Shown piece by piece: positions 1-64,000 of a stretch of 64,000 bases of DNA (the first letter of the stretch is position 1; the number at the start of each line of letters is the position of its first letter). This DNA comes from a virus. The notes beneath the pieces were generated by a model that was not told the origin of the DNA, made no database searches, and was given only the letters and a program-made list of their open reading frames with translations. The stretch spans positions 3,008 to 67,007 of IMG/VR virus record IMGVR_UViG_3300006925_000014; one strand, written 5' to 3'. The translations under genes and the position numbers were made by a program.

Positions 1-2
1 TA

Positions 3-1232
3 CAGGTTTCTATTTTTGAAAACATTTCTTTGCCGTACATCACAGCACAGCTAGTTATTGTTGATTCTGCTAATGCTTCTAACGCTGTGCACTTTCAGGG
101 GCAGGAAAGAGTTATTATTGCTATTATTGACAAGGATGAAAAAGTTGTCTTTAATAAAGAATTTATCTGTATGGGTATTGAATATGGGCAAAAAATCGGT
201 GATGACAAATCTGGTTTTATTGTAAAGCTTATTGAAGAGCATGCTATGCTCAGTAACAGCACTAGATTTAGCAAGGTGTATGAAGGAAAACCTGATGACA
301 TTTGCACACAGGTATGTCAAGAGCAATTAGGTGTAGGTGTATCTGTAGAAGGCTCTACCACACAAAGCCAAATGCGAGTGGTATTCCCATTCACTGTGTC
401 TCCACTTGAAGCGGCTAACTGGATGGTGACCAGATGCTCTACAGGTGAGGGCATACCGTTCTTATTCTATTCTAGTCTGTCAGAAGATACACTACAGCTA
501 AAAGATGTAAACACACTTCTGTCTCAAGGGGCATTCAATGCTGGTGATCCATACATTTTTGCTAGTGTGAGTACACCAGAACCCGGTGGTCCAGAAGATC
601 GTGAAATCTTGAAAAAGAAAATTCTGAGTTATTCTATACCAAACAATGAAGACACTTTATTTGCTATGGTTAAGAATGTCTATGGTGGATATTACCATTT
701 TATTGACACATACGAAAAAGGGGGTGAAGAAGCCATCTATGATTTTACCAAACCTTATGGCAGCTTACCTAAGCCAAATGGCTCCACCAAGTACAATTAT
801 GATGAAGAGTTTACGATTGGTAGACCCTACCACAAAGGACAAAACACCTACACCAGCCAAGTAGCAACTAGAAAGCTGTTTGATGACATGTACTCTTTCC
901 TTGAAGAAGATGATATTGAGATGCATCTTAAAAAGGCAGAGTCAAGGGGAATTTATAATTTCTTAGATCAACAGCCTATTACTTTTGCAGTAAACGGGAT
1001 TGACTTAGGATTTGATAAATTAGGTAAGACAGTAGATGTATATATTACAAAAGATATTCCAGCAGAAGAAAAAGTATCACCAGAGCAAATGAAAGATAAG
1101 AAGCGGTCTGGTGAGTACCTTATTCAGAAAGTCATGTATACTATTTTTGATAACAGATTAACATCAACAGTAACAGCAACTAAGACTAGTACAAATAATA
1201 ATCTTGGTGGTGAAAAGGTTAATATAGCATAA
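3..1232 (+). CDS. Baseplate hub protein (gp27-like), 5'-truncated by the window edge
   Basis: Frame is open from position 3 (QVSIFENISLPYITAQL); ends with an SGEYLIQKV motif typical of hub proteins; lies directly upstream of the gp5 N-terminal gene. Confidence 0.55.
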   Translation, partial: QVSIFENISLPYITAQLVIVDSANASNAVHFQGQERVIIAIIDKDEKVVFNKEFICMGIEYGQKIGDDKSGFIVKLIEEHAMLSNSTRFSKVYEGKPDDICTQVCQEQLGVGVSVEGSTTQSQMRVVFPFTVSPLEAANWMVTRCSTGEGIPFLFYSSLSEDTLQLKDVNTLLSQGAFNAGDPYIFASVSTPEPGGPEDREILKKKILSYSIPNNEDTLFAMVKNVYGGYYHFIDTYEKGGEEAIYDFTKPYGSLPKPNGSTKYNYDEEFTIGRPYHKGQNTYTSQVATRKLFDDMYSFLEEDDIEMHLKKAESRGIYNFLDQQPITFAVNGIDLGFDKLGKTVDVYITKDIPAEEKVSPEQMKDKKRSGEYLIQKVMYTIFDNRLTSTVTATKTSTNNNLGGEKVNIA

Positions 1233-1780
1233 TGACAGATTTATACAAGACCATACAAAAAGAATTTTATGGGGATAATGTCAGATGGTTTGTTGGCATT
1301 GTAGAAGATAATAAGAATGATCCTGAAAAGCTTGGTAGGGTTAGAGTACGAATTTATGGAACACACAATGCATATTTGTCAGATGTTCCTACAGAAAAGC
1401 TACCTTGGGCAACAGTTTTGGTTCCCGGTACATATGGTGGTGTGTCTGGTGTAGGCAGGAGCCCTACAGGGATTGAGCAGGGAGCAATGGTCTTTGGTAT
1501 GTTTATGGACGGTAAACATTCTCAGAACCCATTAATCATAGGTACGATTCCAAAGATTGAACAGGAATCCGGTAAAGATATTACACCAGAAGTTAAAATT
1601 GAACCTGCTAAAATTGAAAGTTCTATTGGTGGTGCTGGTGATACTGTAGGTGCTGTTAAGATTGATGATGACTTATTTGGAATAGAATACTCAGGTGGAG
1701 TAATTATTTTCCAGAAAGCTACTGAAAAGGGGTATGGTGTTATGGCAGCAGCAACTTTGGCTAGTATCGGTTCAATTTAG
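1232..1780 (+). CDS. gp5: gp5 N-terminal OB-fold protein (baseplate hub, split gp5)
   Basis: WFVGIVED..DPEKLGRVRVRIYG..H, LPWA and VFGMFMDG..SQNPLIIG motifs of the T4 gp5 OB domain. Confidence 0.85.
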   Translation: MTDLYKTIQKEFYGDNVRWFVGIVEDNKNDPEKLGRVRVRIYGTHNAYLSDVPTEKLPWATVLVPGTYGGVSGVGRSPTGIEQGAMVFGMFMDGKHSQNPLIIGTIPKIEQESGKDITPEVKIEPAKIESSIGGAGDTVGAVKIDDDLFGIEYSGGVIIFQKATEKGYGVMAAATLASIGSI

Positions 1781-1790
1781 GAGTTAAGGT

Positions 1791-2165
1791 ATGGTTAGAA
1801 TTGCCCCTGATAAATTTCCCATAAGCGCACCTAAGAATGAGTTTACTCCATCTCCCTTTGCTGGATGTGTAGCCTATCCTACAGATGAAAAGTTTGGTGT
1901 GTTTAATTTTACTGGATTTATGCTTGTGGGATATAGAGCATACTGCTTTGCTAATAATCTAGATGTAAATGATGTTGGTGTACAGACTGACTATTTACTT
2001 AAAATGCTAGAGGAAAAAACTAATCTTAGAGGCACAGAATTAAAAAGTGCAGAGACAATTGAAAAGGCCGCACAGCTAATTCATGAATATATACTTCAAG
2101 ACACAACAAACATTGATAAGACTATTGACCTTGCATATGACTTTCTAGAAAGGAATACTGCATAA
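1791..2165 (+). CDS. Degenerate C-terminal half of a phage tail lysozyme-like domain
   Basis: AGGAG RBS; FGVFNF..LDVNDVGVQTDYLL..LKSAETIEKAA resembles the C-terminal half of Phage_lysozyme2. Confidence 0.45.
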   Translation: MVRIAPDKFPISAPKNEFTPSPFAGCVAYPTDEKFGVFNFTGFMLVGYRAYCFANNLDVNDVGVQTDYLLKMLEEKTNLRGTELKSAETIEKAAQLIHEYILQDTTNIDKTIDLAYDFLERNTA

Positions 2166-3412
2166 TGCCAAATGAATATGATAGAATAAAAAACACATCG
2201 TGGGTGACCCTTGACTTTATGAGTGACCCTAGCGTCAACGTTGGCAAGTACATTGCTGATTATGGTGGAAAACCTGCCACAGAATTTGAATCTAAGCAAC
2301 AAATTACTAGTAGAATTTTAGATAACCAGACCAGTCAAGCTGATGCAGGTGAAGATGAGACCTTTGAGTACGGTGATGAGTTTGATGTACAAGATGAACC
2401 TATCTATGGACCAGCAGGTAGCGGTACTGCAATCATTAATAATGAGAAGGTGGAACATAATGATCAGCCTAACTATGGTCCCCCCGGTACTAATAGTTCA
2501 CAGGAAGGCGGTTCTAACAAATCGTTAACCCCTAATGGTGTTCCGCCCGGTGCAGCTAGAGCAGAGACAGGAACCTTTGAGGATGCAAGTAGAACTTCAA
2601 AGTCCAGCAAGCTAACCCTACAGGACGGTACTACACTTATCACTACAAGTGGCACATATGCTTCACAGCTTTCCAGTATGTTCTGTAATGTCAGTGTTGT
2701 CTATGCCAGAAACCAGAATGTCAAGTACAGTAACAATACAGGTGGTGGTAATAGTGGAACTAATGCAGCAGGAGATTTGGGTGACGCTGGCAACGAATAT
2801 TCTGATGCTGAGTTTGATGCTGCTACTAATGAAGAAGTACAAGAAGATATCTTGAATGCACTTGGTATTGATGATCCTTCTTCTATTGAAGGATTTGAAT
2901 ATGGAGATACGTTACAACAGACCTTTGATAATCTTAGAGATTCTGGTGTAGACATTGATGGTATGCTTGCTGCATCTAATCCAATTGACGTTGCATCTGC
3001 ATTCTTAGGTGCTAATGAAAACAACCCTGCACACGCTGCTGTTCTGGGACAATTCTTTGAAGCTTCTACAGGAACCAGTATCAATCCTGCACAGACTGCA
3101 TGGTGTGCTGCATTTGCTAACTCTGTAGTAGCATCTACAGGGCTGCAACCTACAGGTGGACTTAATGCCAAGTCATTCCTAAATTGGGGACAGGGTGTAG
3201 ATATTTCTAGTGGACTTGGAAATGTTAAACCGGGTGATGTTGCTGTATTTGATAGAGGTACACCGGGTGATTGGAGAGGACATGTTGGATTTGTTCAATC
3301 TGTCAATGCTGATGGTACGTTAAATATTCTTGGTGGTAACCAAGGCAACAGTGTGAGTATCAGAAAATACTCTACTGATAGACTTGAAGGTATTAGAAGG
3401 GCTAAGAGGTAA
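2165..3412 (+). CDS. Virion-associated peptidoglycan peptidase with a C-terminal TIGR02594 (NlpC/P60/CHAP-like) domain
   Basis: TAWCAAFAN..AKSFLNWG..GDVAVFDRG..GHVGFV..LGGNQGNSVS, with the Cys/His pair intact. Confidence 0.8.
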   Translation: MPNEYDRIKNTSWVTLDFMSDPSVNVGKYIADYGGKPATEFESKQQITSRILDNQTSQADAGEDETFEYGDEFDVQDEPIYGPAGSGTAIINNEKVEHNDQPNYGPPGTNSSQEGGSNKSLTPNGVPPGAARAETGTFEDASRTSKSSKLTLQDGTTLITTSGTYASQLSSMFCNVSVVYARNQNVKYSNNTGGGNSGTNAAGDLGDAGNEYSDAEFDAATNEEVQEDILNALGIDDPSSIEGFEYGDTLQQTFDNLRDSGVDIDGMLAASNPIDVASAFLGANENNPAHAAVLGQFFEASTGTSINPAQTAWCAAFANSVVASTGLQPTGGLNAKSFLNWGQGVDISSGLGNVKPGDVAVFDRGTPGDWRGHVGFVQSVNADGTLNILGGNQGNSVSIRKYSTDRLEGIRRAKR

Positions 3413-4122
3413 TGGCAGTAGGTGATCCAATTGTAACCGTAAAGAGAAAGGTTAACTTTGCTGACAGGTTTAATCCTGATGTAAAGACCTTATCTTCTGA
3501 TTTTATGGGTGATGATATTTCACCTGTATTTGATGCTCTGACTGCTAAACCGGGTGATTATATTGAAACCCCTGAAGAAATAGAAGCATACCTTAGATCA
3601 TCCAGAAGGGAGTATACACAGGTTATTATATGCAATACTCACACAGACTTCAAGCAGAATTTAGACAGGGCTGGATTGCTTGATTGGTATAGTCAGTCAT
3701 ATGAACAATTGGATGTTAACTATCATTTTCTGATTCTTAGAGATGGACGTATACAGATTAATAAAGGTATTAATGAAGAACCACCATTTACTCCTGTAGA
3801 TATTCATGTTCCATTTAGTATCAGTGTTGCTATGGTAGGTGGCATGAAAGATGGTGAGTATGATATTGATACTTGTTCACCTAATCAGTGGAAAACTCTC
3901 AGAGCATTCTTGAAGACATTCTATACTATCCTTCCGGGTGGGCAGGTCTTTGGTCATTCTGATATTAATCCCTATGCACCTGATCCGGGTTTTGATGCAG
4001 TACGGTATGTAGAGAAAAGTTTTGGTAAAAGAAATACACTGAGAAATGCTGATGCAAGAGCCAAAGGGTCTTTGAGCATCTATGAGCTAATCGGTGAAAG
4101 TAGAAGAAGAGGGTTCAGATAA
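3412..4122 (+). CDS. N-acetylmuramoyl-L-alanine amidase-like protein (Amidase_2/T7 lysozyme fold)
   Basis: YHFLILRDGRIQ, SISVAMVGG, Q..L and VFGHSD..DPGFD motifs. Confidence 0.7.
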   Translation: MAVGDPIVTVKRKVNFADRFNPDVKTLSSDFMGDDISPVFDALTAKPGDYIETPEEIEAYLRSSRREYTQVIICNTHTDFKQNLDRAGLLDWYSQSYEQLDVNYHFLILRDGRIQINKGINEEPPFTPVDIHVPFSISVAMVGGMKDGEYDIDTCSPNQWKTLRAFLKTFYTILPGGQVFGHSDINPYAPDPGFDAVRYVEKSFGKRNTLRNADARAKGSLSIYELIGESRRRGFR

Positions 4123-5645
4123 TGTCTACTGGCTTTAAAGACCCGGATGGTGAATTTCCACGTTCTGATTATGGAGGTGCTGCAACCACTAACAAAGCAT
4201 CTAGAGAAGAGTGGGAGCCTTATGTTAAGCTACCTGATGGGACAGAGAACCTTGAGCTAGTATCAACAGACTGGCAACCCAAGTATCCTTATAATAAGGT
4301 AGAAGAAACTTCATCTGGTCACAGAATAGAGACTGATGATACTCCCGGTGAAGAACGTCTTTCTTTTGTACACAAGGATGGTAGTGGTATTGAGATGTAT
4401 CCTAACACACAGGATGCAACTACATTCCTTATCAATTCTGTAGGTAGACAGGTTCAGTTGGTTGGTGATGATTTTGTAATGATTGTAAATGGTAATGGTG
4501 ATGTTCATTACAAAGGCAACCTGAATTTGAATGTGGATGGTGATTTTAATATTGCCTGTACTAACTTTACTGTGACTACAACGGGTAAACAGATTGAAGA
4601 AATCCGACAAGAGAAGATTGAAAACTTTGTAGGGGACAGAGTTGTCACTACACAGGGCAGTAAGTCTGAAGTTGTTCTGGGTAACTACACTGTAGAGAGT
4701 ATGGGAAACAGTCATTTTGTTTCTAAAAAGAATACTCGTATTACAGCAGAAGACAATATTGATATTTTTGCTGGTGATGACATGAGACTGACAGCAGAAG
4801 GCACTATGACCAGTTCTGCTATGACTAACAGATTAATTGGTCTTTGTACTTCTGTAGTGGGCAATACAGGCACCTTTGGTGGGCAGAACATGGTTATGTA
4901 TGCTAAGACATATCATGGTGATGTTATTGGTACAGCAGAAAGGGCTAGGTATGCTACAGACACTGATCCTGATGCAGTACAGACTGCTATGCCGACAACT
5001 GCAAACCTGACAGAAGGTCTGACCAAGACAAAGACACTTGGTATCCGTAATATTGATGTAGATGATGGTAGAATTTCCAGTAGTGTTAAGAGTGAAGTTC
5101 AGTCTTCTGGTTCATCTTCTAATACTGCACAAAGACCAGATACATTTGGTGACGATCCAGCACCTACTACAACCACTAGAGAGGGTAGGTCGGGCGTTGG
5201 TGATTTTAATCCAGATGACCCTGCTACTGAAAGATACAACAATCCGGGTGGTATGTATCCTGCTTCATGGCAAGAGAAGTATGGGGCTGTTTCTAATAGT
5301 GATCGTATTGGTGGTGGTCACTCTATTGCAGGATTTGCAACAAAAGAGCAGGGTGCTGCGGCACACATGGCTCTGTTGAAAGAAGGTAAGTACTATAGAA
5401 ATGAATCTATTTCAGGTGCAATCAATACATGGTCTGGTGGTAATAATGTTAACAGCTATCTTTCCAGTCTGCAAGCACAAGGCATTGATACCTCTAAAAA
5501 TGTTTCGTTCTATACCAGTACCAAGGCAGGTACAATCAAACTTGCCAAAGCAATGTCTTTCCATGAGACGGGCAGAAAGTTCAGCCTGTCAGATCAGGGA
5601 TGGTCTAATGCCTATGACTTGGGCAACAGTAAGGGATGGTTATAA
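4122..5645 (+). CDS. gp5: gp5 C-terminal beta-helix (spike) protein with an appended lysozyme-like domain
   Basis: PKYPYNKVEETSSGHRIETDDTPGEER and VxG beta-helix repeats; C-terminal RYNNPGG..FAT.EQG..AINTWS..LAKAMSFHETG domain. Confidence 0.75.
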   Translation: MSTGFKDPDGEFPRSDYGGAATTNKASREEWEPYVKLPDGTENLELVSTDWQPKYPYNKVEETSSGHRIETDDTPGEERLSFVHKDGSGIEMYPNTQDATTFLINSVGRQVQLVGDDFVMIVNGNGDVHYKGNLNLNVDGDFNIACTNFTVTTTGKQIEEIRQEKIENFVGDRVVTTQGSKSEVVLGNYTVESMGNSHFVSKKNTRITAEDNIDIFAGDDMRLTAEGTMTSSAMTNRLIGLCTSVVGNTGTFGGQNMVMYAKTYHGDVIGTAERARYATDTDPDAVQTAMPTTANLTEGLTKTKTLGIRNIDVDDGRISSSVKSEVQSSGSSSNTAQRPDTFGDDPAPTTTTREGRSGVGDFNPDDPATERYNNPGGMYPASWQEKYGAVSNSDRIGGGHSIAGFATKEQGAAAHMALLKEGKYYRNESISGAINTWSGGNNVNSYLSSLQAQGIDTSKNVSFYTSTKAGTIKLAKAMSFHETGRKFSLSDQGWSNAYDLGNSKGWL

Positions 5646-6538
5646 TGCTAAAATTTAATATTAATAAACTTTCCCCTAGAGAAGTCAGAAGTCTGCTGAG
5701 AGATCCAAACAACAGAGAAGACGGTGTTCTTGTAGGAGCAGCATTTGCCAAGAACCTTATTGGTGGGGATTACTTTGTTCCTCTTGCAAGGAGACTGAGA
5801 ACATACTTTGGTTCTAAAGCAGGAGCAAAGTATTCTAAGGATTCATTTATCAAGTCTAAAAAGCCAAGACGGTACAAAGAGAACCTTGGTTTAAAGGCAA
5901 TTCTACCTGATCCAGTCTATGATCCACTCAAGCTTCCAACAATCAATTCAGGAACAAAACTAGGGCAAGGCATTCCTTTGTCTATGTTTGCTAATGCACC
6001 GGGCAGTAAGGGTACACTCAATCACTTATCACAGGCAGACAGAAAAGAGATTGCAAAAAATCTTTATTGTCAAGTCCCTTTGATTGAAGGATTTAGAAAC
6101 CAAGCAAAATTTAGAAACTACAGTCTATTTGTTTCTGATGGTCTGGTCAAGAAGCAAGACACTGAGACATTGACTTCAGGAGACATTAGAGACTTGCAGA
6201 CCAAGGGCAGGGCAGTTGTCTATGAAGTCTTGGATAATAAGGGTAAGAATGATCCACAGGCTACATTTGAGTTGGCAAACTACTGGAAAGACAATCATCT
6301 GTTTCAGGGATTGATCTTACACTTTGACAGCATGGAACCGTTAACAGAAGACCGCTATGCTAACAGACATGACAATATAGAATTCCTTGACCCGACAAGA
6401 GAATATCATGCAGAAATTATTGTTGTTATGCCCAATGTAGATTACTACTACAGAGGAAATTTTGAAAGACGGGTTCGCACTGATATTAACTTCAGGCCAT
6501 TTATCAAAGGTGGTTTAGGGCATTTCCAATATAAATAA
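5645..6538 (+). CDS. Baseplate-associated protein, possibly a degenerate peptidase M15-like fold
   Basis: ATG overlaps the previous stop (TAATG); weak resemblance to M15A motifs (VSDGL, GRAV, FQGLILHFD) without obvious Zn ligands. Confidence 0.4.
   Translation: MLKFNINKLSPREVRSLLRDPNNREDGVLVGAAFAKNLIGGDYFVPLARRLRTYFGSKAGAKYSKDSFIKSKKPRRYKENLGLKAILPDPVYDPLKLPTINSGTKLGQGIPLSMFANAPGSKGTLNHLSQADRKEIAKNLYCQVPLIEGFRNQAKFRNYSLFVSDGLVKKQDTETLTSGDIRDLQTKGRAVVYEVLDNKGKNDPQATFELANYWKDNHLFQGLILHFDSMEPLTEDRYANRHDNIEFLDPTREYHAEIIVVMPNVDYYYRGNFERRVRTDINFRPFIKGGLGHFQYK
6530..6537 (+). promoter_or_regulatory. T4-type late promoter
   Basis: TATAAATA about 30 nt upstream of gp25. Confidence 0.75.
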
Positions 6539-6566
6539 AATAATACCTCAATAAAAAAGAAGACAA

Positions 6567-7016
6567 ATGGCAGTATCAAAAGCATTCTCAATTGAAGACG
6601 GTAACCTAAACAGACCCGCTATTATCAATACACGGGTAAGGAACTACAGTGATATTGATTTAACATTCACTGCTAGAAGCACTGGTGATGTGTTTAAGAA
6701 AACAGATGCTGCTGCGGTCAAACAGTCTGTGAAAACAATTCTACAGACAAACTACGGAGAGAGACCTTTTCGGCCAAAGTTTGGTGCAGATTTAAGGTCT
6801 AAGATATTTGATAACTATACTGTTGATGAAAATGAATTCTTCATTGCAGACGCAGTAAAAGATGCAATTAGAGATTTTGAGCCTAGAGCAAAAGTTCTTA
6901 ATGTGATTGTAAGTGAACAACCTGACAGAAATTTTCTGGGAGTAACTGTAGAATTTCAGGTTGTAGACACAGAAGAGATTGTATCACTAGAGACTTCTAT
7001 TTCAAGGATTAGATAA
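6567..7016 (+). CDS. gp25: Baseplate wedge subunit gp25
   Basis: YSDIDLTF, AVKQSVKTIL.TNYGERPF.P.FG and FEPRA motifs. Confidence 0.9.
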   Translation: MAVSKAFSIEDGNLNRPAIINTRVRNYSDIDLTFTARSTGDVFKKTDAAAVKQSVKTILQTNYGERPFRPKFGADLRSKIFDNYTVDENEFFIADAVKDAIRDFEPRAKVLNVIVSEQPDRNFLGVTVEFQVVDTEEIVSLETSISRIR

Positions 7017-7018
7017 GA

Positions 7019-8902
7019 ATGGCAACCACGATTACACCATCAGATTTAAATTTTGATGATATTAAAACGTCTTTGACAAACTATTTTAAGTCAAAGTCTG
7101 AGTTTTCTGACTATGACTTTGAAGGCTCTGGTATTTCTAATATCATGGATGTTTTGGCATACAATACACACCTTAACGGTCTTATTGCAAACTTTGCATT
7201 GAATGAGGCATTTCTCCCTACAGCACAGCTTAGAACATCTCTGGTTAACCAGTCTCTTTCATTTGGATATATCCCAAGGTCTAAGACAGCATCCCGTGCA
7301 CAATTAACAGTAAGTGTCAACCTTTCTTCTGCGGTATCAAAACCTGCTAATATCACACTTCCAGCGGGAACTACGTTTACCACACAAGTTGATGGTGAAA
7401 GCTACACGTTTAGAACCTTGATTGATTATATTGGATATGATACTACAGGTTCAGGTATCTATACATTTGTAGACCAGCTTGGCAATCCCTACATTACTGT
7501 TCTGGAAGGTGAGATAACTGTCAAGACATTTATTGCAGAAATTACAGGGGACAGGCAGGTATATGTTGTTCCTGATCCTAATCTTGACCTGACTACAGTT
7601 GGTGTACAAGTCTATGAGGATATTAACTCTGATACCTTTACCACATATTTTAGTGCTAATGCCACAACTGGTGGTAACATTATTAACACTGTATCCTCTA
7701 CTACTGCACTCTATCTTCCTTTAGAAAGCTACAATGGTTATTGGGAGTTTAACTTTGGTGTGGGGGGTCTTACAGGTGTTAACCCTGAAAACGGTCAGGC
7801 AATCCGTATTACATACCTGAGAACAAATGGTCTAGATGCTAATGGTGCTTCTGTCTTTACACCTACATCTACTCTTAGTGTAAATAATGTTTCATACAAT
7901 CTAAATGTAACAACCTATGCAAAGTCTTCCTTTGGTGCAGATAAAGAGGGTATTGAATCTATTAGACAGAATGCGCCACTATCTTATCTTGCGCAGAACA
8001 GATTTGTTGCTGCTGGTGACTATCTTGGTATTATTGCCAATGGTGTTCCGGGTATTAAGTCAATCAACGCATGGGGTGGTGAAGACAATGTACCTGCAAA
8101 GTATGGTAAAGTTTTAGTGTCTCTGGTTTATGAGGATACTCTATCTGCTGCACAACAGGTAGCAACAGAGGCAGTTATTATTCAAAACCTGACAAATCCA
8201 TTGTCTATTATTGGTATTGAGACAGAATTTGTTGACCCAACATTTATTTACCTTGACGTAACATCAACATGTAGGTATAATAGCGGATTAACTAACTTAA
8301 CAAGACAAGCTCTTGAAAACAAGATTAGAAACTTTGTTCAAAGTTACTTTGCTACTAATGCTGGTAAGTTTAATGATGTAATTCACAAGTCAAGACTTGC
8401 TTCTGCGATTGATACTTCTGACTCGTCTATTTTGGGTACTAAGTTAGAGTTAAAGATGACTGCAAGATTTACTCCATCTAGAAACCCAAATACAGATAAT
8501 ATTATTCGTGCCGACTATACTATCAATTTCTTGAATTCTATTCAGGCACCACAGATGACAGAATCTACAATTAGTAGTGATAGATTTACTTTTAACAATA
8601 TTACTTGTACTTTGCGCAACAAGGTTCGTCATTCTACAACTCTTCAGATTATTGACCAAAATGGTAAAGTAGTAGTTGACAATATTGGTAGCTATGAACC
8701 TACAACTGGTACAGTTACCTTGTCTGGTTTCCAACCACAAGCTATTACTTCAGGTGCTAGATACTTAAACATCACAGCAACTCCTGCTGATGACACTAAC
8801 TTTAAGCCTTTGAGAAATACTCTGATTACTTTGGGGAATAACTTTGTATCTGCTATTCCAGATGTTAATGCTGCTACTGCTGTTGCGGGTGTGACCAACT
8901 AA
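7019..8902 (+). CDS. gp6: Baseplate wedge subunit gp6
   Basis: LNFDDIK..L..Y, FSDYDFEGS.IS.IMDVLAYNTH, AQNRFV and WGGEDN.P.KYGKV motifs. Confidence 0.92.
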   Translation: MATTITPSDLNFDDIKTSLTNYFKSKSEFSDYDFEGSGISNIMDVLAYNTHLNGLIANFALNEAFLPTAQLRTSLVNQSLSFGYIPRSKTASRAQLTVSVNLSSAVSKPANITLPAGTTFTTQVDGESYTFRTLIDYIGYDTTGSGIYTFVDQLGNPYITVLEGEITVKTFIAEITGDRQVYVVPDPNLDLTTVGVQVYEDINSDTFTTYFSANATTGGNIINTVSSTTALYLPLESYNGYWEFNFGVGGLTGVNPENGQAIRITYLRTNGLDANGASVFTPTSTLSVNNVSYNLNVTTYAKSSFGADKEGIESIRQNAPLSYLAQNRFVAAGDYLGIIANGVPGIKSINAWGGEDNVPAKYGKVLVSLVYEDTLSAAQQVATEAVIIQNLTNPLSIIGIETEFVDPTFIYLDVTSTCRYNSGLTNLTRQALENKIRNFVQSYFATNAGKFNDVIHKSRLASAIDTSDSSILGTKLELKMTARFTPSRNPNTDNIIRADYTINFLNSIQAPQMTESTISSDRFTFNNITCTLRNKVRHSTTLQIIDQNGKVVVDNIGSYEPTTGTVTLSGFQPQAITSGARYLNITATPADDTNFKPLRNTLITLGNNFVSAIPDVNAATAVAGVTN

Positions 8903-8903
8903 A

Positions 8904-9866
8904 ATGTCTAATGAAAGAACCTTAACTGACTTTAATAGACTTGAAGCTAACTTGCATCAACCGCAAGTCAAGACAGTTGTTCCTGAACACTTTAAAGAGC
9001 AGTATCCTAAACTTATAGATTTTCTAGAAGCATATTATGATTACCTAGATAGTGATGGACATCCGACACACAATCTTAAAAAGATGTTTACTATTCGTGA
9101 CCCCGGCTCAACTGATGATGAATTTTTAGACCTATTGTTTCAAGAGAAAACATTTAGCACAGATACATTCCCTTCTCCTAGATTTGCTTACCTTCAAATT
9201 CCGGGACTTCTCAATAGTAAGGGTACAAAAATATCTATTGACTCATTCTTTAGATATTTCCAAGGTACGGATGTAGAGCAAATTCTACCTAGAAACTCTA
9301 TGTTTATTGTTGGTCAGTCAGAGATTGGGGCAGAATCTTTAAGATTTATTCAGGACTCTTACTTCTATCAGGTATACTCTATTCTATTAAGAACTAACGT
9401 TCCCCCTACAGAATGGTTTAACTTCTATAAGAACTATCTACATCCAGCAGGGTTTGCAATCTTTACAGAAACACTGTTTGAACTTTTACCAACAAACTCT
9501 CAATTAGCAGCAAGTATGCCTCTGGCTCTGGTAGATAGTGATATTGCAGTAACTTCCTTTGAATTTTCTGCTGATCTTAATCTTTCTCCAACTATCAGTC
9601 TCACAGGTATTGATAGTGCAACTAATACAAGATACTATCCTGACAGAGAAATTCATTTCTATAATGATTCTATCAATGGTATTGGTGACTCCTATGATAA
9701 CTATGCATCTATTGCAGATATCCTAAATACTAATTCACCGACCTTTGATGATTCGGCTGACTCGGCTAACTCTGGACTTACCCGCATCTTTATGTCTGAT
9801 ACCATACAGACAATGGATGAAGGTGTATTTCCGTTTTATGATAGTGTAGGAACTGATGTTCCTTAA
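8904..9866 (+). CDS. gp7: Baseplate wedge initiator, short gp7-like
   Basis: P.HF.EQYP..IDFLEAYYDYL, KGT..SI..FFR, IQDSYFYQ.YS and HPAGF motifs; follows gp6. Confidence 0.7.
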   Translation: MSNERTLTDFNRLEANLHQPQVKTVVPEHFKEQYPKLIDFLEAYYDYLDSDGHPTHNLKKMFTIRDPGSTDDEFLDLLFQEKTFSTDTFPSPRFAYLQIPGLLNSKGTKISIDSFFRYFQGTDVEQILPRNSMFIVGQSEIGAESLRFIQDSYFYQVYSILLRTNVPPTEWFNFYKNYLHPAGFAIFTETLFELLPTNSQLAASMPLALVDSDIAVTSFEFSADLNLSPTISLTGIDSATNTRYYPDREIHFYNDSINGIGDSYDNYASIADILNTNSPTFDDSADSANSGLTRIFMSDTIQTMDEGVFPFYDSVGTDVP

Positions 9867-9873
9867 ATTCTGG

Positions 9874-9881
9874 TATAAATA
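9874..9881 (+). promoter_or_regulatory. T4-type late promoter
   Basis: Intergenic TATAAATA upstream of the gp9-like gene. Confidence 0.75.
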
Positions 9882-9909
9882 TTATTAATTCATTTACTGA
9901 GTAGGTAAC

Positions 9910-10983
9910 ATGGCAAGACAAAACATTTCAATTGGTGCAGCAGCAAATGATGGCACAGGTGATACCCTTAGAGGTGCTGGCACTAAGATTAATGATAACT
10001 TTACAGAACTTTATTCTGCACTAGGTGGTGATAGCACATCACTTGGTAATAATATTAGTTTTGATAGCACTGGTATCATTTTTTCCAATGACTCTAACTT
10101 CAGTGTTACTTTAGGACTGCTAGACTCAGCTCTTATGAGTAATAAGGTTGTCAGTCTTCCTAACAAGACTGGTGAGCTTGTCGTCATTGAAGGTACAGCA
10201 GGAAGTAGAAACGTTAATCTTGCAGACTCTCCTACTGGTGTTGCTGCAACACTATACTTTGGTAACTCCTTTGCTAATGCATCTGTACTTCCTTCTTCTA
10301 CTGTATATAATGGTATGTTTGGGTTCTTAGAAGACGAAGAAAGGGCTGTGGCAGCAGGTGGCACAAATGGTTGGGTAAGATTAATTGATAGTGACTTGTT
10401 ATCTACAGGAAACTATAGCATCACAACTAATGCTACTTTTAGTGGCATTACGTTAAATGATCCTAAGATGAAGACTATTATTCGTGACTCTGGTGATCAG
10501 CCAATTGTTCAATTGTCTACAGATGGAACACCTACTAATTATCTTAAAATTACTTCTACAGATTCCTCTCCAACTATTGGAGCAGAGGGTGGTACAGATG
10601 TAGGTGTAAATATTAAACCAAAGAATGATGGTGTTATTTGTTTTGACGGTAGGATTAAATACAACGTACAAAACATGACAGATGTTGATGACGTATTTGA
10701 TTCAGGTGCAGCATTATATATTATTAATGCAGCAACGTCTCATACTTTCAACTTCTTTGGCACAGGTTTTGAGGTTGGTGAAGTAAAGAAGGTTATTAAT
10801 AAGAGTGGTGCAAGTACAGTAACTATTCAGTGGCCTAACGGTCTTACATACTTTGCACATCCAGACGGTGGTTCCGGTTTTGTAGAAATGACAGGTAACG
10901 GATACTTTGAAACAATTTGGGACGGGGACCAATGGCATGTTAGCAAAGATTCGGACAAACTTGGTAAATTTGGAATTGGTTAA
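9910..10983 (+). CDS. gp9: Baseplate tail-fibre connector, gp9/gp10-like
   Basis: N-terminal IG..ANDGTGDTLR.AG.KINDNF.ELY motif of the gp9/gp10 family. Confidence 0.75.
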   Translation: MARQNISIGAAANDGTGDTLRGAGTKINDNFTELYSALGGDSTSLGNNISFDSTGIIFSNDSNFSVTLGLLDSALMSNKVVSLPNKTGELVVIEGTAGSRNVNLADSPTGVAATLYFGNSFANASVLPSSTVYNGMFGFLEDEERAVAAGGTNGWVRLIDSDLLSTGNYSITTNATFSGITLNDPKMKTIIRDSGDQPIVQLSTDGTPTNYLKITSTDSSPTIGAEGGTDVGVNIKPKNDGVICFDGRIKYNVQNMTDVDDVFDSGAALYIINAATSHTFNFFGTGFEVGEVKKVINKSGASTVTIQWPNGLTYFAHPDGGSGFVEMTGNGYFETIWDGDQWHVSKDSDKLGKFGIG

Positions 10984-11001
10984 AATAGGTAGTAAAAACA
11001 C

Positions 11002-12378
11002 ATGGTAGCAATCGTAACCGATGATTTAAAAAAAGTAGTTGTATCAGAATTAATTGCTGATGTAGGTGATTCTGCAAGCAACTATTATATTGGTATTGGT
11101 AAATCTGATCAATGGAATATTACCGATACTCCACCAACACCAGTTCCGACAGATAGAGAAGAAAGAGACTTTAGGGCAAATCTTCAGTCTGTCATTAAGA
11201 CTACTGATGTTAGCTATGTTGCTCCTAGATACAATTGGGCTTCTGGTACAACCTATCAGGCATATAGTGACGAAAAGACTGCAACTGGTACAAGTGCAAA
11301 TGGTCAGTACTATGTAATGACTGCATCAAACAGAGTTTACATTTGTTTGCAACAAGGTAAAGATGCCACTGGCACTCCACAGCCTTCTAGTGTTGACCCG
11401 GACACAACACTTACTACTACTAACCCCGGTGTTGCTACAGCAGATGGATATATCTGGAAGTATCTTTACACACAGTCTGCTTTGAGACTAAGTAAGTTTG
11501 GTTCTGCTAACTTTATTCCAGTAGAATTTGTTGGTAGTGGAGTGCTTACCTCTATTGAGACAGCACAGCAAAATGTTCAGAATGCTGCTATTCCGGGTTC
11601 TATTATTGGATACAAAGTGGTCTCTCCCGGCTCTGGATATGCTGTTAGTGATACTGTAACTATTCAGGGTAACGGTAGTTTTGCTAGAGCTAAGTTAACG
11701 GCTGATCCTGTATCTGGTGTTATCAGAAAAGTAGAGATTGATGACTCTACGGCAATTCCAGTTGGTTCAGGATATGACTTTGCTAATGTTAAAATCAATA
11801 CCTCTACAGGTACAGGTGCTGTAATTAGACCTGTTATCTCTAAGAAGGGTATTGGTGCTGATGCTAGAGAAGACCTTAGATCAAGGTCACTTATGTTTAA
11901 TGCAAAGATTGTAGGTGAAGCGGGTGATGGTGATTTTATTATTAACAATGATTTCAGACAAGTAGGTCTGATTAGAAACCCAACTATCCCTACAAGTCGG
12001 TCTGCTGCGGACTCAGACTTTACTGCAACTACTGGTTCTGCACTTAGAATTCTTACATTAGACTCTGCTATTACAACAGGTATTGAGGCAGATGATCTTC
12101 TGGTAGGTGATAATACAGGTGCAAAGGTATATGTAGATAAAGTTAATGGTCCACAAATTTCCTATCACCAAAACGACAACACAGGTTACTTAGCATTTAG
12201 CTCTGCTGATGTTGCAATCAATGACTCATTAGGAACCAGAACTGCTGCTGCTTTTGTATCAGACTCTAATGGTGAAGTCAATCCTTTCAGTGGAGAGGTG
12301 CTATATATTGAGAACAGAGCCGCAATCCTTCGCAGTAGTGTTGGTACTGAAGATATTAAAATGATTGTGCAGTTTTAA
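11002..12378 (+). CDS. gp8: Baseplate wedge subunit gp8
   Basis: YIGIGK..W, PRYNW.SG, VYICL, DGYIWKYLY, NDFRQVGLIRNP and SGEVLYIENR motifs. Confidence 0.9.
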   Translation: MVAIVTDDLKKVVVSELIADVGDSASNYYIGIGKSDQWNITDTPPTPVPTDREERDFRANLQSVIKTTDVSYVAPRYNWASGTTYQAYSDEKTATGTSANGQYYVMTASNRVYICLQQGKDATGTPQPSSVDPDTTLTTTNPGVATADGYIWKYLYTQSALRLSKFGSANFIPVEFVGSGVLTSIETAQQNVQNAAIPGSIIGYKVVSPGSGYAVSDTVTIQGNGSFARAKLTADPVSGVIRKVEIDDSTAIPVGSGYDFANVKINTSTGTGAVIRPVISKKGIGADAREDLRSRSLMFNAKIVGEAGDGDFIINNDFRQVGLIRNPTIPTSRSAADSDFTATTGSALRILTLDSAITTGIEADDLLVGDNTGAKVYVDKVNGPQISYHQNDNTGYLAFSSADVAINDSLGTRTAAAFVSDSNGEVNPFSGEVLYIENRAAILRSSVGTEDIKMIVQF

Positions 12379-12393
12379 AAGGTAAAATAAGAA

Positions 12394-15300
12394 ATGCCAA
12401 ATACGTTTAACGAAAATACATTTGCTACTACCTACAAGGATGATTATAGAGATAGTGATAACTATCACCGCATTCTGTTTAACTCTGGACGAGCCTTGCA
12501 AGCCAGAGAACTTACACAGGCACAGACAATCATCCAGAAAGAACTGGCAAGACTTGGTAGACATATCTTCAAGGAAGGTGCTGTTGTAAACCCCGGTGGG
12601 TTGATGGTAGATGATGCATATGAGTTTGTTAAACTTGCTGATGCTTCTCCTTCTCTTTACCCCGGTGATATTCTCACTGCCACTTCATCTAATGGCGTAC
12701 AGGCAGAAGTGCTTGAACTGGTAGAGCAAGAGGGCAGTGACCCTGCTACAGTTTACGTTAAATATATTAATACTGGCTCCGCTACATCTGGCTCTGCTCC
12801 TGTAAGATTTACTGCTGGTCAGGCTCTAGACAATGGTGACGAATCTGGTCAAGCGGGTTCCAGTTCCGTAACGGTTGCCCCTGCTACGCAGAACCCTGTG
12901 GTGGGAAAAGGATTTAAGGTATCTGTGAACTTGGGTGGATACTTTACCAGAGGACATTTTGTACAGTCCTTACCTCAAGGTGTTATCATTAGCAAATACA
13001 GCAACACTCCAACTACAAATGTCGGCTTCTTAATCTCAGAAGACATTGTTACTGTTGCTGATACTAATGATCTTTATGACAACCAGCTTGGATATGCCAA
13101 CGAGACTGCACCGGGTGCAGACAGATATAGAATTAGACTTACTCTGGCAAACCAAGACTTGGTAGACTCTGCTGATAACTTTATTGTTATTAATAGATTT
13201 GTCAATGGTGTTATGCAGCAAGAAATTGATGAAAATGATAATTACAACATTATTGGTGATGAACTTGCACAGAGAACCAAAGAAGAGTCTGGTAGTTACA
13301 CGGTAGAAGACTTTGATGTTAAATTTAGACCAAGTAAGTCTGGTGCAGATTTTCTTGATTTAGAAGTATCTCCCGGTCTGGCATATGTAAATGGATATAG
13401 GATTTCTAAGCCAGCATCTTCTATTATTACTGTAGAAAAACCTAGAACTACAGAAACATTTAATAATGAAAATATTCCGGTAAGCTATGGTAACTATGTT
13501 ATAACTACTGGCACTGTAGGATTACCAAATATTAATGCGTTTGAAATTAACAGACTATATGATGCTGCTGATGTAGGTGGTTCTGTTATTGGTAACTGTA
13601 AGGTTAGAGCAGTAGAGTCTCAAGGAAACGGCACTTACAGATACTATATCTTTGATGTACAGTTAGCGGCTGGTCAAAACTTTAGAGATACTAGAAGTAT
13701 TGGCATAAACGGGACTAACTATGCCAACATTAAAATTGATGATACCAATAATATTGCAGTAATCAGAGAAGAAACAAATAACAATGTATTCTTTGATCTT
13801 CCTAGAAAAAGACCATCTTCTGTGGAAGACTTTGACCTGACAGTACAAAGACGTTTCATGCAGACAGCATCTAGTAGTCAGATTTCCTTTACACTAAGTG
13901 GTGCAGAGACTTTTGTTGATACTACTCTTTGGATTGTTACAAGAAGTGATACAGGTGCAGTTGTAACACTCTCACCAAGTGATATTGTTCTTACTGGTGA
14001 TTCTAAGCAAGTAACTATTACGGTTCCTACTGATGCAATTGCCTATGAAGTGTTGGCATATGTAGACAAAGGTTCTGATGCTATTCAGAGAACAAAGTCC
14101 AAGACATTTGGTGGTACTGCTACACTCACCTTTGATAGTGATGGCAACGGTATTCGTTTTGCTGAACTTCCTAATACTGACATTTATGAATTCTTAGAAA
14201 TTTTAGATTTTGATAGTAATGACATTAGCTCTAATGTAACTACAGATAATGGTCAGAGAGATAACTTCTACCAGAAAGGTAGAGTGGTTCTTAGAGGTGG
14301 CTTGTCATTACCAAAGAACAATACAGTTAAAGTCAAGTACAATTACTTTGAGCATACAGCAGGGGATTTCTTCTCCCGTAACTCCTACATTGGTGCTGTT
14401 GCATATGAAGACATTCCTGCCTACAGAATGCAGAATGGTTTTGAGGTAGAGTTAAGAGACGTACTTGATTTCAGAAGTGTTAAGGATAGTGTAAGCACTG
14501 GTCATGATGGTGCAGAAGCAATTGTTACACCACTCCCAAGAAACACAAGTGCTATTGGTGCAGATATTACTTACTATGACCCAAGAAATGATATTCTGGT
14601 AGTAACAGAAGAGGGTGATATTCAATATATCACTGGTGAACCAAACATTAATCCAGTAATCCCTTCTGTCCCAAGCACTGCTATGCACACTCATAGCTTT
14701 GCGTTAAATGCTTACACAGATAATGAAGATGATCTTGGTGTAAAACCTGTTGACAACAGAAGATATACTATGCGTGATATTGGTAATATTGTTAAGCGCA
14801 TTGATAATCTTGAAGAAGTGACTACTCTTTCACTGTTAGAACTTGAAACGTCTTCTTTGGAAGTTCTGGACTCTTCTGGCAATAATAGATTTAAAAATGG
14901 TTTCTTTGCGGACAACTTCAAAGACCTAGCTTTTGCTGATATCTTTGCTACAGATTACAGTGCTTCTCATGATGTTCTTGACGGAACAATCATGCCTAGC
15001 ATTGGTCAGAACAGTGTTAGATTGATTGTAGACTCTGATGCTTCTGTTTCTGCTAATACTGTTAGAAAGGGTGACTTTATTTATCTTTCCTACAATGAGG
15101 TAAATGAAATTGACCAGAATGTTGCAACAGAAACAATGAACATTAACCCATTTGCGGTTATCAATTTCATTGGACAGCTTGAACTTTCTCCCGACCAAGA
15201 TCAGTGGAGAGAAGACGTATTCCTTGAAGCACCTAGAGCGCAGAGAAGACAGCGCCTTAGAAGACGCAGGGGTAGAGATATTACTCCTAGAAGAAGAAGA

Positions 15301-17655
15301 CGCAGAGCTAGATTTATCCAAAGACCTATCCCAATAAGAGATACTGGTCCAGACAATATTGGTGGTCAACCAAATATTGGTTCTCTAACGTCTTTTGATG
15401 GTTTGGAGTTAGGTCAATTCATTGATACTCCTGACAGAAGATTATCTTCTACTAGCAGAACACGCACATCTAGAACAGGTAATAGAATTACAACTACAAC
15501 CACATCGGTTACCAGAACTCTTATTGGTCGTAGGGTTGTAGACATTTCTCTGTTACCATTTATTAGACACAGAAAAGTATTCTTCAGAGGTACTGGTTTG
15601 GCTCCTGACAGAGAACACTTCTTGTTCTTTGATGGAGAAGGAATGTCTGACTATGCAAAGACAGAAGCATTCCAGTCCTTTAGTGACAGTGGTGGTAATG
15701 TTGAACAGAACTATATGGGTGGTCAGTGGCAGAATAACACGACACACCCACAAGGTACAGGTGCACTGACCACAGATGCATTTGGTACAGTTACTGGTTC
15801 GTTCTTCCTGCCAAACAATGACACTCTTAGATTTGATGCTGGCATTAAACCAGTAAAACTTCTAGATGTAAATACGGATGACGATAATGCTGCACTTTCT
15901 CAGGCTCATGCTACTTATGAAGCACAGGGTGTAAAGGTCACACTTGAGGATGTGGTATCTACAACTAGAAGATCACGTTCTAGAACTAGAATTCTTCCAA
16001 GACCTAGAAACAGAGACCCACTAGCACAGTCTTTCTGGATTCAAAATACAAATGGTGGATACCTTACCTCTATTGACGTATACTTTGCGAAGAAGCCTGA
16101 TGGCGTTAATGACAATACACCTGTACAACTGGAACTGAGACCGTTGCGCAATGGTGTACCTTCTCAGGAAGAGATTGTTCCGGGTGGCATTGTAACACTT
16201 AATCCAAATGATGTTAATGCTGTTTCCTTGGCTAGTGCAGTTGCACTTGGTGAAGGCGCAATGGCAGAAATTAGACAAAATGCTAAAACTACCTTTACCT
16301 TTGATAGACCACTTTATGTAGAAGGTAATACACAGTATGCATTTGTTCTGATTGCAAACACAACTAACTATGAAGTTTATGTCTCTGAAATTGAGGATTT
16401 CCTTGTAGGTTCTAATACCAGAAGAGTTAGAAAGCAACCTTCCTTGGGTTCCTTGTTCAAGTCTCAAAACTCTATTACATGGTCACCAGACCAGAGACGT
16501 GATATGATGTTCAGAATTAACAGAGCAGACTTCTCTACTTCTGGTACAGCATATCTGGAAAATGCTCCGGGTGTTCCTGCACTGCTGGCTAGTGATCCTA
16601 TCATGCTTGATAGTGTAGTAGCAAACGATAGTGATGTTGTATTGTTCTTCCCTAACCACGGTTACTCAATCAACGATACTATTGAACTGCATGGACTTGA
16701 TTCCAATACAAGTTACGGTGACCTTTCTGGGGCAAGCTTGCTTGGTGAAAGAACTGTTACAAAGATAGATGCACAGAGCCTGACATTCAAGTCTGACTCA
16801 GTATCTACTAGAACATCCTTTATTGGTGGTTCAGGTATTTCTATTGAGAGACAAGTTATTATGGATGAGGTTACTCCGGTAATTGACTTCTTCTCACTTC
16901 CTGCTACATCTGCTACATTTAATGCTAGGTTTACTGACTTTATTTCTATTCCACAGGCAAATGATTCTACTAACACAGCATACGGTGTACCAAGTACAGG
17001 GTTTAACTTTATCCCTAACGAAACCATTGTATTTGAATACCCAAGAGTGGTAGCTAATACCTATCAGGAAAGAGATGAAGCAACACTTGGTGGGGCAAAT
17101 AAGAAGTCTGTGGCAATTTCTGCTGCACTTTCTACCAATGACACCTATGTATCTCCATTGATTGATTTGACAACTGCTTCTCTGGAAGCAATCAACAATA
17201 TTATTGATAACCCTGTAGACTCTGATGGTGCAGTAGATACAGCAAACACTGTAAACTTCCCAATTGAGTTTGCAGCAGAAACTGATCCTGATGGCACTGC
17301 TGCTGCTAAACATGTAACTATCCCTGTAGGGCTGGCAGAAGCAGCTGTTGGTCTTAAAGTATTTGTTGGTGCTAATGTTCCTACAGTAGCAGACATTGAC
17401 TTGTACTACAGAACACTGTCTCCGGGTGAAGATGTTGAACTTGATACAGTAAATTATATTAAGGCAACACCTGATAATGAATTGCCAAAGTCTGATAATC
17501 GTGATACCTTTAGAGAATACCAGTACACAATTGGTGGACTTGCAGGTACGCTCAATCCATTTACAACATTCCAGTTAAAGATTGTAATGCGGTCGCAAAA
17601 TTCTTCTAAAGTTCCTCGTATTAAAGACATTAGATCGATTGCATTGGGTACATAA
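12394..17655 (+). CDS. Large virion structural protein (DUF4815/VrlC-like)
   Basis: YHRILF..GRALQARELTQ.Q, RYTMRDIG..RI.NLE..T.LSLLE, INPFAV, DPLAQSF and GSLFKSQN motifs typical of marine T4-like phages. Confidence 0.85.
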   Translation: MPNTFNENTFATTYKDDYRDSDNYHRILFNSGRALQARELTQAQTIIQKELARLGRHIFKEGAVVNPGGLMVDDAYEFVKLADASPSLYPGDILTATSSNGVQAEVLELVEQEGSDPATVYVKYINTGSATSGSAPVRFTAGQALDNGDESGQAGSSSVTVAPATQNPVVGKGFKVSVNLGGYFTRGHFVQSLPQGVIISKYSNTPTTNVGFLISEDIVTVADTNDLYDNQLGYANETAPGADRYRIRLTLANQDLVDSADNFIVINRFVNGVMQQEIDENDNYNIIGDELAQRTKEESGSYTVEDFDVKFRPSKSGADFLDLEVSPGLAYVNGYRISKPASSIITVEKPRTTETFNNENIPVSYGNYVITTGTVGLPNINAFEINRLYDAADVGGSVIGNCKVRAVESQGNGTYRYYIFDVQLAAGQNFRDTRSIGINGTNYANIKIDDTNNIAVIREETNNNVFFDLPRKRPSSVEDFDLTVQRRFMQTASSSQISFTLSGAETFVDTTLWIVTRSDTGAVVTLSPSDIVLTGDSKQVTITVPTDAIAYEVLAYVDKGSDAIQRTKSKTFGGTATLTFDSDGNGIRFAELPNTDIYEFLEILDFDSNDISSNVTTDNGQRDNFYQKGRVVLRGGLSLPKNNTVKVKYNYFEHTAGDFFSRNSYIGAVAYEDIPAYRMQNGFEVELRDVLDFRSVKDSVSTGHDGAEAIVTPLPRNTSAIGADITYYDPRNDILVVTEEGDIQYITGEPNINPVIPSVPSTAMHTHSFALNAYTDNEDDLGVKPVDNRRYTMRDIGNIVKRIDNLEEVTTLSLLELETSSLEVLDSSGNNRFKNGFFADNFKDLAFADIFATDYSASHDVLDGTIMPSIGQNSVRLIVDSDASVSANTVRKGDFIYLSYNEVNEIDQNVATETMNINPFAVINFIGQLELSPDQDQWREDVFLEAPRAQRRQRLRRRRGRDITPRRRRRRARFIQRPIPIRDTGPDNIGGQPNIGSLTSFDGLELGQFIDTPDRRLSSTSRTRTSRTGNRITTTTTSVTRTLIGRRVVDISLLPFIRHRKVFFRGTGLAPDREHFLFFDGEGMSDYAKTEAFQSFSDSGGNVEQNYMGGQWQNNTTHPQGTGALTTDAFGTVTGSFFLPNNDTLRFDAGIKPVKLLDVNTDDDNAALSQAHATYEAQGVKVTLEDVVSTTRRSRSRTRILPRPRNRDPLAQSFWIQNTNGGYLTSIDVYFAKKPDGVNDNTPVQLELRPLRNGVPSQEEIVPGGIVTLNPNDVNAVSLASAVALGEGAMAEIRQNAKTTFTFDRPLYVEGNTQYAFVLIANTTNYEVYVSEIEDFLVGSNTRRVRKQPSLGSLFKSQNSITWSPDQRRDMMFRINRADFSTSGTAYLENAPGVPALLASDPIMLDSVVANDSDVVLFFPNHGYSINDTIELHGLDSNTSYGDLSGASLLGERTVTKIDAQSLTFKSDSVSTRTSFIGGSGISIERQVIMDEVTPVIDFFSLPATSATFNARFTDFISIPQANDSTNTAYGVPSTGFNFIPNETIVFEYPRVVANTYQERDEATLGGANKKSVAISAALSTNDTYVSPLIDLTTASLEAINNIIDNPVDSDGAVDTANTVNFPIEFAAETDPDGTAAAKHVTIPVGLAEAAVGLKVFVGANVPTVADIDLYYRTLSPGEDVELDTVNYIKATPDNELPKSDNRDTFREYQYTIGGLAGTLNPFTTFQLKIVMRSQNSSKVPRIKDIRSIALGT

Positions 17656-17657
17656 CT

Positions 17658-17867
17658 ATGCAGAATGATTATGTACCAGTTGAGGGCAGTCCCGGATTAG
17701 TCAGAGATAAGGCTACCGGGGCTATTATAAATACAGATAAATCAGGTCTACAGGCTGCAAAAGCAAGAAAGCTTGCTCAAAAGCAGGACAGAGAAAGATT
17801 AGATAAAATAGAAAATGATGTAAGTGAAATTAAAAAATTTTTGGAGAAACTGGTAAATGACAACTGA
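17658..17867 (+). CDS. Small conserved phage protein with coiled-coil C-terminus
   Basis: VEG.PGLVRD..TGAIIN motif, usually found after DUF4815 genes. Confidence 0.7.
   Translation: MQNDYVPVEGSPGLVRDKATGAIINTDKSGLQAAKARKLAQKQDRERLDKIENDVSEIKKFLEKLVNDN
17726..17733 (+). promoter_or_regulatory. Possible late promoter
   Basis: TATAAATA inside the small ORF, about 125 nt upstream of the 17857 gene. Confidence 0.5.
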
Positions 17868-19113
17868 TAGTTTTCCTTTAAGATTAGACACTAGCACAGG
17901 TGTTATCAAGTTTATTGAAACGGATTCAGATGACTTGATTGTCTTAGCTGCAAAGTGTGGATTATATCTTGCTAGTACATATGACTCTGCTTATAGAGGA
18001 AGGTGGGAATTCAAATCTTCGCCAAGCGAAGTAGGATTTGTTGGTACTATTGAGGATACTCACTATGAAAACAATTCCCCATCGGCAGTGATTGATTCGG
18101 CCGGATTTGGACCACTTTCTATTACATACCATTTGGGGTTAGTTGATACTAATAATGTTAACCAAAAACAACCTCCCTCCGGTGATACTATTGTACATCC
18201 TTTAAGGTTTGATAGAACTTTAAATGGGTTGCAGGAAATTGGTGATTCAGGCGGTAACGATGAAGCCTATACACATTTACAAGATACTCTTATCAGTTTA
18301 ATGTATCAACATGACTTGCCGGGTGTGTATAGGATGGCTCCAAGTTTTACTGTAGATTTTGATTCAGGTTCTACTGGATTTGCAACTACTTTAGATTCAG
18401 TAGGTGCTGTACAGGAAGATTATTTGGATAGTGATGAATGGACACTTGCACTAGATATTCCTCAAGAGTTTAAGGGGAGTAATCAAAATGATGAGATTTC
18501 TGAAAGAGTTAGAATTTACCAAAAGACAGGAATCACACCGGGGTCTGCTACTGATACACTAATCAATAGTAAAAGACCAGATGGTGGATTAAGATTGCTC
18601 AAAAGTAGAGCAATTGGGCCTATCTTTATTGGTGTGGGAACAATGGCTGGTAACGATGAAACATCACCTAACTTAGAAATACAGGAATATTTTGCAGGTG
18701 GTCTTTTAAATAGACTTTTTAAAAATCAAGGTACGAGTAGAGCAGGGAATTTCCAATTCACATATAGTTCAACTCCACCTGCTGGATATAGAAATATTGG
18801 AAAATACTTGGACTTGCGCCCGGCTATTGTAAGCAGTGGTGGTGTTGTTGCTGACTTCGACCTATCTGGCGGGAGCCCGACAGGTGGTGGACAATTTTCT
18901 AATACGTTTGCATATAGATACGTTGTAACCAACACCGGCTACCAAGATCAACGTAATGTGGCATATGGCTCGGCAAATACTAATCAGTGGAGGCGGGGAA
19001 GAGCCTATACTATTTTTAGTAGACGTACTGCATATAGAACAAAATATTTTAGTCCAACAACATCAGATCAACAAAAAAATCACCAAACCTATTATTTACA
19101 TGTAAAAATCTAG
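17857..19113 (+). CDS. Hypothetical virion protein
   Basis: 418-aa ORF in the late operon; DS-rich acidic N-half and basic, aromatic C-terminus. Confidence 0.6.
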   Translation: MTTDSFPLRLDTSTGVIKFIETDSDDLIVLAAKCGLYLASTYDSAYRGRWEFKSSPSEVGFVGTIEDTHYENNSPSAVIDSAGFGPLSITYHLGLVDTNNVNQKQPPSGDTIVHPLRFDRTLNGLQEIGDSGGNDEAYTHLQDTLISLMYQHDLPGVYRMAPSFTVDFDSGSTGFATTLDSVGAVQEDYLDSDEWTLALDIPQEFKGSNQNDEISERVRIYQKTGITPGSATDTLINSKRPDGGLRLLKSRAIGPIFIGVGTMAGNDETSPNLEIQEYFAGGLLNRLFKNQGTSRAGNFQFTYSSTPPAGYRNIGKYLDLRPAIVSSGGVVADFDLSGGSPTGGGQFSNTFAYRYVVTNTGYQDQRNVAYGSANTNQWRRGRAYTIFSRRTAYRTKYFSPTTSDQQKNHQTYYLHVKI

Positions 19114-19127
19114 GAGATGTCTTTACT

Positions 19128-19604
19128 ATGCAAACACAGAATGAAATTTTGAGAAAAAAGTATTTTAATCCTGTTTGGGTGAACTTTGACAAAACAACAT
19201 TAGAAGTCCGTGAAAAAACAAAAATTGGTAAAATTAAAAAAGAGCAGTGCCTAGTTGTTACTAAGTGGGATGATGAAGATGAAACAAAAATAAACCCACT
19301 TTTTGAAACAATTACCAACATCTATTCTATAGAAGAAATTGATAACTTTACAGAAAAATTTAATGATGAAGTGAAAGAAAATATCAAAAAAGAATCGGCA
19401 CAAAGAGAAGAAGAAGAAGAGGTAAAAAGACTAAGAGAATTATTTAATGTAAAACTAGATATTTTTAATATTTCATCTATTAATGAATCTAGTGATAAAG
19501 AAATGAAATCTTTGATTAGAAAATCAAAGTCTAATATTGAAGCAATTGCTTTTGCTGTAATTTTAATGATGAAAGAAATGAAAAATAAAGATGAAGACAA
19601 TTGA
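19128..19604 (+). CDS. Hypothetical protein (AT-rich cassette)
   Basis: AGGAG RBS; 158-aa K/E-rich ORF. Confidence 0.65.
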   Translation: MQTQNEILRKKYFNPVWVNFDKTTLEVREKTKIGKIKKEQCLVVTKWDDEDETKINPLFETITNIYSIEEIDNFTEKFNDEVKENIKKESAQREEEEEVKRLRELFNVKLDIFNISSINESSDKEMKSLIRKSKSNIEAIAFAVILMMKEMKNKDEDN

Positions 19605-20205
19605 AGTAAAAAATGATTATGTACTTTCACTATTAGATTCAATAGAAAATTATTTATTGGATGTGGATTGTGATTCTTTAGAGATTGATCAGGGAGAATT
19701 CTTAAATCTAAAAGATGATAAATTATCTGACAAATATTTAAAACAAATTATGAATGCTGGAAAGAGTCATGAGGGATATCCTTTATTTCAGCCAAAATAT
19801 GTTTTACCAGTAGAATTATTTAAATACATTCATAAGCACACTACTGAGTTAACTGAATATATGTTCTCTGAAAGAGTGTGTTTAGATTTGCTGTATCCAC
19901 CAAAATCATATTGTAGTTGGCATAATAATGCCAATGCACCGGGTAATGCAATAATGTTTTCTTGGTCTAAAACAGGAGAAGGTGATTTTAGATATTGGGA
20001 TAATGATAAAAAAGAAGTAATCTATATTCCAGATAAAAAAGGATGGAATGTAAAGTTTTTTAATTTTGGTGATTATAATCAACCCGAAAAGTTAACGTAT
20101 CATGCATCTTCTAATGAGTGTTTAAGATATAGTATGGGATTCAATTTTATAACAGAAAAGCAAGTATTAGATGAAACAGTAGAATTGTTAACTAACGATG
20201 AATAA
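19591..20205 (+). CDS. Putative cupin/2OG-Fe(II) oxygenase-like protein
   Basis: YPP..YCSWHNNAN, G.G.FRY, YHA and R.S.G pattern consistent with a double-stranded beta-helix fold. Confidence 0.5.
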   Translation: MKTIEVKNDYVLSLLDSIENYLLDVDCDSLEIDQGEFLNLKDDKLSDKYLKQIMNAGKSHEGYPLFQPKYVLPVELFKYIHKHTTELTEYMFSERVCLDLLYPPKSYCSWHNNANAPGNAIMFSWSKTGEGDFRYWDNDKKEVIYIPDKKGWNVKFFNFGDYNQPEKLTYHASSNECLRYSMGFNFITEKQVLDETVELLTNDE

Positions 20206-20908
20206 TGGTATCATTGTAGTAGCAACCAATAAGGCATATTATTACAATGCAGCTTGTCAGTTAGGAGAGTCTATTAAAGAATACACTCCTGATTTTAACA
20301 TTACGTTGTATACCCAAGAAGACTTTGTAAATAATAATTGTAAAATTTTTGATAATGTAATTACCGATGTTCCAATTCATGAAAACTCTAAAGTGAATCA
20401 AAGAACTAAAATGTGGGCAATGGCAAACTCACCATATGAAACTACACTATACCTTGATGCGGACATGGAAATTGTACATGAAGATTTTTCTACAGTATTT
20501 GAACAGATTAAAGACAATGATTTACTTTGGACTAAAATAACCGAAGATAGAAAATATGCTTTTAATTTTATTAAATCTGGAAATGTTACCTTTGAATATC
20601 ATGGTGGATTATGTCTTTATAAGTCATCAGCAAAAGATTTCATGATGGATTGGTATAATCTTTGGGTAAAACAATCAACCCAAAAATGGTGGCCTGATCC
20701 AACTAGGTATCCATATAATTTAAGAGATTTCGATCAATTTGGTTTGTGGTGGCTGCTAAATAAAGAGAGTGATAAATATAAATATTTGAAGCATGACTTT
20801 TTTGAAGACGATACAAGATGGAATGCGGTGATACAATATAATGAAAAATTGGGGCATGGAAAAATGCCTATTATACGTCATTATTCAGGTTGTCACATTA
20901 CTAATTAA
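20198..20908 (+). CDS. Glycosyltransferase, GT-A fold (GT8-like nucleotide-diphospho-sugar transferase)
   Basis: K..AM..SPYETTLYLDAD (DxD motif), HGG..Y, DQF.LW and II.HY motifs. Confidence 0.8.
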   Translation: MNNGIIVVATNKAYYYNAACQLGESIKEYTPDFNITLYTQEDFVNNNCKIFDNVITDVPIHENSKVNQRTKMWAMANSPYETTLYLDADMEIVHEDFSTVFEQIKDNDLLWTKITEDRKYAFNFIKSGNVTFEYHGGLCLYKSSAKDFMMDWYNLWVKQSTQKWWPDPTRYPYNLRDFDQFGLWWLLNKESDKYKYLKHDFFEDDTRWNAVIQYNEKLGHGKMPIIRHYSGCHITN

Positions 20909-20918
20909 GGAATAATAA

Positions 20919-21587
20919 ATGGCTGAGTATGCTATATTAACAGCCGAACAGGGAACAGATACTACCTTTCAGGTTGACGTGGTTGATCAGAATAGAAATC
21001 CCCGTGACTTGACGGGCATATCTGTTGCCGCTAAATTTAGAAAACAATATAATTCTAATATTGTATATGAGTTTGAAGACTCTGTTGCTACACCAGCAAC
21101 TGATGGTATTATTAAATTGCACTTAGATGCAGCATTTACCAACACAATTGATGCTGGTAGATATTTCTATGATGTAGAAATCACAACAGTTACAGACACT
21201 ACAGAACGTATTGTAGAGGGTATTCTAGAGATTACTCCTGCTGTAACTCAATCAGCTAGAGCATTCAAGGCAAGCACTAGATTAATTCCTGTCCAGTTAG
21301 GTGACCTTACAGATGTAGATGCAAGCAATCTATCACACAATGCAAGTCTTATCTATGACTCAGACCAGAAAAGATTTGAGTTTGGTCTTGCAGATATTGG
21401 AACCCTTGACTCTGCTGAAGTTTTAAATATTGCCGACTCTGATTATATCTTGTCAGTATATTCTGCTGGTAACAATATCACTATTGACAGTGCAGGGGTA
21501 ATTACCAGTACTGCTACAGCAGAGGACTCTGCTATTGAGGCTGCTTTAGCATCAGAAGCATTACTTATTGACGGAGGCTCTTTCTAA
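20919..21587 (+). CDS. Virion structural protein (BppU-like N-terminus, IDGGSF C-terminus)
   Basis: EQGTD.TF, DLTG..V.A..RK and GRY.YDVEI..RIVEG.LEITP.VT motifs. Confidence 0.65.
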   Translation: MAEYAILTAEQGTDTTFQVDVVDQNRNPRDLTGISVAAKFRKQYNSNIVYEFEDSVATPATDGIIKLHLDAAFTNTIDAGRYFYDVEITTVTDTTERIVEGILEITPAVTQSARAFKASTRLIPVQLGDLTDVDASNLSHNASLIYDSDQKRFEFGLADIGTLDSAEVLNIADSDYILSVYSAGNNITIDSAGVITSTATAEDSAIEAALASEALLIDGGSF

Positions 21588-22039
21588 TGGCTAAAACAAT
21601 TTACGTCAAAAAGGTAAGTTCTGGTATTCCAACTGGAATATCTTCAATCGGTATTAGACAACTTAATGATGTAAATGATAGTGGCTTAGATGCTACCAAT
21701 AAATACTTAGTATATAATGATAGTGCAAATGAGTTTAGATTTGGAACTATTGATGGTCTTACTACTACACTGAGAGCATTGGGTGATGTTGATGTATCTA
21801 ATCTAAGCCCTACAAATAGATTCCTTCAATATGATAGTGTTAGCACTAACTTTGTCTTTAGTTCATTAGAAGATATTACAGTAGGTGTGAGTAGTGTTAA
21901 TGGTCTTACTGGTGATGTTATTTTAGAATTATTAGACTCGGATGACATTAAGTCATTAGGATTAGATTCAGCGGAAGTTCAAGGTATTGTGGAAGCAAAT
22001 CAAGTTCAGGTAGACTCTATTGATGGTGGGTCTTTCTAA
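21587..22039 (+). CDS. Small fibre-related structural protein
   Basis: L.DVD..L.Y fibre repeats, VSSVNGLTGDV motif, C-terminal IDGGSF. Confidence 0.6.
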   Translation: MAKTIYVKKVSSGIPTGISSIGIRQLNDVNDSGLDATNKYLVYNDSANEFRFGTIDGLTTTLRALGDVDVSNLSPTNRFLQYDSVSTNFVFSSLEDITVGVSSVNGLTGDVILELLDSDDIKSLGLDSAEVQGIVEANQVQVDSIDGGSF

Positions 22040-22043
22040 TCGT

Positions 22044-22051
22044 TATAAATA
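22044..22051 (+). promoter_or_regulatory. T4-type late promoter
   Basis: Intergenic TATAAATA. Confidence 0.75.
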
Positions 22052-22082
22052 AATATAAATTCAAGTTTATCAAGGTTTAGAA

Positions 22083-24533
22083 ATGGCAATTATTAAACAT
22101 AAACGTAGTTCAGTAGCGGGTAATAAACCTACCGATAGTGATTTAGTTCTAGGTGAACTTGCTATTAACACCCATGACGGTGTAATTTTCTTTGAACAAA
22201 ATCGTGACGGTGAAGTTACTATCAAGGAAATTGATGGTACGAGTGCTGCTACAAACGTATTTTATGTATCTAAAAATGGTGATGACAAAAACGACGGAAC
22301 ATCTCTTGCACGGTCCTTTAAAACCATTGACAGGGCTTTGGAAGTAGCATCTGTTAGAAGAGGTAATGCTTCACTGGACTCAGATGGTGCTGAAGGTTCT
22401 GAACTTGAAAATAAAACTAGAAGAGACCTAAATTTTTATGTAGGTGCTTCAAAATACGATATTACTTTGGGGTCTACCTTTAACCAAGTATTTCAAGGTC
22501 GTGCCGGATCATATACTAAAGGTCTAACAGAAGTTCTCACTTCTCTGAGTAAAGCAAAAGACTTGACAAATGATCTTTCTGCGATTAATGGCAACCCTAC
22601 AATATTATCTAGGGCAGATGGTTACTGGGATGAGTTGACTGATATCGTACAAAATGGTAGAGACAACGCAGATACACTGGCTGCAAGCGCATATCCAGTT
22701 CCAGCTTCTGGGTATTATGATGCTAGTGCTACTGCAAATGATGCGCAGTATACCAGAGAACTTCTGTTAAATAATAAAGTGTTTATTTCTGAGGAAGTAA
22801 ACGAAAAGGTTAAAGACTTATACCCTACTTTAAACTACGATGAAGTCAAGTGTAAAAGAGATATTAGATTTGCTGTAGAAGCACTTATCTATGATGCAAC
22901 ATATCTTGGTAATTCAGGTACATATGATAATGCAGCATTCTTTTTCTTCTACGGTGATGGTGATCCACAAATTTCGGAGATTGAAACTCCTGCTACTGCA
23001 TATGCTTACGAATATATGGGTAGTGTTATTTCTGATATTCTTAGTGGAGCTACAGTGGTCCTTTCTGGTCAACCTTCTGACTACACAGCCTTACAGCAAA
23101 CTGCTGCCAACTACCCCTCTACAAACAAAAGGTCCGAGATTGTTTCATTAGCAGAGATGATTGGTGATACAATTGCTAATGGATATTCATACCTTACAAC
23201 TAACTTTACCAGAACCACTCCTGATGCAGATAGTAGAGTTAGCTTTACAGCAGGTGCTTTAGGTGCTACTGAAAAGAATGCCTTTGATGCAGTTTTAGGG
23301 GCAACCACAGCAATTGTCAATGATGTAGTTACTCATATTGATCAAACATATCCATTACTGTTTGATATTGGTGACCGATACCAAGATGTTTTAGATGGTC
23401 CTGAAATTGCTTCTACTATCTATGTCAAGACTGGTGAGTATACAATTAATAACCCATTAATTATTCCAAAGAACGTATCTTTGATTGGCGATAACTTGAA
23501 GAACACAAGTATCCGTCCTAAGAATAAGACTTCTGATATGTTCTATGTTTACAACAATGCGTATGTTTCTGACTTTACATTCCGGGACCACTTACAGCCA
23601 GCCGCAGTATTTGCATGGAACCCTACTGACTCTGCTGGCAATAACATCATTGTAAACTCTCCTTACATTAGAAACTGTACATCTATCACAGGTCCAGATT
23701 TATCTAGAAATGATGATGGTACTTACACATATGCGGATAGTAATGGTGATGTATTGCAAGGTGGGGATGGTATTAGAAACGATGGTAATCATGCTGGTGG
23801 TATTCGGTCTATGGTTGTAGACTCGTTTACCCAAATTAACCAAGGTGGTAAAGGTATTTACCTAAAGAACCAAGGATACTGTCAGTTGGTGTCAGTGTTT
23901 ACAGTATATTGTTCTCATGGCTTCCTTGCAGAGAATGGTGGTTTTGCTTCTATTACAAACTCAAACAGTTCATTTGGTAATATTGGATTGATGGCTACAG
24001 GAGTATCTCCTACATTGTATGCAGGTAATGTTGATGGGCAACAGAATATTCTTAATAATGATATTACTTTGAAAAATCTCCCACAAAAACCAAATATTTC
24101 TGATGCTGTTAAGTTTAGTGAAGATACCAACTATTTCACTGTAGATTCTGTATCTTATAATGAAGGCACAGGGACCGCCTCTATTAAACTTCTGGAAGCA
24201 CCAACTATTGCCTTTACTGATAGCAGTTCAGTTTCTTTCCATAGAAGAAGTGCCTTATCGTCATCTGGTCACACGTTTGAATGGATTGGAACAGGCACGG
24301 ATGTTAGAACATCTTTCCCATATCGTGGGGGTGTTCCAGTACAGTCGGATGAGGTAATTCAAGATTCTGATCGTGGTGGACTTTGTTTTGTTACAAGCAC
24401 TGACCAGAAAGGTGATTTCAGAGTTGGTGAAAACTTTAGAATTCAAAGATCAACAGGCACCATTGAAGGTGATGCTTTTGATAGAAGCCTGTTTGCTCGT
24501 ATTACACCATTCTCACTTGCACTAGAGGATTAA
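22083..24533 (+). CDS. Fibre/spike protein with a pectin-lyase-like beta-helix region
   Basis: N-terminal IKHKRS..P..L..GELAINT.DG; YVSKNGDD.NDG..FKTI; SPYIRNCTS; SMVVDSFTQ.NQGG; STDQ.GDFRVG. Confidence 0.7.
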   Translation: MAIIKHKRSSVAGNKPTDSDLVLGELAINTHDGVIFFEQNRDGEVTIKEIDGTSAATNVFYVSKNGDDKNDGTSLARSFKTIDRALEVASVRRGNASLDSDGAEGSELENKTRRDLNFYVGASKYDITLGSTFNQVFQGRAGSYTKGLTEVLTSLSKAKDLTNDLSAINGNPTILSRADGYWDELTDIVQNGRDNADTLAASAYPVPASGYYDASATANDAQYTRELLLNNKVFISEEVNEKVKDLYPTLNYDEVKCKRDIRFAVEALIYDATYLGNSGTYDNAAFFFFYGDGDPQISEIETPATAYAYEYMGSVISDILSGATVVLSGQPSDYTALQQTAANYPSTNKRSEIVSLAEMIGDTIANGYSYLTTNFTRTTPDADSRVSFTAGALGATEKNAFDAVLGATTAIVNDVVTHIDQTYPLLFDIGDRYQDVLDGPEIASTIYVKTGEYTINNPLIIPKNVSLIGDNLKNTSIRPKNKTSDMFYVYNNAYVSDFTFRDHLQPAAVFAWNPTDSAGNNIIVNSPYIRNCTSITGPDLSRNDDGTYTYADSNGDVLQGGDGIRNDGNHAGGIRSMVVDSFTQINQGGKGIYLKNQGYCQLVSVFTVYCSHGFLAENGGFASITNSNSSFGNIGLMATGVSPTLYAGNVDGQQNILNNDITLKNLPQKPNISDAVKFSEDTNYFTVDSVSYNEGTGTASIKLLEAPTIAFTDSSSVSFHRRSALSSSGHTFEWIGTGTDVRTSFPYRGGVPVQSDEVIQDSDRGGLCFVTSTDQKGDFRVGENFRIQRSTGTIEGDAFDRSLFARITPFSLALED

Positions 24534-24542
24534 GGAAAAAAA

Positions 24543-24878
24543 ATGGCTGACCTAAACGTATTTCGTTCAATTACACATTCTGTCCAAGACAGTTCTACAG
24601 TTGCTTACACAGCACCTGATGGGTACACAGGTATTGTTCTGTCTACTCAGGTGGCAAATGCATCTGATAGCACACATTGGCTTACTTTAACTGTTCAGGA
24701 TTCGGCATCTGCTCCTGCAAATGAGTTGCTATCTCAATTTGATATTCCGGGAAGAGATGCAGCATCTGCAACTTCTGGTAAAACAGTTGTGACCACAGGA
24801 CAAATTTTAAAAATGCGTTCTTCTGGACAAAATAAACTTAAAGCTACTATCGGAATTTTGGAGTCACTAAATGGCTAA
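24543..24878 (+). CDS. Small structural protein
   Basis: YTAP.GYTGIVL..QVAN and C-terminal ILESLN, typical of the partner gene of the preceding fibre. Confidence 0.65.
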   Translation: MADLNVFRSITHSVQDSSTVAYTAPDGYTGIVLSTQVANASDSTHWLTLTVQDSASAPANELLSQFDIPGRDAASATSGKTVVTTGQILKMRSSGQNKLKATIGILESLNG

Positions 24879-27618
24879 CTTACTCAGTAGAAAAGTAAAA
24901 AGTGCAGAGATACCTGATACTTTTTTCAGACTAGAAGATGTAGAACCTAGTCTTGGTGTTCCTAATGATAGTAACTCTATCGTGGTATCTGTTACTAATG
25001 GTGACAGAACTTTTTATAAGATAGACAGTGGATTTTCCTTTGATAATGATTCTGGTGCAAGAAGAATCAGTATTGACCTATCTCAGTTTGGTATTACAAA
25101 TTTAAGCAATGTAGATGACTCTGATGGTCTTGGGAATGTTATTGATGGTGGCAAGCTTTTAGTTTACAGTGCATCTAGAAATGCGTTTGTTCCAAGTGTA
25201 GGTGGTGTATCTCTTGACTCTAATGATGCTGTTACTCTTAACGGTGAAGGTCCATTATTCTACCTTGATGCAAGAAATCACAATTACAATCAGACAGTAT
25301 TTGACTCTAACTTTGGTGTATTATCAGGTAGGGATTCTGTTAGGTTCACAAGCAATGAGCTTTTTATATCTGGAAAAACAGAGTTAACTAGACTTCAAGT
25401 AAGTGACTCGGCAAAAATTCAAGGATTATTAACGGTTTTTGGTAATATTGAAACTGATGAAACAATAAAAACCAATAGACTTTCTGTAGATAGTTCTGCT
25501 CTCGTTAATGGCAACTTAACAGCAATAACACTTAGTGGGAATGGTGCTGGTCTGACAAATCTAACGGCAGATAGTGCCGTATTTGCAGATTTAGCTGCTG
25601 ATTTAGAAAGTGCTGCCTTTGATGCATTATTTGCAGATAAGACTACTGGTGAGTTAACTGAAGGTTCTAATCTCTACTATACTGAGGCTAGAGCAGATTC
25701 AAATATCACTAGATATGTTACAGTAAATAATTTACGGTTTGCTGATACTCGTAAAGCAACCTTTGGTGATGATAGTGACCTGAAGATTTACCATGATGGT
25801 TCTTCCAATGTCTATCAGGGTTCTTCTCATGCATTCCGCAATGCTCATGGCAATGATGTTATTACAGTTGACAGTGACCATGCAGTATTGAAGTATGATG
25901 GGAATGCTAAACTTACTGTAGTTGACTCTGGCATTGAAGTTACCGGGAATATTTCTGGTACTAACTTAACCTTAACTGGTGACCTGACAATTACAGGTAC
26001 AACTACTACGGTTAATACTACAACACTTCAGGTATCTGACCCACTCATTCACTTAGCAGTAGGTAATGAATCTGCTGATGTTGTGGATATTGGTTTCTTT
26101 GGACACTATTCCAATGATGCTGGTGTGACTAGACAGCATACAGGTTTCTTTAGAGATGCTAACAATGGTGAGTATTTCCTTTTTGGTACATATGTTAGTG
26201 CTGGTTTAGATTCTGAAATTCCTGACACAACTATAGACAGAACAGACCCTACGTTTGGTTTAGCTGAACTTAATCTGAAATCTATTAAAGCAGATTCTGC
26301 TACAATTAGTGGTCCTATCAAGTTTTCTAATGTATATGCTACTGAAGGCGCATTACCAAGTGCAGCAACCTATCATGGTATGTTTGCCCATGTACATGCT
26401 ACAGGTAAAGGTTACTTTGCTCATGGTGGTCAGTGGCACAAGCTTCTGGATGAAACCTCTAGTACAACAGACGACCTGACAGAAGGCTCCACTAATCAGT
26501 ACTTCACTACAGCTAGAGCAAGAGCATCCCTTGGTGTGGAAAATACTAGCGGAACTGGAAACGGTTTTGGTAGTCTTGCTTATGATAGTACTAGTGGTGC
26601 ATATACATTAACACAAGTAGACTCTGATGATATTCTTACAGTATATTCTGCTGGTAACAATATCACAATTTCTCCTACTGGTGTTATCACTGCATCCGGT
26701 GCACCACAGGCAGACAATGCAGCATTACTGGATAGTTTAGATGCTATTCAATTCCTGAGAAGTGATGTTGATGATTTCTATAAAGCAAACAATACTCTGA
26801 CATTCCTGACGGGTTCTAAGTTAGCATTTGGTGATTCTACTGCACCAACATACTTTACTCATACAGGTAGTGGGCTTAGATTTGTTGGCAACCCAATTCA
26901 AAACCTGAATGTTACATTGTTTGATAGTCTTGTATCTGGACAGTTCCTAAGAAGTGATGCAACTTCTAATGTCACATCTGGTTTGGTCTTTAATGACAAT
27001 GTTCAATTGAATTTTGGTACGGATTCTGATGCGCAAATGTACCATAGTGGTTCAGCATTTGTCACCAGAAACAATACTGGTGATTATCATGTTCAGAGTC
27101 AAGGTTTCTTAATTGAGAATTCTACTGGCACTGAAATTATGATTGACGCTGAAGCTAACTCTTTTGTTAAACTATACTATGATAATGCAGTAAAGTTTAG
27201 TACACTGTCAGATGGTGCTAGGATTTCTGGGACTCTTGAAATTACGAATGGGATTAGTCATGTAAATGGAAGTAACACTACAGAATTCCGTCCTTCTGGT
27301 GTTCCAATTACCACAAATGCCATCACAGTAGTTGATACTTATGATGCTTCTAGATTACCAACTACAATTAAATATGATGTTCACATGCATGATGTAAGCA
27401 CAACACCTGATGAAACACAAGTCAGTACTGTATTGGTAGCCTTTAATGGTGAATCTGATGTAGGCTTTACTGAATTCGGTGTGGTTCATACTGGTGACAG
27501 TGATATGGGATTCTTGACAGCAGATGTCAATCCAAGTGGAGAAGTAAGACTGTTATTTGAAAGACGTAATGGTAGAGGTACAATTGAAGTTAAACCTGCA
27601 AGAACAATTATTAAATAG
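24871..27618 (+). CDS. Tail fibre protein
   Basis: Modular fibre motifs: T..LTEGSNLYYT, FGDDSDLKIYHDG, GTTTTVNTT.L.V.DPLI, DIGFFGHY. Confidence 0.7.
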   Translation: MANLLSRKVKSAEIPDTFFRLEDVEPSLGVPNDSNSIVVSVTNGDRTFYKIDSGFSFDNDSGARRISIDLSQFGITNLSNVDDSDGLGNVIDGGKLLVYSASRNAFVPSVGGVSLDSNDAVTLNGEGPLFYLDARNHNYNQTVFDSNFGVLSGRDSVRFTSNELFISGKTELTRLQVSDSAKIQGLLTVFGNIETDETIKTNRLSVDSSALVNGNLTAITLSGNGAGLTNLTADSAVFADLAADLESAAFDALFADKTTGELTEGSNLYYTEARADSNITRYVTVNNLRFADTRKATFGDDSDLKIYHDGSSNVYQGSSHAFRNAHGNDVITVDSDHAVLKYDGNAKLTVVDSGIEVTGNISGTNLTLTGDLTITGTTTTVNTTTLQVSDPLIHLAVGNESADVVDIGFFGHYSNDAGVTRQHTGFFRDANNGEYFLFGTYVSAGLDSEIPDTTIDRTDPTFGLAELNLKSIKADSATISGPIKFSNVYATEGALPSAATYHGMFAHVHATGKGYFAHGGQWHKLLDETSSTTDDLTEGSTNQYFTTARARASLGVENTSGTGNGFGSLAYDSTSGAYTLTQVDSDDILTVYSAGNNITISPTGVITASGAPQADNAALLDSLDAIQFLRSDVDDFYKANNTLTFLTGSKLAFGDSTAPTYFTHTGSGLRFVGNPIQNLNVTLFDSLVSGQFLRSDATSNVTSGLVFNDNVQLNFGTDSDAQMYHSGSAFVTRNNTGDYHVQSQGFLIENSTGTEIMIDAEANSFVKLYYDNAVKFSTLSDGARISGTLEITNGISHVNGSNTTEFRPSGVPITTNAITVVDTYDASRLPTTIKYDVHMHDVSTTPDETQVSTVLVAFNGESDVGFTEFGVVHTGDSDMGFLTADVNPSGEVRLLFERRNGRGTIEVKPARTIIK

Positions 27619-27630
27619 GATATAAGTTAA

Positions 27631-30600
27631 ATGGCTGATTCTGCTAAAGATTTTGTAGTCAAACAGAACCTACGGGTTACAGGTAATATCGTCTCTGCTG
27701 GCGCAGGGTCGGTATTTACTGGTGATGGTGCACAACTGGACAATGTTGATGCAGTCACTCTTGGTGGGGAAAGTGGTGGCTTCTACAGGGATGCAACCAA
27801 CTTAAATGCTGGCACAATCAGTAATGACAGACTTCCTGCTACTATCACTAAAAATCTTACCGGTAACGTAACAGGTAATGTTGATGCTACAAGCGGTTCT
27901 GGTACGGTAGATGCAGACTCAGGTAGGTTTACAACTATCTCTGGTACTACAGCCTCGTTTAATACCTATGTTGGTGTATATGGTAACTTTGATACGTTTG
28001 ATGAGGTTTTTGATAGTTCCTTTACCAGAGACACTTTCAAGGCAAATGTATTTGATCCAGCATTTGATAGTTCCTTTACCAGAGACACTTTCAAGGCAAA
28101 TGTATTTGATCCAGCATTTGATAGCTCGTTAAGCAGAAAGTCTGCTGATGATATTGCTGATGGTCAGACAAATAAATTCTATACTACTGCTAGATTTGAT
28201 TCTGATTTTGGGTCAAAGAGTACAACAGAACTCAGCGAAGGTGGTAACCTTTACTACACTGAAGCAAGAGTAGACTCTGACATTACTGGAACTGTCACTA
28301 AAACATTTGTAGACGCATTAAATATTAATGCAGATCAAGTTGGCGGTGTAGAAGCAACGTCTTTTGTTAGAAGTGATCAGGACGATACAATTGGTGCTAA
28401 CCTCCAATTTACTGATGGTAATGAACTGAGACTTGGTACTGGTAACGATACAATTATCAAACACACTGGTACTCAAACAACAATAAACCATACTGGTACT
28501 GGTAATCTGGTCTTCCAAGCAGATGAGCAAACTAGATTAACTATTGAAGATGATAAGACAACTGTTACAGGAAAACTTCACACTGATAGTGTAACGTCTA
28601 CTGCTATAATTGAAGGCTTTGATGTTCGTGTAGATAACATGCTTGATATCTATGAATCTGCTGGTGGTAGAATTGCTGGTCATCTTGAAGGCACTGCTGC
28701 TGAAGGGTTGCAAATTCACTATTATTCTCAGATTGCTACAGAAGGTCTGAAAGTTATTGGTCATGATAGTGGTGAACTTGTTGGTACTACACAGATGCGA
28801 TTCACCTTTAGTGACGGTATTTCTTTTGAAAACCAAAGACTAAAGTTAGTATCAGACCCTGTAAGCAATCAAGATGTTGCTACAAAGGCATATGTAGATA
28901 ATACCTCTCAAGGTCTTGTAGTTAAAGATGGTGTAAAAGCAGCATCTACTGGTGATCTTAGTAGTGTTGCTGGTATTGGCACAGTAACATATAATAATAC
29001 TGCTGGTCCTGACTCCGGTGTAGGTTCTGGATTTAGCTTTACAGGTGTACTTAACGCACTTGATGGCCACACCTTTAGCTCTAATGATAGAGTGCTTATT
29101 AAAGACCAAACAAACACCTTTGAGAATGGTATTTACAGATGGGTAAACAATACTACCTTGACAAGAACTACGGATGCTGACCAAGATAGTGAACTTGGTG
29201 GGGGAGTATTCGTATTTGTTGAAAACGGTACTACTAACGCAAGTAACGGCTATGTTACTTCTCACTCTGGTCTTACTAATGTAGGCACAGATGATATTCT
29301 ATGGACACAATTCTCCGGTGCTGGTTTTATTGAAGCTGGTGACGCTCTGGTAAAAAATGGTAACGTTATTGACGTAAACCTTTCTGATGGTGCAGGTGGT
29401 ACATCTGGTCTGAAGGTTGAAACTGACCAACTGAAGATTAACTTAGGGGCAGGTGGTACTGGTTTAGAGATTTCCTCTAACGTTCTGCAAATTGCTGATG
29501 ATGGTGTTACTGCTTCAAAGATAAACTTTGGTTTGGGTGCAGGACAGATTAGTACTGCTGATCTTCCAGAAGACTCTGTATCGGGTAATACATACTTTAC
29601 CGTATCTAGAGCAAGAGCGGCTATTAATGCTGGTGCAGGTATTGGTTATGATTCTGTAAGTGGTGTAGTGTCTATTAATAATACCTCAAATGTAGGTGTA
29701 CTTGGTAGTTCAACTAGAATTCCAGTTATTACAGTTACAGCAGAAGGTTTAATTGATAGTATTGGAACAGCAGCAGTTGCTGGTGTAGATAGTGTAGCAT
29801 TTGATTCTAGCACTGGTGTTATTGAGTTAACACTTGGAGATGCTAGTGTAAAGACTGCACAAGTTGTTCTTGATGCATTCTCTACAGACAATCTTTCTGA
29901 AGGTAGCACAAAGCAATATTACTTAAAGTCTAGAGTAGATTCTGATATTGATCTAAGAGTTCCTACTATTATTGATAGTGATTATCTTGATGATTTTGTC
30001 AGACCTCTTTCTAGATTAGGATATGATTCTGGAACATTAGCTCCATTTGCTAGAGCAGCAATTAGTGTTGCGGGTGATGGTGTATCTTATGAACAGGGTA
30101 CAGGTGTAATCACAGTTGCCACAGTGACTAACTCTTTCCAAGTAACACAGGCTGGTCACGGGTTAAGAGAAGGTCATGCAGTCTATGAAGATGATGTTGC
30201 AGGATGGGTAAAAGCATTTGCCACAGATTCTGGTCATCAGCTTGCTACGCACGTTGTAGTAGATTTTGTAGACTCTGATACATTTGCAATTGCACAGAAT
30301 GGTATCTTTACAATTGGTGAAACTGGTTCTGTAAGTCCTGCTATTTCTCTGACAGCAGGTGAATACTACTACACAGGTAACGTAGATTCCGGTATCCCTG
30401 TCATTACACAGCCAGCAACATCTGTACAGCCTCTGTTCTATGCTCTGTCTTCTACACAAATGGAACTTAGTGTAGAGCATGCAATCAATGTATTCTCACC
30501 AGATGAGCCGTTGAATGTAAGCAGCACAGCAGGTAACTTTACTGTATCAGGTAATCTGAAAATAAGTGGATTAGGTGTTCCAAAAGTTGCTACAGTCAAT

Positions 30601-30912
30601 CCGGGTGGAACATATTACTTTGATAGTGGTAACGTAGCAAAGCTTACTATGTCTGCTGATGCAAGTATGCAGTTTGATAGTCCGGGTACTGTGTATGACG
30701 GGGCTGGATTTACTATCCTTGCCAAGAACACAGATGCATCTGCTCATAGACTGACACTGACCACTCCAAATGGTGTAACACTCCACACGGTAGGTGAAAA
30801 CAAAATGACTGTAAATGCTGGTAACATTGCAATTCTTAGTGGTGTTATTTACGGTGAGAAGGACATCTTGTTAACATCTACACAAATGGATAGCTCTATC
30901 ACAGGACAATAA
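27631..30912 (+). CDS. Tail fibre protein
   Basis: DVATKAYVD..QGL.VK..VKAAST, RVLIKDQT..ENGIY and QFSGAG modules; EG.NLYYT repeats. Confidence 0.7.
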   Translation: MADSAKDFVVKQNLRVTGNIVSAGAGSVFTGDGAQLDNVDAVTLGGESGGFYRDATNLNAGTISNDRLPATITKNLTGNVTGNVDATSGSGTVDADSGRFTTISGTTASFNTYVGVYGNFDTFDEVFDSSFTRDTFKANVFDPAFDSSFTRDTFKANVFDPAFDSSLSRKSADDIADGQTNKFYTTARFDSDFGSKSTTELSEGGNLYYTEARVDSDITGTVTKTFVDALNINADQVGGVEATSFVRSDQDDTIGANLQFTDGNELRLGTGNDTIIKHTGTQTTINHTGTGNLVFQADEQTRLTIEDDKTTVTGKLHTDSVTSTAIIEGFDVRVDNMLDIYESAGGRIAGHLEGTAAEGLQIHYYSQIATEGLKVIGHDSGELVGTTQMRFTFSDGISFENQRLKLVSDPVSNQDVATKAYVDNTSQGLVVKDGVKAASTGDLSSVAGIGTVTYNNTAGPDSGVGSGFSFTGVLNALDGHTFSSNDRVLIKDQTNTFENGIYRWVNNTTLTRTTDADQDSELGGGVFVFVENGTTNASNGYVTSHSGLTNVGTDDILWTQFSGAGFIEAGDALVKNGNVIDVNLSDGAGGTSGLKVETDQLKINLGAGGTGLEISSNVLQIADDGVTASKINFGLGAGQISTADLPEDSVSGNTYFTVSRARAAINAGAGIGYDSVSGVVSINNTSNVGVLGSSTRIPVITVTAEGLIDSIGTAAVAGVDSVAFDSSTGVIELTLGDASVKTAQVVLDAFSTDNLSEGSTKQYYLKSRVDSDIDLRVPTIIDSDYLDDFVRPLSRLGYDSGTLAPFARAAISVAGDGVSYEQGTGVITVATVTNSFQVTQAGHGLREGHAVYEDDVAGWVKAFATDSGHQLATHVVVDFVDSDTFAIAQNGIFTIGETGSVSPAISLTAGEYYYTGNVDSGIPVITQPATSVQPLFYALSSTQMELSVEHAINVFSPDEPLNVSSTAGNFTVSGNLKISGLGVPKVATVNPGGTYYFDSGNVAKLTMSADASMQFDSPGTVYDGAGFTILAKNTDASAHRLTLTTPNGVTLHTVGENKMTVNAGNIAILSGVIYGEKDILLTSTQMDSSITGQ
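28009..28124 (+). repeat. Exact in-frame 54-bp tandem duplication (2 copies plus 8 bp)
   Basis: tttgatagttcctttaccagagacactttcaaggcaaatgtatttgatccagca at 28009 and 28063; encodes FDSSFTRDTFKANVFDPA. Confidence 0.95.
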
Positions 30913-30915
30913 AGA

Positions 30916-31983
30916 ATGTCAATTAGTTTACTTGGTTTTCCACCTAGTTTAGTCAATACTATTAGTAATAGAAGGTTATTTCATTTTTTCTTATGTGGTG
31001 CTGGTGGTGGTGGTGCTGGTAATGCTAGTGGCAACAGTGGTGGCGGTAACGGTAGATTTATTGCATTTACTGGCTATTTGGAAAAAGAAGATACAATTTA
31101 TGCCTATAGGGGTTCAGGTGGACAATCTACCGGGGGGACTTCTAATGCTGTTGGCGCAGGTGGTGGTGCTGCCTCTATGATTTGGGTTGATCCTAGAAAA
31201 ACTAGATTAGGTCCAGACCCAAATGGATTTGGTGCAACCTCTAATGTTCTTCTTGCTGTTGCCGCTGGCGGTGGTGGTGCTGGCAATTCTAATCCCGGAT
31301 ATGGTAGTAATGGTGGTCCTGTAAACACAACCACAGGTGCACCTTTACAAAATGCTTCTGGTTCTGGTGATAACCCCGGTGGTGGGGGTGGTCCAACTGG
31401 TCCCGGTCTTGGTGGCACTCTTAATATTGGTGGTTATGATTTTAATGGTAGTGCTGGTAATTCCAAATCACTGTTAGACACATCCAGTAATGGTGCTGGT
31501 AATGGTGGAGATGGACTTGTTAATGGTAGTGCTGGTAACTACGCTGTGTCTACTGGTCTTAACAAAGAAACTGTTACAGGCAGTGGGTCTTTAGGAGTAG
31601 GGGGTAGAGGATATACTCAAGGTGGCTCTGGTGGAGGTGGTGGCTTCTATGCAGGAGGTGGTTCTACTTTTGATGGTGTAGGTGCAAAATCTTGTGGTGC
31701 AGGGGGTGGATCATCTTTTGTGAATAGAACTTACTGCGGTGCCTTTAATTTTTATAGTCAGTCGGGGTCTTCCGTGGATGCGACTAACGTTCTTGGATTT
31801 AATTTGGTTACATTAGCTTCTATGCCAACTACTGTTGGTAATGGTGGTGTATCAGGAGGGACTTCTGTGGCTGGTTCTAATGGTACAAGAGGGGAACTTG
31901 TTGTGATTGATGAGAATGGTGATGTTGTATTAAATACTTGTGGTGCAAGTGATACCTCCACATTTTTCTACACGGTGGTATAG
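30916..31983 (+). CDS. Glycine-rich virion/adhesin protein
   Basis: GAGGGG, AAGGGGAG, GGGGGFYAGGG and GAGGGSSF motifs of glycine-rich domains. Confidence 0.65.
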   Translation: MSISLLGFPPSLVNTISNRRLFHFFLCGAGGGGAGNASGNSGGGNGRFIAFTGYLEKEDTIYAYRGSGGQSTGGTSNAVGAGGGAASMIWVDPRKTRLGPDPNGFGATSNVLLAVAAGGGGAGNSNPGYGSNGGPVNTTTGAPLQNASGSGDNPGGGGGPTGPGLGGTLNIGGYDFNGSAGNSKSLLDTSSNGAGNGGDGLVNGSAGNYAVSTGLNKETVTGSGSLGVGGRGYTQGGSGGGGGFYAGGGSTFDGVGAKSCGAGGGSSFVNRTYCGAFNFYSQSGSSVDATNVLGFNLVTLASMPTTVGNGGVSGGTSVAGSNGTRGELVVIDENGDVVLNTCGASDTSTFFYTVV

Positions 31984-31993
31984 GGGATTAATA

Positions 31994-32239
31994 ATGGCTA
32001 GAAAAAGCAGTAAAGCAAGATTAATTTCAGGTGCACCATTAAAAAGTGCTGATGATTTGCGTGAAGGTCAAAACAATAAATACTATGCAAGGTTTAGATC
32101 CGAAAGTGATGTTTCATTGTATATTGACAGTGCATATCTAAATCAATTTAATAATTTAGATGGAGACTTCCTTGATGATCAAACTCCTGCTCAAATTAGA
32201 ATAGAAATATATGACTCTTTAGGCAATAGTAAGAGGTAA
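31994..32239 (+). CDS. Mini fibre-motif protein
   Basis: GGGGA RBS before the ATG at 31994; contains SADDLREGQNNKYY. Confidence 0.6.
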   Translation: MARKSSKARLISGAPLKSADDLREGQNNKYYARFRSESDVSLYIDSAYLNQFNNLDGDFLDDQTPAQIRIEIYDSLGNSKR

Positions 32240-32242
32240 GAC

Positions 32243-32488
32243 ATGGCTAGAAAATCTGCTATACCAATTCAGCCAGTTCAACACAAGGTAAACACTACTG
32301 ATGATTTACCAGAGGGCTTGAATAATAAGTATTACACTAAAGCTTTAATGCGGTCTAAAATTGATACTTTTGTAGATAGTGATTTCTTAGAGAACCTTTC
32401 TAATTTTAGAGGGGGACTATTAGGTGGTCAGCCCCGTGCATACTATCAGAGAATCATAGAAGATAAAGATGGGAATAAGTTAAATTAA
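32243..32488 (+). CDS. Mini fibre-motif protein, paralogue of the previous gene
   Basis: GAGG RBS; MARKS start; TTDDLPEGLNNKYYT motif. Confidence 0.6.
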   Translation: MARKSAIPIQPVQHKVNTTDDLPEGLNNKYYTKALMRSKIDTFVDSDFLENLSNFRGGLLGGQPRAYYQRIIEDKDGNKLN

Positions 32489-32967
32489 TGGTTGCTAAAG
32501 CTCAAAAAATTGTTAACCTTGGGTTAGACAGTGATGATAGCATTTCTGGTGGTTCAGGTGTAACTAATTTAAGTACAGTGTTTAATACTGACAGATTGGT
32601 TAATGGTAACACTTTACGTTATGAAGCAGGGATTAATACTGAATTTGGTCGTGGTAGTGATTATCTAGACGAATTATCTGGATTTAGTTCCGAAACCCCT
32701 TTAGGTATTGCACAGTTTCCAAATAGATTTTTTCCTGACTCTGGTACAGGGGTTGGTACTATTGACTCTGATATTAGGGCAGTGGTTGCTCCTAGCTATA
32801 ATAGGGTAACAAAAACTGGTGGGGATGCTGATGACTTTATAAATAATATAGCATACAAAAAAATAGCAACATTGAACCAGCAACCACCTACTTATTATAC
32901 TTTAAATGTTTATAAATCTTTGGATTCTGGTAGTTCTCTCATTGACCCATTGAATCCAAATGCGTAA
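32488..32967 (+). CDS. Hypothetical virion protein
   Basis: Translationally coupled 159-aa ORF with 5 DS motifs. Confidence 0.6.
   Translation: MVAKAQKIVNLGLDSDDSISGGSGVTNLSTVFNTDRLVNGNTLRYEAGINTEFGRGSDYLDELSGFSSETPLGIAQFPNRFFPDSGTGVGTIDSDIRAVVAPSYNRVTKTGGDADDFINNIAYKKIATLNQQPPTYYTLNVYKSLDSGSSLIDPLNPNA
32838..32845 (+). promoter_or_regulatory. Possible late promoter for the neck genes
   Basis: TATAAATA about 130 nt upstream of gp13. Confidence 0.5.
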
Positions 32968-32976
32968 GGAAATTTC

Positions 32977-33744
32977 ATGGCTAGTCCATCTTCTAGAGTA
33001 GAATTAATTAATCACTGTCTAAGAAGACTCGGTGCGCCTGTTATTGAAATCAATGTAGACGAACAACAGTTAGAAGACAGACTAGATGATGCATTACAAT
33101 TTTTTAGAGAATATAATTCCGATGCTACTGTAAGAACATACCTGAAGCACCAGCTTACTCAGGATGATTTTGACAATGGATATGTTACGGTTAGTGACAA
33201 TATCTATTTCATTAAAAGAGTATTTCCATTTAACGGTATTACGGGTGGTGGTTCTTCTACAGCAAACTTCTTTGACATTAAATACCAGATTGCATTAAAT
33301 GATGTATATGAATTAAATACATTTGTAGGTGACTTGGCATATCTGGAACAGATTAACCAGTATCTGGCATTACTGGATATGAAGCTTACTGGTCATCCAC
33401 AGATGACATTTAACAGACTTCAGAACAGAGTATACATTCACGGTGCCTTAGACAGTAATTCACAACTGAATGTGGGCGACTTTATTGTATTAGAAACATT
33501 TAATGTAGTTGACGGTGAAACTCACACAGATGTTTATAATGATATTTTCTTGAAGCAATATCTGACACAATTGATTAAGCAACAGTGGGGAGCAAACCTT
33601 AGTAAGTTTGAAGGTATGCAGCTTCCCGGTGGAGTGACTTTAAATGGTCGTATTATCTATGAAGAAGCCACTCAAGAAATCCTTAGACTTGAAGAACAAG
33701 TAAGGCTGAATTACGAGTTGCCAGTTGACTTCTTTGTGGGGTAA
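32977..33744 (+). CDS. gp13: Neck protein gp13
   Basis: CLRRLGAPVIEINVD..Q.EDR.DDALQ and QWG.NLSKF.G.QLPGGVTLNG motifs. Confidence 0.93.
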   Translation: MASPSSRVELINHCLRRLGAPVIEINVDEQQLEDRLDDALQFFREYNSDATVRTYLKHQLTQDDFDNGYVTVSDNIYFIKRVFPFNGITGGGSSTANFFDIKYQIALNDVYELNTFVGDLAYLEQINQYLALLDMKLTGHPQMTFNRLQNRVYIHGALDSNSQLNVGDFIVLETFNVVDGETHTDVYNDIFLKQYLTQLIKQQWGANLSKFEGMQLPGGVTLNGRIIYEEATQEILRLEEQVRLNYELPVDFFVG

Positions 33745-33747
33745 ACT

Positions 33748-34611
33748 ATGGCAAGAAATATTTACATCTCACAAACAGTAAAGTCTGAACAGGATTTATA
33801 CGAGAACATCATTATAGAGTCCATGAAAATTTATGGACAAGAGGTTCAGTATATCCCTAGAGAGTTGGTAGCAGAAGACAGAATCTTTGGTGAAGATGTT
33901 GTGTCTGCATTTGATAGAGCATATCAGATTGAAATGTATCTGGAAAATATTGACAACTTTGAAGGTGACCAAGAACTCTTTACAAAGTTTGGTGTTGAGA
34001 TTAGAGACAGGGCAACACTGCATGTTTCTAGGCGCAGATGGCACCAAGCAGTAGGTACATATCTTCCTGAACACTTACGTCCTAGAGAGGGTGATTTAAT
34101 TTACCTGACTCTTTCTGACCAAGTATTTGAAATCATGAGAGTGATTGACGATCAGCCATTCTATCAACTTTCCAATCTTCCGACATACAGAATGGAAGTT
34201 GAACTGTTTGAATACAATGATGAGAACTTTGACACATCTATTGAAGTTATTGATGAACTAGAAAAGCTTGGTAATACAGTTATTCTCAATCTTGAAAACT
34301 CTGATTCTGATGACTTCCAGATTGGTGAAATTATTCAGCAAGTTACAGGTTCTACAACAATTACAGCAGAGATTGTAGACTGGCATGCTGATAGTGATAA
34401 AATGTATGTGGCACATATTGCTACACCAGATGGCAAGTTTAGAGAGTTTACTACAGGTTCTATTACAAGTCAAACAACAAATATTACCAAGACCATTACC
34501 TTTATTGGTGAACAGTTACAGCAAGTAGATGCACAAAATACAGACTTTGAAACATTTGGTGATGATATCCTTGACTTTAGTGAAGGTAACCCATTTGGAG
34601 AACCGACATAA
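33748..34611 (+). CDS. gp14: Neck protein gp14
   Basis: EQDLYE.IIIES.KIYG, FTKFGVEIRD, RPREGDLIY, PFYQL and DFSE.NPFG motifs. Confidence 0.93.
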   Translation: MARNIYISQTVKSEQDLYENIIIESMKIYGQEVQYIPRELVAEDRIFGEDVVSAFDRAYQIEMYLENIDNFEGDQELFTKFGVEIRDRATLHVSRRRWHQAVGTYLPEHLRPREGDLIYLTLSDQVFEIMRVIDDQPFYQLSNLPTYRMEVELFEYNDENFDTSIEVIDELEKLGNTVILNLENSDSDDFQIGEIIQQVTGSTTITAEIVDWHADSDKMYVAHIATPDGKFREFTTGSITSQTTNITKTITFIGEQLQQVDAQNTDFETFGDDILDFSEGNPFGEPT

Positions 34612-35504
34612 TGTTTGTACATTTTTACCACGAAAAGATTAGAAAAGTCGTAGCAACATTTGGAACAATGTTTAATAATTTACATGTTGTTCGCAAAGAT
34701 GCTTCAGGAGCTTCTATTAGTCAGATGAAAGTTCCTTTGAGTTATTCTCCAAGACAAAAGTTTTTAGATAGAATTCGTGAAACGGCTAACATGGAAGATG
34801 CTAAGTTGGCAGTTAAGTTGCCAAGAATGGCATTTGAAATGACAGCACTTTACTATGATCCTACCAGACAATTAGCCAAGACGAATAACTTCACAAAGAA
34901 TGTTGAAGGCAACGCAAATGTTAGAACTAAGTTTTTTACTTCTGTTCCATACATTCTAAACTTTCAGTTAAACATTCTGGCAAAAACAAATGAAGATGCA
35001 GTACAAATTTTAGAACAAATTTTACCGTTCTTTAATCCATCCTATACTGTCACTATGAAACAGTTCAGTGATTACCCCGATGTTACAGAGGATATTCCTA
35101 TTACATTGATTGGTACATCTTTCTCTGATGACTATGAAGGGTCTTTAGAGAATCGCAGAACTATTATATATACATTAGACTTTGAAATAAAGACAAGTTT
35201 TTATGGGCCTATTGCAGATGCTAAAATTATTAAGAAGGCTATCGTGGACTTTAAGAACCCAGACTTACCATCTGATGATGCAAACAGTTTGATTGAAAGA
35301 ATTACAGTTGAACCTACTGATCCAGATGCTAGACCAGACACAATTGACTTTACGACTAACTTTATTATTCCTTCTGAGGGTCTGGACTCTGACCAGACTA
35401 CTGTACAACCCTCTGTGGTTCCTGATGGTGATCCAATTGACTTTGGTACGTTTGGCAATCCTAATTTAAGTATCGACCTTGGTACATTTAGTTTAGACGA
35501 TTAG
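34611..35504 (+). CDS. gp15: Tail sheath stabiliser/completion protein gp15
   Basis: FYHE.IRK.V..FGTMFN, KVPL.Y.P.QKFL, LPRMAFE and QILEQILPFF.P motifs. Confidence 0.93.
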   Translation: MFVHFYHEKIRKVVATFGTMFNNLHVVRKDASGASISQMKVPLSYSPRQKFLDRIRETANMEDAKLAVKLPRMAFEMTALYYDPTRQLAKTNNFTKNVEGNANVRTKFFTSVPYILNFQLNILAKTNEDAVQILEQILPFFNPSYTVTMKQFSDYPDVTEDIPITLIGTSFSDDYEGSLENRRTIIYTLDFEIKTSFYGPIADAKIIKKAIVDFKNPDLPSDDANSLIERITVEPTDPDARPDTIDFTTNFIIPSEGLDSDQTTVQPSVVPDGDPIDFGTFGNPNLSIDLGTFSLDD

Positions 35505-35512
35505 AGGGTTAA

Positions 35513-38500
35513 ATGGCATTACAACTAAGACGTGGATTAGACACAGATAGAATTAGAATTAAGTTTGCTCCCGGTGAACTTGTCTATGCTACTGACACTA
35601 AAAAATTATATGTTGGTGATGGGACCACACTTGGTGGTAATGAAGTTTCTTTGAATGATAGTGATATTACTAATGTTCTTGCTGCATCACAAGCTCCTGT
35701 TATTCAGGCTATTGTAACTAAAGAATATGTAGATAACTTAAACATTAATGCAGTAGAATTAGATGGTTATGATAGAGCCTATTATAGAAACTATGGCAAT
35801 CTGACAAATACTCCAACAATTTTGGATAGTGCAAATGTACAGTCTTTGGCACTATCTACAGTTGACACTGACTATACTCAAAGCATCATTGGTAATACAA
35901 GCATCGATGCGTTATCTGATGTAGATTTAACAGATATTGCTGTTGATAGAATCTTGAAATGGAATGGTAGTAAATTCGTTGCTGCTAGTGCTGCCTCTGG
36001 TGGTACTGGCATTCAACTTACTGATCTTTCTGTTATTGATTCATCTCAATATGGGGTCTTGACCTATAATACTTTGACAGGTGAATTTAATTTCCAGAGC
36101 ATCACAGACAGTGATATTCTTTCCTTGGTGGACAGTGCCTATGTACAGGCTAGACAAAGCACTTTTGATTCTAATGATGTTGCATCTATTGTAGACTCTG
36201 CTTATATTCAGGCTAGACAAATCAGACTTGACTCTGCTGAAGTAATAGACCTTATTGATTCTGCATATGTTCAGGCTAGACAGACTCTTAGTGGTGGTGG
36301 AATTGACTCTGCTGAAGTTGTCACTTTGATTGATAGTGACTATATTCAAGCTAGGGTAACACTTGATGGTGTAGGTATTGATTCTGCTACAGCAGCAAGT
36401 ATTGCAGATTTTAGAATTGCTGTTCTTGGGTTTGATTCACAAGAAGCATTAGAGATTGCTCAAGGTGCAATTGCTGCTACAGACACTCATGATAGTGCGT
36501 TGGTTCTGAGCCAAATTCTTGAGACAATTACCCCAACATATATTCAGTCCAGACAAACAACATATGATTTTGAGACTGACTATGCACCTTTAATTGATTC
36601 AGATTTTATTCAGTCTAGAAGACCAGCAGAAACTATTATCACAGTAGGTAACAATGGCTCTGTAGGATATACCTTTACAGGTGACGGGTTCCCTTCCACT
36701 TCTGGTGATAACCCTACTATCTACTTGCAGAGAGGTTTACAGTACAAATTTGAAGTATCTGCCAGTGGCCATCCTTTCTATATTAAGACTATCCAGTCTA
36801 CAGGGACCGGAAGCCAGTACACAAGCGGCGTAACAAACAATGGTACACAAAGCGGTACTATTTACTTTACAGTCCCTATGGATGCTCCTGAGAGACTGTA
36901 TTATAACTGTCAATACCACTCTTCAATGAATGGCACTTTTGTAATTAATACTACGAGTGGTGTTGACTCTGCTGCTGTTAGTGGTATTGTAGATAATTTG
37001 ACTTCATTAAATGTTCAGTCTATCATTGCGGATTCGGTTAGATTTACTGATACTGGCAAGGTTGTTTTTGGTACGGATGATGATTTACAGATTTATCATG
37101 ACGGTAGCAATAGCTATATTATTCATGATGGTGGTGGTGTATTACTCAATCAGACTGATGGTTTCTATGTAAGAGATGCAGCAGGAGTCAAGACAGGTTT
37201 TGTGTCTACTCCTAGTGGTGCTACTACTCTTTACTATGATAATAATGCAAAGGTGGCTACAGCAAGCACAGGAATTACTGTGACAGGCACAATGAGTGCT
37301 GACTCTGCTATTATTGGCGGCAATCGTGTACTGACAACAGCAGATGACACCCATGACTCTGCTGCTGTTGAAGGCCAAATTAATGCAACAGTTAATCAGT
37401 CTTTTATTAATCAGTTTGATACTCATGATTCTGCTGCTGTATTAGGTCAGATCAACGCAACAGTTACACAGTCGTTTATTAATCAGTTTGATACTCATGA
37501 TTCTGCTGCTGTGCTTGCACAAATTAATGCAAGAGTTACACAGTCGTTTATTAATACCTTTGACACTCATGATAGTTCTGCGGTTCAAGGTCAAATTGAT
37601 GCAACCATTGCTGCTACAGATACTCATGATTCGGCAGCAGTCCTTGGACAAATCACTGCCACAGTTGATGCAGCTTATGTACAGGCACGTCAAATAACAT
37701 ATGATTTCTTAGACAGTACAGAAGCTCTAAACTTAATTGATCAAACCTATGTACGAAATCAGATTGATCAAGCGTTTATTGATACGTTTGACACTCATGA
37801 TAGTGTTGCTATTCAGAACCAGATTACAACCACAGTCACAGAATCTTATGTAAAGAACTTTGCTGACTCTGCTCATGTTCGCTCTGCTTTGTCTAGTGGT
37901 ACTGGTGTTACATTTAATGGTAGCACTGGTGAAATTTCTATTGGACAAGATGTAGGAACATCTGATAATGTTAGTTTTGCTAATGTAAATATTTCAGGTG
38001 ATCTTAATGTTACTGGTACACAAACAACCGTAACTTCTGAAACTCTTGCTGTAACTGATCCACTTATTCGTTTGGCAGAAAGTAATGAGCAGACTGATGT
38101 TATTGATATTGGATTTATTGGTCATTACTATGGAGAAGGTTCCAGAAGACATACAGGTTTCTTTAGGGATGCAAGCAATAAAGAATATTATATTTTTAAT
38201 GGATTAATTGACTCGGCATTTGATTCTAGTCCACCAACAAACATTGTTGACAGAACAAAACCCGGATTTACTCTTGCTACTTTGAATACTGGTAGGATTG
38301 TAGGTGTATATGCAGGATTTGATTCTGATTTAGGAACAAAGACTACATCAGATTTAGATGAAGGCACTAATCTTTATTATACTAAAGTAAGGGTTGACTC
38401 TGACATTGCTCTTAAAGTGGATACTACCTTTGTTGACAACTTAGCAGTCAACTATTCTTCTCTGACTGGCACACCTGTATTTGGTTCTGGATTAACAGAC

Positions 38501-39859
38501 CAAAGTGGAACTATTATTATCGGCCCTGATCAAGTCAAGGCAACAATGATTGACTTTGGTGCAGGTGCTAATCAGGTCAGTACAGATGATGTTTTAGAAG
38601 GTTCTAGTAATCTTTATTACACTGATGCCAAAGTAGCAACCTATGTAGATGCTGCATATGTTCAGGGTAAGATTGACCAATCATTTATTGATACATTTGA
38701 TACCCATGACTCGGTTGCTGTTTTAGGTCAAATTAATGCAACTGTAAATCAGTCTTTCATTAATCAGTTTGATACTCATGACTCTACAGCAATTGCTAAT
38801 CAGGCAAGAGATGTAATTAACACAAATGTTACACAATCTTTCATAAACGCTCTTAATATTGATGCAGATACATTAGATGGTCAAGATGGCACATATTACT
38901 TAAACTACAATAACCTTACTAATGCACCTACTGTACTCGACTCTTTAAATGTAACGTCAATTATTAATGAAACAGACACTCATGATAGTGCTGCTGTTCA
39001 AGGTCAGATTGATGCTAACTTTGCTTCTGGATTTACAGTTGGTGGTGACCTTTCTGGAGGCATTCAATCTAAATTTGGCGGTTTTTACGCTCCTCAAAAT
39101 CCAGAAGGCACACATTTTAAAGGTCATGCATTTTTTAATGATATTGCCTATGCTAGACTAAGAGGTTCAACAATATCTGTTGATGTTGATGGTACTGCTA
39201 TGACAAGCACCACTAACATAGATAATATGTTGTCGCCTAATAATAATGTTTGGAATATGTCAACGTCTGGTGTGACAACTGTTACCATTACAATAACCAG
39301 TATTCCTTCACCCATCCAGTTCGGTTCTTATATGGGTGTAAATTTTATTAGTAAAAATTTTCGGGCAAAGGATATCACACTTGAATATTCCCAAGACAGC
39401 GGATTCAGTTGGTCAACTGCTGGAACCTTTACAGATCAAGGTGACGAGTTTGTGGTCTCTAGTTTCAACTCCGGTAATATAAATACAAATGCTCTCAGAT
39501 GGACTTTAGAAGATTTTAATGCTCCCCAAATGAGGATTAATGGGTTGTTTGCCTACGACTTCAATTCACCCGGAATGTCTGGATTGTATCTTCCGTTAGG
39601 TGGAGGAAATGTTTATGGAGATATCGGTGTAACTGGTGAAGTTTCTGCCACATCGTTCAGTGGTGATGGTTCTAGCCTTACTGGTATAGCAGGTGCTAAA
39701 GGTGGTAGTACAGACCAAGTATTCTATGAAAATGATCAAACCGTGACTGCAAACTATACCATCACCACTAACAAAAATGCAATGACTGCTGGACCTATTA
39801 CGATAGATGCCGGAGTCACCGTAACAATTCCAACTGGATCAGAGTGGAGTATTGTGTAA
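35513..39859 (+). CDS. Long fibre protein with internal repeats (possibly neck-attached)
   Basis: MALQLRRG..GELVY.TDTKKLYVGDG.T.GG N-terminus; GHPFYI..LYY.CQYHS.M.G cupredoxin-like module; C-terminal NAMTAGPITI..G.TVTIP.GSEWSIV. Confidence 0.75.
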   Translation: MALQLRRGLDTDRIRIKFAPGELVYATDTKKLYVGDGTTLGGNEVSLNDSDITNVLAASQAPVIQAIVTKEYVDNLNINAVELDGYDRAYYRNYGNLTNTPTILDSANVQSLALSTVDTDYTQSIIGNTSIDALSDVDLTDIAVDRILKWNGSKFVAASAASGGTGIQLTDLSVIDSSQYGVLTYNTLTGEFNFQSITDSDILSLVDSAYVQARQSTFDSNDVASIVDSAYIQARQIRLDSAEVIDLIDSAYVQARQTLSGGGIDSAEVVTLIDSDYIQARVTLDGVGIDSATAASIADFRIAVLGFDSQEALEIAQGAIAATDTHDSALVLSQILETITPTYIQSRQTTYDFETDYAPLIDSDFIQSRRPAETIITVGNNGSVGYTFTGDGFPSTSGDNPTIYLQRGLQYKFEVSASGHPFYIKTIQSTGTGSQYTSGVTNNGTQSGTIYFTVPMDAPERLYYNCQYHSSMNGTFVINTTSGVDSAAVSGIVDNLTSLNVQSIIADSVRFTDTGKVVFGTDDDLQIYHDGSNSYIIHDGGGVLLNQTDGFYVRDAAGVKTGFVSTPSGATTLYYDNNAKVATASTGITVTGTMSADSAIIGGNRVLTTADDTHDSAAVEGQINATVNQSFINQFDTHDSAAVLGQINATVTQSFINQFDTHDSAAVLAQINARVTQSFINTFDTHDSSAVQGQIDATIAATDTHDSAAVLGQITATVDAAYVQARQITYDFLDSTEALNLIDQTYVRNQIDQAFIDTFDTHDSVAIQNQITTTVTESYVKNFADSAHVRSALSSGTGVTFNGSTGEISIGQDVGTSDNVSFANVNISGDLNVTGTQTTVTSETLAVTDPLIRLAESNEQTDVIDIGFIGHYYGEGSRRHTGFFRDASNKEYYIFNGLIDSAFDSSPPTNIVDRTKPGFTLATLNTGRIVGVYAGFDSDLGTKTTSDLDEGTNLYYTKVRVDSDIALKVDTTFVDNLAVNYSSLTGTPVFGSGLTDQSGTIIIGPDQVKATMIDFGAGANQVSTDDVLEGSSNLYYTDAKVATYVDAAYVQGKIDQSFIDTFDTHDSVAVLGQINATVNQSFINQFDTHDSTAIANQARDVINTNVTQSFINALNIDADTLDGQDGTYYLNYNNLTNAPTVLDSLNVTSIINETDTHDSAAVQGQIDANFASGFTVGGDLSGGIQSKFGGFYAPQNPEGTHFKGHAFFNDIAYARLRGSTISVDVDGTAMTSTTNIDNMLSPNNNVWNMSTSGVTTVTITITSIPSPIQFGSYMGVNFISKNFRAKDITLEYSQDSGFSWSTAGTFTDQGDEFVVSSFNSGNINTNALRWTLEDFNAPQMRINGLFAYDFNSPGMSGLYLPLGGGNVYGDIGVTGEVSATSFSGDGSSLTGIAGAKGGSTDQVFYENDQTVTANYTITTNKNAMTAGPITIDAGVTVTIPTGSEWSIV
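36131..36355 (+). repeat. Coding repeats DS(A/D)Y(V/I)QAR, mostly 63-bp period
   Basis: Copies at 36131, 36194, 36257 and 36332. Confidence 0.85.
37346..37690 (+). repeat. Coding tandem repeat DTHDSAAVxxQINATVxQSFINQF, 72-bp period
   Basis: Units at 37346, 37418, 37490 and 37562, a shorter unit near 37619, and dispersed copies near 37790, 38700-38790 and 38975. Confidence 0.9.
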
Positions 39860-40335
39860 TGAGCAAACTAAGATTATCAGGTGCTACATCCGGTTACGAA
39901 GAAATTAAAACAGCAGATGTTGGTGATAACAACACCTACCAAATAGGTAGCACAGTAACAGCAGTCGATGTAACAGCTAGCGGTACGATCCAAGACTCGC
40001 AGGGTAATGTTCGTGCGCTGGAGGTTACAACTGATGCAACTTCATCTGTAACTATTGTTTCAGGTTCAACAGGTAAATATTTTAGACTTACGGGTTCAAC
40101 AGTTACTATTAATATCAATGCAGGTAACTTTGCTGCGGGTGATATTATTACACTACATAATGCAACATCGTCTGATATGACTATTGACTTTGATGCTAAT
40201 TTTACTGATACAGTCTATATTGCTGGCGATGGAACAGATAAGAACAACAGCACTATCACTCTTGCTGGTTATGGTCTTGCTACATGTATTGCATTTACTT
40301 CTGCTGGTATGATTGTTAACGGGAATGTAAGCTAA
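39859..40335 (+). CDS. Fibre-associated small structural protein
   Basis: ATG overlaps the previous stop; MSKLRLSGATSGY N-terminus and G.AT..F...G..VNGNVS C-terminus common in fibre cassettes. Confidence 0.65.
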   Translation: MSKLRLSGATSGYEEIKTADVGDNNTYQIGSTVTAVDVTASGTIQDSQGNVRALEVTTDATSSVTIVSGSTGKYFRLTGSTVTININAGNFAAGDIITLHNATSSDMTIDFDANFTDTVYIAGDGTDKNNSTITLAGYGLATCIAFTSAGMIVNGNVS

Positions 40336-41054
40336 TGAGCATTACTCAGTTGATGGCATTGAGCGGTGAGTTGGCTGGTGGTGAGGTAAGCGACGAGCAT
40401 TACGCTAGTGTTTCTCTCCTAATGGATGGCACGTCACTGACGACTGATCTAGGACCGGGGAACCATACTCTAACGACAAACGGCACACCAACACTGAGTA
40501 CCGCCATAGCTGATCCTTTCGGTGGATCATCAAACATACTCCTGTTTAACAGTGATGTCGATGACATTCTGACTCCTGTTAACGCAGATTTTGCTATGGG
40601 TACAGGAGCATTTACAATCGAGATGTTCATCTACCCCACGAATATTAGAAACTGGAACATGTACTTTACGACCAGAGACAATTTTGAAAACAACGCACAG
40701 ACATGGGGCTTTCAGAATGATGGAAGTGGAAAGCTCTACGTGTGGGGTGGTGGTACATTCTTTGTTCAGAGCGGTAACAGCCAAGTGACTACAAATTCGT
40801 GGCAATATATTGCAGCGTGTAGGGATGCTTCGGGTGCTTGGACTTTGTATCATGACGGAACGAGAGTCGCAACTGGCGCTGTTAATCAGAGGAACTTCAC
40901 GGAGAATAATGCCGGTGTGGGAACCTCGGCTAACGGTGGGGGAAGTGGTGAGCAATTTCAGGGCTATATGTCTCACGTGAGATTAACTAAAGGCGTAGCC
41001 AGATACACCGGAACAACAATGACGGTTCCAACTGAGCCGCATCCAACACAGTAA
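40335..41054 (+). CDS. Concanavalin A-like lectin/LamG domain protein
   Basis: VSLLMDG, FAMGTGAFTIEMFIYP, WQYIA.CR and GYMSHVRLTKGVARY motifs. Confidence 0.8.
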   Translation: MSITQLMALSGELAGGEVSDEHYASVSLLMDGTSLTTDLGPGNHTLTTNGTPTLSTAIADPFGGSSNILLFNSDVDDILTPVNADFAMGTGAFTIEMFIYPTNIRNWNMYFTTRDNFENNAQTWGFQNDGSGKLYVWGGGTFFVQSGNSQVTTNSWQYIAACRDASGAWTLYHDGTRVATGAVNQRNFTENNAGVGTSANGGGSGEQFQGYMSHVRLTKGVARYTGTTMTVPTEPHPTQ

Positions 41055-41080
41055 CATACGCTGTTATGAGGACATAATAT

Positions 41081-41455
41081 ATGACAACAACAATTTCAGG
41101 AACTTCACTCACAACAAATAATTTCACGCTCAGCGGAATCGGGTCAGGTAGTGCTGGTACGTCTACTGGTTCAACCACATGGGATGTATCGTCCACACAA
41201 ACACAAGTTGTAACTGCGTCTGGGGCAACTACTTTAACAATCACTAATGCTAGTTCAACACCAGTAGGCACTGGCTTTACGTTAATTATAATAGATGCTG
41301 CAAGTGCCAGTCTTACTATTTCAGCATCACCTACACCAAAGTATGTTGATGCTACAGCACCTGTTCTTAATGGCACTAGTGGAGAATATCTTATTATTGG
41401 CTTAGTTCATGTTGGCAGTGGTCAACTGTTAGTCACAAGCGTAACGGTTTCTTAA
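41081..41455 (+). CDS. Small S/T-rich fibre-tip protein
   Basis: GAGGA RBS; beta-rich 124-aa ORF. Confidence 0.6.
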   Translation: MTTTISGTSLTTNNFTLSGIGSGSAGTSTGSTTWDVSSTQTQVVTASGATTLTITNASSTPVGTGFTLIIIDAASASLTISASPTPKYVDATAPVLNGTSGEYLIIGLVHVGSGQLLVTSVTVS

Positions 41456-41456
41456 C

Positions 41457-43433
41457 ATGTTCGGTCTCTTTGGATATCCTGTGATGACTAATTTTAAGTC
41501 ATCCTTATGGGATGGCACTGCCAACTACCTTATCCTCGCAGGTGGCGGTGGAGGCGGTGGTGTTCTTGACGGTGGCGGAGGTGCTGGTGGTTATCGTACA
41601 TCATGGGGAACTGGCACTGACGGCACTGGCGGAAACTCTGGTGGATTAAGTTCTTTAGAAACTGCTCTAACTCTGACCAGCGGAACTGCTTATTCTATTA
41701 CTGTAGGTCAAGGTGGTCAAGGCGGTCTAGGTTGGAATGCCAGCACTAATGTACAAGGATATCCGGGTAGAACTTCATCTATCTCTGGAAGTGATATTAC
41801 TACTGTAACAACTACGGGTGGTGGTTACGGAGCTAGACACAGTAACCTTCCCGGCGGATCAGGTGGTTCTGCTGGTGGTTCGTCTACTCTGAGTGCCACT
41901 AGAACTGCTGGGGTATCAGGAGAAGGTTCTGCTGGCGGTAGAGGTGCTACAACCAATAGCACCACTAATGGTTCCGGTGGAGGCGGCGGTGGTGCCGGAG
42001 CAGTTGGTGCTGATGGTGGAACCACATTAGGTGGTAATGGCGGAGGTGGTCTTGCTTCTACAATTACTGGCACATCTATTGCCCGTGCTGGCGGTGGCGG
42101 AGGTGGACATAGAAATGCTGGTAATTCATCCACGTCCTCCCAAGGCGGTGACGGCGGTGGTGGTTCTGGTGGTTTCTTATCTGTAGCTTCTGTAGCATGG
42201 AACGATACACTTAATACTTCTTCAGCGACTCACGGACGTTCTGGATACGGTGGTGGAGGTGGTGGAGGTGGTTATAATACACCAGCTGATACTACCATAC
42301 AAGGCGGTAATGGTGGCTCTGGCACTGTCATTTTAAGACTTCCTAGAGAGGCAGACTACCATGCTACCGGGTTAGCACATGACGTAAGCTCTGCTAGTAA
42401 CTGCACGGCAACATATTCAGCAGCTTCTGATGGTTCTGGCGACCACGTTATCACGTTTACAGTAGATACAGAAGATCCTTATGACGGTGTAAATGCTAAC
42501 GATGGTACATGTACATGGACGCCTATTATGTCTCCAAGGTCCGTTATCTCCGCCGCTGAGTTTCTGCTTGTTGGCGGAGGTGGCAGCGGTGGTCAAGTCA
42601 CGGTCGGCTCTGGCGGCGGTGGCGCTGGAGGAATGGTTGTTGGAACCAATCAATCTCTCTTAACTGGACAACCATACTCAATTGTGATTGGCAACGGTGG
42701 TGCCACACAAGCAAATGGCGGAAACTCCACTTTCAGTTTCAATAGTCTTGTCGCCACAGGTGGTGGTCGAGGCGGCGCATTCTATCAGTACAACAGTGTT
42801 GATGCTGGGGTAGCTGGTGGTTCCGGTGGCGGTGGTGCTTCTGGTTATCAAACTGGCAGTAGGGGTGGTGGATCGGGTAATCAAAACAGTTATTCTTCTC
42901 TTACTGGCATCACAGGTTACGGTAACAATGGTGCCACCGGACCTGCATGGAATGGAGGATACTTTGGCGGCGGTGGCGGTGGCGCTAATGGTTCTGGCAG
43001 TGCTGGTAATACTGGTAGTCATATAGCAGGTAATGGTGGTGCTGGTAAACAATGGGTTGTGGATTCACAATATTATGCTGGCGGCGGTGGCGGTAGTGCT
43101 TATATTGACAACGGTCAAGGTGGCACTATAACCGGAGGAACTGGTGGTATTGGTGGCGGCGGAAATGGTAGACAAAGACAAGATGGCGGGTCTGTAACAC
43201 AGGAAACAACTCCGGGAACTGATAATACTGGTGGCGGCGGTGGCGGCGGAAGTGATGGCGGCTCTGGCGTATTTAAAATCTGGATACCTGTTGCTAACTA
43301 CACTAGCTATGTTCTCGGCTCTGAACTAACCGAAAGTGTAACTCAGCAGGTCACATATAACAGCGTTGATGGCACATTAATCACGATCACTGCAAGCACT
43401 GGCACATCCACAAATACGATTACGTTTCAATGA
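41457..43433 (+). CDS. Protein with two tandem glycine-rich domains
   Basis: YLILAGGGGGG..GGGAGGY and FLLVGGGGSGG..GGGGAGG starts; GGNGGSGTVILR and GGSGVFKI ends. Confidence 0.75.
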   Translation: MFGLFGYPVMTNFKSSLWDGTANYLILAGGGGGGGVLDGGGGAGGYRTSWGTGTDGTGGNSGGLSSLETALTLTSGTAYSITVGQGGQGGLGWNASTNVQGYPGRTSSISGSDITTVTTTGGGYGARHSNLPGGSGGSAGGSSTLSATRTAGVSGEGSAGGRGATTNSTTNGSGGGGGGAGAVGADGGTTLGGNGGGGLASTITGTSIARAGGGGGGHRNAGNSSTSSQGGDGGGGSGGFLSVASVAWNDTLNTSSATHGRSGYGGGGGGGGYNTPADTTIQGGNGGSGTVILRLPREADYHATGLAHDVSSASNCTATYSAASDGSGDHVITFTVDTEDPYDGVNANDGTCTWTPIMSPRSVISAAEFLLVGGGGSGGQVTVGSGGGGAGGMVVGTNQSLLTGQPYSIVIGNGGATQANGGNSTFSFNSLVATGGGRGGAFYQYNSVDAGVAGGSGGGGASGYQTGSRGGGSGNQNSYSSLTGITGYGNNGATGPAWNGGYFGGGGGGANGSGSAGNTGSHIAGNGGAGKQWVVDSQYYAGGGGGSAYIDNGQGGTITGGTGGIGGGGNGRQRQDGGSVTQETTPGTDNTGGGGGGGSDGGSGVFKIWIPVANYTSYVLGSELTESVTQQVTYNSVDGTLITITASTGTSTNTITFQ

Positions 43434-43452
43434 TAAATATGTTACAAAGAAC

Positions 43453-44119
43453 AGGTAAAGATAAATGAGTACATTAGCCACTACAAATATAAAAAATCCA
43501 AGTTCAGGCACAAACAACATTGTTCTGAATACGGATGGAACTGTTGCTGTTGATAATTTAAATATTGATGGTAATTTAAGTGTAGAGAATGGTGTAATAA
43601 AATTACCTGCTCTCGCAAGTGATCCATCAAGTCCTACCTCTGGAGATTTATACTATAACACAACTGACAATGCAATTAAGCATTATAATGGTACAATTTG
43701 GAGTGGTCCAGCTTCTGTTATATTTGAGGCTGGAAGATCAGCAGGTCATGTGAGTGCTACCAATGTCGTTTTATGGGACGACGTTTCAATAAACATTGGA
43801 AGTCACTACGATGCAAGCACTGGTAGGTTTACGGCTCCAACTGATGGTATATACGAGTTTCATTGGGGCGGAATTAAAAATAACCAAGCCGGTGTAGTAC
43901 GGTTATATTTAAGAAAAAATGGTACTCAGATAAAGCAAAATAGGTTGTCAGACGGTGATATTTACAACGGGGCAGTTTGGAGTATGTATTTATCACTCAA
44001 TGCGTCAGACTATGTAGACGTATACCTTTCAGAAGGCACCTTATTCGGCACCTTTAGTATATATAACACTTTCGGTGGTAGACTCATAGGATAATAAAAT
44101 AGGTAAAGATAAATGAGTA
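43453..44119 (+). repeat. 19-bp direct repeat bracketing the C1q gene
   Basis: aggtaaagataaatgagta at 43453-43471 and 44101-44119. Confidence 0.9.
43465..44094 (+). CDS. C1q-domain receptor-binding protein
   Basis: NIGSHYD.STGRFTAP.DGIYEF, LRKNG, L.LNASDYVDVY and TFGGRLIG motifs. Confidence 0.8.
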   Translation: MSTLATTNIKNPSSGTNNIVLNTDGTVAVDNLNIDGNLSVENGVIKLPALASDPSSPTSGDLYYNTTDNAIKHYNGTIWSGPASVIFEAGRSAGHVSATNVVLWDDVSINIGSHYDASTGRFTAPTDGIYEFHWGGIKNNQAGVVRLYLRKNGTQIKQNRLSDGDIYNGAVWSMYLSLNASDYVDVYLSEGTLFGTFSIYNTFGGRLIG

Positions 44120-44134
44120 AAGCAAAAGATGTAG

Positions 44135-44142
44135 TATAAATA
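44135..44142 (+). promoter_or_regulatory. T4-type late promoter
   Basis: TATAAATA upstream of gp16. Confidence 0.75.
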
Positions 44143-44174
44143 CTTAAAAATATAGGATTTTTTGTGGTTTTTAA

Positions 44175-44576
44175 ATGAAACAGGATAGTGATCAAATGAC
44201 TGAAATTGTAGAAAAGAATGATGTTACAGATGATTACAATTTTGCCAGAGACCAATACTATGAACTGGCATCAAAAGGGTCAGAAGCTTTAGACATGATG
44301 ATGGAAGTTGCCCGTGAGATGGAACACCCACGGGCATTTGAGGTCTTATCAACAATGCTTAAAAATAATGCCGACATTGTTGATAAGATGATGGACCTTC
44401 AAAAGAAGAAAGTAGACCTTGCAAAACCACAGGAAAAAGAGCAAAAGGCTCTTACACAAAATAATGTATTTGTAGGTTCCACAGCAGAATTACAAAAAAT
44501 GCTACGTGGAGATGGAGAAAAGGTGATTGAAAATGATTATGACAGAATTGACAAAGGGGATATTCAAACTCCTTAA
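44175..44576 (+). CDS. gp16: Terminase small subunit
   Basis: DY.FAR..YY.L, HPRAFEV and NNVFVGSTAELQKML motifs. Confidence 0.92.
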   Translation: MKQDSDQMTEIVEKNDVTDDYNFARDQYYELASKGSEALDMMMEVAREMEHPRAFEVLSTMLKNNADIVDKMMDLQKKKVDLAKPQEKEQKALTQNNVFVGSTAELQKMLRGDGEKVIENDYDRIDKGDIQTP

Positions 44577-44778
44577 AAGACTCATTGGCGAGTCTAGTAT
44601 TGCATTAGCAATCATTTATACTATTGGGCATATCTTTATTGCCACAATCTGCAACTGGTTAATTACAGGTGCAGCTATGGAGTTAGCGGCTATTGATGCA
44701 ATTGTAGAACCCATCATTAATGGGATTTGGTTCTATCTACTCCATAAACTAGCAAAAAGATTTATAAAAAATGAATGA
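44533..44778 (+). CDS. Small membrane protein, DUF2061-like
   Basis: LAIIYTIGHI.IA..A..AIVEP.IN.IWFY.LH; start uncertain (44527, 44533 or 44539). Confidence 0.6.
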   Translation: MIMTELTKGIFKLLKRLIGESSIALAIIYTIGHIFIATICNWLITGAAMELAAIDAIVEPIINGIWFYLLHKLAKRFIKNE

Positions 44779-46357
44779 AAAACAAACGTATCTTGGTAAT
44801 TCCCAAGTAAAAAGAGATGGTGTTCAGCATGAATGGACAGAGGAACTTAAAGCAGAATACAGAAGGTGTATGCTTGATCCAGTATACTTTGCAGAAACAT
44901 ATGGCAAGGTAATTCATCTTGATAAAGGATTAGTACCATTTAAACTATACCCTTATCAAAAAGAAATGTTTAAGCATTTTAAGGATAATAGATTTTCTGT
45001 AGTATTGGCATGTAGACAGTCTGGTAAGTCTATCTCTTCCTGTATGTACATTCTCTGGTTTGCACTATTTCATCCTACTAAAACTGTTGCAGTACTAGCA
45101 AACAAAGGTGCAACTGCTAGAGAAATGCTTTCTCGTATTACTCTCGCACTAGAAAATGTTCCGTTCTTCTTGCAACCGGGAACCAGAGCATTAAACAAAG
45201 GTTCTATTGAATTCTCTAATAATTCTAGAATCATTGCAGCTGCAACATCTGGTTCATCTATCCGTGGTCTTTCCATTAACCTTTTGTTTCTGGATGAGTT
45301 TGCATTTGTAGAAGATGCTGCTACATTCTATACTTCCACCTATCCTGTTGTAACTGCTGGTGAAGAAACAAAAGTAATTATTACCTCTACAGCAAATGGT
45401 GTAGGTAATCAATTCCATAAAATTTATGAAAGTGCTGTTCAAGGTACAAGTGAATATAAACCATTCCGTGTAGATTGGTGGGATGTTCCGGGTCGTGATG
45501 AAAAGTGGAAGAAACAAACTATCTCAAATACTTCAGAACTACAGTTCCAGCAAGAATATGGTAATACGTTCTTTGGTACAGGTAACACTTTGATTAGTGG
45601 TGATGCACTATTAAATATGCGATCATCATTACCTATAGAACAACATGAAAATATTAAAGTTTATGAACACCCTATCCCTAAACACGATTATGTTCTTGCA
45701 GTAGATGTATCAAAGGGAAGAAACTTAGACTATTCAACTTTTAACATTATTGATATTTCTACTAGACCATTTAAACAAGTCTGTACTTATAGAAGTAATA
45801 AGATTTCTCCTATCCTATTTCCAAATATTATTCATAAATGGGCATTAAAATATAATGAGGCTTATGTACTGGTAGAATCAAATGATGCAGGTTCTGTAGT
45901 AGCTAATGGTCTTTACTATGATATTGAGTATGAGAATGTGCATGTAGAGTCTATGATTAAAGCAAACTCTATTGGCATTACTATGAATAGAAAAGTAAAA
46001 CGTATTGGTTGTTCTAACTTTAAAGACTTGATTGAAGAAAAAAGATTAATTTTACATGATATGGATACTATTGCAGAATGTTCTACTTTTGAATCAAAAG
46101 GTGACTCTTATGAAGCAACAGATGGCAACCATGATGACTTAGTAATGAATTTAGTATTATTTTCGTTTTATGTTGGTACAGATTTCTTCACAGAATTAAC
46201 AGATGTAAAGATTAAAGAAATGTTATACCAACAAAGAATTAGAGAGATTGAAGATGAAATTGTGCCTGTGGGAATTTTTGATGATGCAACTGAAGAAGAA
46301 AAAGGTGAATCCATTGATGGTGACGTTTGGTTTACTCAAAGAACAGAAATGTTCTAA
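44771..46357 (+). CDS. gp17: Terminase large subunit
   Basis: LYPYQ, RQSGKS (Walker A), FLDEFAF (Walker B), ITSTANG, DYS and HDDLVM motifs. Confidence 0.97.
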   Translation: MNEKQTYLGNSQVKRDGVQHEWTEELKAEYRRCMLDPVYFAETYGKVIHLDKGLVPFKLYPYQKEMFKHFKDNRFSVVLACRQSGKSISSCMYILWFALFHPTKTVAVLANKGATAREMLSRITLALENVPFFLQPGTRALNKGSIEFSNNSRIIAAATSGSSIRGLSINLLFLDEFAFVEDAATFYTSTYPVVTAGEETKVIITSTANGVGNQFHKIYESAVQGTSEYKPFRVDWWDVPGRDEKWKKQTISNTSELQFQQEYGNTFFGTGNTLISGDALLNMRSSLPIEQHENIKVYEHPIPKHDYVLAVDVSKGRNLDYSTFNIIDISTRPFKQVCTYRSNKISPILFPNIIHKWALKYNEAYVLVESNDAGSVVANGLYYDIEYENVHVESMIKANSIGITMNRKVKRIGCSNFKDLIEEKRLILHDMDTIAECSTFESKGDSYEATDGNHDDLVMNLVLFSFYVGTDFFTELTDVKIKEMLYQQRIREIEDEIVPVGIFDDATEEEKGESIDGDVWFTQRTEMF

Positions 46358-46368
46358 AATCAGATATT

Positions 46369-46376
46369 TATAAATA
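46369..46376 (+). promoter_or_regulatory. T4-type late promoter
   Basis: Intergenic TATAAATA upstream of gp18. Confidence 0.8.
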
Positions 46377-46448
46377 TTATTGTTGTTTTGACTATTCTTA
46401 TCATGGGTAACTTATTATTAATTCAAACGAAAAAAAGGAAGACCGAAA

Positions 46449-48260
46449 ATGGCTTTTTTCACGCCTTCACTGTCTCCAGCTGTAGTAACCCGTGAGATTG
46501 ATCTCACTGGAATTGTCCCTAACGTAGCCACATCGACGGGTGTGATCGTAGGTAACTTTCGCTGGGGTCCGGTTGAACAACCGACTGAAGTAGATAACGA
46601 AGCAAGACTTGTTTCTTTGTTTGCCTCTCCTGACACAAATAACACAGTAGATTTTAACTCTGCTGCATATTTTACCAAATACTCCCAAGAACTTTTAGTT
46701 GTTCGGGAAGTAACAGATGCTGCTAAAAACGCATTCTATGACGACTCTGGGGCATGGACTGATGCTGGTTCCAGAACAGCACGTCTTATTAAGAATGGTG
46801 CAGATTGGGATAACACAATCTCGGCGGCAGATAGTGATACTCACTCATTCATTGGCAAGTACCCCGGTGCACTTGGCAACAGTATTCAGGTTCAAGTCTG
46901 TCCATACAGTGCAACGGACTCTGCCTTCACTGGTTGGTCTGGTAACCTGAATTTAGAATTTGATGCTGCTCCTGATATGTCTCAGTTTGCAGCAAGTCAA
47001 ATTGGTGCAGACTCTATTGGTGTTAGCAAGGTACATGATGAAGTTCATGTTGCTATCATTGATAAAGAAGGATTGTTTAGTGGTCAAGTAGGTGGTGTTC
47101 TTGAAACATTCCCATTCCTTTCCCTTGCATCTAATGCAAAGAATGCAGACGGTTCTACAAACTACATTGCAGACGTACTGAACACTCAGTCCAAGTATGT
47201 TTGGCTTGCTAATGCAGCTAACCTTGACTCTGCATTTAATGCAGCAGGTGCTGGTACTGATCTTGTAGATTCTGCTGATGACTATTCCCTGACTGGTTCT
47301 GCACAGACAGTACAAACCTATAACCTTTCTGGTGGTAAAAACTCTGGCTCTCTTGGTACTTCTGAGATTGCAACAGGTTTTGACACAATCAAAGATGTTG
47401 ATGCATATCAGGTAGATTTCCTGATTGCTCCACACAACGCTGGTTCTGATGCACAGGCAGTTACTGATCATGTTACAGTTATTAACAACATGACAAGTAT
47501 TGCTGCTGTAACTCGTAAGGACTGTGTAGTTGTAGCATCCCCACCAAAAGGTGTGTTGACAAGTGTTGACCCTGTAGGCGATACTGTAACATTTGCTAAC
47601 AGGCTTACAAATAGTTCCTACTGTTTCTTGGATAACAACTATCTGAAAGTCTTTGACAAGTATAATGACCAGTACATTACCATCCCGGCAGCTTCCTCTA
47701 CCGCTGGTCTGATGGCTCAAACAGACTTTACCACAGCACCTTGGTTCTCCCCTGCGGGTACAAGAAGAGGTATCTACTTTGGCGTAACAGATATCTTACA
47801 CTCACCTGATAAGGGTGAAAGAGATACCCTGTACAGAGCCAATGTAAACCCAATTACTAACCTTCCCGGCACAGGCATTACCTTGTTTGGTGACAAGACC
47901 ATGCTGCGCAGACCTTCTGCATTTGACAGAATTAACGTGCGCAGACTGTTCCTGACACTGGAAAGAGCAATTTCCAGTGCTGCTAGACAGGTTCTCTTTG
48001 AGTTTAACGACGAATTCACCAGAGCAGAATTCGTAAATATCGTTGAACCTTTCCTGAGAGAAGTAAAGGGTCGTCGTGGTATCACTGATTTCAGAGTAGT
48101 TTGTGACGAAACAAACAACACACCTGAGATTATTGATCGCAATGAATTCATTGCTACTATCTTCATTAAGCCTGCTCGCTCGATCAACTTTGTTACTCTT
48201 AACTTTGTTGCTACTCGTACCGGCGTAGACTTTGAAGAAGTAGTTGGTCTGTCATTCTAA
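46449..48260 (+). CDS. gp18: Tail sheath protein
   Basis: SPAV..REIDLT, PWFSPAG..RG, FDRINVRRLF, FEFND and IKPARSINF motifs. Confidence 0.97.
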   Translation: MAFFTPSLSPAVVTREIDLTGIVPNVATSTGVIVGNFRWGPVEQPTEVDNEARLVSLFASPDTNNTVDFNSAAYFTKYSQELLVVREVTDAAKNAFYDDSGAWTDAGSRTARLIKNGADWDNTISAADSDTHSFIGKYPGALGNSIQVQVCPYSATDSAFTGWSGNLNLEFDAAPDMSQFAASQIGADSIGVSKVHDEVHVAIIDKEGLFSGQVGGVLETFPFLSLASNAKNADGSTNYIADVLNTQSKYVWLANAANLDSAFNAAGAGTDLVDSADDYSLTGSAQTVQTYNLSGGKNSGSLGTSEIATGFDTIKDVDAYQVDFLIAPHNAGSDAQAVTDHVTVINNMTSIAAVTRKDCVVVASPPKGVLTSVDPVGDTVTFANRLTNSSYCFLDNNYLKVFDKYNDQYITIPAASSTAGLMAQTDFTTAPWFSPAGTRRGIYFGVTDILHSPDKGERDTLYRANVNPITNLPGTGITLFGDKTMLRRPSAFDRINVRRLFLTLERAISSAARQVLFEFNDEFTRAEFVNIVEPFLREVKGRRGITDFRVVCDETNNTPEIIDRNEFIATIFIKPARSINFVTLNFVATRTGVDFEEVVGLSF

Positions 48261-48285
48261 ACCGCTTAACTAAGGAGATATAAAG

Positions 48286-48813
48286 ATGGCTATTCTTGGA
48301 GTTGATGACTTCAAAGCAAAACTGAAAGGTGGCGGTGCTAGACCTAATTTATTCAAGGCAACGATCAACTTTCCCGGTTATGCAAACGGTAATGTAGAAC
48401 TTACCTCTTTCATGTGTAGAGCAGCACAACTTCCTGCTTCAGTAATGTCTGAAATCATTGTACCATTCCGTGGTCGTGAGTTGAAGATTGCTGGTGACAG
48501 AACGTTTGAAATCTGGTCGCCTACAATTATCAACGATACAGACTTTGCTGTAAGAGATGCAATGGAACGTTGGATGAATGGGATCAATGCCCATTCTGAC
48601 AATAGTGGTCTTACAAACCCTGTAGACTACCAAGCTGATCTTATTGTAGAGCAACTTGATAGAGATGGTTCTACTATCAAGACCTACAACTTTAGAGGTT
48701 GTTTCCCAACAAACGTTTCTCCAATTGATCTGTCCTATGATCCGGCAGCAGCAATTGAAGAATTTACTGTAGACTTCCAAGTCCAGTATTGGGAATCTAA
48801 TACAACATCCTAA
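48286..48813 (+). CDS. gp19: Tail tube protein
   Basis: GGGARPNLF, VPFRGR.LKIAGDRTF, WMNGIN and IEEFTV.F motifs. Confidence 0.97.
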   Translation: MAILGVDDFKAKLKGGGARPNLFKATINFPGYANGNVELTSFMCRAAQLPASVMSEIIVPFRGRELKIAGDRTFEIWSPTIINDTDFAVRDAMERWMNGINAHSDNSGLTNPVDYQADLIVEQLDRDGSTIKTYNFRGCFPTNVSPIDLSYDPAAAIEEFTVDFQVQYWESNTTS

Positions 48814-48820
48814 CAGGATG

Positions 48821-48853
48821 ACTAAATAGGGGGGAGAATACACTCTCCCCTAT
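48821..48853 (+). promoter_or_regulatory. Late-promoter variant (ACTAAATA) followed by a GC hairpin upstream of the portal gene
   Basis: ACTAAATA at 48821-48828, then GGGGAGA-atacac-TCTCCCC with only a weak U tract. Confidence 0.5.
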
Positions 48854-48873
48854 ACTATTTTCGGAGAAAAGTT

Positions 48874-50412
48874 TTGGCTGAAAGTGATACTAGTTTAAAG
48901 TTGTTTGGTTTTGAAATCAAACGGCAGAAGCAGAAAGAAAAAGAATCATTACCATCTGTGGTTCCACCTATGGACCAAGATGGTTCTGGCTATGTTACTG
49001 CATCTGGAACACACTATGGTTCCTTTGTAGACCTTAGTGGTGAGCAAGCCAAAGATGATAAAGATTTAGTTAGAAAGTATCGCACAGTTGCAATGCATCC
49101 TGAAGTAGATGCTGCTGTTGAAGATATTGTTAATGAAGTTATTTCTGGTGAAGATGAAGTTATTGAATTGAATATGGATGAAGTTGAGACTTCCGATTCA
49201 ATCAAAAAACAAATCAAAGAAGAATTTGAGAATATTGCGGGTATGCTTGACTTCAAGAACTATGCTCATGATATTTTCCGTAGGTACTATGTTGATGGTA
49301 GAATGTATCACCATCTGGTTATTGATCCTGCAAGACCACAAGAGGGTATTCAGGAAATCAGACCTATTGATGCACTGAAAATCCGTAAAGTAAAAGAGAT
49401 TAAGAAAGAGAAAGACCCTAAGACTGGTGTTGAACTTGTTAAGACAGTCAATGAGTATTTCTTATATTCTGAAAACAATCAAACAACATACTCTTCTACT
49501 ATGAAGGGTGGAACTACTGTTAAGATTTTTCCTGATGCTATTAGTTATGTAACAAGTGGACTATTAGATCATTCTCGTAAAAAAGTAGTTTCATATTTAC
49601 ATAAAGCACTCAAGCCTATTAACCAATTGCGTATGATGGAAGATGCACTGGTTATTTACAGACTTGCCCGTGCACCTGAAAGACGTATCTTTTATGTTGA
49701 CGTAGGTAACTTACCTAGAAACAAGGCAGAACAATACCTTAAAGATATCATGACCAGATACAGAAATAAACTGGTATATGATGCTAACACAGGTGATATT
49801 AAAAATGAGTCCAAGCATATGTCTATGCTGGAAGACTTCTGGTTGCCAAGACGTGAAGGTAACAGAGGAACAGAAATCTCTACACTTCCGGGTGGTGATA
49901 ACTTAGGTCAGATTGAAGATATTATATACTTCCAAAAGAAACTTTACAAGTCCCTTAATGTACCAGTTGGTAGACTAGACCCTGAACAGAATGCAAGTGG
50001 CATTCTTGGTAGGACTACAGAAATTACCAGAGATGAATTTAAATTTCAAAAATTTGTAGAAAGATTGCGTCGTAAATTTAGTGAATTGTTCTACAATATT
50101 TTAAAGAAACAATTGATTTTAAAAGGTATTATTACAGAAGAGGATTGGGAAGAGTGGAAGTATAATATTACTGTAGAATATATTAGTGATAACTACTTTA
50201 CAGAACTCAAAGATTCAGAAATTCTCCGAGAAAGAATTAATATGCTCAGAGAGTTAGAGCCATATGTTGGAGTATTCTATTCTAAAGAGTGGACTCAGAA
50301 GAATGTTTTGATGTTATCGGATGATGACATTAAGCAAATGAAGAAAGAGATTGAAGATGAAGTAAAATCTGGCGAAGTCCCTGATCCAGACAAAGAAGAA
50401 CCAGAAAACTAA
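48874..50412 (+). CDS. gp20: Portal protein (TTG start)
   Basis: GGAG RBS; LFGFEI, NQLRMMEDALVIYRLARAPERRIFYVDVGNLP and EDFWLPRREG motifs. Confidence 0.97.
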   Translation: MAESDTSLKLFGFEIKRQKQKEKESLPSVVPPMDQDGSGYVTASGTHYGSFVDLSGEQAKDDKDLVRKYRTVAMHPEVDAAVEDIVNEVISGEDEVIELNMDEVETSDSIKKQIKEEFENIAGMLDFKNYAHDIFRRYYVDGRMYHHLVIDPARPQEGIQEIRPIDALKIRKVKEIKKEKDPKTGVELVKTVNEYFLYSENNQTTYSSTMKGGTTVKIFPDAISYVTSGLLDHSRKKVVSYLHKALKPINQLRMMEDALVIYRLARAPERRIFYVDVGNLPRNKAEQYLKDIMTRYRNKLVYDANTGDIKNESKHMSMLEDFWLPRREGNRGTEISTLPGGDNLGQIEDIIYFQKKLYKSLNVPVGRLDPEQNASGILGRTTEITRDEFKFQKFVERLRRKFSELFYNILKKQLILKGIITEEDWEEWKYNITVEYISDNYFTELKDSEILRERINMLRELEPYVGVFYSKEWTQKNVLMLSDDDIKQMKKEIEDEVKSGEVPDPDKEEPEN

Positions 50413-50417
50413 ATTAT

Positions 50418-50425
50418 TATAAATA
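50418..50425 (+). promoter_or_regulatory. T4-type late promoter
   Basis: Intergenic TATAAATA. Confidence 0.8.
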
Positions 50426-50455
50426 TTACTACGAAATTTATTTTGAGGCAAACAA

Positions 50456-50662
50456 ATGACTGAAATCGTTGATTTTTTGAATAATGTTACTACTAAGAAC
50501 TTTGTTGAAGCAGAAAAGCAATTCTCTGAGTTGCTTAATGATAAACTTGCGACTCGTCTAGATGATGAGAAGATCAAGGTTGCTTCCAAGGTTTTTAATA
50601 ATGTTTCTGATGATGTAGAACCAGAAACTGAATCAGAAGAAGTGGCAGATGAAGACGTTTAA
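50456..50662 (+). CDS. Prohead core protein, gp67-like
   Basis: Small acidic ORF between gp20 and gp21; GAGG RBS. Confidence 0.6.
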   Translation: MTEIVDFLNNVTTKNFVEAEKQFSELLNDKLATRLDDEKIKVASKVFNNVSDDVEPETESEEVADEDV

Positions 50663-50930
50663 AGAGTTTAGTCTCAACATCATTCCAAAAGGACACAAGA
50701 TGGTTAAGGTCTTGCAGTCCAAAGATGGTGAAGTCATGATTACTAAAAAAGATAATAAATTTAATATTATGTTTGATAATCAGACTGTAGACACAGAGGA
50801 CAATGAGCGGGATGCTATGAAGTCTGCCCGCAACTTTATTCAAATGATGAATAAGTCTAAAGGTTCTGGTGGAATGTCTACTAAAAATATTGGCGGTAAA
50901 AGAGCAGGTACAGGTGGATACTTCAAATGA
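50649..50930 (+). CDS. Prohead core/internal head protein (gp68 position)
   Basis: Synteny; MKTFKEF start resembles the T4 capsid-targeting sequence MKTYQEF. Confidence 0.5.
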   Translation: MKTFKEFSLNIIPKGHKMVKVLQSKDGEVMITKKDNKFNIMFDNQTVDTEDNERDAMKSARNFIQMMNKSKGSGGMSTKNIGGKRAGTGGYFK

Positions 50931-51577
50931 AACTGATTACTGAACATACAGAAGAAGTAGAATACATTGTTGAATCCAAAGAGGATGGCAGCAAGAGCTA
51001 TGTCATTGAAGGTATCTTTGCCCAAGCAGAACAAAAGAACCGCAATGGAAGAATTTATCCAAAAGCAATTTTGGAATCAGCAGTTTCTAAGTATGATAAG
51101 GAGCAGGTGCGCACACAACGTGCAGTGGGTGAACTGAACCACCCTGCGGGACCAATCATTAACTTAGATAAAGTTTCCCATCGAATTACTGAACTAAAGT
51201 GGAACGGTAATGATGTGATGGGAAAGGCACTTATCCTTGACACACCTAATGGTCAGATTGTGAAAGGTCTCTTAGATGGTGGGGTTAAGCTGGGTGTTTC
51301 GACTCGTGGTATGGGAACTCTTGAGCAAAAAGGTGGAGTGAACATGGTCGGTAGTGACTTTGTTCTTAACACTGTAGATATCGTACAAGACCCATCTGCA
51401 CCATCAGCTTTCGTTAATGGTATTATGGAAGGTGTAGAGTGGATTTGGAATAACGGTGTCTTGGAAGCCCAAGAACTTGAAAGAATTGAGACTGAAATTA
51501 AGAATGCTTCTAGGTCTGACCGCTCTGCGGTTGAGATTCGGGAGTTTAAGAATTTCCTCTCTAAGATTAATCTTTAA
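50927..51577 (+). CDS. gp21: Prohead protease
   Basis: MKLITE, NRNGRIY, GELNHP, GVSTRGMG and DIVQDPSAP.AFV motifs. Confidence 0.97.
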   Translation: MKLITEHTEEVEYIVESKEDGSKSYVIEGIFAQAEQKNRNGRIYPKAILESAVSKYDKEQVRTQRAVGELNHPAGPIINLDKVSHRITELKWNGNDVMGKALILDTPNGQIVKGLLDGGVKLGVSTRGMGTLEQKGGVNMVGSDFVLNTVDIVQDPSAPSAFVNGIMEGVEWIWNNGVLEAQELERIETEIKNASRSDRSAVEIREFKNFLSKINL

Positions 51578-51589
51578 TAGGAGATAAAC

Positions 51590-52729
51590 ATGTCCGACCA
51601 AGAAATGTACGAAGACATTCAATCTGTTGAAGAGGTTATTGAGGAAGAAACTCAAGAATCTGATGAGGCAGTAGAAGTGTCTGAGGAAGCTGATGAAGTT
51701 TCCGAAGCAAAGAATGGTGTGGAAAGCCCTGAAGCAGCAATTGGTTCTGTCAATAAGGCAGCCCGTGCTGTTAAGAGCAAGGCAAAAGTTCCCGGTGGTG
51801 AAGCTGTTAAAGCACAACCAGCAGAAAAAATGCCTTCCACAAAAGCTGGTATGATCAATGCTATGTACAGTGAAATGTCCAAGATGAAGAAGTCAGACCT
51901 TCAGGCTGGCTACGGTAAAATCATGGCACAAATGAAAATGAAAGTACATGAAGATGCTGAAGCAGAAGATTTTGATGCAGATGACATTCATGAAAAAGCA
52001 GCAGCAGTATCTGTTGATGTAACTGCTGATATGAATGCTCTGGTAGAATCCGAAGCTACTCTTTCCGAATCCTTCAAGGATAAGGCAGCAGTAATTATGG
52101 AAGCTGCGGTTAAGTCCAAGGTTTCTGAAGAAGTATCTCGCATTGAATCTGAACTTCAAGAAGAATTTGATGAAGAACTGAAGACTACCCGTGAAGAAAT
52201 GGTAGAGCAAATTGATGGATACCTGAGCTACGTTGTAGAAAAGTTCATGGAAGAAAACAAACTGGCTATCGAGTCTGGTCTGCGTGCAGAACTGGCAGAA
52301 GACTTTATGGTAGGTCTGAAGAACCTCTTCACAGAATCTTATGTTGACGTTCCTGAGTCTAAAGTTGATCTGGTAGATGAACTGCAAACTCAAGTTAACG
52401 ACCTTGAAGAAAAACTCAATGAATCCACAGAAACCTCTATCTACATGTATGGTGAACTGGAAGCACTGAAGCGTGATGCTATCATCCGTGAACATTCCCG
52501 TGATCTTGCTGAAACACAGGTAGAGAAGTTGAAAGCCTTAGCTGAAGATGTAGATTTTGAAGATGAAGAAACTTTCGCTCAGAAGGTATCTACCATCAAA
52601 GAATCTTACTTCACAAAGAAAACCCCATCGGTTGTAGGTGAGGAAGTAGTAGAGGAAGTAGAAGAGGAAGAAGTTTCCGATTCTATGGCTCGTTACGTCT
52701 CTGCAATCAAAAGAACTGTAAAACAATAA
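51590..52729 (+). CDS. gp22: Prohead scaffold protein
   Basis: LSESFK.KA..IMEAAV, YL.YVVE..M.EN.LA, GLK.LF.E.Y and IKESYF motifs. Confidence 0.93.
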   Translation: MSDQEMYEDIQSVEEVIEEETQESDEAVEVSEEADEVSEAKNGVESPEAAIGSVNKAARAVKSKAKVPGGEAVKAQPAEKMPSTKAGMINAMYSEMSKMKKSDLQAGYGKIMAQMKMKVHEDAEAEDFDADDIHEKAAAVSVDVTADMNALVESEATLSESFKDKAAVIMEAAVKSKVSEEVSRIESELQEEFDEELKTTREEMVEQIDGYLSYVVEKFMEENKLAIESGLRAELAEDFMVGLKNLFTESYVDVPESKVDLVDELQTQVNDLEEKLNESTETSIYMYGELEALKRDAIIREHSRDLAETQVEKLKALAEDVDFEDEETFAQKVSTIKESYFTKKTPSVVGEEVVEEVEEEEVSDSMARYVSAIKRTVKQ

Positions 52730-52748
52730 TTAAGGAAGGTGTATAGAA

Positions 52749-54089
52749 ATGCAAGCTCCTGTATCTTACGACAATCTCGTAAAAAAGTGGGCTCCAGTAC
52801 TGAATGAAGAAACTGCTGGACCTATTTCCGACCATTACCGTAAGCAAGTAACTGCTGCGATTCTGGAAAACCAAGAACGTGCTATGCGTGAAGAAGCTGC
52901 TCAGTCCTCTTTTGGTCAGCTTAACGAGTACGGCACTGATACCTCTAAGGTTGACAACTTTGATCCAGTATTGATTTCTCTGGTTCGTCGTGCTATGCCT
53001 AACCTGATCGCATATGATCTGTGTGGTGTACAGCCAATGACTGGTCCTACTGGTCTCATCTTTGCGATGAAGTCCAAGTACAAGACCACTAAGGGTGCTG
53101 TTACTGATTCTGATGAGGCTCTGTTCTCTGAAGCTCAGACTGGCTTCTCTGGTGACTCCGCATTCTCGCAAGGCACTGACCCATCCGGTCTTGGTGACTC
53201 TGCGTTTGCTGGTGACTCCGACATTGATAACAACCGTTCTACAGACATTTACGGTGAAGGTATCTCCACTGCTGATGCTGAAGCACTCGGTTCTACTGGT
53301 GCTGCTTTTGCAGAGATGGGTTTCACCATCGACAAGTCCACAGTAACTGCTAAGTCCCGTGCACTCAAAGCTGAGTACACAATGGAACTGGCACAAGACC
53401 TGAAAGCAATTCATGGTCTGGATGCTGAGACAGAACTCGCAAACATTCTGTCTGCTGAAATCCTTGCGGAAATTAACCGTGAAGTTATCCGTACCATTAA
53501 CTCCCAAGCTAAGACAGGTTGCCAGACAGTAACTGGTTCCACTTCTTCTAAGGGTATCTTTGACCTTCAGGTAGATGCTGATGGTCGTTGGTCCGTTGAA
53601 AAGTTCAAGGGTCTGATCTTCCAGCTTGAGCGTGAAGCAAACCAGATTGCTAAAGACACCAGACGTGGACGTGGTAACTTTGTTCTGTGTTCCTCTGATG
53701 TAGCATCCGCATTTGCTGCTGCTGGTTACCTTGACTACACCCCTGCACTTTCTAGCAACATGAATGTTGATGACACAGGCAACACTTTTGCTGGTGTACT
53801 TAACGGTAAGCACAGAGTGTACATTGACCCATATGCAACCAATGACTACATTACCACTGGTTACAAGGGTTCCAATGCATACGACGCTGGTGTATTCTAC
53901 TGCCCATACGTTCCATTAACAATGGTTCGTGCGATTGGTGAGAACACCTTCCAGCCAAAGATTGGTTTCAAGACTCGTTACGGCATGGTATCCAACCCAT
54001 TCGTTGGTGCTACACCTGCAAACGGTCTGGCTGCTGCTAAGTCTAACCAGTACTACAGAATCTTTAGGGTTGATAATATTCTGGCATAA
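52749..54089 (+). CDS. gp23: Major capsid protein
   Basis: GVQPMTGPTGLIFAM, SRALKAEYT.ELAQDLKAIHGLDAE and FQPKIGFKTRYG motifs. Confidence 0.99.
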   Translation: MQAPVSYDNLVKKWAPVLNEETAGPISDHYRKQVTAAILENQERAMREEAAQSSFGQLNEYGTDTSKVDNFDPVLISLVRRAMPNLIAYDLCGVQPMTGPTGLIFAMKSKYKTTKGAVTDSDEALFSEAQTGFSGDSAFSQGTDPSGLGDSAFAGDSDIDNNRSTDIYGEGISTADAEALGSTGAAFAEMGFTIDKSTVTAKSRALKAEYTMELAQDLKAIHGLDAETELANILSAEILAEINREVIRTINSQAKTGCQTVTGSTSSKGIFDLQVDADGRWSVEKFKGLIFQLEREANQIAKDTRRGRGNFVLCSSDVASAFAAAGYLDYTPALSSNMNVDDTGNTFAGVLNGKHRVYIDPYATNDYITTGYKGSNAYDAGVFYCPYVPLTMVRAIGENTFQPKIGFKTRYGMVSNPFVGATPANGLAAAKSNQYYRIFRVDNILA

Positions 54090-54108
54090 TAACAACTATA
54101 AATGTCAA

Positions 54109-54116
54109 TATAAATA
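54109..54116 (+). promoter_or_regulatory. T4-type late promoter for gp3
   Basis: TATAAATA immediately before the gp23 terminator hairpin. Confidence 0.7.
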
Positions 54117-54118
54117 CT

Positions 54119-54144
54119 GGGGGAGCAACTGCTCCCCCTTTTTT
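54119..54144 (+). terminator. Rho-independent terminator after gp23
   Basis: GGGGGAGC-aact-GCTCCCCC followed by TTTTTT. Confidence 0.9.
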
Positions 54145-54157
54145 GTTGGAGATTTAA

Positions 54158-54673
54158 ATGGTAGAAGTATTAACAGCAAATAAAAATTACTTGCAACCTA
54201 CTGGTTTTCGAGTAGTTATTGATAGAGAAAATTATCCTAACTTAGAATTCTTTGCACAGAGTGTAAACCACCCTGACGTTTCAATGACTGCTCCTAGTGT
54301 TCCATACCCTCGTATCGGTAATGTGAGTTTACCGGGTGATACTGTTGAATATTCTGAATTAAGTATTCAGTTTCTTTTAGATGAAGACATGACTTCTTAC
54401 CTTGAACTGTACAATTGGTTTGAGAGTATGGTCAATGAGAACTTTGCTGGTCCGGGTGCAAGGTCTTCTAGGAATTCAGACAGGGTTCCTACCCAAGCAG
54501 ATATTTCTGTTTCTATTCTTTCTAGTCACAATAATCAAACAAAAAGAGTAATTTACAAAGGATGTAGTCCAACATCTTTAAGTGGTCTACAACTTACCTC
54601 TATTGCAACCAGTGTAGAATATTTAACATTTGATGTTTCCTTTACATTTACAGGCTTTGAATTTAAAGGGTAG
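54158..54673 (+). CDS. gp3: Tail tube terminator/completion protein gp3
   Basis: NYLQPTGFR, EFF.Q.V..P, PGD.V.Y..L.I.FLLDEDM..Y.E.YNW motifs; follows gp23. Confidence 0.85.
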   Translation: MVEVLTANKNYLQPTGFRVVIDRENYPNLEFFAQSVNHPDVSMTAPSVPYPRIGNVSLPGDTVEYSELSIQFLLDEDMTSYLELYNWFESMVNENFAGPGARSSRNSDRVPTQADISVSILSSHNNQTKRVIYKGCSPTSLSGLQLTSIATSVEYLTFDVSFTFTGFEFKG

Positions 54674-54684
54674 TGTGCTATAAT
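54657..54684 (+). promoter_or_regulatory. Sigma70-type promoter upstream of uvsY
   Basis: TTGAAT-16 nt-TATAAT with extended -10 TGc. Confidence 0.6.
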
Positions 54685-54718
54685 AAGTAGATTATAACTA
54701 CACACACAGGATTATATA

Positions 54719-55168
54719 ATGAAACTTGATTTAGAAAGCATCTTAGAGATGTGGAAAGAAGATTGTGAGATTGAAGAATTTAAATTAGATGAATCTTCCA
54801 GAAAGACACCTTCTCTACATGCAAAGTATCTAGAGATACGTTCTCTCACAAAACTCAGATTACAAGAAGCAGAACTTGCGCAGAAAACCCTGCTCAAGAA
54901 TAAATGGGCATACTATAATGGTAAAATGGATGAAGATACCATTAGAGAGTTTGGCTGGGAATTTGATCCGTTCAACGGTCTAAAGGTAATGAAGGGTGAT
55001 ATGAATCACTTCTATGACTCAGACACAGACATTCAAAAGTCTGAAGTCAAGATTACCTATTATAAAACTATGTTGGAAACTCTTGAAGAAATAATTAATA
55101 ACTTGAAATGGCGACACTCCACTATCAAAAATATGATTGATTGGCGGAAGTTTGAGTCGGGAGGCTGA
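54719..55168 (+). CDS. uvsY: Recombination mediator UvsY
   Basis: MW.EDC.I, P.LHAKYL, YYNGK and IKNMIDWRKF.SG motifs. Confidence 0.92.
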   Translation: MKLDLESILEMWKEDCEIEEFKLDESSRKTPSLHAKYLEIRSLTKLRLQEAELAQKTLLKNKWAYYNGKMDEDTIREFGWEFDPFNGLKVMKGDMNHFYDSDTDIQKSEVKITYYKTMLETLEEIINNLKWRHSTIKNMIDWRKFESGG

Positions 55169-55169
55169 T

Positions 55170-55556
55170 ATGACATTATTTGTGAATGAAGAATTTACTT
55201 CTCATGCTGGTCTACAACTAGGATGGAAGATCGAAATGGATGCACTCTATATGAGTGACTGGCGTTGTCTTGCTAAGATTATTCTAGAATATGAGAAGCG
55301 CCCATTTCGTGAAGCAGTAGGTATTCCCCGTGGTGGTAAACGTCTAGGTGATATTCTAAATGAATCTGCTACAGGCAATCCTGATGACCCTGTTTTGATT
55401 GTTGATGATGTATATACAACAGGCACTAGTTTCAGAGAATATATTGAAGAGAATTATCCTGATGATAATGTCATTTGTTGGGTTGTGTTTGCTCGCAATA
55501 AAATCTACAAGAGACATATCAAAGCATTATTTCAAATGCCATCTAAGCCTGAATAA
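55170..55556 (+). CDS. Type I phosphoribosyltransferase-like protein
   Basis: GGAGG RBS; F.SHAG..L.WKIE.D, GIPRGG and PRPP-binding loop LIVDDVYTTGTS. Confidence 0.75.
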   Translation: MTLFVNEEFTSHAGLQLGWKIEMDALYMSDWRCLAKIILEYEKRPFREAVGIPRGGKRLGDILNESATGNPDDPVLIVDDVYTTGTSFREYIEENYPDDNVICWVVFARNKIYKRHIKALFQMPSKPE

Positions 55557-57037
55557 TGACAGATTTAGTAGTTAGACAGAAAAACTATTCCGCATTAGAA
55601 ATTCAGTGTGAACCTCATGTAGCAAATGAATTGAATGATTTCTTCTCGTTTGAAACACCGGGATACAAATACATGCCATCCTACAAGAACGGTAGATGGG
55701 ATGGTAAAACACGTTTGTTTAATGTTCGTAATAATGAACTGCCTGTAGGTCTATGGGAGTATCTGTCTGATTTTATTAAACCAAGAAACTATACACTTGG
55801 TGTGGAGTATGATAATCAGTATGGTACACCTGATGGAAAACTAGCAGTTAGACCCAAAGATGTTTATGATTTTATTCAGAAACTGAACTTACCTTTTGAA
55901 GTGAGGGACTATCAGTTTGATGCTATCTGTCAGGCACTACAGTCCAGACGTGCTATTCTACTGTCACCTACAGGTTCTGGCAAGTCACTAATTATCTATG
56001 TTTTGATGATGTGGTATCTAGAACATTATAACAAACGGTTGCTTATTGTTGTTCCCACTACTGGTCTTGTTCAGCAGATGTTCTCTGACTTTGAAAACTA
56101 TGGGCTTGAAGCAGGTGAAGTCTGTCACAGAATCTATTCTGGTATGCCTAAGCACGATATTAAACAACGTGTATTCATTTCTACATGGCAGTCAATCTAT
56201 AAACTACCTAGTGGTTGGTTTGAACAGTTTGGTTGTATCTTTGGTGATGAAGTGCATAACTTCAAAGCAAAATCATTATCTGGTATTATGAACAAATCTA
56301 GAGAAGCAGAGTTTCGTATTGGATTGACAGGAACGTTAGATGGGACGCAATGTCACAAACTTGTGCTAGAAGGTCTATTTGGTCGTGTTCGTAAAGTAAC
56401 CACGACAAAAAAACTTATGGATAATGATACACTTGCAGAACTAAAGATTAATATCCTTGCTCTAAAGTATCCTCCTGAAGTTTGCCGTGATATTATAAAT
56501 ACTAAAGATTACCATTATGAAATTGACTACCTTGTTAGTAATATCAAACGTAATAGACTCATTCAAAATCTAGCATTAGATCAGGAAGGCAATACTCTTG
56601 TTCTATTTCAGTATGTAGAAAAGCATGGTAAAGTTATCTATGACTTAATCAAGGATAAAGCACATGAACGGCGTAAGGTTTTCTTCGTATCAGGTGAAGT
56701 TGATGCTGAAGTCAGAGAAGAAATACGGGGCATTGTTGAACAACAGAAAAATGCTATCATTGTGGCTAGCCTTGGTACGTTCTCCACGGGTGTAAATATT
56801 CGCAATCTTCATAATATTATTTTTGCATCTCCATCTAAATCACAAGTAAAAGTATTACAGTCTATCGGTCGTGGACTTAGAAAGTCTGAAGATGGTAGAC
56901 CTACAGTGCTTTATGATTTGATGGATGATATGCATTATAGACAGAAAAAGAACTACACACTCTTACATGGTCTGGAAAGAATGAGGATATATAAGAAAGA
57001 AGATTTCTCTTTTGAAATACACGAAATCAAAATGTAG
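55556..57037 (+). CDS. uvsW: RNA-DNA/DNA helicase UvsW
   Basis: [28 protein letters not shown] and LQSIGRGLR motifs. Confidence 0.96.
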
Positions 57038-57039
57038 AT

Positions 57040-57717
57040 ATGTATAATATGTTTTATATATACGCATATTTGCGCAAAGACGGCACACCTTACTATATTG
57101 GTAAGGGTAAAGACAATCGAGCATTCTCTAATACTGGTAGAGCTTTCAGGCGACCAAAAGATGAAAATCGTATTGTTATAATGGAATCAAACTTGACTGA
57201 GTTAGGTGCTTTCGCATTAGAGAGAAGATATATAGAATGGTATGGTCGTAAAGATTTAGAAACTGGCACCCTACACAATCGCACGGATGGTGGTGACGGT
57301 ATACACGGATACAAACACTCACCTGAGTCCATAAAAAAGATGAGTGAAGCACATAAGGGCAAAAAGCTTTCTGAAGAGCATAAAAGAAAAGTGAGTGATG
57401 CTCTTAGTGGTAGAAAGCTTTCTGAAGAACATAAAAGAAAAATGAGTGAGTTACGCAAGGGTAAAAAGCTTTCTGAAGAGCATAAAAGAAAAGTGAGTGA
57501 TGCTCTTAGTGGTAGAAAGCTTTCAGAAGAGCATAAAAGAAAAGTGAGTGATGCTCTTAGTGGTAGAAAGCTTTCTGAAGAACATAAAAGAAAAATGAGT
57601 GCTGCTCAAAAGGGATTCAAACAAGAAATCGTAACTTGCCCTTATTGTCAAAAAACTGGTGGGAAAAACATTATGATGAGGTGGCATTATGAAAACTGTA
57701 AACAAAAAAGAACTTAG
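57040..57717 (+). mobile_element. Free-standing homing endonuclease (GIY-YIG-like plus NUMOD3 repeats)
   Basis: [44 protein letters not shown] repeats and C-terminal CPYC..C. Confidence 0.85.
57361..57615 (+). repeat. NUMOD3 coding tandem repeats, 51-bp period, 5 units
   Basis: aagctttc(t/a)gaaga(g/a)cataaaagaaaa repeated five times. Confidence 0.9.
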
Positions 57718-57845
57718 AGAAAAAAGCAACTGATCATATAAACTTTCTCTTAGCAAGAGGCTATATAGATGAGAGTCAAAGAGATATAATGATAAAAAGA
57801 TACTACGATCAGTTACTGAAGGATAATGGTTATGTCGGAACTTGA
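57689..57845 (+). pseudogene. Small ORF interrupted by one extra A in an A6 run (frameshift or sequencing error)
   Basis: GAGGTG RBS and ATG at 57689; removing one A at 57720-57725 gives [51 protein letters not shown]. Confidence 0.5.
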
Positions 57846-58224
57846 TGATTATGGTGAAGAATTTGAGGATGATCGTCCACGGGTATTCAAACTGATTACC
57901 GGAGAAGAGATTGTTACAACTGTCATTAGAACAGATGATACTTTCTTTGTAATAGAAGTTCCTTTAGAGATTAGATACAATTCTGTTAAGCAATCTTTGT
58001 TTCTAACCAAATGGATGTTTGGTGCTGACTACTCTAAGGTAATGACCTTGGCAGGTGCTTCTATTGTTTCTGTTTCTACACCTGAAGATATTGTATCAGA
58101 AAACTATGCTGAATACAGGAAACAATTAATTGAAAGTATGTTAGAAGAAAAAGAAGAAGAATCTAAAGAAGAATATGCTCAGATAAATATTGAGGCTGAT
58201 GAAGATACACCGACTCTACATTAA
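57826..58224 (+). CDS. Conserved T4-like hypothetical protein (Sm-like fold)
   Basis: FKLITGEEIV and KWM motifs; lies between uvsW and gp55; start may be 57832. Confidence 0.65.
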   Translation: MVMSELDDYGEEFEDDRPRVFKLITGEEIVTTVIRTDDTFFVIEVPLEIRYNSVKQSLFLTKWMFGADYSKVMTLAGASIVSVSTPEDIVSENYAEYRKQLIESMLEEKEEESKEEYAQINIEADEDTPTLH

Positions 58225-58256
58225 TGTATATTCCCCCGGGCCCCAAAACCAATAGG

Positions 58257-58285
58257 ATTATATACCAATTTTTATAATTTGTCAA
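58257..58285 (-). promoter_or_regulatory. Consensus sigma70 promoter on the minus strand
   Basis: Reverse complement reads TTGACA-aattataaaaattggta (17 nt)-TATAAT. Confidence 0.7.
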
Positions 58286-58298
58286 GCAAAAAAATAAC

Positions 58299-58327
58299 TT
58301 GACAGATGAATATATTTTTAGTATAAT
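58299..58327 (+). promoter_or_regulatory. Consensus sigma70 promoter for gp55
   Basis: TTGACA-17 nt-TATAAT preceded by an A tract. Confidence 0.85.
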
Positions 58328-58360
58328 GTTTAGATTATTAAACCATTTAAGGTATTATGT

Positions 58361-58951
58361 ATGAAACGTAAAGACAGCAATTACATTAACAATAAAGAAT
58401 TTTCACAGGCAGTCTTTACATATGTAGAAGAATGTAATGAATGTAAAAAGAAAGGTATTGAAGTTCCTGTTGTACCTAACTATGTTGCTCTTGGGTTTCA
58501 ACAAATTGCTGAAGGGTTATCACACAGACCTAACTTCATTTCCTATTCATATAGAGACGAAATGGTAATGGATGCTGTAGAGAATTGTCTAAAAGCAATT
58601 CGTAACTATAATATTGAGGCTGCTACCCGCACAGGTAATCCTAATGCTTTTGCATATTTTACACAAATCTCCTACTATGCTTTCTTGCGTCGTATTGCCA
58701 AAGAAAAGAAACAGCAAGAAATTAAAGATATTTACTTTGAAAATTCCTTTGCGGCTGACTTGATTGAAGGATCATCTAATCAAGATGAAACCTCACGCCA
58801 TATCACTCATGCTGCTATTGAATCTGCAAAAATGAAGATGAATGAAAATAAAGAGTTGACAGATGACGAATATATTGCTATGCTAGAGGATAGTTTACCT
58901 AAAAAACGTATTCGCAAAACTAACGACTCTGATATAACGGAATTCCTATAA
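58361..58951 (+). CDS. gp55: Late-transcription sigma factor
   Basis: YINNKEF, IAEGLSHRPNFI.YSYRDEMV.D.VENCL and NAFAYFTQI.YYAFLRRI.KEKKQ motifs. Confidence 0.96.
   Translation: MKRKDSNYINNKEFSQAVFTYVEECNECKKKGIEVPVVPNYVALGFQQIAEGLSHRPNFISYSYRDEMVMDAVENCLKAIRNYNIEAATRTGNPNAFAYFTQISYYAFLRRIAKEKKQQEIKDIYFENSFAADLIEGSSNQDETSRHITHAAIESAKMKMNENKELTDDEYIAMLEDSLPKKRIRKTNDSDITEFL
58856..58884 (+). promoter_or_regulatory. Internal sigma70 promoter for gp47
   Basis: TTGACA-17 nt-TATGCT with TGc extension; shares TTGACAGATGA with the gp55 promoter. Confidence 0.6.
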
Positions 58952-58952
58952 T

Positions 58953-60005
58953 ATGAAAATTGCTCTACTGAACGATACCCATTGCGGCATTCGTAACTCT
59001 GGTGATATCTTTCTTGATAATGCTGCTAAATTTTATGATGAAGTGTTCTTTCCTTATGTGAAAGAGCATAATATCAAGCAGATTGTTCATTTAGGAGACT
59101 ACTATGACAACCGTAAAGCAATCAATATCAAAGCTTTACACCACAATAGAAAGCACTTTCTTGAGCCTATGCGAGAATTGGGAATTAGAATGGATATTAT
59201 TCCCGGTAATCATGATACTTATTATAAAGATACCAATAATCCAAACTCTCTCAAGGAGCTACTCGGGTTCTTTATCAATGAAGTTGCAATCATTGAAAAA
59301 GCCAAAGTATTGACATATGATAACCTCAAGTTTGCCTTGGTGCCTTGGATAAATAAAAGTAACTATGAAGAAACTATGGATTTTGTCCGTAACTGTAAGG
59401 CGGATATTTTAGGTGGTCACCTTGAACTAAGTGGGTTTGATATGATGCGTGGCCTTAAAAATGAACACGGGATGGACCCTTCCCCATTTAAAAGGTTTGA
59501 TATGGTTTTTTCTGGTCACTACCATACAAAATCTAATATTGATAATATTCATTATCTTGGCACTCAACTAGAATTCTTCTGGTCTGATGCTGGTGATAAG
59601 AAGCATTTTCATGTTTTAGATACAGAAACCCGTGAGCTATCAGCAATTCACAACCCACATACTCTCTTCAAAAAAATTGTTTACAATGATGAAAAATACG
59701 AGTATAATAGTGTTCAGAATTTGAAAGATAAGTTTGTAAAAGTAGTTGTGGTAAAGAAAACTAATCCTAAGATGTTTGAAGACTTTATTGATATGATTCA
59801 AGAGCAAGACATTCATGAACTGAAGATTGCTGAGAACTTTGATGATGTTTTGTCTGATGTTGATGATGCTAAGATTTCTTTAGAAGACACCACAACACTG
59901 CTAGATAGTTATGTAGATGCTATTAGAACTGATCTAAGTAAAGATAGATTGAAAACTGATATGCGAAATCTCTACAATCAAGCGCAGACATTGGAATTAG
60001 TATGA
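58953..60005 (+). CDS. gp47: Recombination endonuclease subunit (Mre11/SbcD-like)
   Basis: DTH.G.R, HLGD..D.RK, GNHD, GHLEL.GF and SGHYH phosphoesterase motifs. Confidence 0.95.
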   Translation: MKIALLNDTHCGIRNSGDIFLDNAAKFYDEVFFPYVKEHNIKQIVHLGDYYDNRKAINIKALHHNRKHFLEPMRELGIRMDIIPGNHDTYYKDTNNPNSLKELLGFFINEVAIIEKAKVLTYDNLKFALVPWINKSNYEETMDFVRNCKADILGGHLELSGFDMMRGLKNEHGMDPSPFKRFDMVFSGHYHTKSNIDNIHYLGTQLEFFWSDAGDKKHFHVLDTETRELSAIHNPHTLFKKIVYNDEKYEYNSVQNLKDKFVKVVVVKKTNPKMFEDFIDMIQEQDIHELKIAENFDDVLSDVDDAKISLEDTTTLLDSYVDAIRTDLSKDRLKTDMRNLYNQAQTLELV

Positions 60006-60232
60006 AGAGATATTCTCTTAAAGGATTTATTGAGGTAGTTGAAAGAGCAGACATTATCTATGGTCAGGTAACACTTAATGCAGCAGATAGAGTTACTGCT
60101 CGTATTAAAAAGAAAACTCTTTTAGCAAGTCTCAAAGCAATTAGGAAACCTTCTCTTTATCAGGAAGAAATTGGATACTATGGTGATTTTCAATTTGATC
60201 ATAAAGGCCGCAAGATACTAAAGGTACTATGA
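60002..60232 (+). CDS. Hypothetical protein
   Basis: 76-aa ORF overlapping the gp47 stop. Confidence 0.6.
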   Translation: MKRYSLKGFIEVVERADIIYGQVTLNAADRVTARIKKKTLLASLKAIRKPSLYQEEIGYYGDFQFDHKGRKILKVL

Positions 60233-60816
60233 TGGAAATAAAAAATTTTTTAGATAATGATATTTTTTCAGAATTTTTTAAAATTGCATATATAATCGAT
60301 TCATCTTCAACTCTTCCGTGTTTAAAAAACAACTGGTATTACACTAGTGATGGTAAACGTGGAAATATCACAAGATTTTACACAGTAACTAAAGAAAGTG
60401 ATAATGTTCTAGAGCAAGAGTTTCACCCTGAATTTGAAAAAGATATTCAAGAACAAATATATTTTTGTTTAAAAAAGGTTTTAGAAAATTATTCTGACAA
60501 GATAGAACAAGCTGGAAAATCTATGGTTGGTAAAAATTTTGATATAGGGGAAACTAAAATTGAATTCCAATACACAGATACTCTTAAATCTCACCGTCCA
60601 CATAAACATGATGAAGATTTAAATGGCACGATTTATGTCTATCCAAAAGAGGCAAAAGGTACAATATTTTTTGAAATGGACCATGAACATATTATCCCTT
60701 GGGAAATGAATAAATGTTGTTTTCATACAAAAAACATTTTACACACTTTCGAAAATGATTCGGAATATAATAAAAGATTTACTATAAACTTTTTTGTGAA
60801 TAAAAAGGTGCTATAA
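60229..60816 (+). CDS. 2OG-Fe(II) oxygenase-like protein
   Basis: HKHDE (HxD), GTIYV, GTIF, W..N, HTF and R.TIN motifs; AT-rich. Confidence 0.65.
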   Translation: MMEIKNFLDNDIFSEFFKIAYIIDSSSTLPCLKNNWYYTSDGKRGNITRFYTVTKESDNVLEQEFHPEFEKDIQEQIYFCLKKVLENYSDKIEQAGKSMVGKNFDIGETKIEFQYTDTLKSHRPHKHDEDLNGTIYVYPKEAKGTIFFEMDHEHIIPWEMNKCCFHTKNILHTFENDSEYNKRFTINFFVNKKVL

Positions 60817-61076
60817 TGACAGAAGATATTTTTGACTTTGGTTTTACCGCAGTTTCAGAAGAAGAATTAGAAGTTGTTCAAAAGACTGCTGCAAGCGCAG
60901 AAGAAGCTGCTGCTACAGCAACGTCTTATGAAGACAAACTAAACAAACTCTACAATGCCATCCTCCCACTTCTCTCTAACCTCAAACTTAACCCTGAAAA
61001 GGATTATATCTATTGGCCTAATCGCACAGCAAAAGTTGAACAATTTGAAGATATGATTGCTAATATTATCAAATAA
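60816..61076 (+). CDS. Conserved phage hypothetical protein
   Basis: FDFGFTAV.E.ELE and PLL.NLK.NPEKDYIYWPNR motifs. Confidence 0.7.
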   Translation: MTEDIFDFGFTAVSEEELEVVQKTAASAEEAAATATSYEDKLNKLYNAILPLLSNLKLNPEKDYIYWPNRTAKVEQFEDMIANIIK

Positions 61077-61082
61077 AACTAT

Positions 61083-61156
61083 GCGGGTATAGTATAATGG
61101 TATTATAGAAGCCTTCCAAGCTTATGATAGGAGTTCGATTCTCCTTACCCGCTCCA
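61083..61156 (+). tRNA. tRNA-Gly(TCC)
   Basis: Acceptor stem GCGGGTA/TACCCGC, T-arm AGGAG-TTCGATT-CTCCT, anticodon loop CT-TCC-AA, encoded CCA. Confidence 0.92.
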
Positions 61157-61208
61157 CTCTAACCCCTTCACCTGTAGGTATAATAACCTACTAAAAAGGA
61201 AAAATAAT

Positions 61209-62159
61209 ATGGACTATATTTCAATCTGGATGGTCGTAGGTTTTCTACTTGCATCCTACTCAGTAATCGCCAACGATTCTGTTCAGACGCTAGGAACATG
61301 GATCGCTTCAAATCAAAAAACAAACCGATTAATTATGTGGGGTGCAGCGTCAGCAGTCCTACTCTTTACTATCTGGTTCGGCTGGTACAGCAATGGGGGG
61401 GATATCTCCTACGGTCGACTCAACAAAATTCCTTTTCAGGAAATTCAATGGTATCATGCACTCGCTCCGGCAGTACTTCTTGTACTGACTAGGTTCGGTG
61501 TTCCTGTATCTACTTCATTCCTTGTACTGTCTGCATTTGCTTCAACGTTCATCTTGGAGAAAATGCTGGTTAAGTCTATTATGGGATATGCCATTGCTGC
61601 TGTATCCGCATACGGTATCTGGTTTATCATTAGTAAACTGTTAGACGAATCAGAACCTGTAAAAGATAATCATCGAAAATATTGGGTGGTTGCTCAGTGG
61701 GTAACTACAGGATTCCTCTGGTATACATGGCTCAGTCATGATATGGCAAATATTGCTGTGTTCCTACCACGGGTAGTCCCTATTGAAATGATGTTCGCAA
61801 TCTCTATCATCTTTGTAGCTGGTCTATATTGGATGTTTAGAGAGAACGGCGGACGAATTCAGAACGTTGTTATTAGTAAGCATAATACACGTTATGTTCG
61901 TTCCGCTACTATTATTGATTTGTTTTACTTCCTGATCCTCTGGATTTTCAAAGAAGTAAACGATATTCCAATGTCCACAACTTGGGTGTTCATTGGTCTC
62001 CTAACAGGACGTGAGTTGGCTATTGCTACATTCACTCAGAAGCGTAAGTTCAAGACAGTCTTCCCGCTTGTCGGTAAAGACTTCTTTAAGATGATGATTG
62101 GACTCGCCGCCTCTGTTGTGATTGTGGTTCTTATCCACTCATTCTTGCAACCTCAATAG
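61209..62159 (+). CDS. PiT/Pho4-like inorganic phosphate (anion) transporter
   Basis: Multi-pass hydrophobic protein; duplicated signatures IANDSVQTLGT/SHDMANI and PVSTS/PMSTT resemble PiT GANDxAN and PVSTTH. Confidence 0.65.
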   Translation: MDYISIWMVVGFLLASYSVIANDSVQTLGTWIASNQKTNRLIMWGAASAVLLFTIWFGWYSNGGDISYGRLNKIPFQEIQWYHALAPAVLLVLTRFGVPVSTSFLVLSAFASTFILEKMLVKSIMGYAIAAVSAYGIWFIISKLLDESEPVKDNHRKYWVVAQWVTTGFLWYTWLSHDMANIAVFLPRVVPIEMMFAISIIFVAGLYWMFRENGGRIQNVVISKHNTRYVRSATIIDLFYFLILWIFKEVNDIPMSTTWVFIGLLTGRELAIATFTQKRKFKTVFPLVGKDFFKMMIGLAASVVIVVLIHSFLQPQ

Positions 62160-62170
62160 AGGTACATCTG

Positions 62171-62204
62171 AAGGGGGAGTGTAAAAATTCCCTCTTTTTA
62201 TTTT
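62171..62204 (+). terminator. Probable intrinsic terminator
   Basis: AAGGGGGAGT-gtaaaa-ATTCCCTCTT stem (two G-U pairs) followed by a T-rich tract. Confidence 0.6.
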
Positions 62205-62233
62205 AAATATACTAAACAAGGAAACTGCAAACC

Positions 62234-63337
62234 ATGCTAAAGAAAATCTTTGCATCCCTCACCCTCTCTATTGCAACTGCAACTGCTGCATTTGCTGAAA
62301 CCAAAGTAGGGTTCATCTATGTAGGTCCGATTGGAGACCTTGGATGGACTTACCGACATGATGTTGGTCGTCTTGCTGTAGAAGAAGCCTATGGTGCAGA
62401 CGTGTCTACTACCTATCTGGAAATGGTCCCAGAAGGACCAGAAGCAGTTGAAGCCATTACACAACTGGCAGAAACTGGACACGATATTATTTTCACTACC
62501 TCTTTTGGTTACATGGACGCAACGAATGAAGTTGCTGCTAACTACCCAGACGTGGCTTTCGAGCATGCTACTGGTTATGTCCGTGATACTGATAACATGG
62601 CAACCTTCTCCGCACGATTCTATGAAGGTCGTGTAGTTCAAGGTTTCATTGCTGCTAATATGACTGAATCTAATAAGATTGGTTATATTGCATCTTTCCC
62701 TATTCCAGAAGTAGTGCGTGGTATTAACGCATTTATGCTGGAAGCACAGAAGCACAATCCAGATATTGAAGTAGAAATTATTTGGCTCTACACTTGGTTT
62801 GACCCTGCAAAAGAAGCAGCAGCCGCACAAGCATTGATTGATGAAGGTGCAGATATTATCGTACAGCATACTGACTCACCTGCACCTGTGCAGATTGCAG
62901 AAAAGAATGGCGTCTATGCATTTGGTCAGGCTTCGAATATGTCTCGGTTTGGTCCTAATGCGCACCTCGTTTCTATTGTAGATGATTGGGATACTTACTA
63001 TGTTGATCGTGTAGGTGAAGTAATGAACGGCACTTGGACTGGTGGTGATACTTGGTGGGGTTTCACTAAAGACGGTAAAGGTGGTGAAGTCGGCATGGTT
63101 GCACTTGAAAGTTACAACACAGCCGCAATGGGTGCAGGTCTTGTGCAGCAAGCACAGGTACTTGAAGCATCATTGGCAAATGGTGATCGACATGCATTCC
63201 CATGTGAAGGTCTGTTGAAGCAAGATGGTTCTGTTCCTGATGAGTGTGCTGCTGGTGCAGAACATTTGGATGACTGGCCAACTCTGCTGTCTATGGATTG
63301 GTATGTAGAAGGTATTGAAGCATCACTGCCGAACTAA
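62234..63337 (+). CDS. BMP-family ABC transporter substrate-binding protein (purine nucleoside-binding type)
   Basis: Signal peptide; KVGFIYVGPIGD.GWTY.HD.GR, TTSFGYMD, EHATGY, FPIPEV.RGINAF, WFDP.KE and QHTDS motifs. Confidence 0.9.
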   Translation: MLKKIFASLTLSIATATAAFAETKVGFIYVGPIGDLGWTYRHDVGRLAVEEAYGADVSTTYLEMVPEGPEAVEAITQLAETGHDIIFTTSFGYMDATNEVAANYPDVAFEHATGYVRDTDNMATFSARFYEGRVVQGFIAANMTESNKIGYIASFPIPEVVRGINAFMLEAQKHNPDIEVEIIWLYTWFDPAKEAAAAQALIDEGADIIVQHTDSPAPVQIAEKNGVYAFGQASNMSRFGPNAHLVSIVDDWDTYYVDRVGEVMNGTWTGGDTWWGFTKDGKGGEVGMVALESYNTAAMGAGLVQQAQVLEASLANGDRHAFPCEGLLKQDGSVPDECAAGAEHLDDWPTLLSMDWYVEGIEASLPN

Positions 63338-63342
63338 CCAAT

Positions 63343-63519
63343 TTGTATGTTGTCATCCATTATGATGACAAAGACTGGTGGGCGCCTCCTACAACGGTGT
63401 CCACCAGACTGCCTTACTATGAGGCAATGGATGAATATGATAGACTACAAAAGAATAGTGACCCAAATGACACATATCAGGTATTCATGGTAGATTGTAA
63501 AATAATTGGAAAAAAGTAG
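63343..63519 (+). CDS. Hypothetical small protein (TTG start)
   Basis: 58-aa open frame LYVVIHYDDKDWWAPP...; no clear RBS. Confidence 0.4.
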   Translation: MYVVIHYDDKDWWAPPTTVSTRLPYYEAMDEYDRLQKNSDPNDTYQVFMVDCKIIGKK

Positions 63520-63581
63520 TTGACATACCTTTCAGACTATGCAACTATAAAGCATAACCTCTTCACTGAAAGGAAAACAAA

Positions 63582-63761
63582 ATGACCAACATTCGTTATC
63601 CACACTACCTTGTTGAAGTCTTCAACAAAGCAGGTGAAGTGATTCATACAGAATATGAATACTCAGGTCATGCAGCATCAGATGAAGCGATGTATTACCG
63701 AAACAAGTATTGGGATAAGGTTGAGATTATCGTCTCCTACATTGCGAAAGAAGAGAAGTGA
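63582..63761 (+). CDS. Hypothetical small early protein
   Basis: AAGGA RBS; 59 aa starting MTNIRYPHYLVEVF; TTGACA at 63520 upstream. Confidence 0.65.
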   Translation: MTNIRYPHYLVEVFNKAGEVIHTEYEYSGHAASDEAMYYRNKYWDKVEIIVSYIAKEEK

Positions 63762-63769
63762 CATAAATG

Positions 63770-63810
63770 CAACACCCCCTAGAGAAATGCCTTTAGGGGG
63801 TTGTTTTTTT
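63770..63810 (+). terminator. Intrinsic terminator
   Basis: CCCCCTAGAG-aaatgc-CTTTAGGGGG stem followed by TTGTTTTTTT. Confidence 0.75.
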
Positions 63811-63858
63811 CTCAATAATGATTACATTAATAATGTAAGAGAAAAAAGGAATGAACTT

Positions 63859-64000
63859 ATGAAAATGACCGAGAATGTATTCAACCAACTGTCGCAAGAC
63901 TTTCACACTATTCTTACTGAATACTTCCGTTGTTCCATATCAGACGATCCTAAAGAAGCAATGCTAGATGCTTGGGTAGTTTTCAAGGAAGTATGGCAAC
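63859..64000 (+). CDS. Hypothetical protein, 3'-truncated by the window edge
   Basis: AAGGA RBS; MKMTENVFNQLSQDF... open to the window end. Confidence 0.55.
   Translation, partial: MKMTENVFNQLSQDFHTILTEYFRCSISDDPKEAMLDAWVVFKEVWQ

What the first reader, a model, noticed from the sequence alone, without database searches (positions are those of the whole stretch)
8904..54089. Virion-wide Asp-Ser (DS) motif enrichment: candidate sequon for a phage-encoded virion modification (glycosylation) system
Seen (hand counts, approximate): DS is very frequent in outward-facing structural proteins. Counts are gp7-like about 10/320 aa, gp9-like 10/357 (10 of about 28 Asp are followed by Ser), gp8 6/458, DUF4815 about 15, ORF20919 6/222, ORF21587 6/150, ORF32488 5/159, and fibres about 23/915, 25/1093 and 35/1448. 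It is nearly absent from buried or non-virion proteins: gp19 0, gp21 0, gp25 0, UvsW 0/493, Asp-rich gp5-C 0/507, gp6 1/627, gp17 1/528, gp47 1/350, gp22 1/379. Ser is encoded by both TCN and AGY, so selection acts on the protein rather than the DNA. Established: Bacteroidetes O-glycosylate D-(S/T)-x sequons, and some actinobacteriophages glycosylate virion proteins with their own glycosyltransferases. Inference: DS is the acceptor site for a phage enzyme that coats the whole particle, for example for shielding, stability or adsorption control. I know of no description of such a sequon in T4-like phages.
Basis: partly seen in the sequence, partly recalled or inferred. Interest (0 to 1): 0.93.

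Follow-up and report, generated by a model that had tools for sequence, protein, structure and literature searches.

The report
Asp-Ser signature of marine phage fibres
The outer baseplate and fibre proteins of this uncultured marine T4-like phage carry the pair Asp-Ser two to four times too often while the inner baseplate avoids it; most copies sit where a helix starts or a strand ends, and whether the serine is also chemically modified remains open.

Summary
In genes 8904-39859, Asp-Ser (DS) is the top dipeptide of 400, with 169 observed against 73.2 expected. DT, ES, NS and SD are not enriched, and both serine codon families are used.

"Virion-wide" is too broad. Head, sheath, tube and neck together give 17 against 16.4. 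The distal adhesin cassette gives 2 against 7.9, and the hub and inner baseplate 5 against 14.9.

The trait belongs to a clade. Related uncultured phages show it, but six cultured T4-like phages do not. In the DS-rich clade gp6 avoids DS (16 against 77.2), whereas cyanophage-type gp6 does not (113 against 110.3).

In the models, DS starts the short helices of a widespread, unnamed fibre repeat that is predicted to be trimeric. In gp9-like, DS follows beta-strand ends.

A divergent GT-A-like gene (20198-20908) and its neighbour lie inside the fibre operon. They occur only in DS-rich records (5 of 18), but a DS-rich, 84%-complete relative lacks them.

My reading is that DS is mainly a structural cap or turn motif. 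A modification sequon is neither shown nor excluded. This scan has noted the same signature at least eight times on other DNA.

The parts
8904..9866 (+).
   Evidence: Pfam PF23786, E 2.8e-13. Counts and shuffle p 0.002. None of its 10 DS lie in fibre repeat units.
9910..10983 (+). gp9/gp10-N-like baseplate protein, DS-rich: 10 against 2.7 expected
   Evidence: Pfam PF07880. In the AF2 model (pLDDT 76.5) all 10 DS are in coil, 7 within 0-2 residues of a strand end. In a 95-sequence family alignment only D41-S42 is conserved (87 of 95).
11002..17655 (+). gp8-like protein and VrlC/DUF4815 protein, with weak DS excess (6 against 3.4; 15 against 10.8)
   Evidence: Pfam. Shuffle p about 0.1 for each.
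17857..19113 (+). Unknown 418-aa protein, DS-rich (8 against 2.8)
   Evidence: No Pfam or PHROG family. TATAAATA lies at 17726, upstream.
19128..20908 (+). Three-gene DS-poor cassette inside the fibre operon: ORF 19128 (unknown), ORF 19591 (unknown, with weak 2OG-oxygenase/hydroxylase leads only) and ORF 20198 (divergent GT-A-like glycosyltransferase candidate)
   Evidence: In A3 (31 sequences) Y85, D87, D89 and H228 are invariant. The profile's best 19 PDB hits are all glycogenin, E 0.0011-0.023, with the DxD aligned. An Atlas lead points to a Nucleotid_trans/GT8 cluster at 0.97. Pfam is below cut-off. ORFs 19591 and 20198 lie adjacent in the same 5 of 40 records. The Atlas gives 0.88-0.89 for ORF 19591.
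20919..22039 (+). Two small DS-rich proteins (6 against 1.8; 6 against 2.0) that share the C-terminal ending IDGGSF. The N-terminal part of 20919 resembles an L-shaped tail fibre assembly family.
   Evidence: phrog_3304, E 4.3e-13.
24543..30912 (+). A small protein (3 against 0.9, p 0.064) and two fibres of 915 and 1093 aa (23 against 7.9; 25 against 9.0), with DS mostly outside recognisable repeat units
   Evidence: No Pfam family above the gathering cut-off for any of the three; the small protein has one sub-threshold herpesvirus gp350 match (E 0.0017).
32488..32967 (+). Unknown 159-aa protein, DS-rich (5 against 1.4)
   Evidence: No family found.
35513..39859 (+). 1448-aa fibre (35 against 12.6). 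24 of its 35 DS lie in repeat units, and the masked residual is 1.23.
   Evidence: Mtd_N at the N-terminus.
36098..36412 (+). Run of bipartite DS-helix repeats (about 21 aa, of the form G-I/L-DS-A-x-V-x-x-L-I-DS-A/D-Y-V/I-Q-A-R) in fibre 35513, residues 196-300
   Evidence: In the AF2 fragment 9 of 10 helix starts carry DS. Homotrimer test: 0.71 against best control 0.00. 502 cluster representatives match at E<=1e-3.
37325..37672 (+). Five units, spaced 19-24 residues apart (three spacings of 24, one of 19), that contain Thr-His-Asp-Ser. There are 10 THDS in the whole fibre.
39844..44094 (+). DS-poor distal cassette (LamG-like, Gly-rich, C1q-like). With ORF 30916 it gives 2 against 7.9. GC is higher (0.46).
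   Evidence: Pfam, counts, composition.
3..8902 (+). Hub and inner baseplate genes (gp5 parts, gp25, gp6), DS-depleted: 5 against 14.9
   Evidence: Pfam, counts. gp6 homologues of DS-rich loci give 16 against 77.2.
46449..48260 (+). Tail sheath: 6 DS, all in residues 90-280 (2.31 expected there) and 0 in the other 413 aa (1.77 expected)
52749..54089 (+). Major capsid protein: 4 DS, all in residues 115-160 (1.39 expected) and 0 in the other 401 aa (1.49 expected)

Best explanation
In this clade of uncultured marine T4-like phages, DS is mainly a structural boundary motif of outer-tail proteins. The aspartate caps the start of a helix or closes the end of a beta strand, and the small serine follows it.

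In the long fibre, DS heads each short helix of an unnamed, widespread repeat: phi-phi-D-S-(A/D)-Y-(V/I)-x-x-R, paired with D-S-A-x-V-x-x-L-I. This repeat is predicted to pack as a parallel, in-register trimer. In gp9-like and other beta-rich proteins, DS occupies the turn right after a strand.

What is shown: the excess, its specificity, its clade distribution and the conservation of D and S within the repeat. What is only modelled: the position at helix starts and strand ends, and the trimer. What is inferred: that capping and packing are the reason for the excess. This reading does not explain why gp6 of the same clade avoids DS.
For: - **Fibre fragment.** In the AF2 model, 9 of 13 DS lie at a helix start, with D as the last non-helical residue, and 9 of 10 helix starts carry DS.
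- **Trimer test.** Three copies of residues 27-131 of that fragment score 0.71 against a best control of 0.00. Partner pLDDT is at least 83 and the runs agree in at least 93% of contacts. That mark was reached by 20 of 30 solved pairs and 1 of 23 single chains. My own alignment and three copies were used, so those counts hold only roughly. Same-residue contacts (42-42, 58-58, 63-63) indicate an in-register parallel bundle, and every DS is listed in the interface.
- **Units anchored without requiring DS.** Of 149 units in the window and its relatives, D fills the first position in 140, S the second in 138, and DT occurs once. Of 1322 units in the best 150 of 502 matching cluster representatives, D fills 1294 (the rest are N 16, T 11, A 1) and S fills 1235 (the rest include A 40 and T 20). 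Asp is thus replaced by other cap-competent residues, and Ser mostly by Ala, which cannot accept a modification.
- **gp9-like.** In the AF2 model (pLDDT 76.5) all 10 DS are in coil and 7 lie 0-2 residues after a strand end. Six loops (near residues 52, 122, 160, 193, 264 and 347) carry DS recurrently in distant homologues, and the alternatives in those columns are turn dipeptides such as NK, GN, GG and TD.
- **Context.** The residue before DS is hydrophobic in 51% of cases against 31% background, and V/I is enriched at +4. The pattern phi-DS-x-x-phi occurs in 31 of 168 DS against 61 of 624 other Asp (OR 2.1, p 0.003).
Against: - Only 32 of 168 DS in the window lie in recognisable helical repeat units, and the rest still give 136 against 67.3. 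I could model only one beta-rich protein.
- The fragment model is weak (pLDDT 59.7).
- Ordinary capping does not explain a sharp clade split. Outer-protein O/E is 1.9-3.0 in DS-rich records against 0.63-1.24 in DS-poor ones, with nothing between. Six cultured phages give about 0.3-1.2.
- It does not explain covariation across unrelated proteins of one genome (Spearman 0.72, n=36, not corrected for phylogeny).
- It does not explain why gp6 of the DS-rich clade holds 0-1 DS where 3-4.5 are expected (16 against 77.2 in 24 proteins; DS is its most depleted dipeptide). In the same proteins SD is 0.83 and DT 1.12, and cyanophage-type gp6 gives 113 against 110.3 in 28 proteins.
- Thr is almost excluded, although it would cap equally well.
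Confidence: 0.45

Rival explanations
1. DS(A/D) is a sequon read by a phage-encoded enzyme that modifies the serine of outer-tail proteins, most simply by O-glycosylation. In this subclade the candidate enzymes are the GT-A-like gene 20198-20908 and its neighbour 19591-20205. The motif is purged from proteins where modification would do harm.
For: - The signature is two-sided and clade-specific: enrichment in outer proteins and avoidance in gp6, gp25 and gp5-C (gp6 16 against 77.2, gp25 0 against 9.8, gp5-C 7 against 22.4 in DS-rich loci). Cyanophage-type gp6 gives 1.02.
- DS richness covaries across unrelated proteins of one genome.
- DS is gained at non-conserved loop positions of a conserved fold.
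- The motif is directional and strictly Ser.
- Within sheath and capsid, all DS lie in one variable segment.
- The GT-A-like gene has an invariant YxDxD. Its profile's best 19 PDB hits are glycogenin, a protein-glycosylating GT8 (E 0.0011-0.023).
- That gene and ORF 19591 are adjacent in 5 of 18 DS-rich records and in 0 of 22 DS-poor ones (Fisher p 0.013, not corrected for phylogeny). They lie downstream of a TATAAATA at 17726.
Against: - No modification has been observed.
- G002 is DS-rich (outer block 2.07), 84% complete and has its whole fibre cluster in view, yet it lacks both genes. Four of the five positive records are the window's own subclade.
- The GT assignment is weak. Pfam is below cut-off, with a best E of 0.0031 for GT2 in 16 of 31 members.
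- S-SCSM1 is DS-poor, although PMC12801897 Table 1 lists GT homologues in it.
- In the repeat, Ser is replaced by Ala twice as often as by Thr. DS lies in the predicted trimer interface.
- The capsid as a whole and the distal adhesins are not enriched.
Confidence: 0.3
2. DS, including the Thr-His-Asp-Ser units, forms metal-binding layers (Ca2+/Mg2+ or a transition metal) on the three-fold axis of trimeric fibres and stabilises them in sea water.
For: - In-register same-residue contacts in the trimer model bring three copies of each DS together.
- His is 5.3-fold enriched before DS (11 cases), and fibre 35513 holds ten THDS units, several of them spaced 24 residues apart.
- Asp is the commonest residue after DS (41 of 168).
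- Recalled, not from a call: metal sites on the axis are known in T4 fibre proteins.
Against: - Most DS are not in the trimeric helical repeat.
- gp9-like DS lie in separate surface loops of the model.
- No tool here models ions.
- This does not explain the avoidance in gp6.
Confidence: 0.1
3. DS is a docking mark for a fibre-assembly chaperone that sets the register of trimerisation. Proteins that assemble by the wedge or hub route avoid it.
For: - It would explain both the enrichment in fibre and outer baseplate proteins and the avoidance in gp6, gp25 and gp5-C.
- The N-terminal part of ORF 20919 resembles an L-shaped tail fibre assembly family.
- Recalled, not from a call: T4 needs gp57A and gp38 for its fibres.
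Against: No chaperone was identified, and no known chaperone reads such a motif. The idea is entirely inferential.
Confidence: 0.08
4. The excess is an artefact of composition, internal repeats or a DNA-level signal.
For: Some copies are tandem repeats: THDS occurs 10 times and FDSSFTRDT-like units 3 times. TCN-encoded DS creates GANTC.
Against: - Shuffles and per-protein expectations were used.
- The residual after masking repeats is 2.02.
- The non-repetitive proteins 8904 and 9910 give 3.7.
- Ser codon families are used as elsewhere, and GANTC is not biased.
- A nitrogen-saving shift is rejected: N per side chain is 0.30 in DS-rich sets against 0.26 in DS-poor sets, and Asn is 6.7% against 6.4%.
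Confidence: 0.02

Closest known systems
Helix N-terminal capping (Asx N-cap, hydrophobic staple) and Asx/type I beta turns.
   Same: Asp is the last non-helical residue before predicted helices. The flanks at -1 and +4 are hydrophobic. Asp is replaced by Asn or Thr. DS follows strand ends in gp9-like.
   Different: Ordinary proteomes, and the sister phage clades, show no DS excess (0.85-0.94). Here the pair is near-invariant in a repeat and enriched across a whole set of proteins. Thr is excluded, and the same clade avoids DS in gp6.
Trimeric fibrous proteins with helix-start motifs, such as the DAVNxxQL-type transitions of trimeric autotransporter adhesin stalks, and T4 fibritin.
   Same: A parallel, in-register trimer is predicted, in which short helical segments each begin with an Asp-small-residue cap.
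   Different: There is no detectable sequence relation. The repeat has no Pfam family and no solved relative. The units are very short, at 9-10 residues.
General protein O-glycosylation of Bacteroidota, with sequon D-(S/T)-(A/I/L/V/M/T/S/G/F/C). Source: PMC8729774; abstract and passages read.
   Same: Asp lies immediately before a serine, and Ala is frequent at the next position.
   Different: DT is not enriched (0.80). Asp is the commonest next residue. That system acts on periplasm-exposed proteins and not in the cytoplasm. Nothing points to a Bacteroidota host.
Virion glycosylation of mycobacteriophages by phage glycosyltransferases (Freeman et al. 2023, PMC10527164). I saw only the reference entry in PMC12801897; its content is recalled.
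   Same: A phage glycosyltransferase-like gene sits among structural genes.
   Different: No glycan has been shown here. The capsid is not enriched, and the candidate acceptor would be a two- or three-residue motif in folded tail proteins.
Host recognition cluster of pelagimyophages and cyanomyophages, lying between VrlC and gp14 (PMC7029224; passages read).
   Same: The layout is the same: VrlC/DUF4815, then fibres mixed with enzyme genes, then the neck genes. That paper reports glycosyltransferases and radical SAM cassettes inside the cluster.
   Different: The paper assigns those enzymes to host surface modification and does not mention a DS motif. I could not see its supplements.

Membership tests
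Bacteroidota O-glycosylation sequon | Asp directly before the acceptor | tested here: met
   This holds by definition of the motif. DS is 169 against 73.2, while ES is 0.50 and NS 0.59.
Bacteroidota O-glycosylation sequon | Ser and Thr are both used as acceptor | tested here: not met
   DT is 66 against 82.6 in the block, 0.51 in 150 fibre proteins, and occurs once in 149 anchored units.
Bacteroidota O-glycosylation sequon | The next residue is A/I/L/V/M/T (extended set: S/G/F/C) | tested here: not met
   72 of 168 fall in A/I/L/V/M/T, against a background of 38.6%. Asp, which is outside the set, is the commonest at 41 of 168. I, L, T and F are depleted.
Bacteroidota O-glycosylation sequon | The substrate is exposed to the periplasm of a Bacteroidota host | not testable with these tools
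   [quoted passage not shown] The host is unknown.
Helix N-cap with hydrophobic staple | A cap residue (D/N/S/T) immediately before the first helical residue | tested here: met
   9 of 13 DS and 9 of 10 helix starts in the fragment model, which has a pLDDT of only 59.7. The trimer run has pLDDT of at least 83.
Helix N-cap with hydrophobic staple | Hydrophobic residues at N' and N4 | tested here: inconclusive
   31 of 168 DS fit, against 61 of 624 other Asp (OR 2.1). Most DS in the window do not fit.
Helix N-cap with hydrophobic staple | The cap residue is exchangeable with other cap-competent residues | tested here: met
   The 28 non-Asp residues at the cap position of 1322 units are N 16, T 11 and A 1.
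GT-A glycosyltransferase (for ORF 20198-20908) | DxD metal/nucleotide-sugar motif | tested here: met
   Y85, D87 and D89 are invariant in 31 sequences and align to the DxD of glycogenin.
GT-A glycosyltransferase (for ORF 20198-20908) | Significant profile match to a curated GT family | tested here: inconclusive
   Profile against PDB: the best 19 hits are glycogenin (E 0.0011-0.023) but cover only positions 6-100. Pfam is below cut-off: GT2 in 16 of 31 members, best E 0.0031. An Atlas lead scores 0.97.
GT-A glycosyltransferase (for ORF 20198-20908) | Transferase activity on a protein acceptor | not testable with these tools
   This needs expression and an assay.
Ser-Asp repeat glycosylation (SdgA/SdgB type) | Long tandem Ser-Asp dipeptide runs in a disordered region | tested here: not met
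   There are no SD runs. SD O/E is 1.22, and DS copies are single and sit in structured contexts. The family definition is recalled and also appears in earlier notes.
Homotrimeric phage fibre | Self-association of the repeat region | tested here: met
   Model only: 0.71 against a best control of 0.00, three runs agreeing in at least 93% of contacts, pLDDT at least 83. This supports self-association but does not show it.

The most novel reading that the evidence does not exclude
DS(A/D) is an undescribed code on the outer tail of a large clade of uncultured marine myoviruses, read in trans. Phage-encoded enzymes placed inside the fibre operon modify the serine, or the aspartate, of fibre and outer baseplate proteins. 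In this subclade those enzymes would be the GT-A-like gene and its partner; in others, the radical SAM/SPASM and 2OG-oxygenase islands. The motif is actively purged from inner baseplate proteins.
Probability: 0.27. Interest if true: 0.87.

Novelty: new variant of a known kind. Interest (0 to 1): 0.6.

Why it matters
The signature is strong and apparently undescribed. It is widespread: 502 protein clusters carry the repeat, and DS runs at 3.4-fold in 208,802 residues of fibre proteins. A full-text search for Asp-Ser with tail fiber, phage and repeat found one unrelated paper.

At the least, it defines a new fibre repeat family and gives a simple sequence marker for a major clade of uncultured marine T4-like phages and for their outer-tail proteins.

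The combination is what makes it worth an experiment. The same clade shows enrichment in outer proteins and avoidance in gp6, and enzyme cassettes sit inside the fibre operon. If the serine proves to be modified, this would be the first sequon-like virion modification in T4-like phages. It would bear on host recognition, particle stability and the role of the "auxiliary" glycosyltransferase and radical SAM genes in marine phage genomes.

Tried and rejected
**Ideas tested and rejected**
- Nitrogen saving or Asn avoidance as the driver. DS-rich sets have N per side chain of 0.30 against 0.26, and Asn 6.7% against 6.4%.
- A DNA-level signal. Ser codon families are used as elsewhere, and GANTC gives 229 against 213.6.
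- Asp/Asn beta-hydroxylase (PF05118). In 34 records there were 0 matches above cut-off and 2 weak ones, one of them in a DS-poor record.
- GT2 (PF00535). 0 of 5 large DS-rich records.
- A different enriched motif in DS-poor relatives. None was found; the top dipeptides there are TG 1.37 and SG 1.41.

**Searches that found nothing useful**
- Solved structures for the fibre, the repeat-rich gp9/10-like protein, the domain at 36620-36955 and ORF 19591 gave nothing, apart from the gp9/10 N-terminal domain.
- The fibre repeat in 50,697 GenBank phage records matched only residues 194-250, which lie outside the repeat. BLAST's low-complexity filter was on.
- NCBIfam on ten proteins from G001 and G002: eight radical SAM proteins and one SPASM-domain protein gave generic hits far below cut-off, and a neighbouring ORF gave none.

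**Radical SAM lead**
PF04055 occurs in 6 of 18 DS-rich records, in 0 of 16 DS-poor fragments, and above cut-off in 0 of 5 complete DS-poor genomes (Fisher p 0.006). This is confounded by clade and contig length, and S-SCSM1 was not searched. I keep it only as a lead.

**Limits on what was examined**
- No structure-prediction jobs remained for fibres 24871 and 27631.
- For one search, I used 35 of the 80 loci, choosing the longer ones; 28 distinct full-length gp6 remained.
- Supplements of the papers were closed and may hold gene tables that bear on the enzyme cassettes.

Full report
**What the window is.** The window is bases 3008-67007 of a 67-kb IMG/VR virus contig estimated 38% complete. 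All genes lie on the + strand. Pfam identifies a T4-like structural module. It includes gp5 parts, gp25, gp6, a baseplate wedge protein, a gp9/10-N-like protein, gp8-like, VrlC/DUF4815, neck proteins gp13/14/15, terminase, sheath, tube, portal, prohead protease, scaffold and gp23. UvsY, UvsW and gp47-like follow. The nearest cultured relatives by DNA are Synechococcus myoviruses at about 72-77% identity over short stretches. The layout of VrlC, then fibres mixed with other genes, then gp14 matches the "host recognition cluster" described for pelagimyophages and cyanomyophages (PMC7029224, passages read).

**The observation.** With per-protein composition as the expectation, nine proteins have O/E of 2.8-3.8 and p<=0.006 in 500 shuffles: 8904, 9910, 17857, 20919, 21587, 24871, 27631, 32488 and 35513.

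Over genes 8904-39859, DS is 169 against 73.2 (z 11.2), the first of 400 dipeptides. DT is 0.80, ES 0.50, NS 0.59 and SD 1.22. The rest of the window gives 30 against 45.7.

Serine after Asp uses AGY and TCN codons in the same proportion as other serines (64:104 against 227:477, p 0.17). GANTC, which TCN-encoded DS creates, is not biased. The signal is therefore on the protein.

The motif is longer than two residues. The residue before DS is hydrophobic in 51% of cases (background 31%). The residue after is Asp (41) or Ala (37), each threefold enriched, while K, R, E, Q, L, I, F, Y and P are depleted. V/I is enriched at +4 and I at +8. His is 5.3-fold enriched before DS.

**How far "virion-wide" holds.** It does not. 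Neck, sheath, tube, portal, scaffold and capsid together give 17 against 16.4. The LamG-like, Gly-rich and C1q-like cassette plus ORF 30916 gives 2 against 7.9, although such modules should be the most exposed. The hub and inner baseplate give 5 against 14.9.

Inside sheath and capsid, however, all DS fall in one segment. Six lie in sheath residues 90-280 and none in the other 413 aa. Four lie in capsid residues 115-160 and none in the other 401 aa.

**The trait belongs to a clade.**
- Among 95 gp9-like homologues, DS per protein ranges from 0 to 11 (399 against 166.7 overall). Only D41-S42 is conserved, in 87 of 95.
- Across IMG/VR loci, the DS O/E of gp9-like and of the other outer ORFs of the same locus covary (Spearman 0.72, n=36, not corrected for phylogeny).
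- The records I classed from outer ORFs split cleanly: six DS-rich ones at 1.9-3.0 and 16 DS-poor ones at 0.63-1.24, with nothing between. I also count G000-G005 and G012-G017 as DS-rich, on other grounds. G000 is the window's own contig. G001 and G002 have outer blocks at 2.24 and 2.07. The other nine (G003-G005, G012-G017) were fetched through DS-repeat matches and so are DS-rich by selection.
- DS-rich loci outside the window's own subclade give 670 against 277.1 (z 23.6). DS-poor loci give 250 against 279.0, and no other dipeptide stands out there.
- Five cultured phages (S-RIM8, P-TIM40, S-SM1, S-B64, Aeh1) give 0.85-0.94 over their baseplate and fibre regions. S-SCSM1 is mostly at or below 1.2.
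- In two relatives read end to end, the contrast holds genome-wide. G002 (84% complete) gives outer block 2.07, head/tail/inner baseplate 0.76 and non-structural 0.92. G001 gives 2.24, 0.60 and 0.65.

**Avoidance.**
- gp6 homologues from DS-rich loci hold 0 or 1 DS where 3-4.5 are expected: 16 against 77.2 in 24 proteins of 27-100% identity to the window's gp6.
- DS is their most depleted dipeptide, while SD is 0.83 and DT 1.12.
- gp25 gives 0 against 9.8 and gp5-C 7 against 22.4.
- Cyanophage-type gp6 gives 113 against 110.3 in 28 distinct proteins, taken from 35 of the 80 loci fetched.
- Relatedness inflates these statistics, but the direction is clear. No purely structural account predicts it.

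**Where DS sits.** In the gp9-like model (95-sequence alignment, pLDDT 76.5), all 10 DS are in coil and 7 lie 0-2 residues after a strand end. Six loops carry DS recurrently in distant homologues. The other sites are lineage-specific, and other lineages hold turn dipeptides such as NK, GN, GG or TD in the same columns.

Fibre 35513 contains a bipartite repeat of about 21 residues. A fragment model (pLDDT 59.7, weak) puts 9 of 13 DS at a helix start, and 9 of 10 helix starts carry DS.

Three copies of residues 27-131 of that fragment pass the complex test: 0.71 against a best control of 0.00, partner pLDDT at least 83, and runs agreeing in at least 93% of contacts. The mark was reached by 20 of 30 solved pairs and 1 of 23 single chains; with my own alignment and three copies, those counts hold only roughly. 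Same-residue contacts indicate a parallel, in-register bundle, and all DS are listed in the interface. This supports self-association but does not show it.

The repeat is widespread. Of 1.84 billion cluster representatives, 502 match at E<=1e-3, 292 at <=1e-10 and 91 at <=1e-30, many with 10-27 stretches. No Pfam family, solved structure or GenBank phage record covers it.

When units are anchored on the rest of the repeat, Asp and Ser are nearly invariant. In the window and its relatives, D fills 140 and S 138 of 149 units. In the best 150 representatives, D fills 1294 and S 1235 of 1322 units. Asp is replaced by Asn or Thr, and Ser by Ala (40) more often than by Thr (20).

In the window itself, only 32 of 168 DS lie in such units, 24 of them in fibre 35513. 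The rest still give 136 against 67.3. The helical repeat therefore explains that one fibre, not the whole signature.

**Candidate readers.** Pfam and PHROGs find no enzyme among the fibre genes. A note on this same genome (e1-6174333) pointed to the cassette at 19128-20908, and I tested it.
- The family of ORF 20198 (31 sequences) has invariant Y85, D87, D89 and H228.
- Its profile's best 19 hits in the PDB are all glycogenin, a GT8 enzyme that glycosylates a protein. E is 0.0011-0.023, the match covers positions 6-100, and the DxD is aligned.
- An Atlas lead points to a Nucleotid_trans/GT8 cluster at 0.97. Pfam stays below cut-off.
- ORF 19591 has only weak 2OG-oxygenase/hydroxylase leads at 0.88-0.89 and no PDB match.
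- The two genes lie adjacent in the same 5 of 40 records (G000, G001, G006, G007, G009). All five are DS-rich, and none of the 22 DS-poor records has them (Fisher p 0.013). Four of the five belong to the window's own subclade, and DS-rich G002 lacks both genes.
- TATAAATA occurs 13 times against 5.6 expected, 12 of them on the + strand, including at 17726 upstream of this stretch. That this is the T4 late promoter consensus is recalled.
- G002 instead carries five radical SAM genes and a 2OG oxygenase inside its fibre cluster.
- G001, a close relative of the window phage, carries further enzyme genes 7-33 kb beyond the window's left end. These are B12-binding and SPASM radical SAM genes and a GDP-mannose-dehydratase-like gene.
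- PF04055 is found in 6 of 18 DS-rich records, 0 of 16 DS-poor fragments, and above cut-off in 0 of 5 complete DS-poor genomes. This too is confounded by clade.

**Weighing.** The structural reading rests on direct if modest models, on the conservation pattern of the repeat, and on the Ser-to-Ala and Asp-to-Asn/Thr exchanges. The sequon reading rests on population-level signs:
- a sharp clade split;
- covariation across unrelated proteins;
- avoidance in gp6;
- strict Ser;
- enzyme cassettes in the fibre operon.

The two readings are compatible, because a sequon can lie at a helix cap or a turn. No single enzyme tracks the trait, and no chemistry has been shown. I put the structural cap/turn motif at 0.45, a modification sequon at 0.30, metal layers at 0.10, a chaperone mark at 0.08 and artefact at 0.02.

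DT is not enriched. Asp follows DS most often. That system works outside the cytoplasm (PMC8729774, abstract and passages read).

**Relation to earlier notes and print.** This scan has noted the same signature at least eight times on other DNA, with verdicts split between a structural helix-start motif and a modification tag. The helix-start position, the clade distribution and the weak link to glycosyltransferases were re-tested here. I did not see the gp6 avoidance in those summaries. A full-text search for Asp-Ser with tail fiber, phage and repeat found one unrelated paper. Searches on cyanophage virion glycosylation, and on radical SAM with tail fibres, found no description of such a motif. 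Supplements were closed.

Noticed in passing
window 36620-36955 (fibre 35513, residues about 370-480): A roughly 110-residue domain follows the DS repeats. It carries His ... Tyr-x-Cys-x-x-His-x-x-Met-x-Gly and holds the only Cys of the 1448-aa fibre. The spacing recalls type-1 copper (cupredoxin) ligands, which is recalled and not tested. The same domain ends gp9-like proteins of DS-poor cyanophages and recurs beside DS repeats in IMG/VR loci. No PDB or Pfam match was found.
   Followed up: partly
G002:C1:42702-53829 (L121) and G001:C1:34000-62000 (L128-L130): Relatives carry clusters of radical SAM genes. In G002, five lie with a 2OG oxygenase inside the fibre cluster. In G001 there are B12-binding and SPASM types beside a GDP-mannose-dehydratase-like gene. 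All are generic by NCBIfam. They are found only in DS-rich records so far.
   Followed up: partly
window 37325-37672 and elsewhere in 35513-39859: Fibre 35513 holds ten Thr-His-Asp-Ser units. Five lie 19-24 residues apart in one run (three spacings of 24, one of 19). They may be metal sites on the fibre axis.
   Followed up: no
window 20919-22039: The two adjacent small DS-rich proteins end with the same C-terminal hexapeptide, IDGGSF. This may be a shared attachment or processing signal.
   Followed up: no
window 39844-44094: The distal cassette (LamG-like, Gly-rich, C1q-like) has higher GC (0.46 against about 0.38) and almost no DS. That is consistent with recent acquisition.
   Followed up: partly
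window 1232-6538: The gp5 functions are split over separate genes: OB domain, lysozyme-like, CHAP, Amidase_2-like, and a 507-aa protein without a family.
   Followed up: no
window 62234-63337: The phage encodes a Bmp/PnrA-like ABC substrate-binding protein (Pfam E 2.1e-53).
   Followed up: no
L096:3001-3831: An IMG/VR fibre has twelve head-to-tail copies of the nine-residue unit DSDYIKGF(V/I), the shortest form of the DS repeat I saw.
   Followed up: no

Follow-up and report, generated by a model that had tools for sequence, protein, structure and literature searches.

An Asp-Ser cluster in the gp23 surface arm of a marine T4-like phage clade accompanies a D-S-[A/D] excess in outer virion proteins

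The gp23 gene and its surface arm

The window analyzed here, 64,000 nucleotides of IMG/VR virus record IMGVR_UViG_3300006925_000014 (positions 3,008 to 67,007), encodes a gp23-type major capsid protein with four Asp-Ser (DS) dipeptides in a predicted surface arm.

52749..54089, + strand: gp23-type major capsid protein, 446 aa; source an uncultured marine T4-like phage
53082..53276, + strand: surface arm, residues 112–176, counterpart of T4 I-domain linker 1, I domain and linker 2
53106..53114, + strand: D120-S121-D122, lineage-specific DS, present at the same column in 6 of 120 relatives
53154..53162, + strand: D136-S137-A138 in TGFSGDS, clade-invariant, DS in 120 of 120 relatives
53196..53204, + strand: D150-S151-A152, second GDSAF, variable DS, present at the same column in 33 of 120 relatives
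53214..53222, + strand: D156-S157-D158 in DS-x-x-D-x-x-R, clade-invariant, DS in 120 of 120 relatives

The open reading frame falls in PHROG 138 (E 8e-161), scores 488.9 bits against Pfam PF07068 (Gp23; cut-off 24.4, E 1.7e-146) and matches T4 gp23 chains at E 1e-86. Directly upstream lie genes for the portal (48874–50412), prohead protease (50927–51577) and scaffold (51590–52729). An AF2 model built from an alignment that included diverse relatives reached a pLDDT of 87; a close-relatives-only alignment gave 44 and was dropped. Foldseek searches with the model returned T4 gp23 (8gmo, 9mkb, 6uzc and 5vf3; E 1e-36 to 2e-31), an HK97-like fold, as the best match.

The arm sits between the anchors FAMKSKY and AE.LG...FAEMGF. 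By HMMER it aligns to T4 gp23 after residue 135 and then from 191 on, and the stretch between the anchors (residues 116–188) measures 73 residues in the query and about 113 in T4. The T4 I domain with its linkers (PDB 5VF3, 7VS5, 8GMO) belongs to the same family and occupies the same place in the fold, as an exterior insert at the HK97 E-loop position that lies over the neighboring subunit; by homology, the query arm would lie likewise. In T4 the I domain sticks out from the capsid surface and its linkers rest on neighboring subunits (PMC9546572). Because it is homologous to these T4 elements, we place the arm on the capsid exterior, and residues 112–176 are predicted to form an arm that faces outward and takes the place of the HK97 E-loop. 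A solvent-exposed T4 I-domain loop, G201/A202, tolerates a 9-residue acidic insert (PMC10229621); in a tentative HMMER alignment it corresponds to query G147/L148, which puts the D150 site 2–3 residues past it.

The query arm is far shorter than its T4 counterpart: we did not find a full-size T4-like I domain in the query, and its 66 residues are mostly extended coil in the model. Arm length runs from 21 to 143 aa across 130 diverse T4-type gp23 representatives, making the query a size variant within the family. Throughout the clade this is a short, acidic element with abundant Ser and Gly, for which an ordered conformation is predicted. Its pLDDT in the query is 82–89, falling to 62 at residues 151–160, and a short helix is modeled at residues 157–160. 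Mean column conservation over the query and 120 relatives is 0.69 in the arm and 0.87 in the rest of gp23. A preliminary description of this DNA had called the segment a hypervariable exterior loop; its alignment to the exterior I-domain region of T4 upholds the location, but its fixed residues and confidently predicted conformation do not fit simple hypervariability.

Conservation of the capsid DS sites

Inspection of the sequence confirmed that gp23 contains DS at residues 120 (TDSD), 136 (GDSAF), 150 (GDSAF) and 156 (GDSD), all within residues 120–157 (nt 53106–53219), and nowhere else in its 446 aa. At the DNA level the two GDSAF copies read GGTGACTCCGCATTC and GGTGACTCTGCGTTT. Each of the four sites is preceded by T or G, never by a hydrophobic residue, and each reads D-S-[A/D] (P ~0.004 given arm composition).

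Chance offers one account of this cluster: an Asp/Ser-rich loop with a local GDSAF duplication could hold several DS with no selection on them. The total of four lies within expectation (2.4 expected; at least four in 20% of whole-protein shuffles, P 0.20), the lack of DS across the remaining 380 aa has P 0.24, and shuffles of the D/S-rich arm alone reach at least four in 3.9% of cases. At least four DS within 38 residues occur in 0.025% of whole-protein shuffles. Taken by itself, the single gp23 sequence is only moderately significant; the comparative evidence is stronger.

That evidence comes from 120 gp23 relatives at 73–99% identity. With the query included, all 121 sequences have at least three DS in the arm, and the mean per sequence is 3.29 in the arm against 0.19 outside it. 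Clustering is not general to T4-type gp23, which the preliminary description had left as a way to be wrong: among the 130 diverse representatives, whose arms are similarly D/S-rich, none reaches three DS, and the pooled arm count is 44 against 50.6 expected. T-even-type sequences likewise lack the clade-fixed pattern. Within the clade, the arm combines two fixed DS, at 136 and 156, with one to three further DS that shift between lineages. The two invariant dipeptides persist in 120 of 120 relatives inside an arm of much lower mean conservation, and they have been fixed since the origin of the clade. Near the D156 site, D160 is present in 112 and R163 in 103 of the 120 relatives. The DS cluster thus exceeds chance, mainly because it is conserved among relatives. 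The shared D-S-[A/D] form of the four query sites and the lack of enrichment of SD and other permutations also count against chance, which we consider highly unlikely as an explanation.

The sites differ in age. In diverse T4-type gp23 the motif at D136 reads F/Y-S-G, then mostly T or D, then G, and DS136 is a small variant of this widely conserved FSG-x-G motif. The second GDSAF, at D150, is found solely in the nearest relatives, a restriction that a chance origin would also produce; because it is so confined, it is best read as a young lineage-specific copy or a convergence. The earlier proposal that the motifs were gained where an enzyme could reach them is upheld only in part, since two of the four DS are clade-fixed rather than recent and DS136 is such an FSG-x-G variant.

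The residues that follow the sites differ as well. After the invariant DS136 and DS156 the next residue varies (S, A, G, T, N or D); just 28% and 26% of relatives, respectively, have A or D there, and three of the five clade genomes (G039, G001 and G048) have no capsid DS[AD], the next residue being S, G, T or N. Hence, at the two invariant positions a structural role fits better than a modification sequon. Among the non-invariant arm DS of the gp23 relatives, A or D follows in 99 of 154, or in 50 of 105 once the DSDS column is removed; for DS outside the arm the count is 0 of 23.

A purely structural role is a strong rival to the view that the DS sites are modified, and we regard it as possible, if somewhat doubtful. 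It holds that the DS residues help build an I-domain arm that is reduced and peculiar to the clade, that nothing is attached to them, and that they act as helix or turn caps, as contacts to neighboring subunits or decoration proteins, or as divalent-cation ligands. Strict invariance of DS136 and DS156 next to a variable following residue, the position of DS136 inside the conserved FSG motif, the arm pLDDT, and the start of the short helix at residue 157 all suit this explanation. So do the equivalent T4 linkers, whose contacts within and between capsomers are extensive and which provide Soc binding sites (PMC9546572). The T or G before the capsid sites, where fibre DS favor hydrophobic residues (below), speaks against it.

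D-S-[A/D] in other virion proteins

DS is also abundant in several large structural proteins of the window.

8904..12378, + strand: three DS-rich outer baseplate-wedge proteins, DS observed/expected 10/2.7, 10/2.7 and 6/3.4
24871..30912, + strand: two DS-rich fibre or structural proteins, DS observed/expected 23/7.9 and 25/9.0
35513..39859, + strand: 1448-aa fibre protein with DS-bearing repeats DTHDSAAVL and LIDSAYVQ, DS observed/expected 35/12.6

The DS of the 1448-aa fibre protein include 17 DSA and 6 DSD. Orthologues of the baseplate-wedge proteins are DS-enriched in the clade and not in the outgroup. The preliminary description had spoken of a genome-wide enrichment; 10-kb maps instead limit the DS excess to the structural block, and within it to outer virion proteins. 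Over the clade, outer virion proteins hold 143 DS[AD] against 24.1 expected (~6-fold) and inner virion proteins 4 against 12.2 (~0.33), a split between inner and outer proteins that was drawn after the per-protein DS counts had been seen. The tail tube has 0 DS. In the three outgroup genomes the DS[AD] ratios are flat (0.89 and 0.99).

The excess is specific in order and chemistry. In the tripeptide ranking only GGG stands ahead of DSD (89 against 22.3 expected) and DSA (85 against 22.6). Observed-to-expected ratios are 3.9 for DSD against 0.29 for DSE, and 3.8 for DSA against 0.51 for DTA and 0.45 for ESA; DAS (0.93), ADS (1.07), SDA (0.76) and DDS (0.57) show no excess, DSL, DSI and DSV lie between 0.7 and 1.1 (DSL 0.74, DSI 0.72), and DTA and DTD are both depleted (0.5). 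Composition was rejected as a cause, with SD, DT, ES and the D/S/A permutations all flat or depleted. We also rejected a DNA-level cause, in which GAY-TCN would create GANTC as a methylase or restriction site: GANTC occurs 185 times against 174 expected. Serine in DS uses TCN codons in 64% of cases, against 68% for serine overall in the window, with similar values in the other genomes. Because serine codon usage and GANTC are both near expectation, the signal lies at the protein level and not in a DNA motif.

Fibre repeats were likewise rejected as the sole source, as the excess persists at 2- to 5.6-fold once three big fibre families are removed. The DSA and DSD ratios are then 4.0 and 4.6 in the window, 4.1 and 2.0 in G039, 3.3 and 4.5 in G001, 4.4 and 5.6 in G057, and 3.1 and 2.3 in G048, against 0–1.4 for DSA and 0.3–1.9 for DSD in G062, G002, G003 and G004. 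Counted over 18 conserved non-fibre families, 104 of 234 DS in the clade are DS[AD], against 19 of 128 in the outgroup (Fisher p 5e-9). The compared genomes are related, so that these counts are not independent events. The excess spans unrelated folds (capsid, wedge, neck and a DUF4815 giant protein), and its sites turn over between orthologues.

Capsid cluster and virion-wide signal go together: all five genomes with a gp23 DS cluster show the excess in other virion proteins, and none of the five without it does. A quick tree suggests that the two were gained together and lost together.

On the structural explanation, the virion-wide DS[A/D] excess would be a shared building motif of the fibrous and peripheral proteins of the clade. 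The fibre proteins lend this some weight: many of their DS occur in repeats (LIDSAYIQA, DTHDSAAVL), hydrophobic residues are 1.6-fold enriched at −1, and V or I is common at +3/+4, a pattern that looks like a helix-start motif. General structural propensities should, however, show in the outgroup orthologues, which are flat, and should not leave inner virion proteins depleted at 0.33. Capping preferences would also be hard pressed to yield the extreme specificity for DSD over DSE and for DSA over DTA and ESA, or an excess in unrelated folds with site turnover between orthologues.

A candidate glycosyltransferase cassette

A possible enzyme lies in the tail-fibre module of the window.

17726..17733, + strand: T4-type late-promoter-like TATAAATA, upstream of the gene run 17857–20908
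19591..20205, + strand: conserved partner gene of the GT8-like gene, with the same presence and absence across 9 genomes
20198..20908, + strand: GT8-like (GT-A type) glycosyltransferase candidate with DxD and glycogenin profile matches

In the window the late-promoter-like motif is matched 13 times, where 5.6 would be expected; none of 100 shuffles gives as many, and 12 of the 13 are on the + strand. In the GT8-like candidate D87-x-D89, a DxD motif, and H228 are invariant in 31 sequences. The best 19 matches of its profile in the PDB are all glycogenin chains (E 0.0011–0.023, profile positions 4–101), and by Atlas features it scores 0.97 to a cluster with PF03407 (51% of members) and PF01501 (20%); Pfam returned just GT21 at E 0.12, under the cut-off. 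The candidate shares with glycogenin the N-terminal nucleotide-sugar-binding half, the DxD and a conserved C-terminal His, in a match that is itself marginal (E 1e-3 over ~100 residues). The assignment of 20198–20908 to GT8 is accordingly marginal. Glycogenin glycosylates a protein side chain, its own Tyr. In the partner, H111, N112, N113, H171 and R179 are invariant; PDB profile searches and member-by-member Pfam scans gave no match for it, and Atlas similarity below 0.9 to 2OG and Asp/Asn-hydroxylase clusters offers a lead only.

The GT8-like gene is present in all six clade genomes tested and absent from all three outgroup genomes; in IMG/VR, at least 253 stretches bear the cassette. The predicted co-occurrence of DS clusters with a glycosyltransferase cassette holds in so far as a glycosyltransferase-like gene sits in the structural module, but not in Phage C48C1 and record G062, a nested pair of relatives that keep the GT8-like gene and its partner without the capsid cluster or the DS excess. 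Their gp23 proteins have one and zero DS, respectively, and their virion-protein DS ratios are 0.91 and 0.99. A search of the virion proteins of both for a replacement motif found none, and a search in C48C1 for an enzyme gene lost together with the motif brought up only structural genes.

Retention of the cassette without the motif favors the structural explanation, and also a second alternative, that D-S-[A/D] is a real tag with a reader other than the GT8-like enzyme. Such a reader might act by phosphorylation or be a host enzyme, or the tag might bind a non-enzymatic surface ligand or decoration protein. There is room for one: the phage of the window is seen over a 67 kb contig, with most of its genes beyond it, and G001 encodes more transferases at other loci (a pair of GT2 genes, several methyltransferases and a TET/TAGT cassette). 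We rejected the G001 candidates as tag readers. The surroundings of its GT2 genes (replication genes and methyltransferases) and of its TAGT gene (an adjacent TET/JBP oxygenase) make DNA the more likely target of each. Among the 62 window ORFs there is no kinase-like Pfam match, and among the compared genomes only structural genes track the presence and absence of the motif. Another reader seems improbable to us.

Comparison with known systems

Tailed phages assemble their virion proteins in the cytoplasm. To our knowledge, no modification is known at the I-domain site of T4 gp23, and our literature search returned, among the matches listed, no account of gp23 being modified in a T4-type or marine phage. 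Mycobacteriophage capsid and tail proteins are decorated with glycans by phage-encoded glycosyltransferases in the cytoplasm (Freeman et al. 2023, via PMC12619734). These glycans are carried on the C-terminal ends of the capsid and tail-tube subunits, and the account given there does not describe a short sequon (PMC12619734). The gp23 candidate sites are internal instead (residues 120–157 of 446), and, unlike the glycosylated mycobacteriophage tail tube, the tube of the window has 0 DS, the candidate tripeptides lying on an exposed arm and in many outer proteins.

A closer parallel in form is the general O-glycosylation motif of Bacteroidota, D-(S/T)-(A/L/V/I/M/T), in which the Asp before the modified residue is essential (PMC12871550). 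It is statistically enriched in its substrate class, and according to that review no other bacterial O-glycosylation has a defined motif (PMC12871550). Our predicted sites share with it a three-residue tag, an Asp directly before the Ser, and enrichment in a substrate-like class of proteins. The Bacteroidota system is periplasmic, acts on non-cytoplasmic substrates with a lipid-linked glycan, accepts Thr and prefers a hydrophobic residue at +1 (PMC12871550). DSA fits that motif, but in the clade DSD is equally enriched, Thr is depleted, and Asp rather than a hydrophobic residue is favored at +1 (DSL 0.74, DSI 0.72).

Discussion

We tentatively favor reading the DS sites as serine-modification sequons, probably for glycosylation. 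D-S-[A/D] would then be the tag by which an enzyme recognizes the serine to be modified in outer virion proteins, and each capsid subunit of the phage of the window would carry as many as four modified serines. For the two invariant DS, a part in the structure of the arm is probable, either in addition or instead. The best candidate for the enzyme would be the late-expressed GT8-like glycosyltransferase of the tail-fibre module, together with its conserved partner gene. The fuller proposal, that this marine T4-like clade has its own sequon-directed serine modification in which the GT8-like enzyme and its partner read D-S-[A/D] on the outside of the particle, is rather unlikely as a whole. If true, it would place sugar over the whole virion surface, at several sites per capsid subunit. 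A defined sequon would then be known for phage O-glycosylation for the first time, and T4-type or marine phages would have their first example.

Should D-S-[A/D] prove to be a modification tag, these abundant ocean phages would make their own sugar coat on capsid, neck, baseplate and fibres, with consequences for how they recognize hosts, how stable the particles are, how readily they stick to marine polymers, and how fast they are grazed or decay. The tripeptide would also give a simple rule for predicting modified virion proteins from metagenomes. Even if its role is structural, a pattern so specific to clade and residue order would be a useful marker of outward-facing virion surfaces.

A clade-specific DS cluster in the capsid protein

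Drawn from a 67-kb viral contig, the 64-kb window (GC 38.6%) covers a T4-like myophage structural module, in which portal, prohead protease and scaffold genes lie upstream of the gene for the major capsid protein:

52749-54089, + strand, gp23-type major capsid protein (PHROG 138, E 8e-161; Pfam Gp23, 489 bits; T4 gp23 chains, E 1e-86)

As the preliminary description reported, gp23 carries Asp-Ser dipeptides (DS, numbered by the Asp) at residues 120 (TDSD), 136 (GDSAF), 150 (GDSAF) and 156 (GDSD), exactly within nt 53106-53219, and none elsewhere. The total of four is ordinary (2.4 expected, P 0.20), and at least four DS inside 38 residues arise in 0.025% of whole-protein gp23 shuffles. The surface element holding them (the arm, residues 112-176) is rich in D and S, and arm-only shuffles reach at least four DS in 3.9%. 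The query gp23 alone provides moderate evidence against chance; the comparative evidence is much stronger.

From 8000 scored relatives, the best 120 (73-99% identity; 121 sequences with the query) were chosen for an alignment. D136-S137 and D156-S157 are invariant (120/120); DS120 is common to 6/120 relatives and DS150 to 33/120. Residues 111-176 contain three or more DS in all 121 sequences, and the mean per sequence is 3.29 in the arm versus 0.19 elsewhere. For a diverse set we took representatives of 50%-identity clusters, the 150 best, and retained 130 of at least 390 aa, leaving out 20 shorter ones. Within the aligned arm, 93 of the 130 lack DS, 30 hold one and 7 hold two, and none reaches three; the pooled count is 44 observed versus 50.6 expected. 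Because the two sites are invariant, every sequence in the close set has at least three arm DS and no diverse representative does, DS clustering is, on these alignments, a conserved trait of a single clade and not of T4-type capsid loops generally. Its clade-specific occurrence supports the preliminary interpretation, which holds in part overall. The gp23 DS clustering reflects selection.

The arm is exterior and not freely hypervariable

An AF2 model of gp23 built from the diverse alignment (pLDDT 87, pTM 0.85; a model from close relatives only was discarded at pLDDT 44) has T4 gp23 chains as its top Foldseek matches. Flanked by the conserved anchors FAMKSKY and FAEMGF, the arm is the counterpart of T4 I-domain linker 1, I domain and linker 2, although it is far shorter than in T4. 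According to excerpts of PMC9546572, the T4 I domain "forms characteristic protrusions on the capsid surface", and the linkers stand in for the HK97 E-loop and rest on adjacent subunits. The I-domain loop at G201/A202, described in an excerpt of PMC10229621 as "flexible, solvent-exposed, external", accepts nine inserted acidic residues; HMMER aligns it, tentatively here, to query G147/L148, directly before the second GDSAF. Homology to the T4 I domain and linkers thus upholds the exterior position suggested for the DS stretch.

Conservation is 0.69 in the arm versus 0.87 in the rest of gp23. The arm is predicted to be mostly extended coil, with pLDDT 82-89, falling to 62 at residues 151-160, and its clade-fixed residues include E123, A124, E128, TGFSGDS, DP-x-GL and DS-x-x-D-x-x-R. 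The arm is thus less conserved than the remainder, yet is no free hypervariable loop, and its earlier designation as a hypervariable insertion region needs correcting. A motif recurring throughout T4-type gp23 (F/Y-S-G, then mostly T/D, then G) has DS136 as one of its variants; T-even-type representatives have EAFHP...[WF]SG at this place.

A D-S-[A/D] signal on outer virion proteins

Across the window's 63 ORFs there are 201 DS versus 120.8 expected (1.66-fold), with no enrichment of SD, DT or ES; baseplate-wedge and fibre proteins are where the excess is concentrated. We compared nine further records with the window: the IMG/VR contigs G001, G039, G048 and G057 (115-155 kb), whose gp23 carries the cluster; G062 and Phage C48C1, whose gp23 lacks it; and an outgroup, G002, G003 and G004, whose gp23 shares 59-65% identity with that of the query. 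Proteins with blastp matches to the window's structural ORFs were counted as structural. With three big fibre families removed, DSA and DSD are 2.0- to 5.6-fold up in 5/5 cluster-bearing genomes, ~1 or below in G002-G004, and 0 and 1.9 in G062; in C48C1, over all structural proteins, fibres included, they stand at 1.2 and 2.8. GGG ranks first among tripeptides, DSD second and DSA third, and permutations and chemically similar tripeptides show either no enrichment or depletion (DAS 0.93, ADS 1.07, SDA 0.76, DDS 0.57, ESA 0.45, DTA 0.51, DSE 0.29). Total DS in 18 conserved non-fibre families is as expected (1.02); the share followed by A or D is 104/234 in the clade versus 19/128 in the outgroup (Fisher p 5e-9).

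By T4 anatomy, we classed capsid, sheath, neck and wedge periphery as outer, and tube, hub, gp6/gp25, portal, protease and scaffold as inner. On this split, which was drawn after per-protein counts were seen and is not blind, clade outer proteins hold 143 DS[A/D] versus 24.1 expected and inner proteins 4 versus 12.2; the corresponding ratios in the outgroup are 0.89 and 0.99. By these counts and by 10-kb maps, which limit the excess to the structural block, the DS enrichment that the preliminary description took as genome-wide lies on outer virion proteins. In orthologue alignments some DS sites are clade-conserved and many lineage-specific, and A, D and S swap after DS within a given column. 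The DS[A/D] signal is at the protein level. A DNA-level cause of the DS excess was considered and rejected: Ser codon families in DS follow overall usage, and there is no enrichment of GANTC.

Window 35513-39859 encodes a giant fibre protein of DS-bearing repeats, DTHDSAAVL and LIDSAYVQ. G039 has a 2855-aa fibre with 116 DS versus 31.5 expected, and its structural proteins hold 94 DSA, with YIQ, LDS, IQA and LID among the top tripeptides, pointing to a LIDSAYIQA-type repeat. A putative adhesin-like run at 40335-44094 has few or no DS in any member:

40335-41054, LamG/concanavalin-like ORF
41457-43433, glycine-rich-domain ORF, source of the GGG excess
43465-44094, C1q-domain ORF

Each of the four query capsid DS precedes A or D (P ~0.004 given arm composition), and besides the query only its three closest cluster representatives show this 4/4 pattern; in G039, G001 and G048 no capsid DS does so. 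Among the 120 relatives, invariant DS136 and DS156 precede A or D in just 28% and 26%. The remaining arm DS, spread over at least nine alignment positions, do so in 99/154, or in 50/105 once a DSDS column is set apart because the residue after DS there is invariant D156; DS outside the arm do so in 0/23. Since these frequencies differ, the invariant pair appears to behave like structural residues and the extra arm DS like the virion-wide tag. Site gain in the loop, as first suggested, must accordingly be qualified, two of the four sites being old, fixed and probably structural. The main rival to a modification tag is a purely structural role for DS[A/D], which we consider somewhat less likely than the tag.

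A candidate glycosyltransferase and its partner

No window ORF matches a glycosyltransferase family above the Pfam cut-off. Judged by its sequence, ORF 20198-20908 is a good glycosyltransferase candidate: D-x-D and a C-terminal His are invariant across 31 sequences, the 19 best PDB matches of its profile are all glycogenin (GT8; E 0.0011-0.023, N-terminal half only), and its Atlas protein features score 0.97 to a cluster with nucleotide-sugar transferase families. The structural module thus holds a glycosyltransferase-like gene, as the preliminary interpretation supposes. It forms a cassette with a partner:

19591-20205, conserved partner ORF with invariant H111, N112, N113, H171 and R179, its stop overlapped by the GT8-like ORF

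The pair is located in the tail-fibre module, downstream of a late-promoter-like TATAAATA at 17726. Such T4-type sequences number 13 in the window versus 5.6 expected, 12 on the + strand; they include sites at 6530, 9874, 22044, 44135, 46369, 50418 and 54109, most lie directly upstream of structural genes, and a gp55-like late sigma factor is encoded at 58361-58951. At 19128-20908, three tightly packed, non-structural-looking genes comprise a Lys/Glu-rich 158-aa ORF, the 204-aa partner and the GT8-like gene.

Partner and GT8-like gene show identical presence/absence across the nine genomes, occurring in G001, G039, G048, G057, G062 and C48C1 and missing from G002-G004. Among 50,697 phage records, the GT8-like gene is found in C48C1 only. 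Of 30 IMG/VR records carrying it, 11 also encode a gp23, in every case with 69-77% identity to that of the query, and ten of these 11 gp23 hold 2-4 arm DS. C48C1 and G062 are counter-examples to a link between cassette and motif.

Cluster and tag appear to be lost together

In a quick maximum-likelihood tree (93 inputs, 5 without a long enough ORF left out, 88 rows), the query clade comprises 52 rows (SH-aLRT 99%), 48 with at least two arm DS. C48C1 and G062 are nested within it, sister to G057 gp23, on a long branch (0.5) of a kind that can be misplaced. Both retain the cassette despite a gp23 with one DS (C48C1) or none (G062). Their virion proteins have no DS excess (0.91 and 0.99) and no replacement motif was found in them; nor did we find an enzyme gene co-lost with the motif. 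Both cluster and tag are present in the five cluster-bearing genomes and missing in C48C1 and G062, as the suggested coupling anticipated. They appear to travel together, gained once and jointly lost at least once, which ties the capsid sites to the virion-wide tag. Because C48C1 and G062 keep the cassette without the tag, the cassette alone is no predictor of it. Cassette specificity may have changed on this branch, or the cassette may not be the tag's reader.

Other genes in the window and in G001

The baseplate hub (gp5-like) region, 1232-5645, is split into separate ORFs, and three further genes are listed with it:

1232-1780, OB domain ORF
1791-2165, weak lysozyme-like match
2165-3412, CHAP domain protein
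3412-4122, Amidase_2-like protein
4122-5645, gp5 C-terminal-like protein
12394-17655, 1753-aa DUF4815 protein (PHROG 358, 1154 bits), kept in clade and outgroup
57040-57717, homing-endonuclease-like ORF with three NUMOD3 motifs, between UvsW helicase and gp55 late sigma factor genes
62234-63337, Bmp/PnrA-like ABC-transporter substrate-binding protein (Pfam E 2e-53), adjoining replication/recombination genes

The DUF4815 protein contains an Arg-rich stretch, RRQRLRRRRGRDITPRRRRRRARF, and the Bmp/PnrA-like gene may be an auxiliary uptake gene. In the 152-kb relative G001, what looks like a DNA hypermodification cassette lies within positions 60001-100000, with genes for a TET/JBP oxygenase, a TET-associated glycosyltransferase and a cytidylyltransferase. 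Two GT2 genes bordered by methyltransferases occur in G001 too, as do genes for isocitrate lyase, alternative oxidase, cytochrome c, PsiE and tryptophan halogenase.

A possible serine-modification tag

Among known systems, the nearest are virion glycosylation in mycobacteriophages, whose capsid and tail-tube subunits carry glycans at their C-termini (excerpt of PMC12619734), and the periplasmic Bacteroidota O-glycosylation system, with the motif D-(S/T)-hydrophobic (excerpt of PMC12871550); neither matches the tag in detail. Our preferred, tentative reading is that D-S-[A/D] would mark outer virion proteins for serine modification, most plausibly glycosylation by the candidate GT8-like enzyme, with up to four modified sites on each capsid subunit of this phage.
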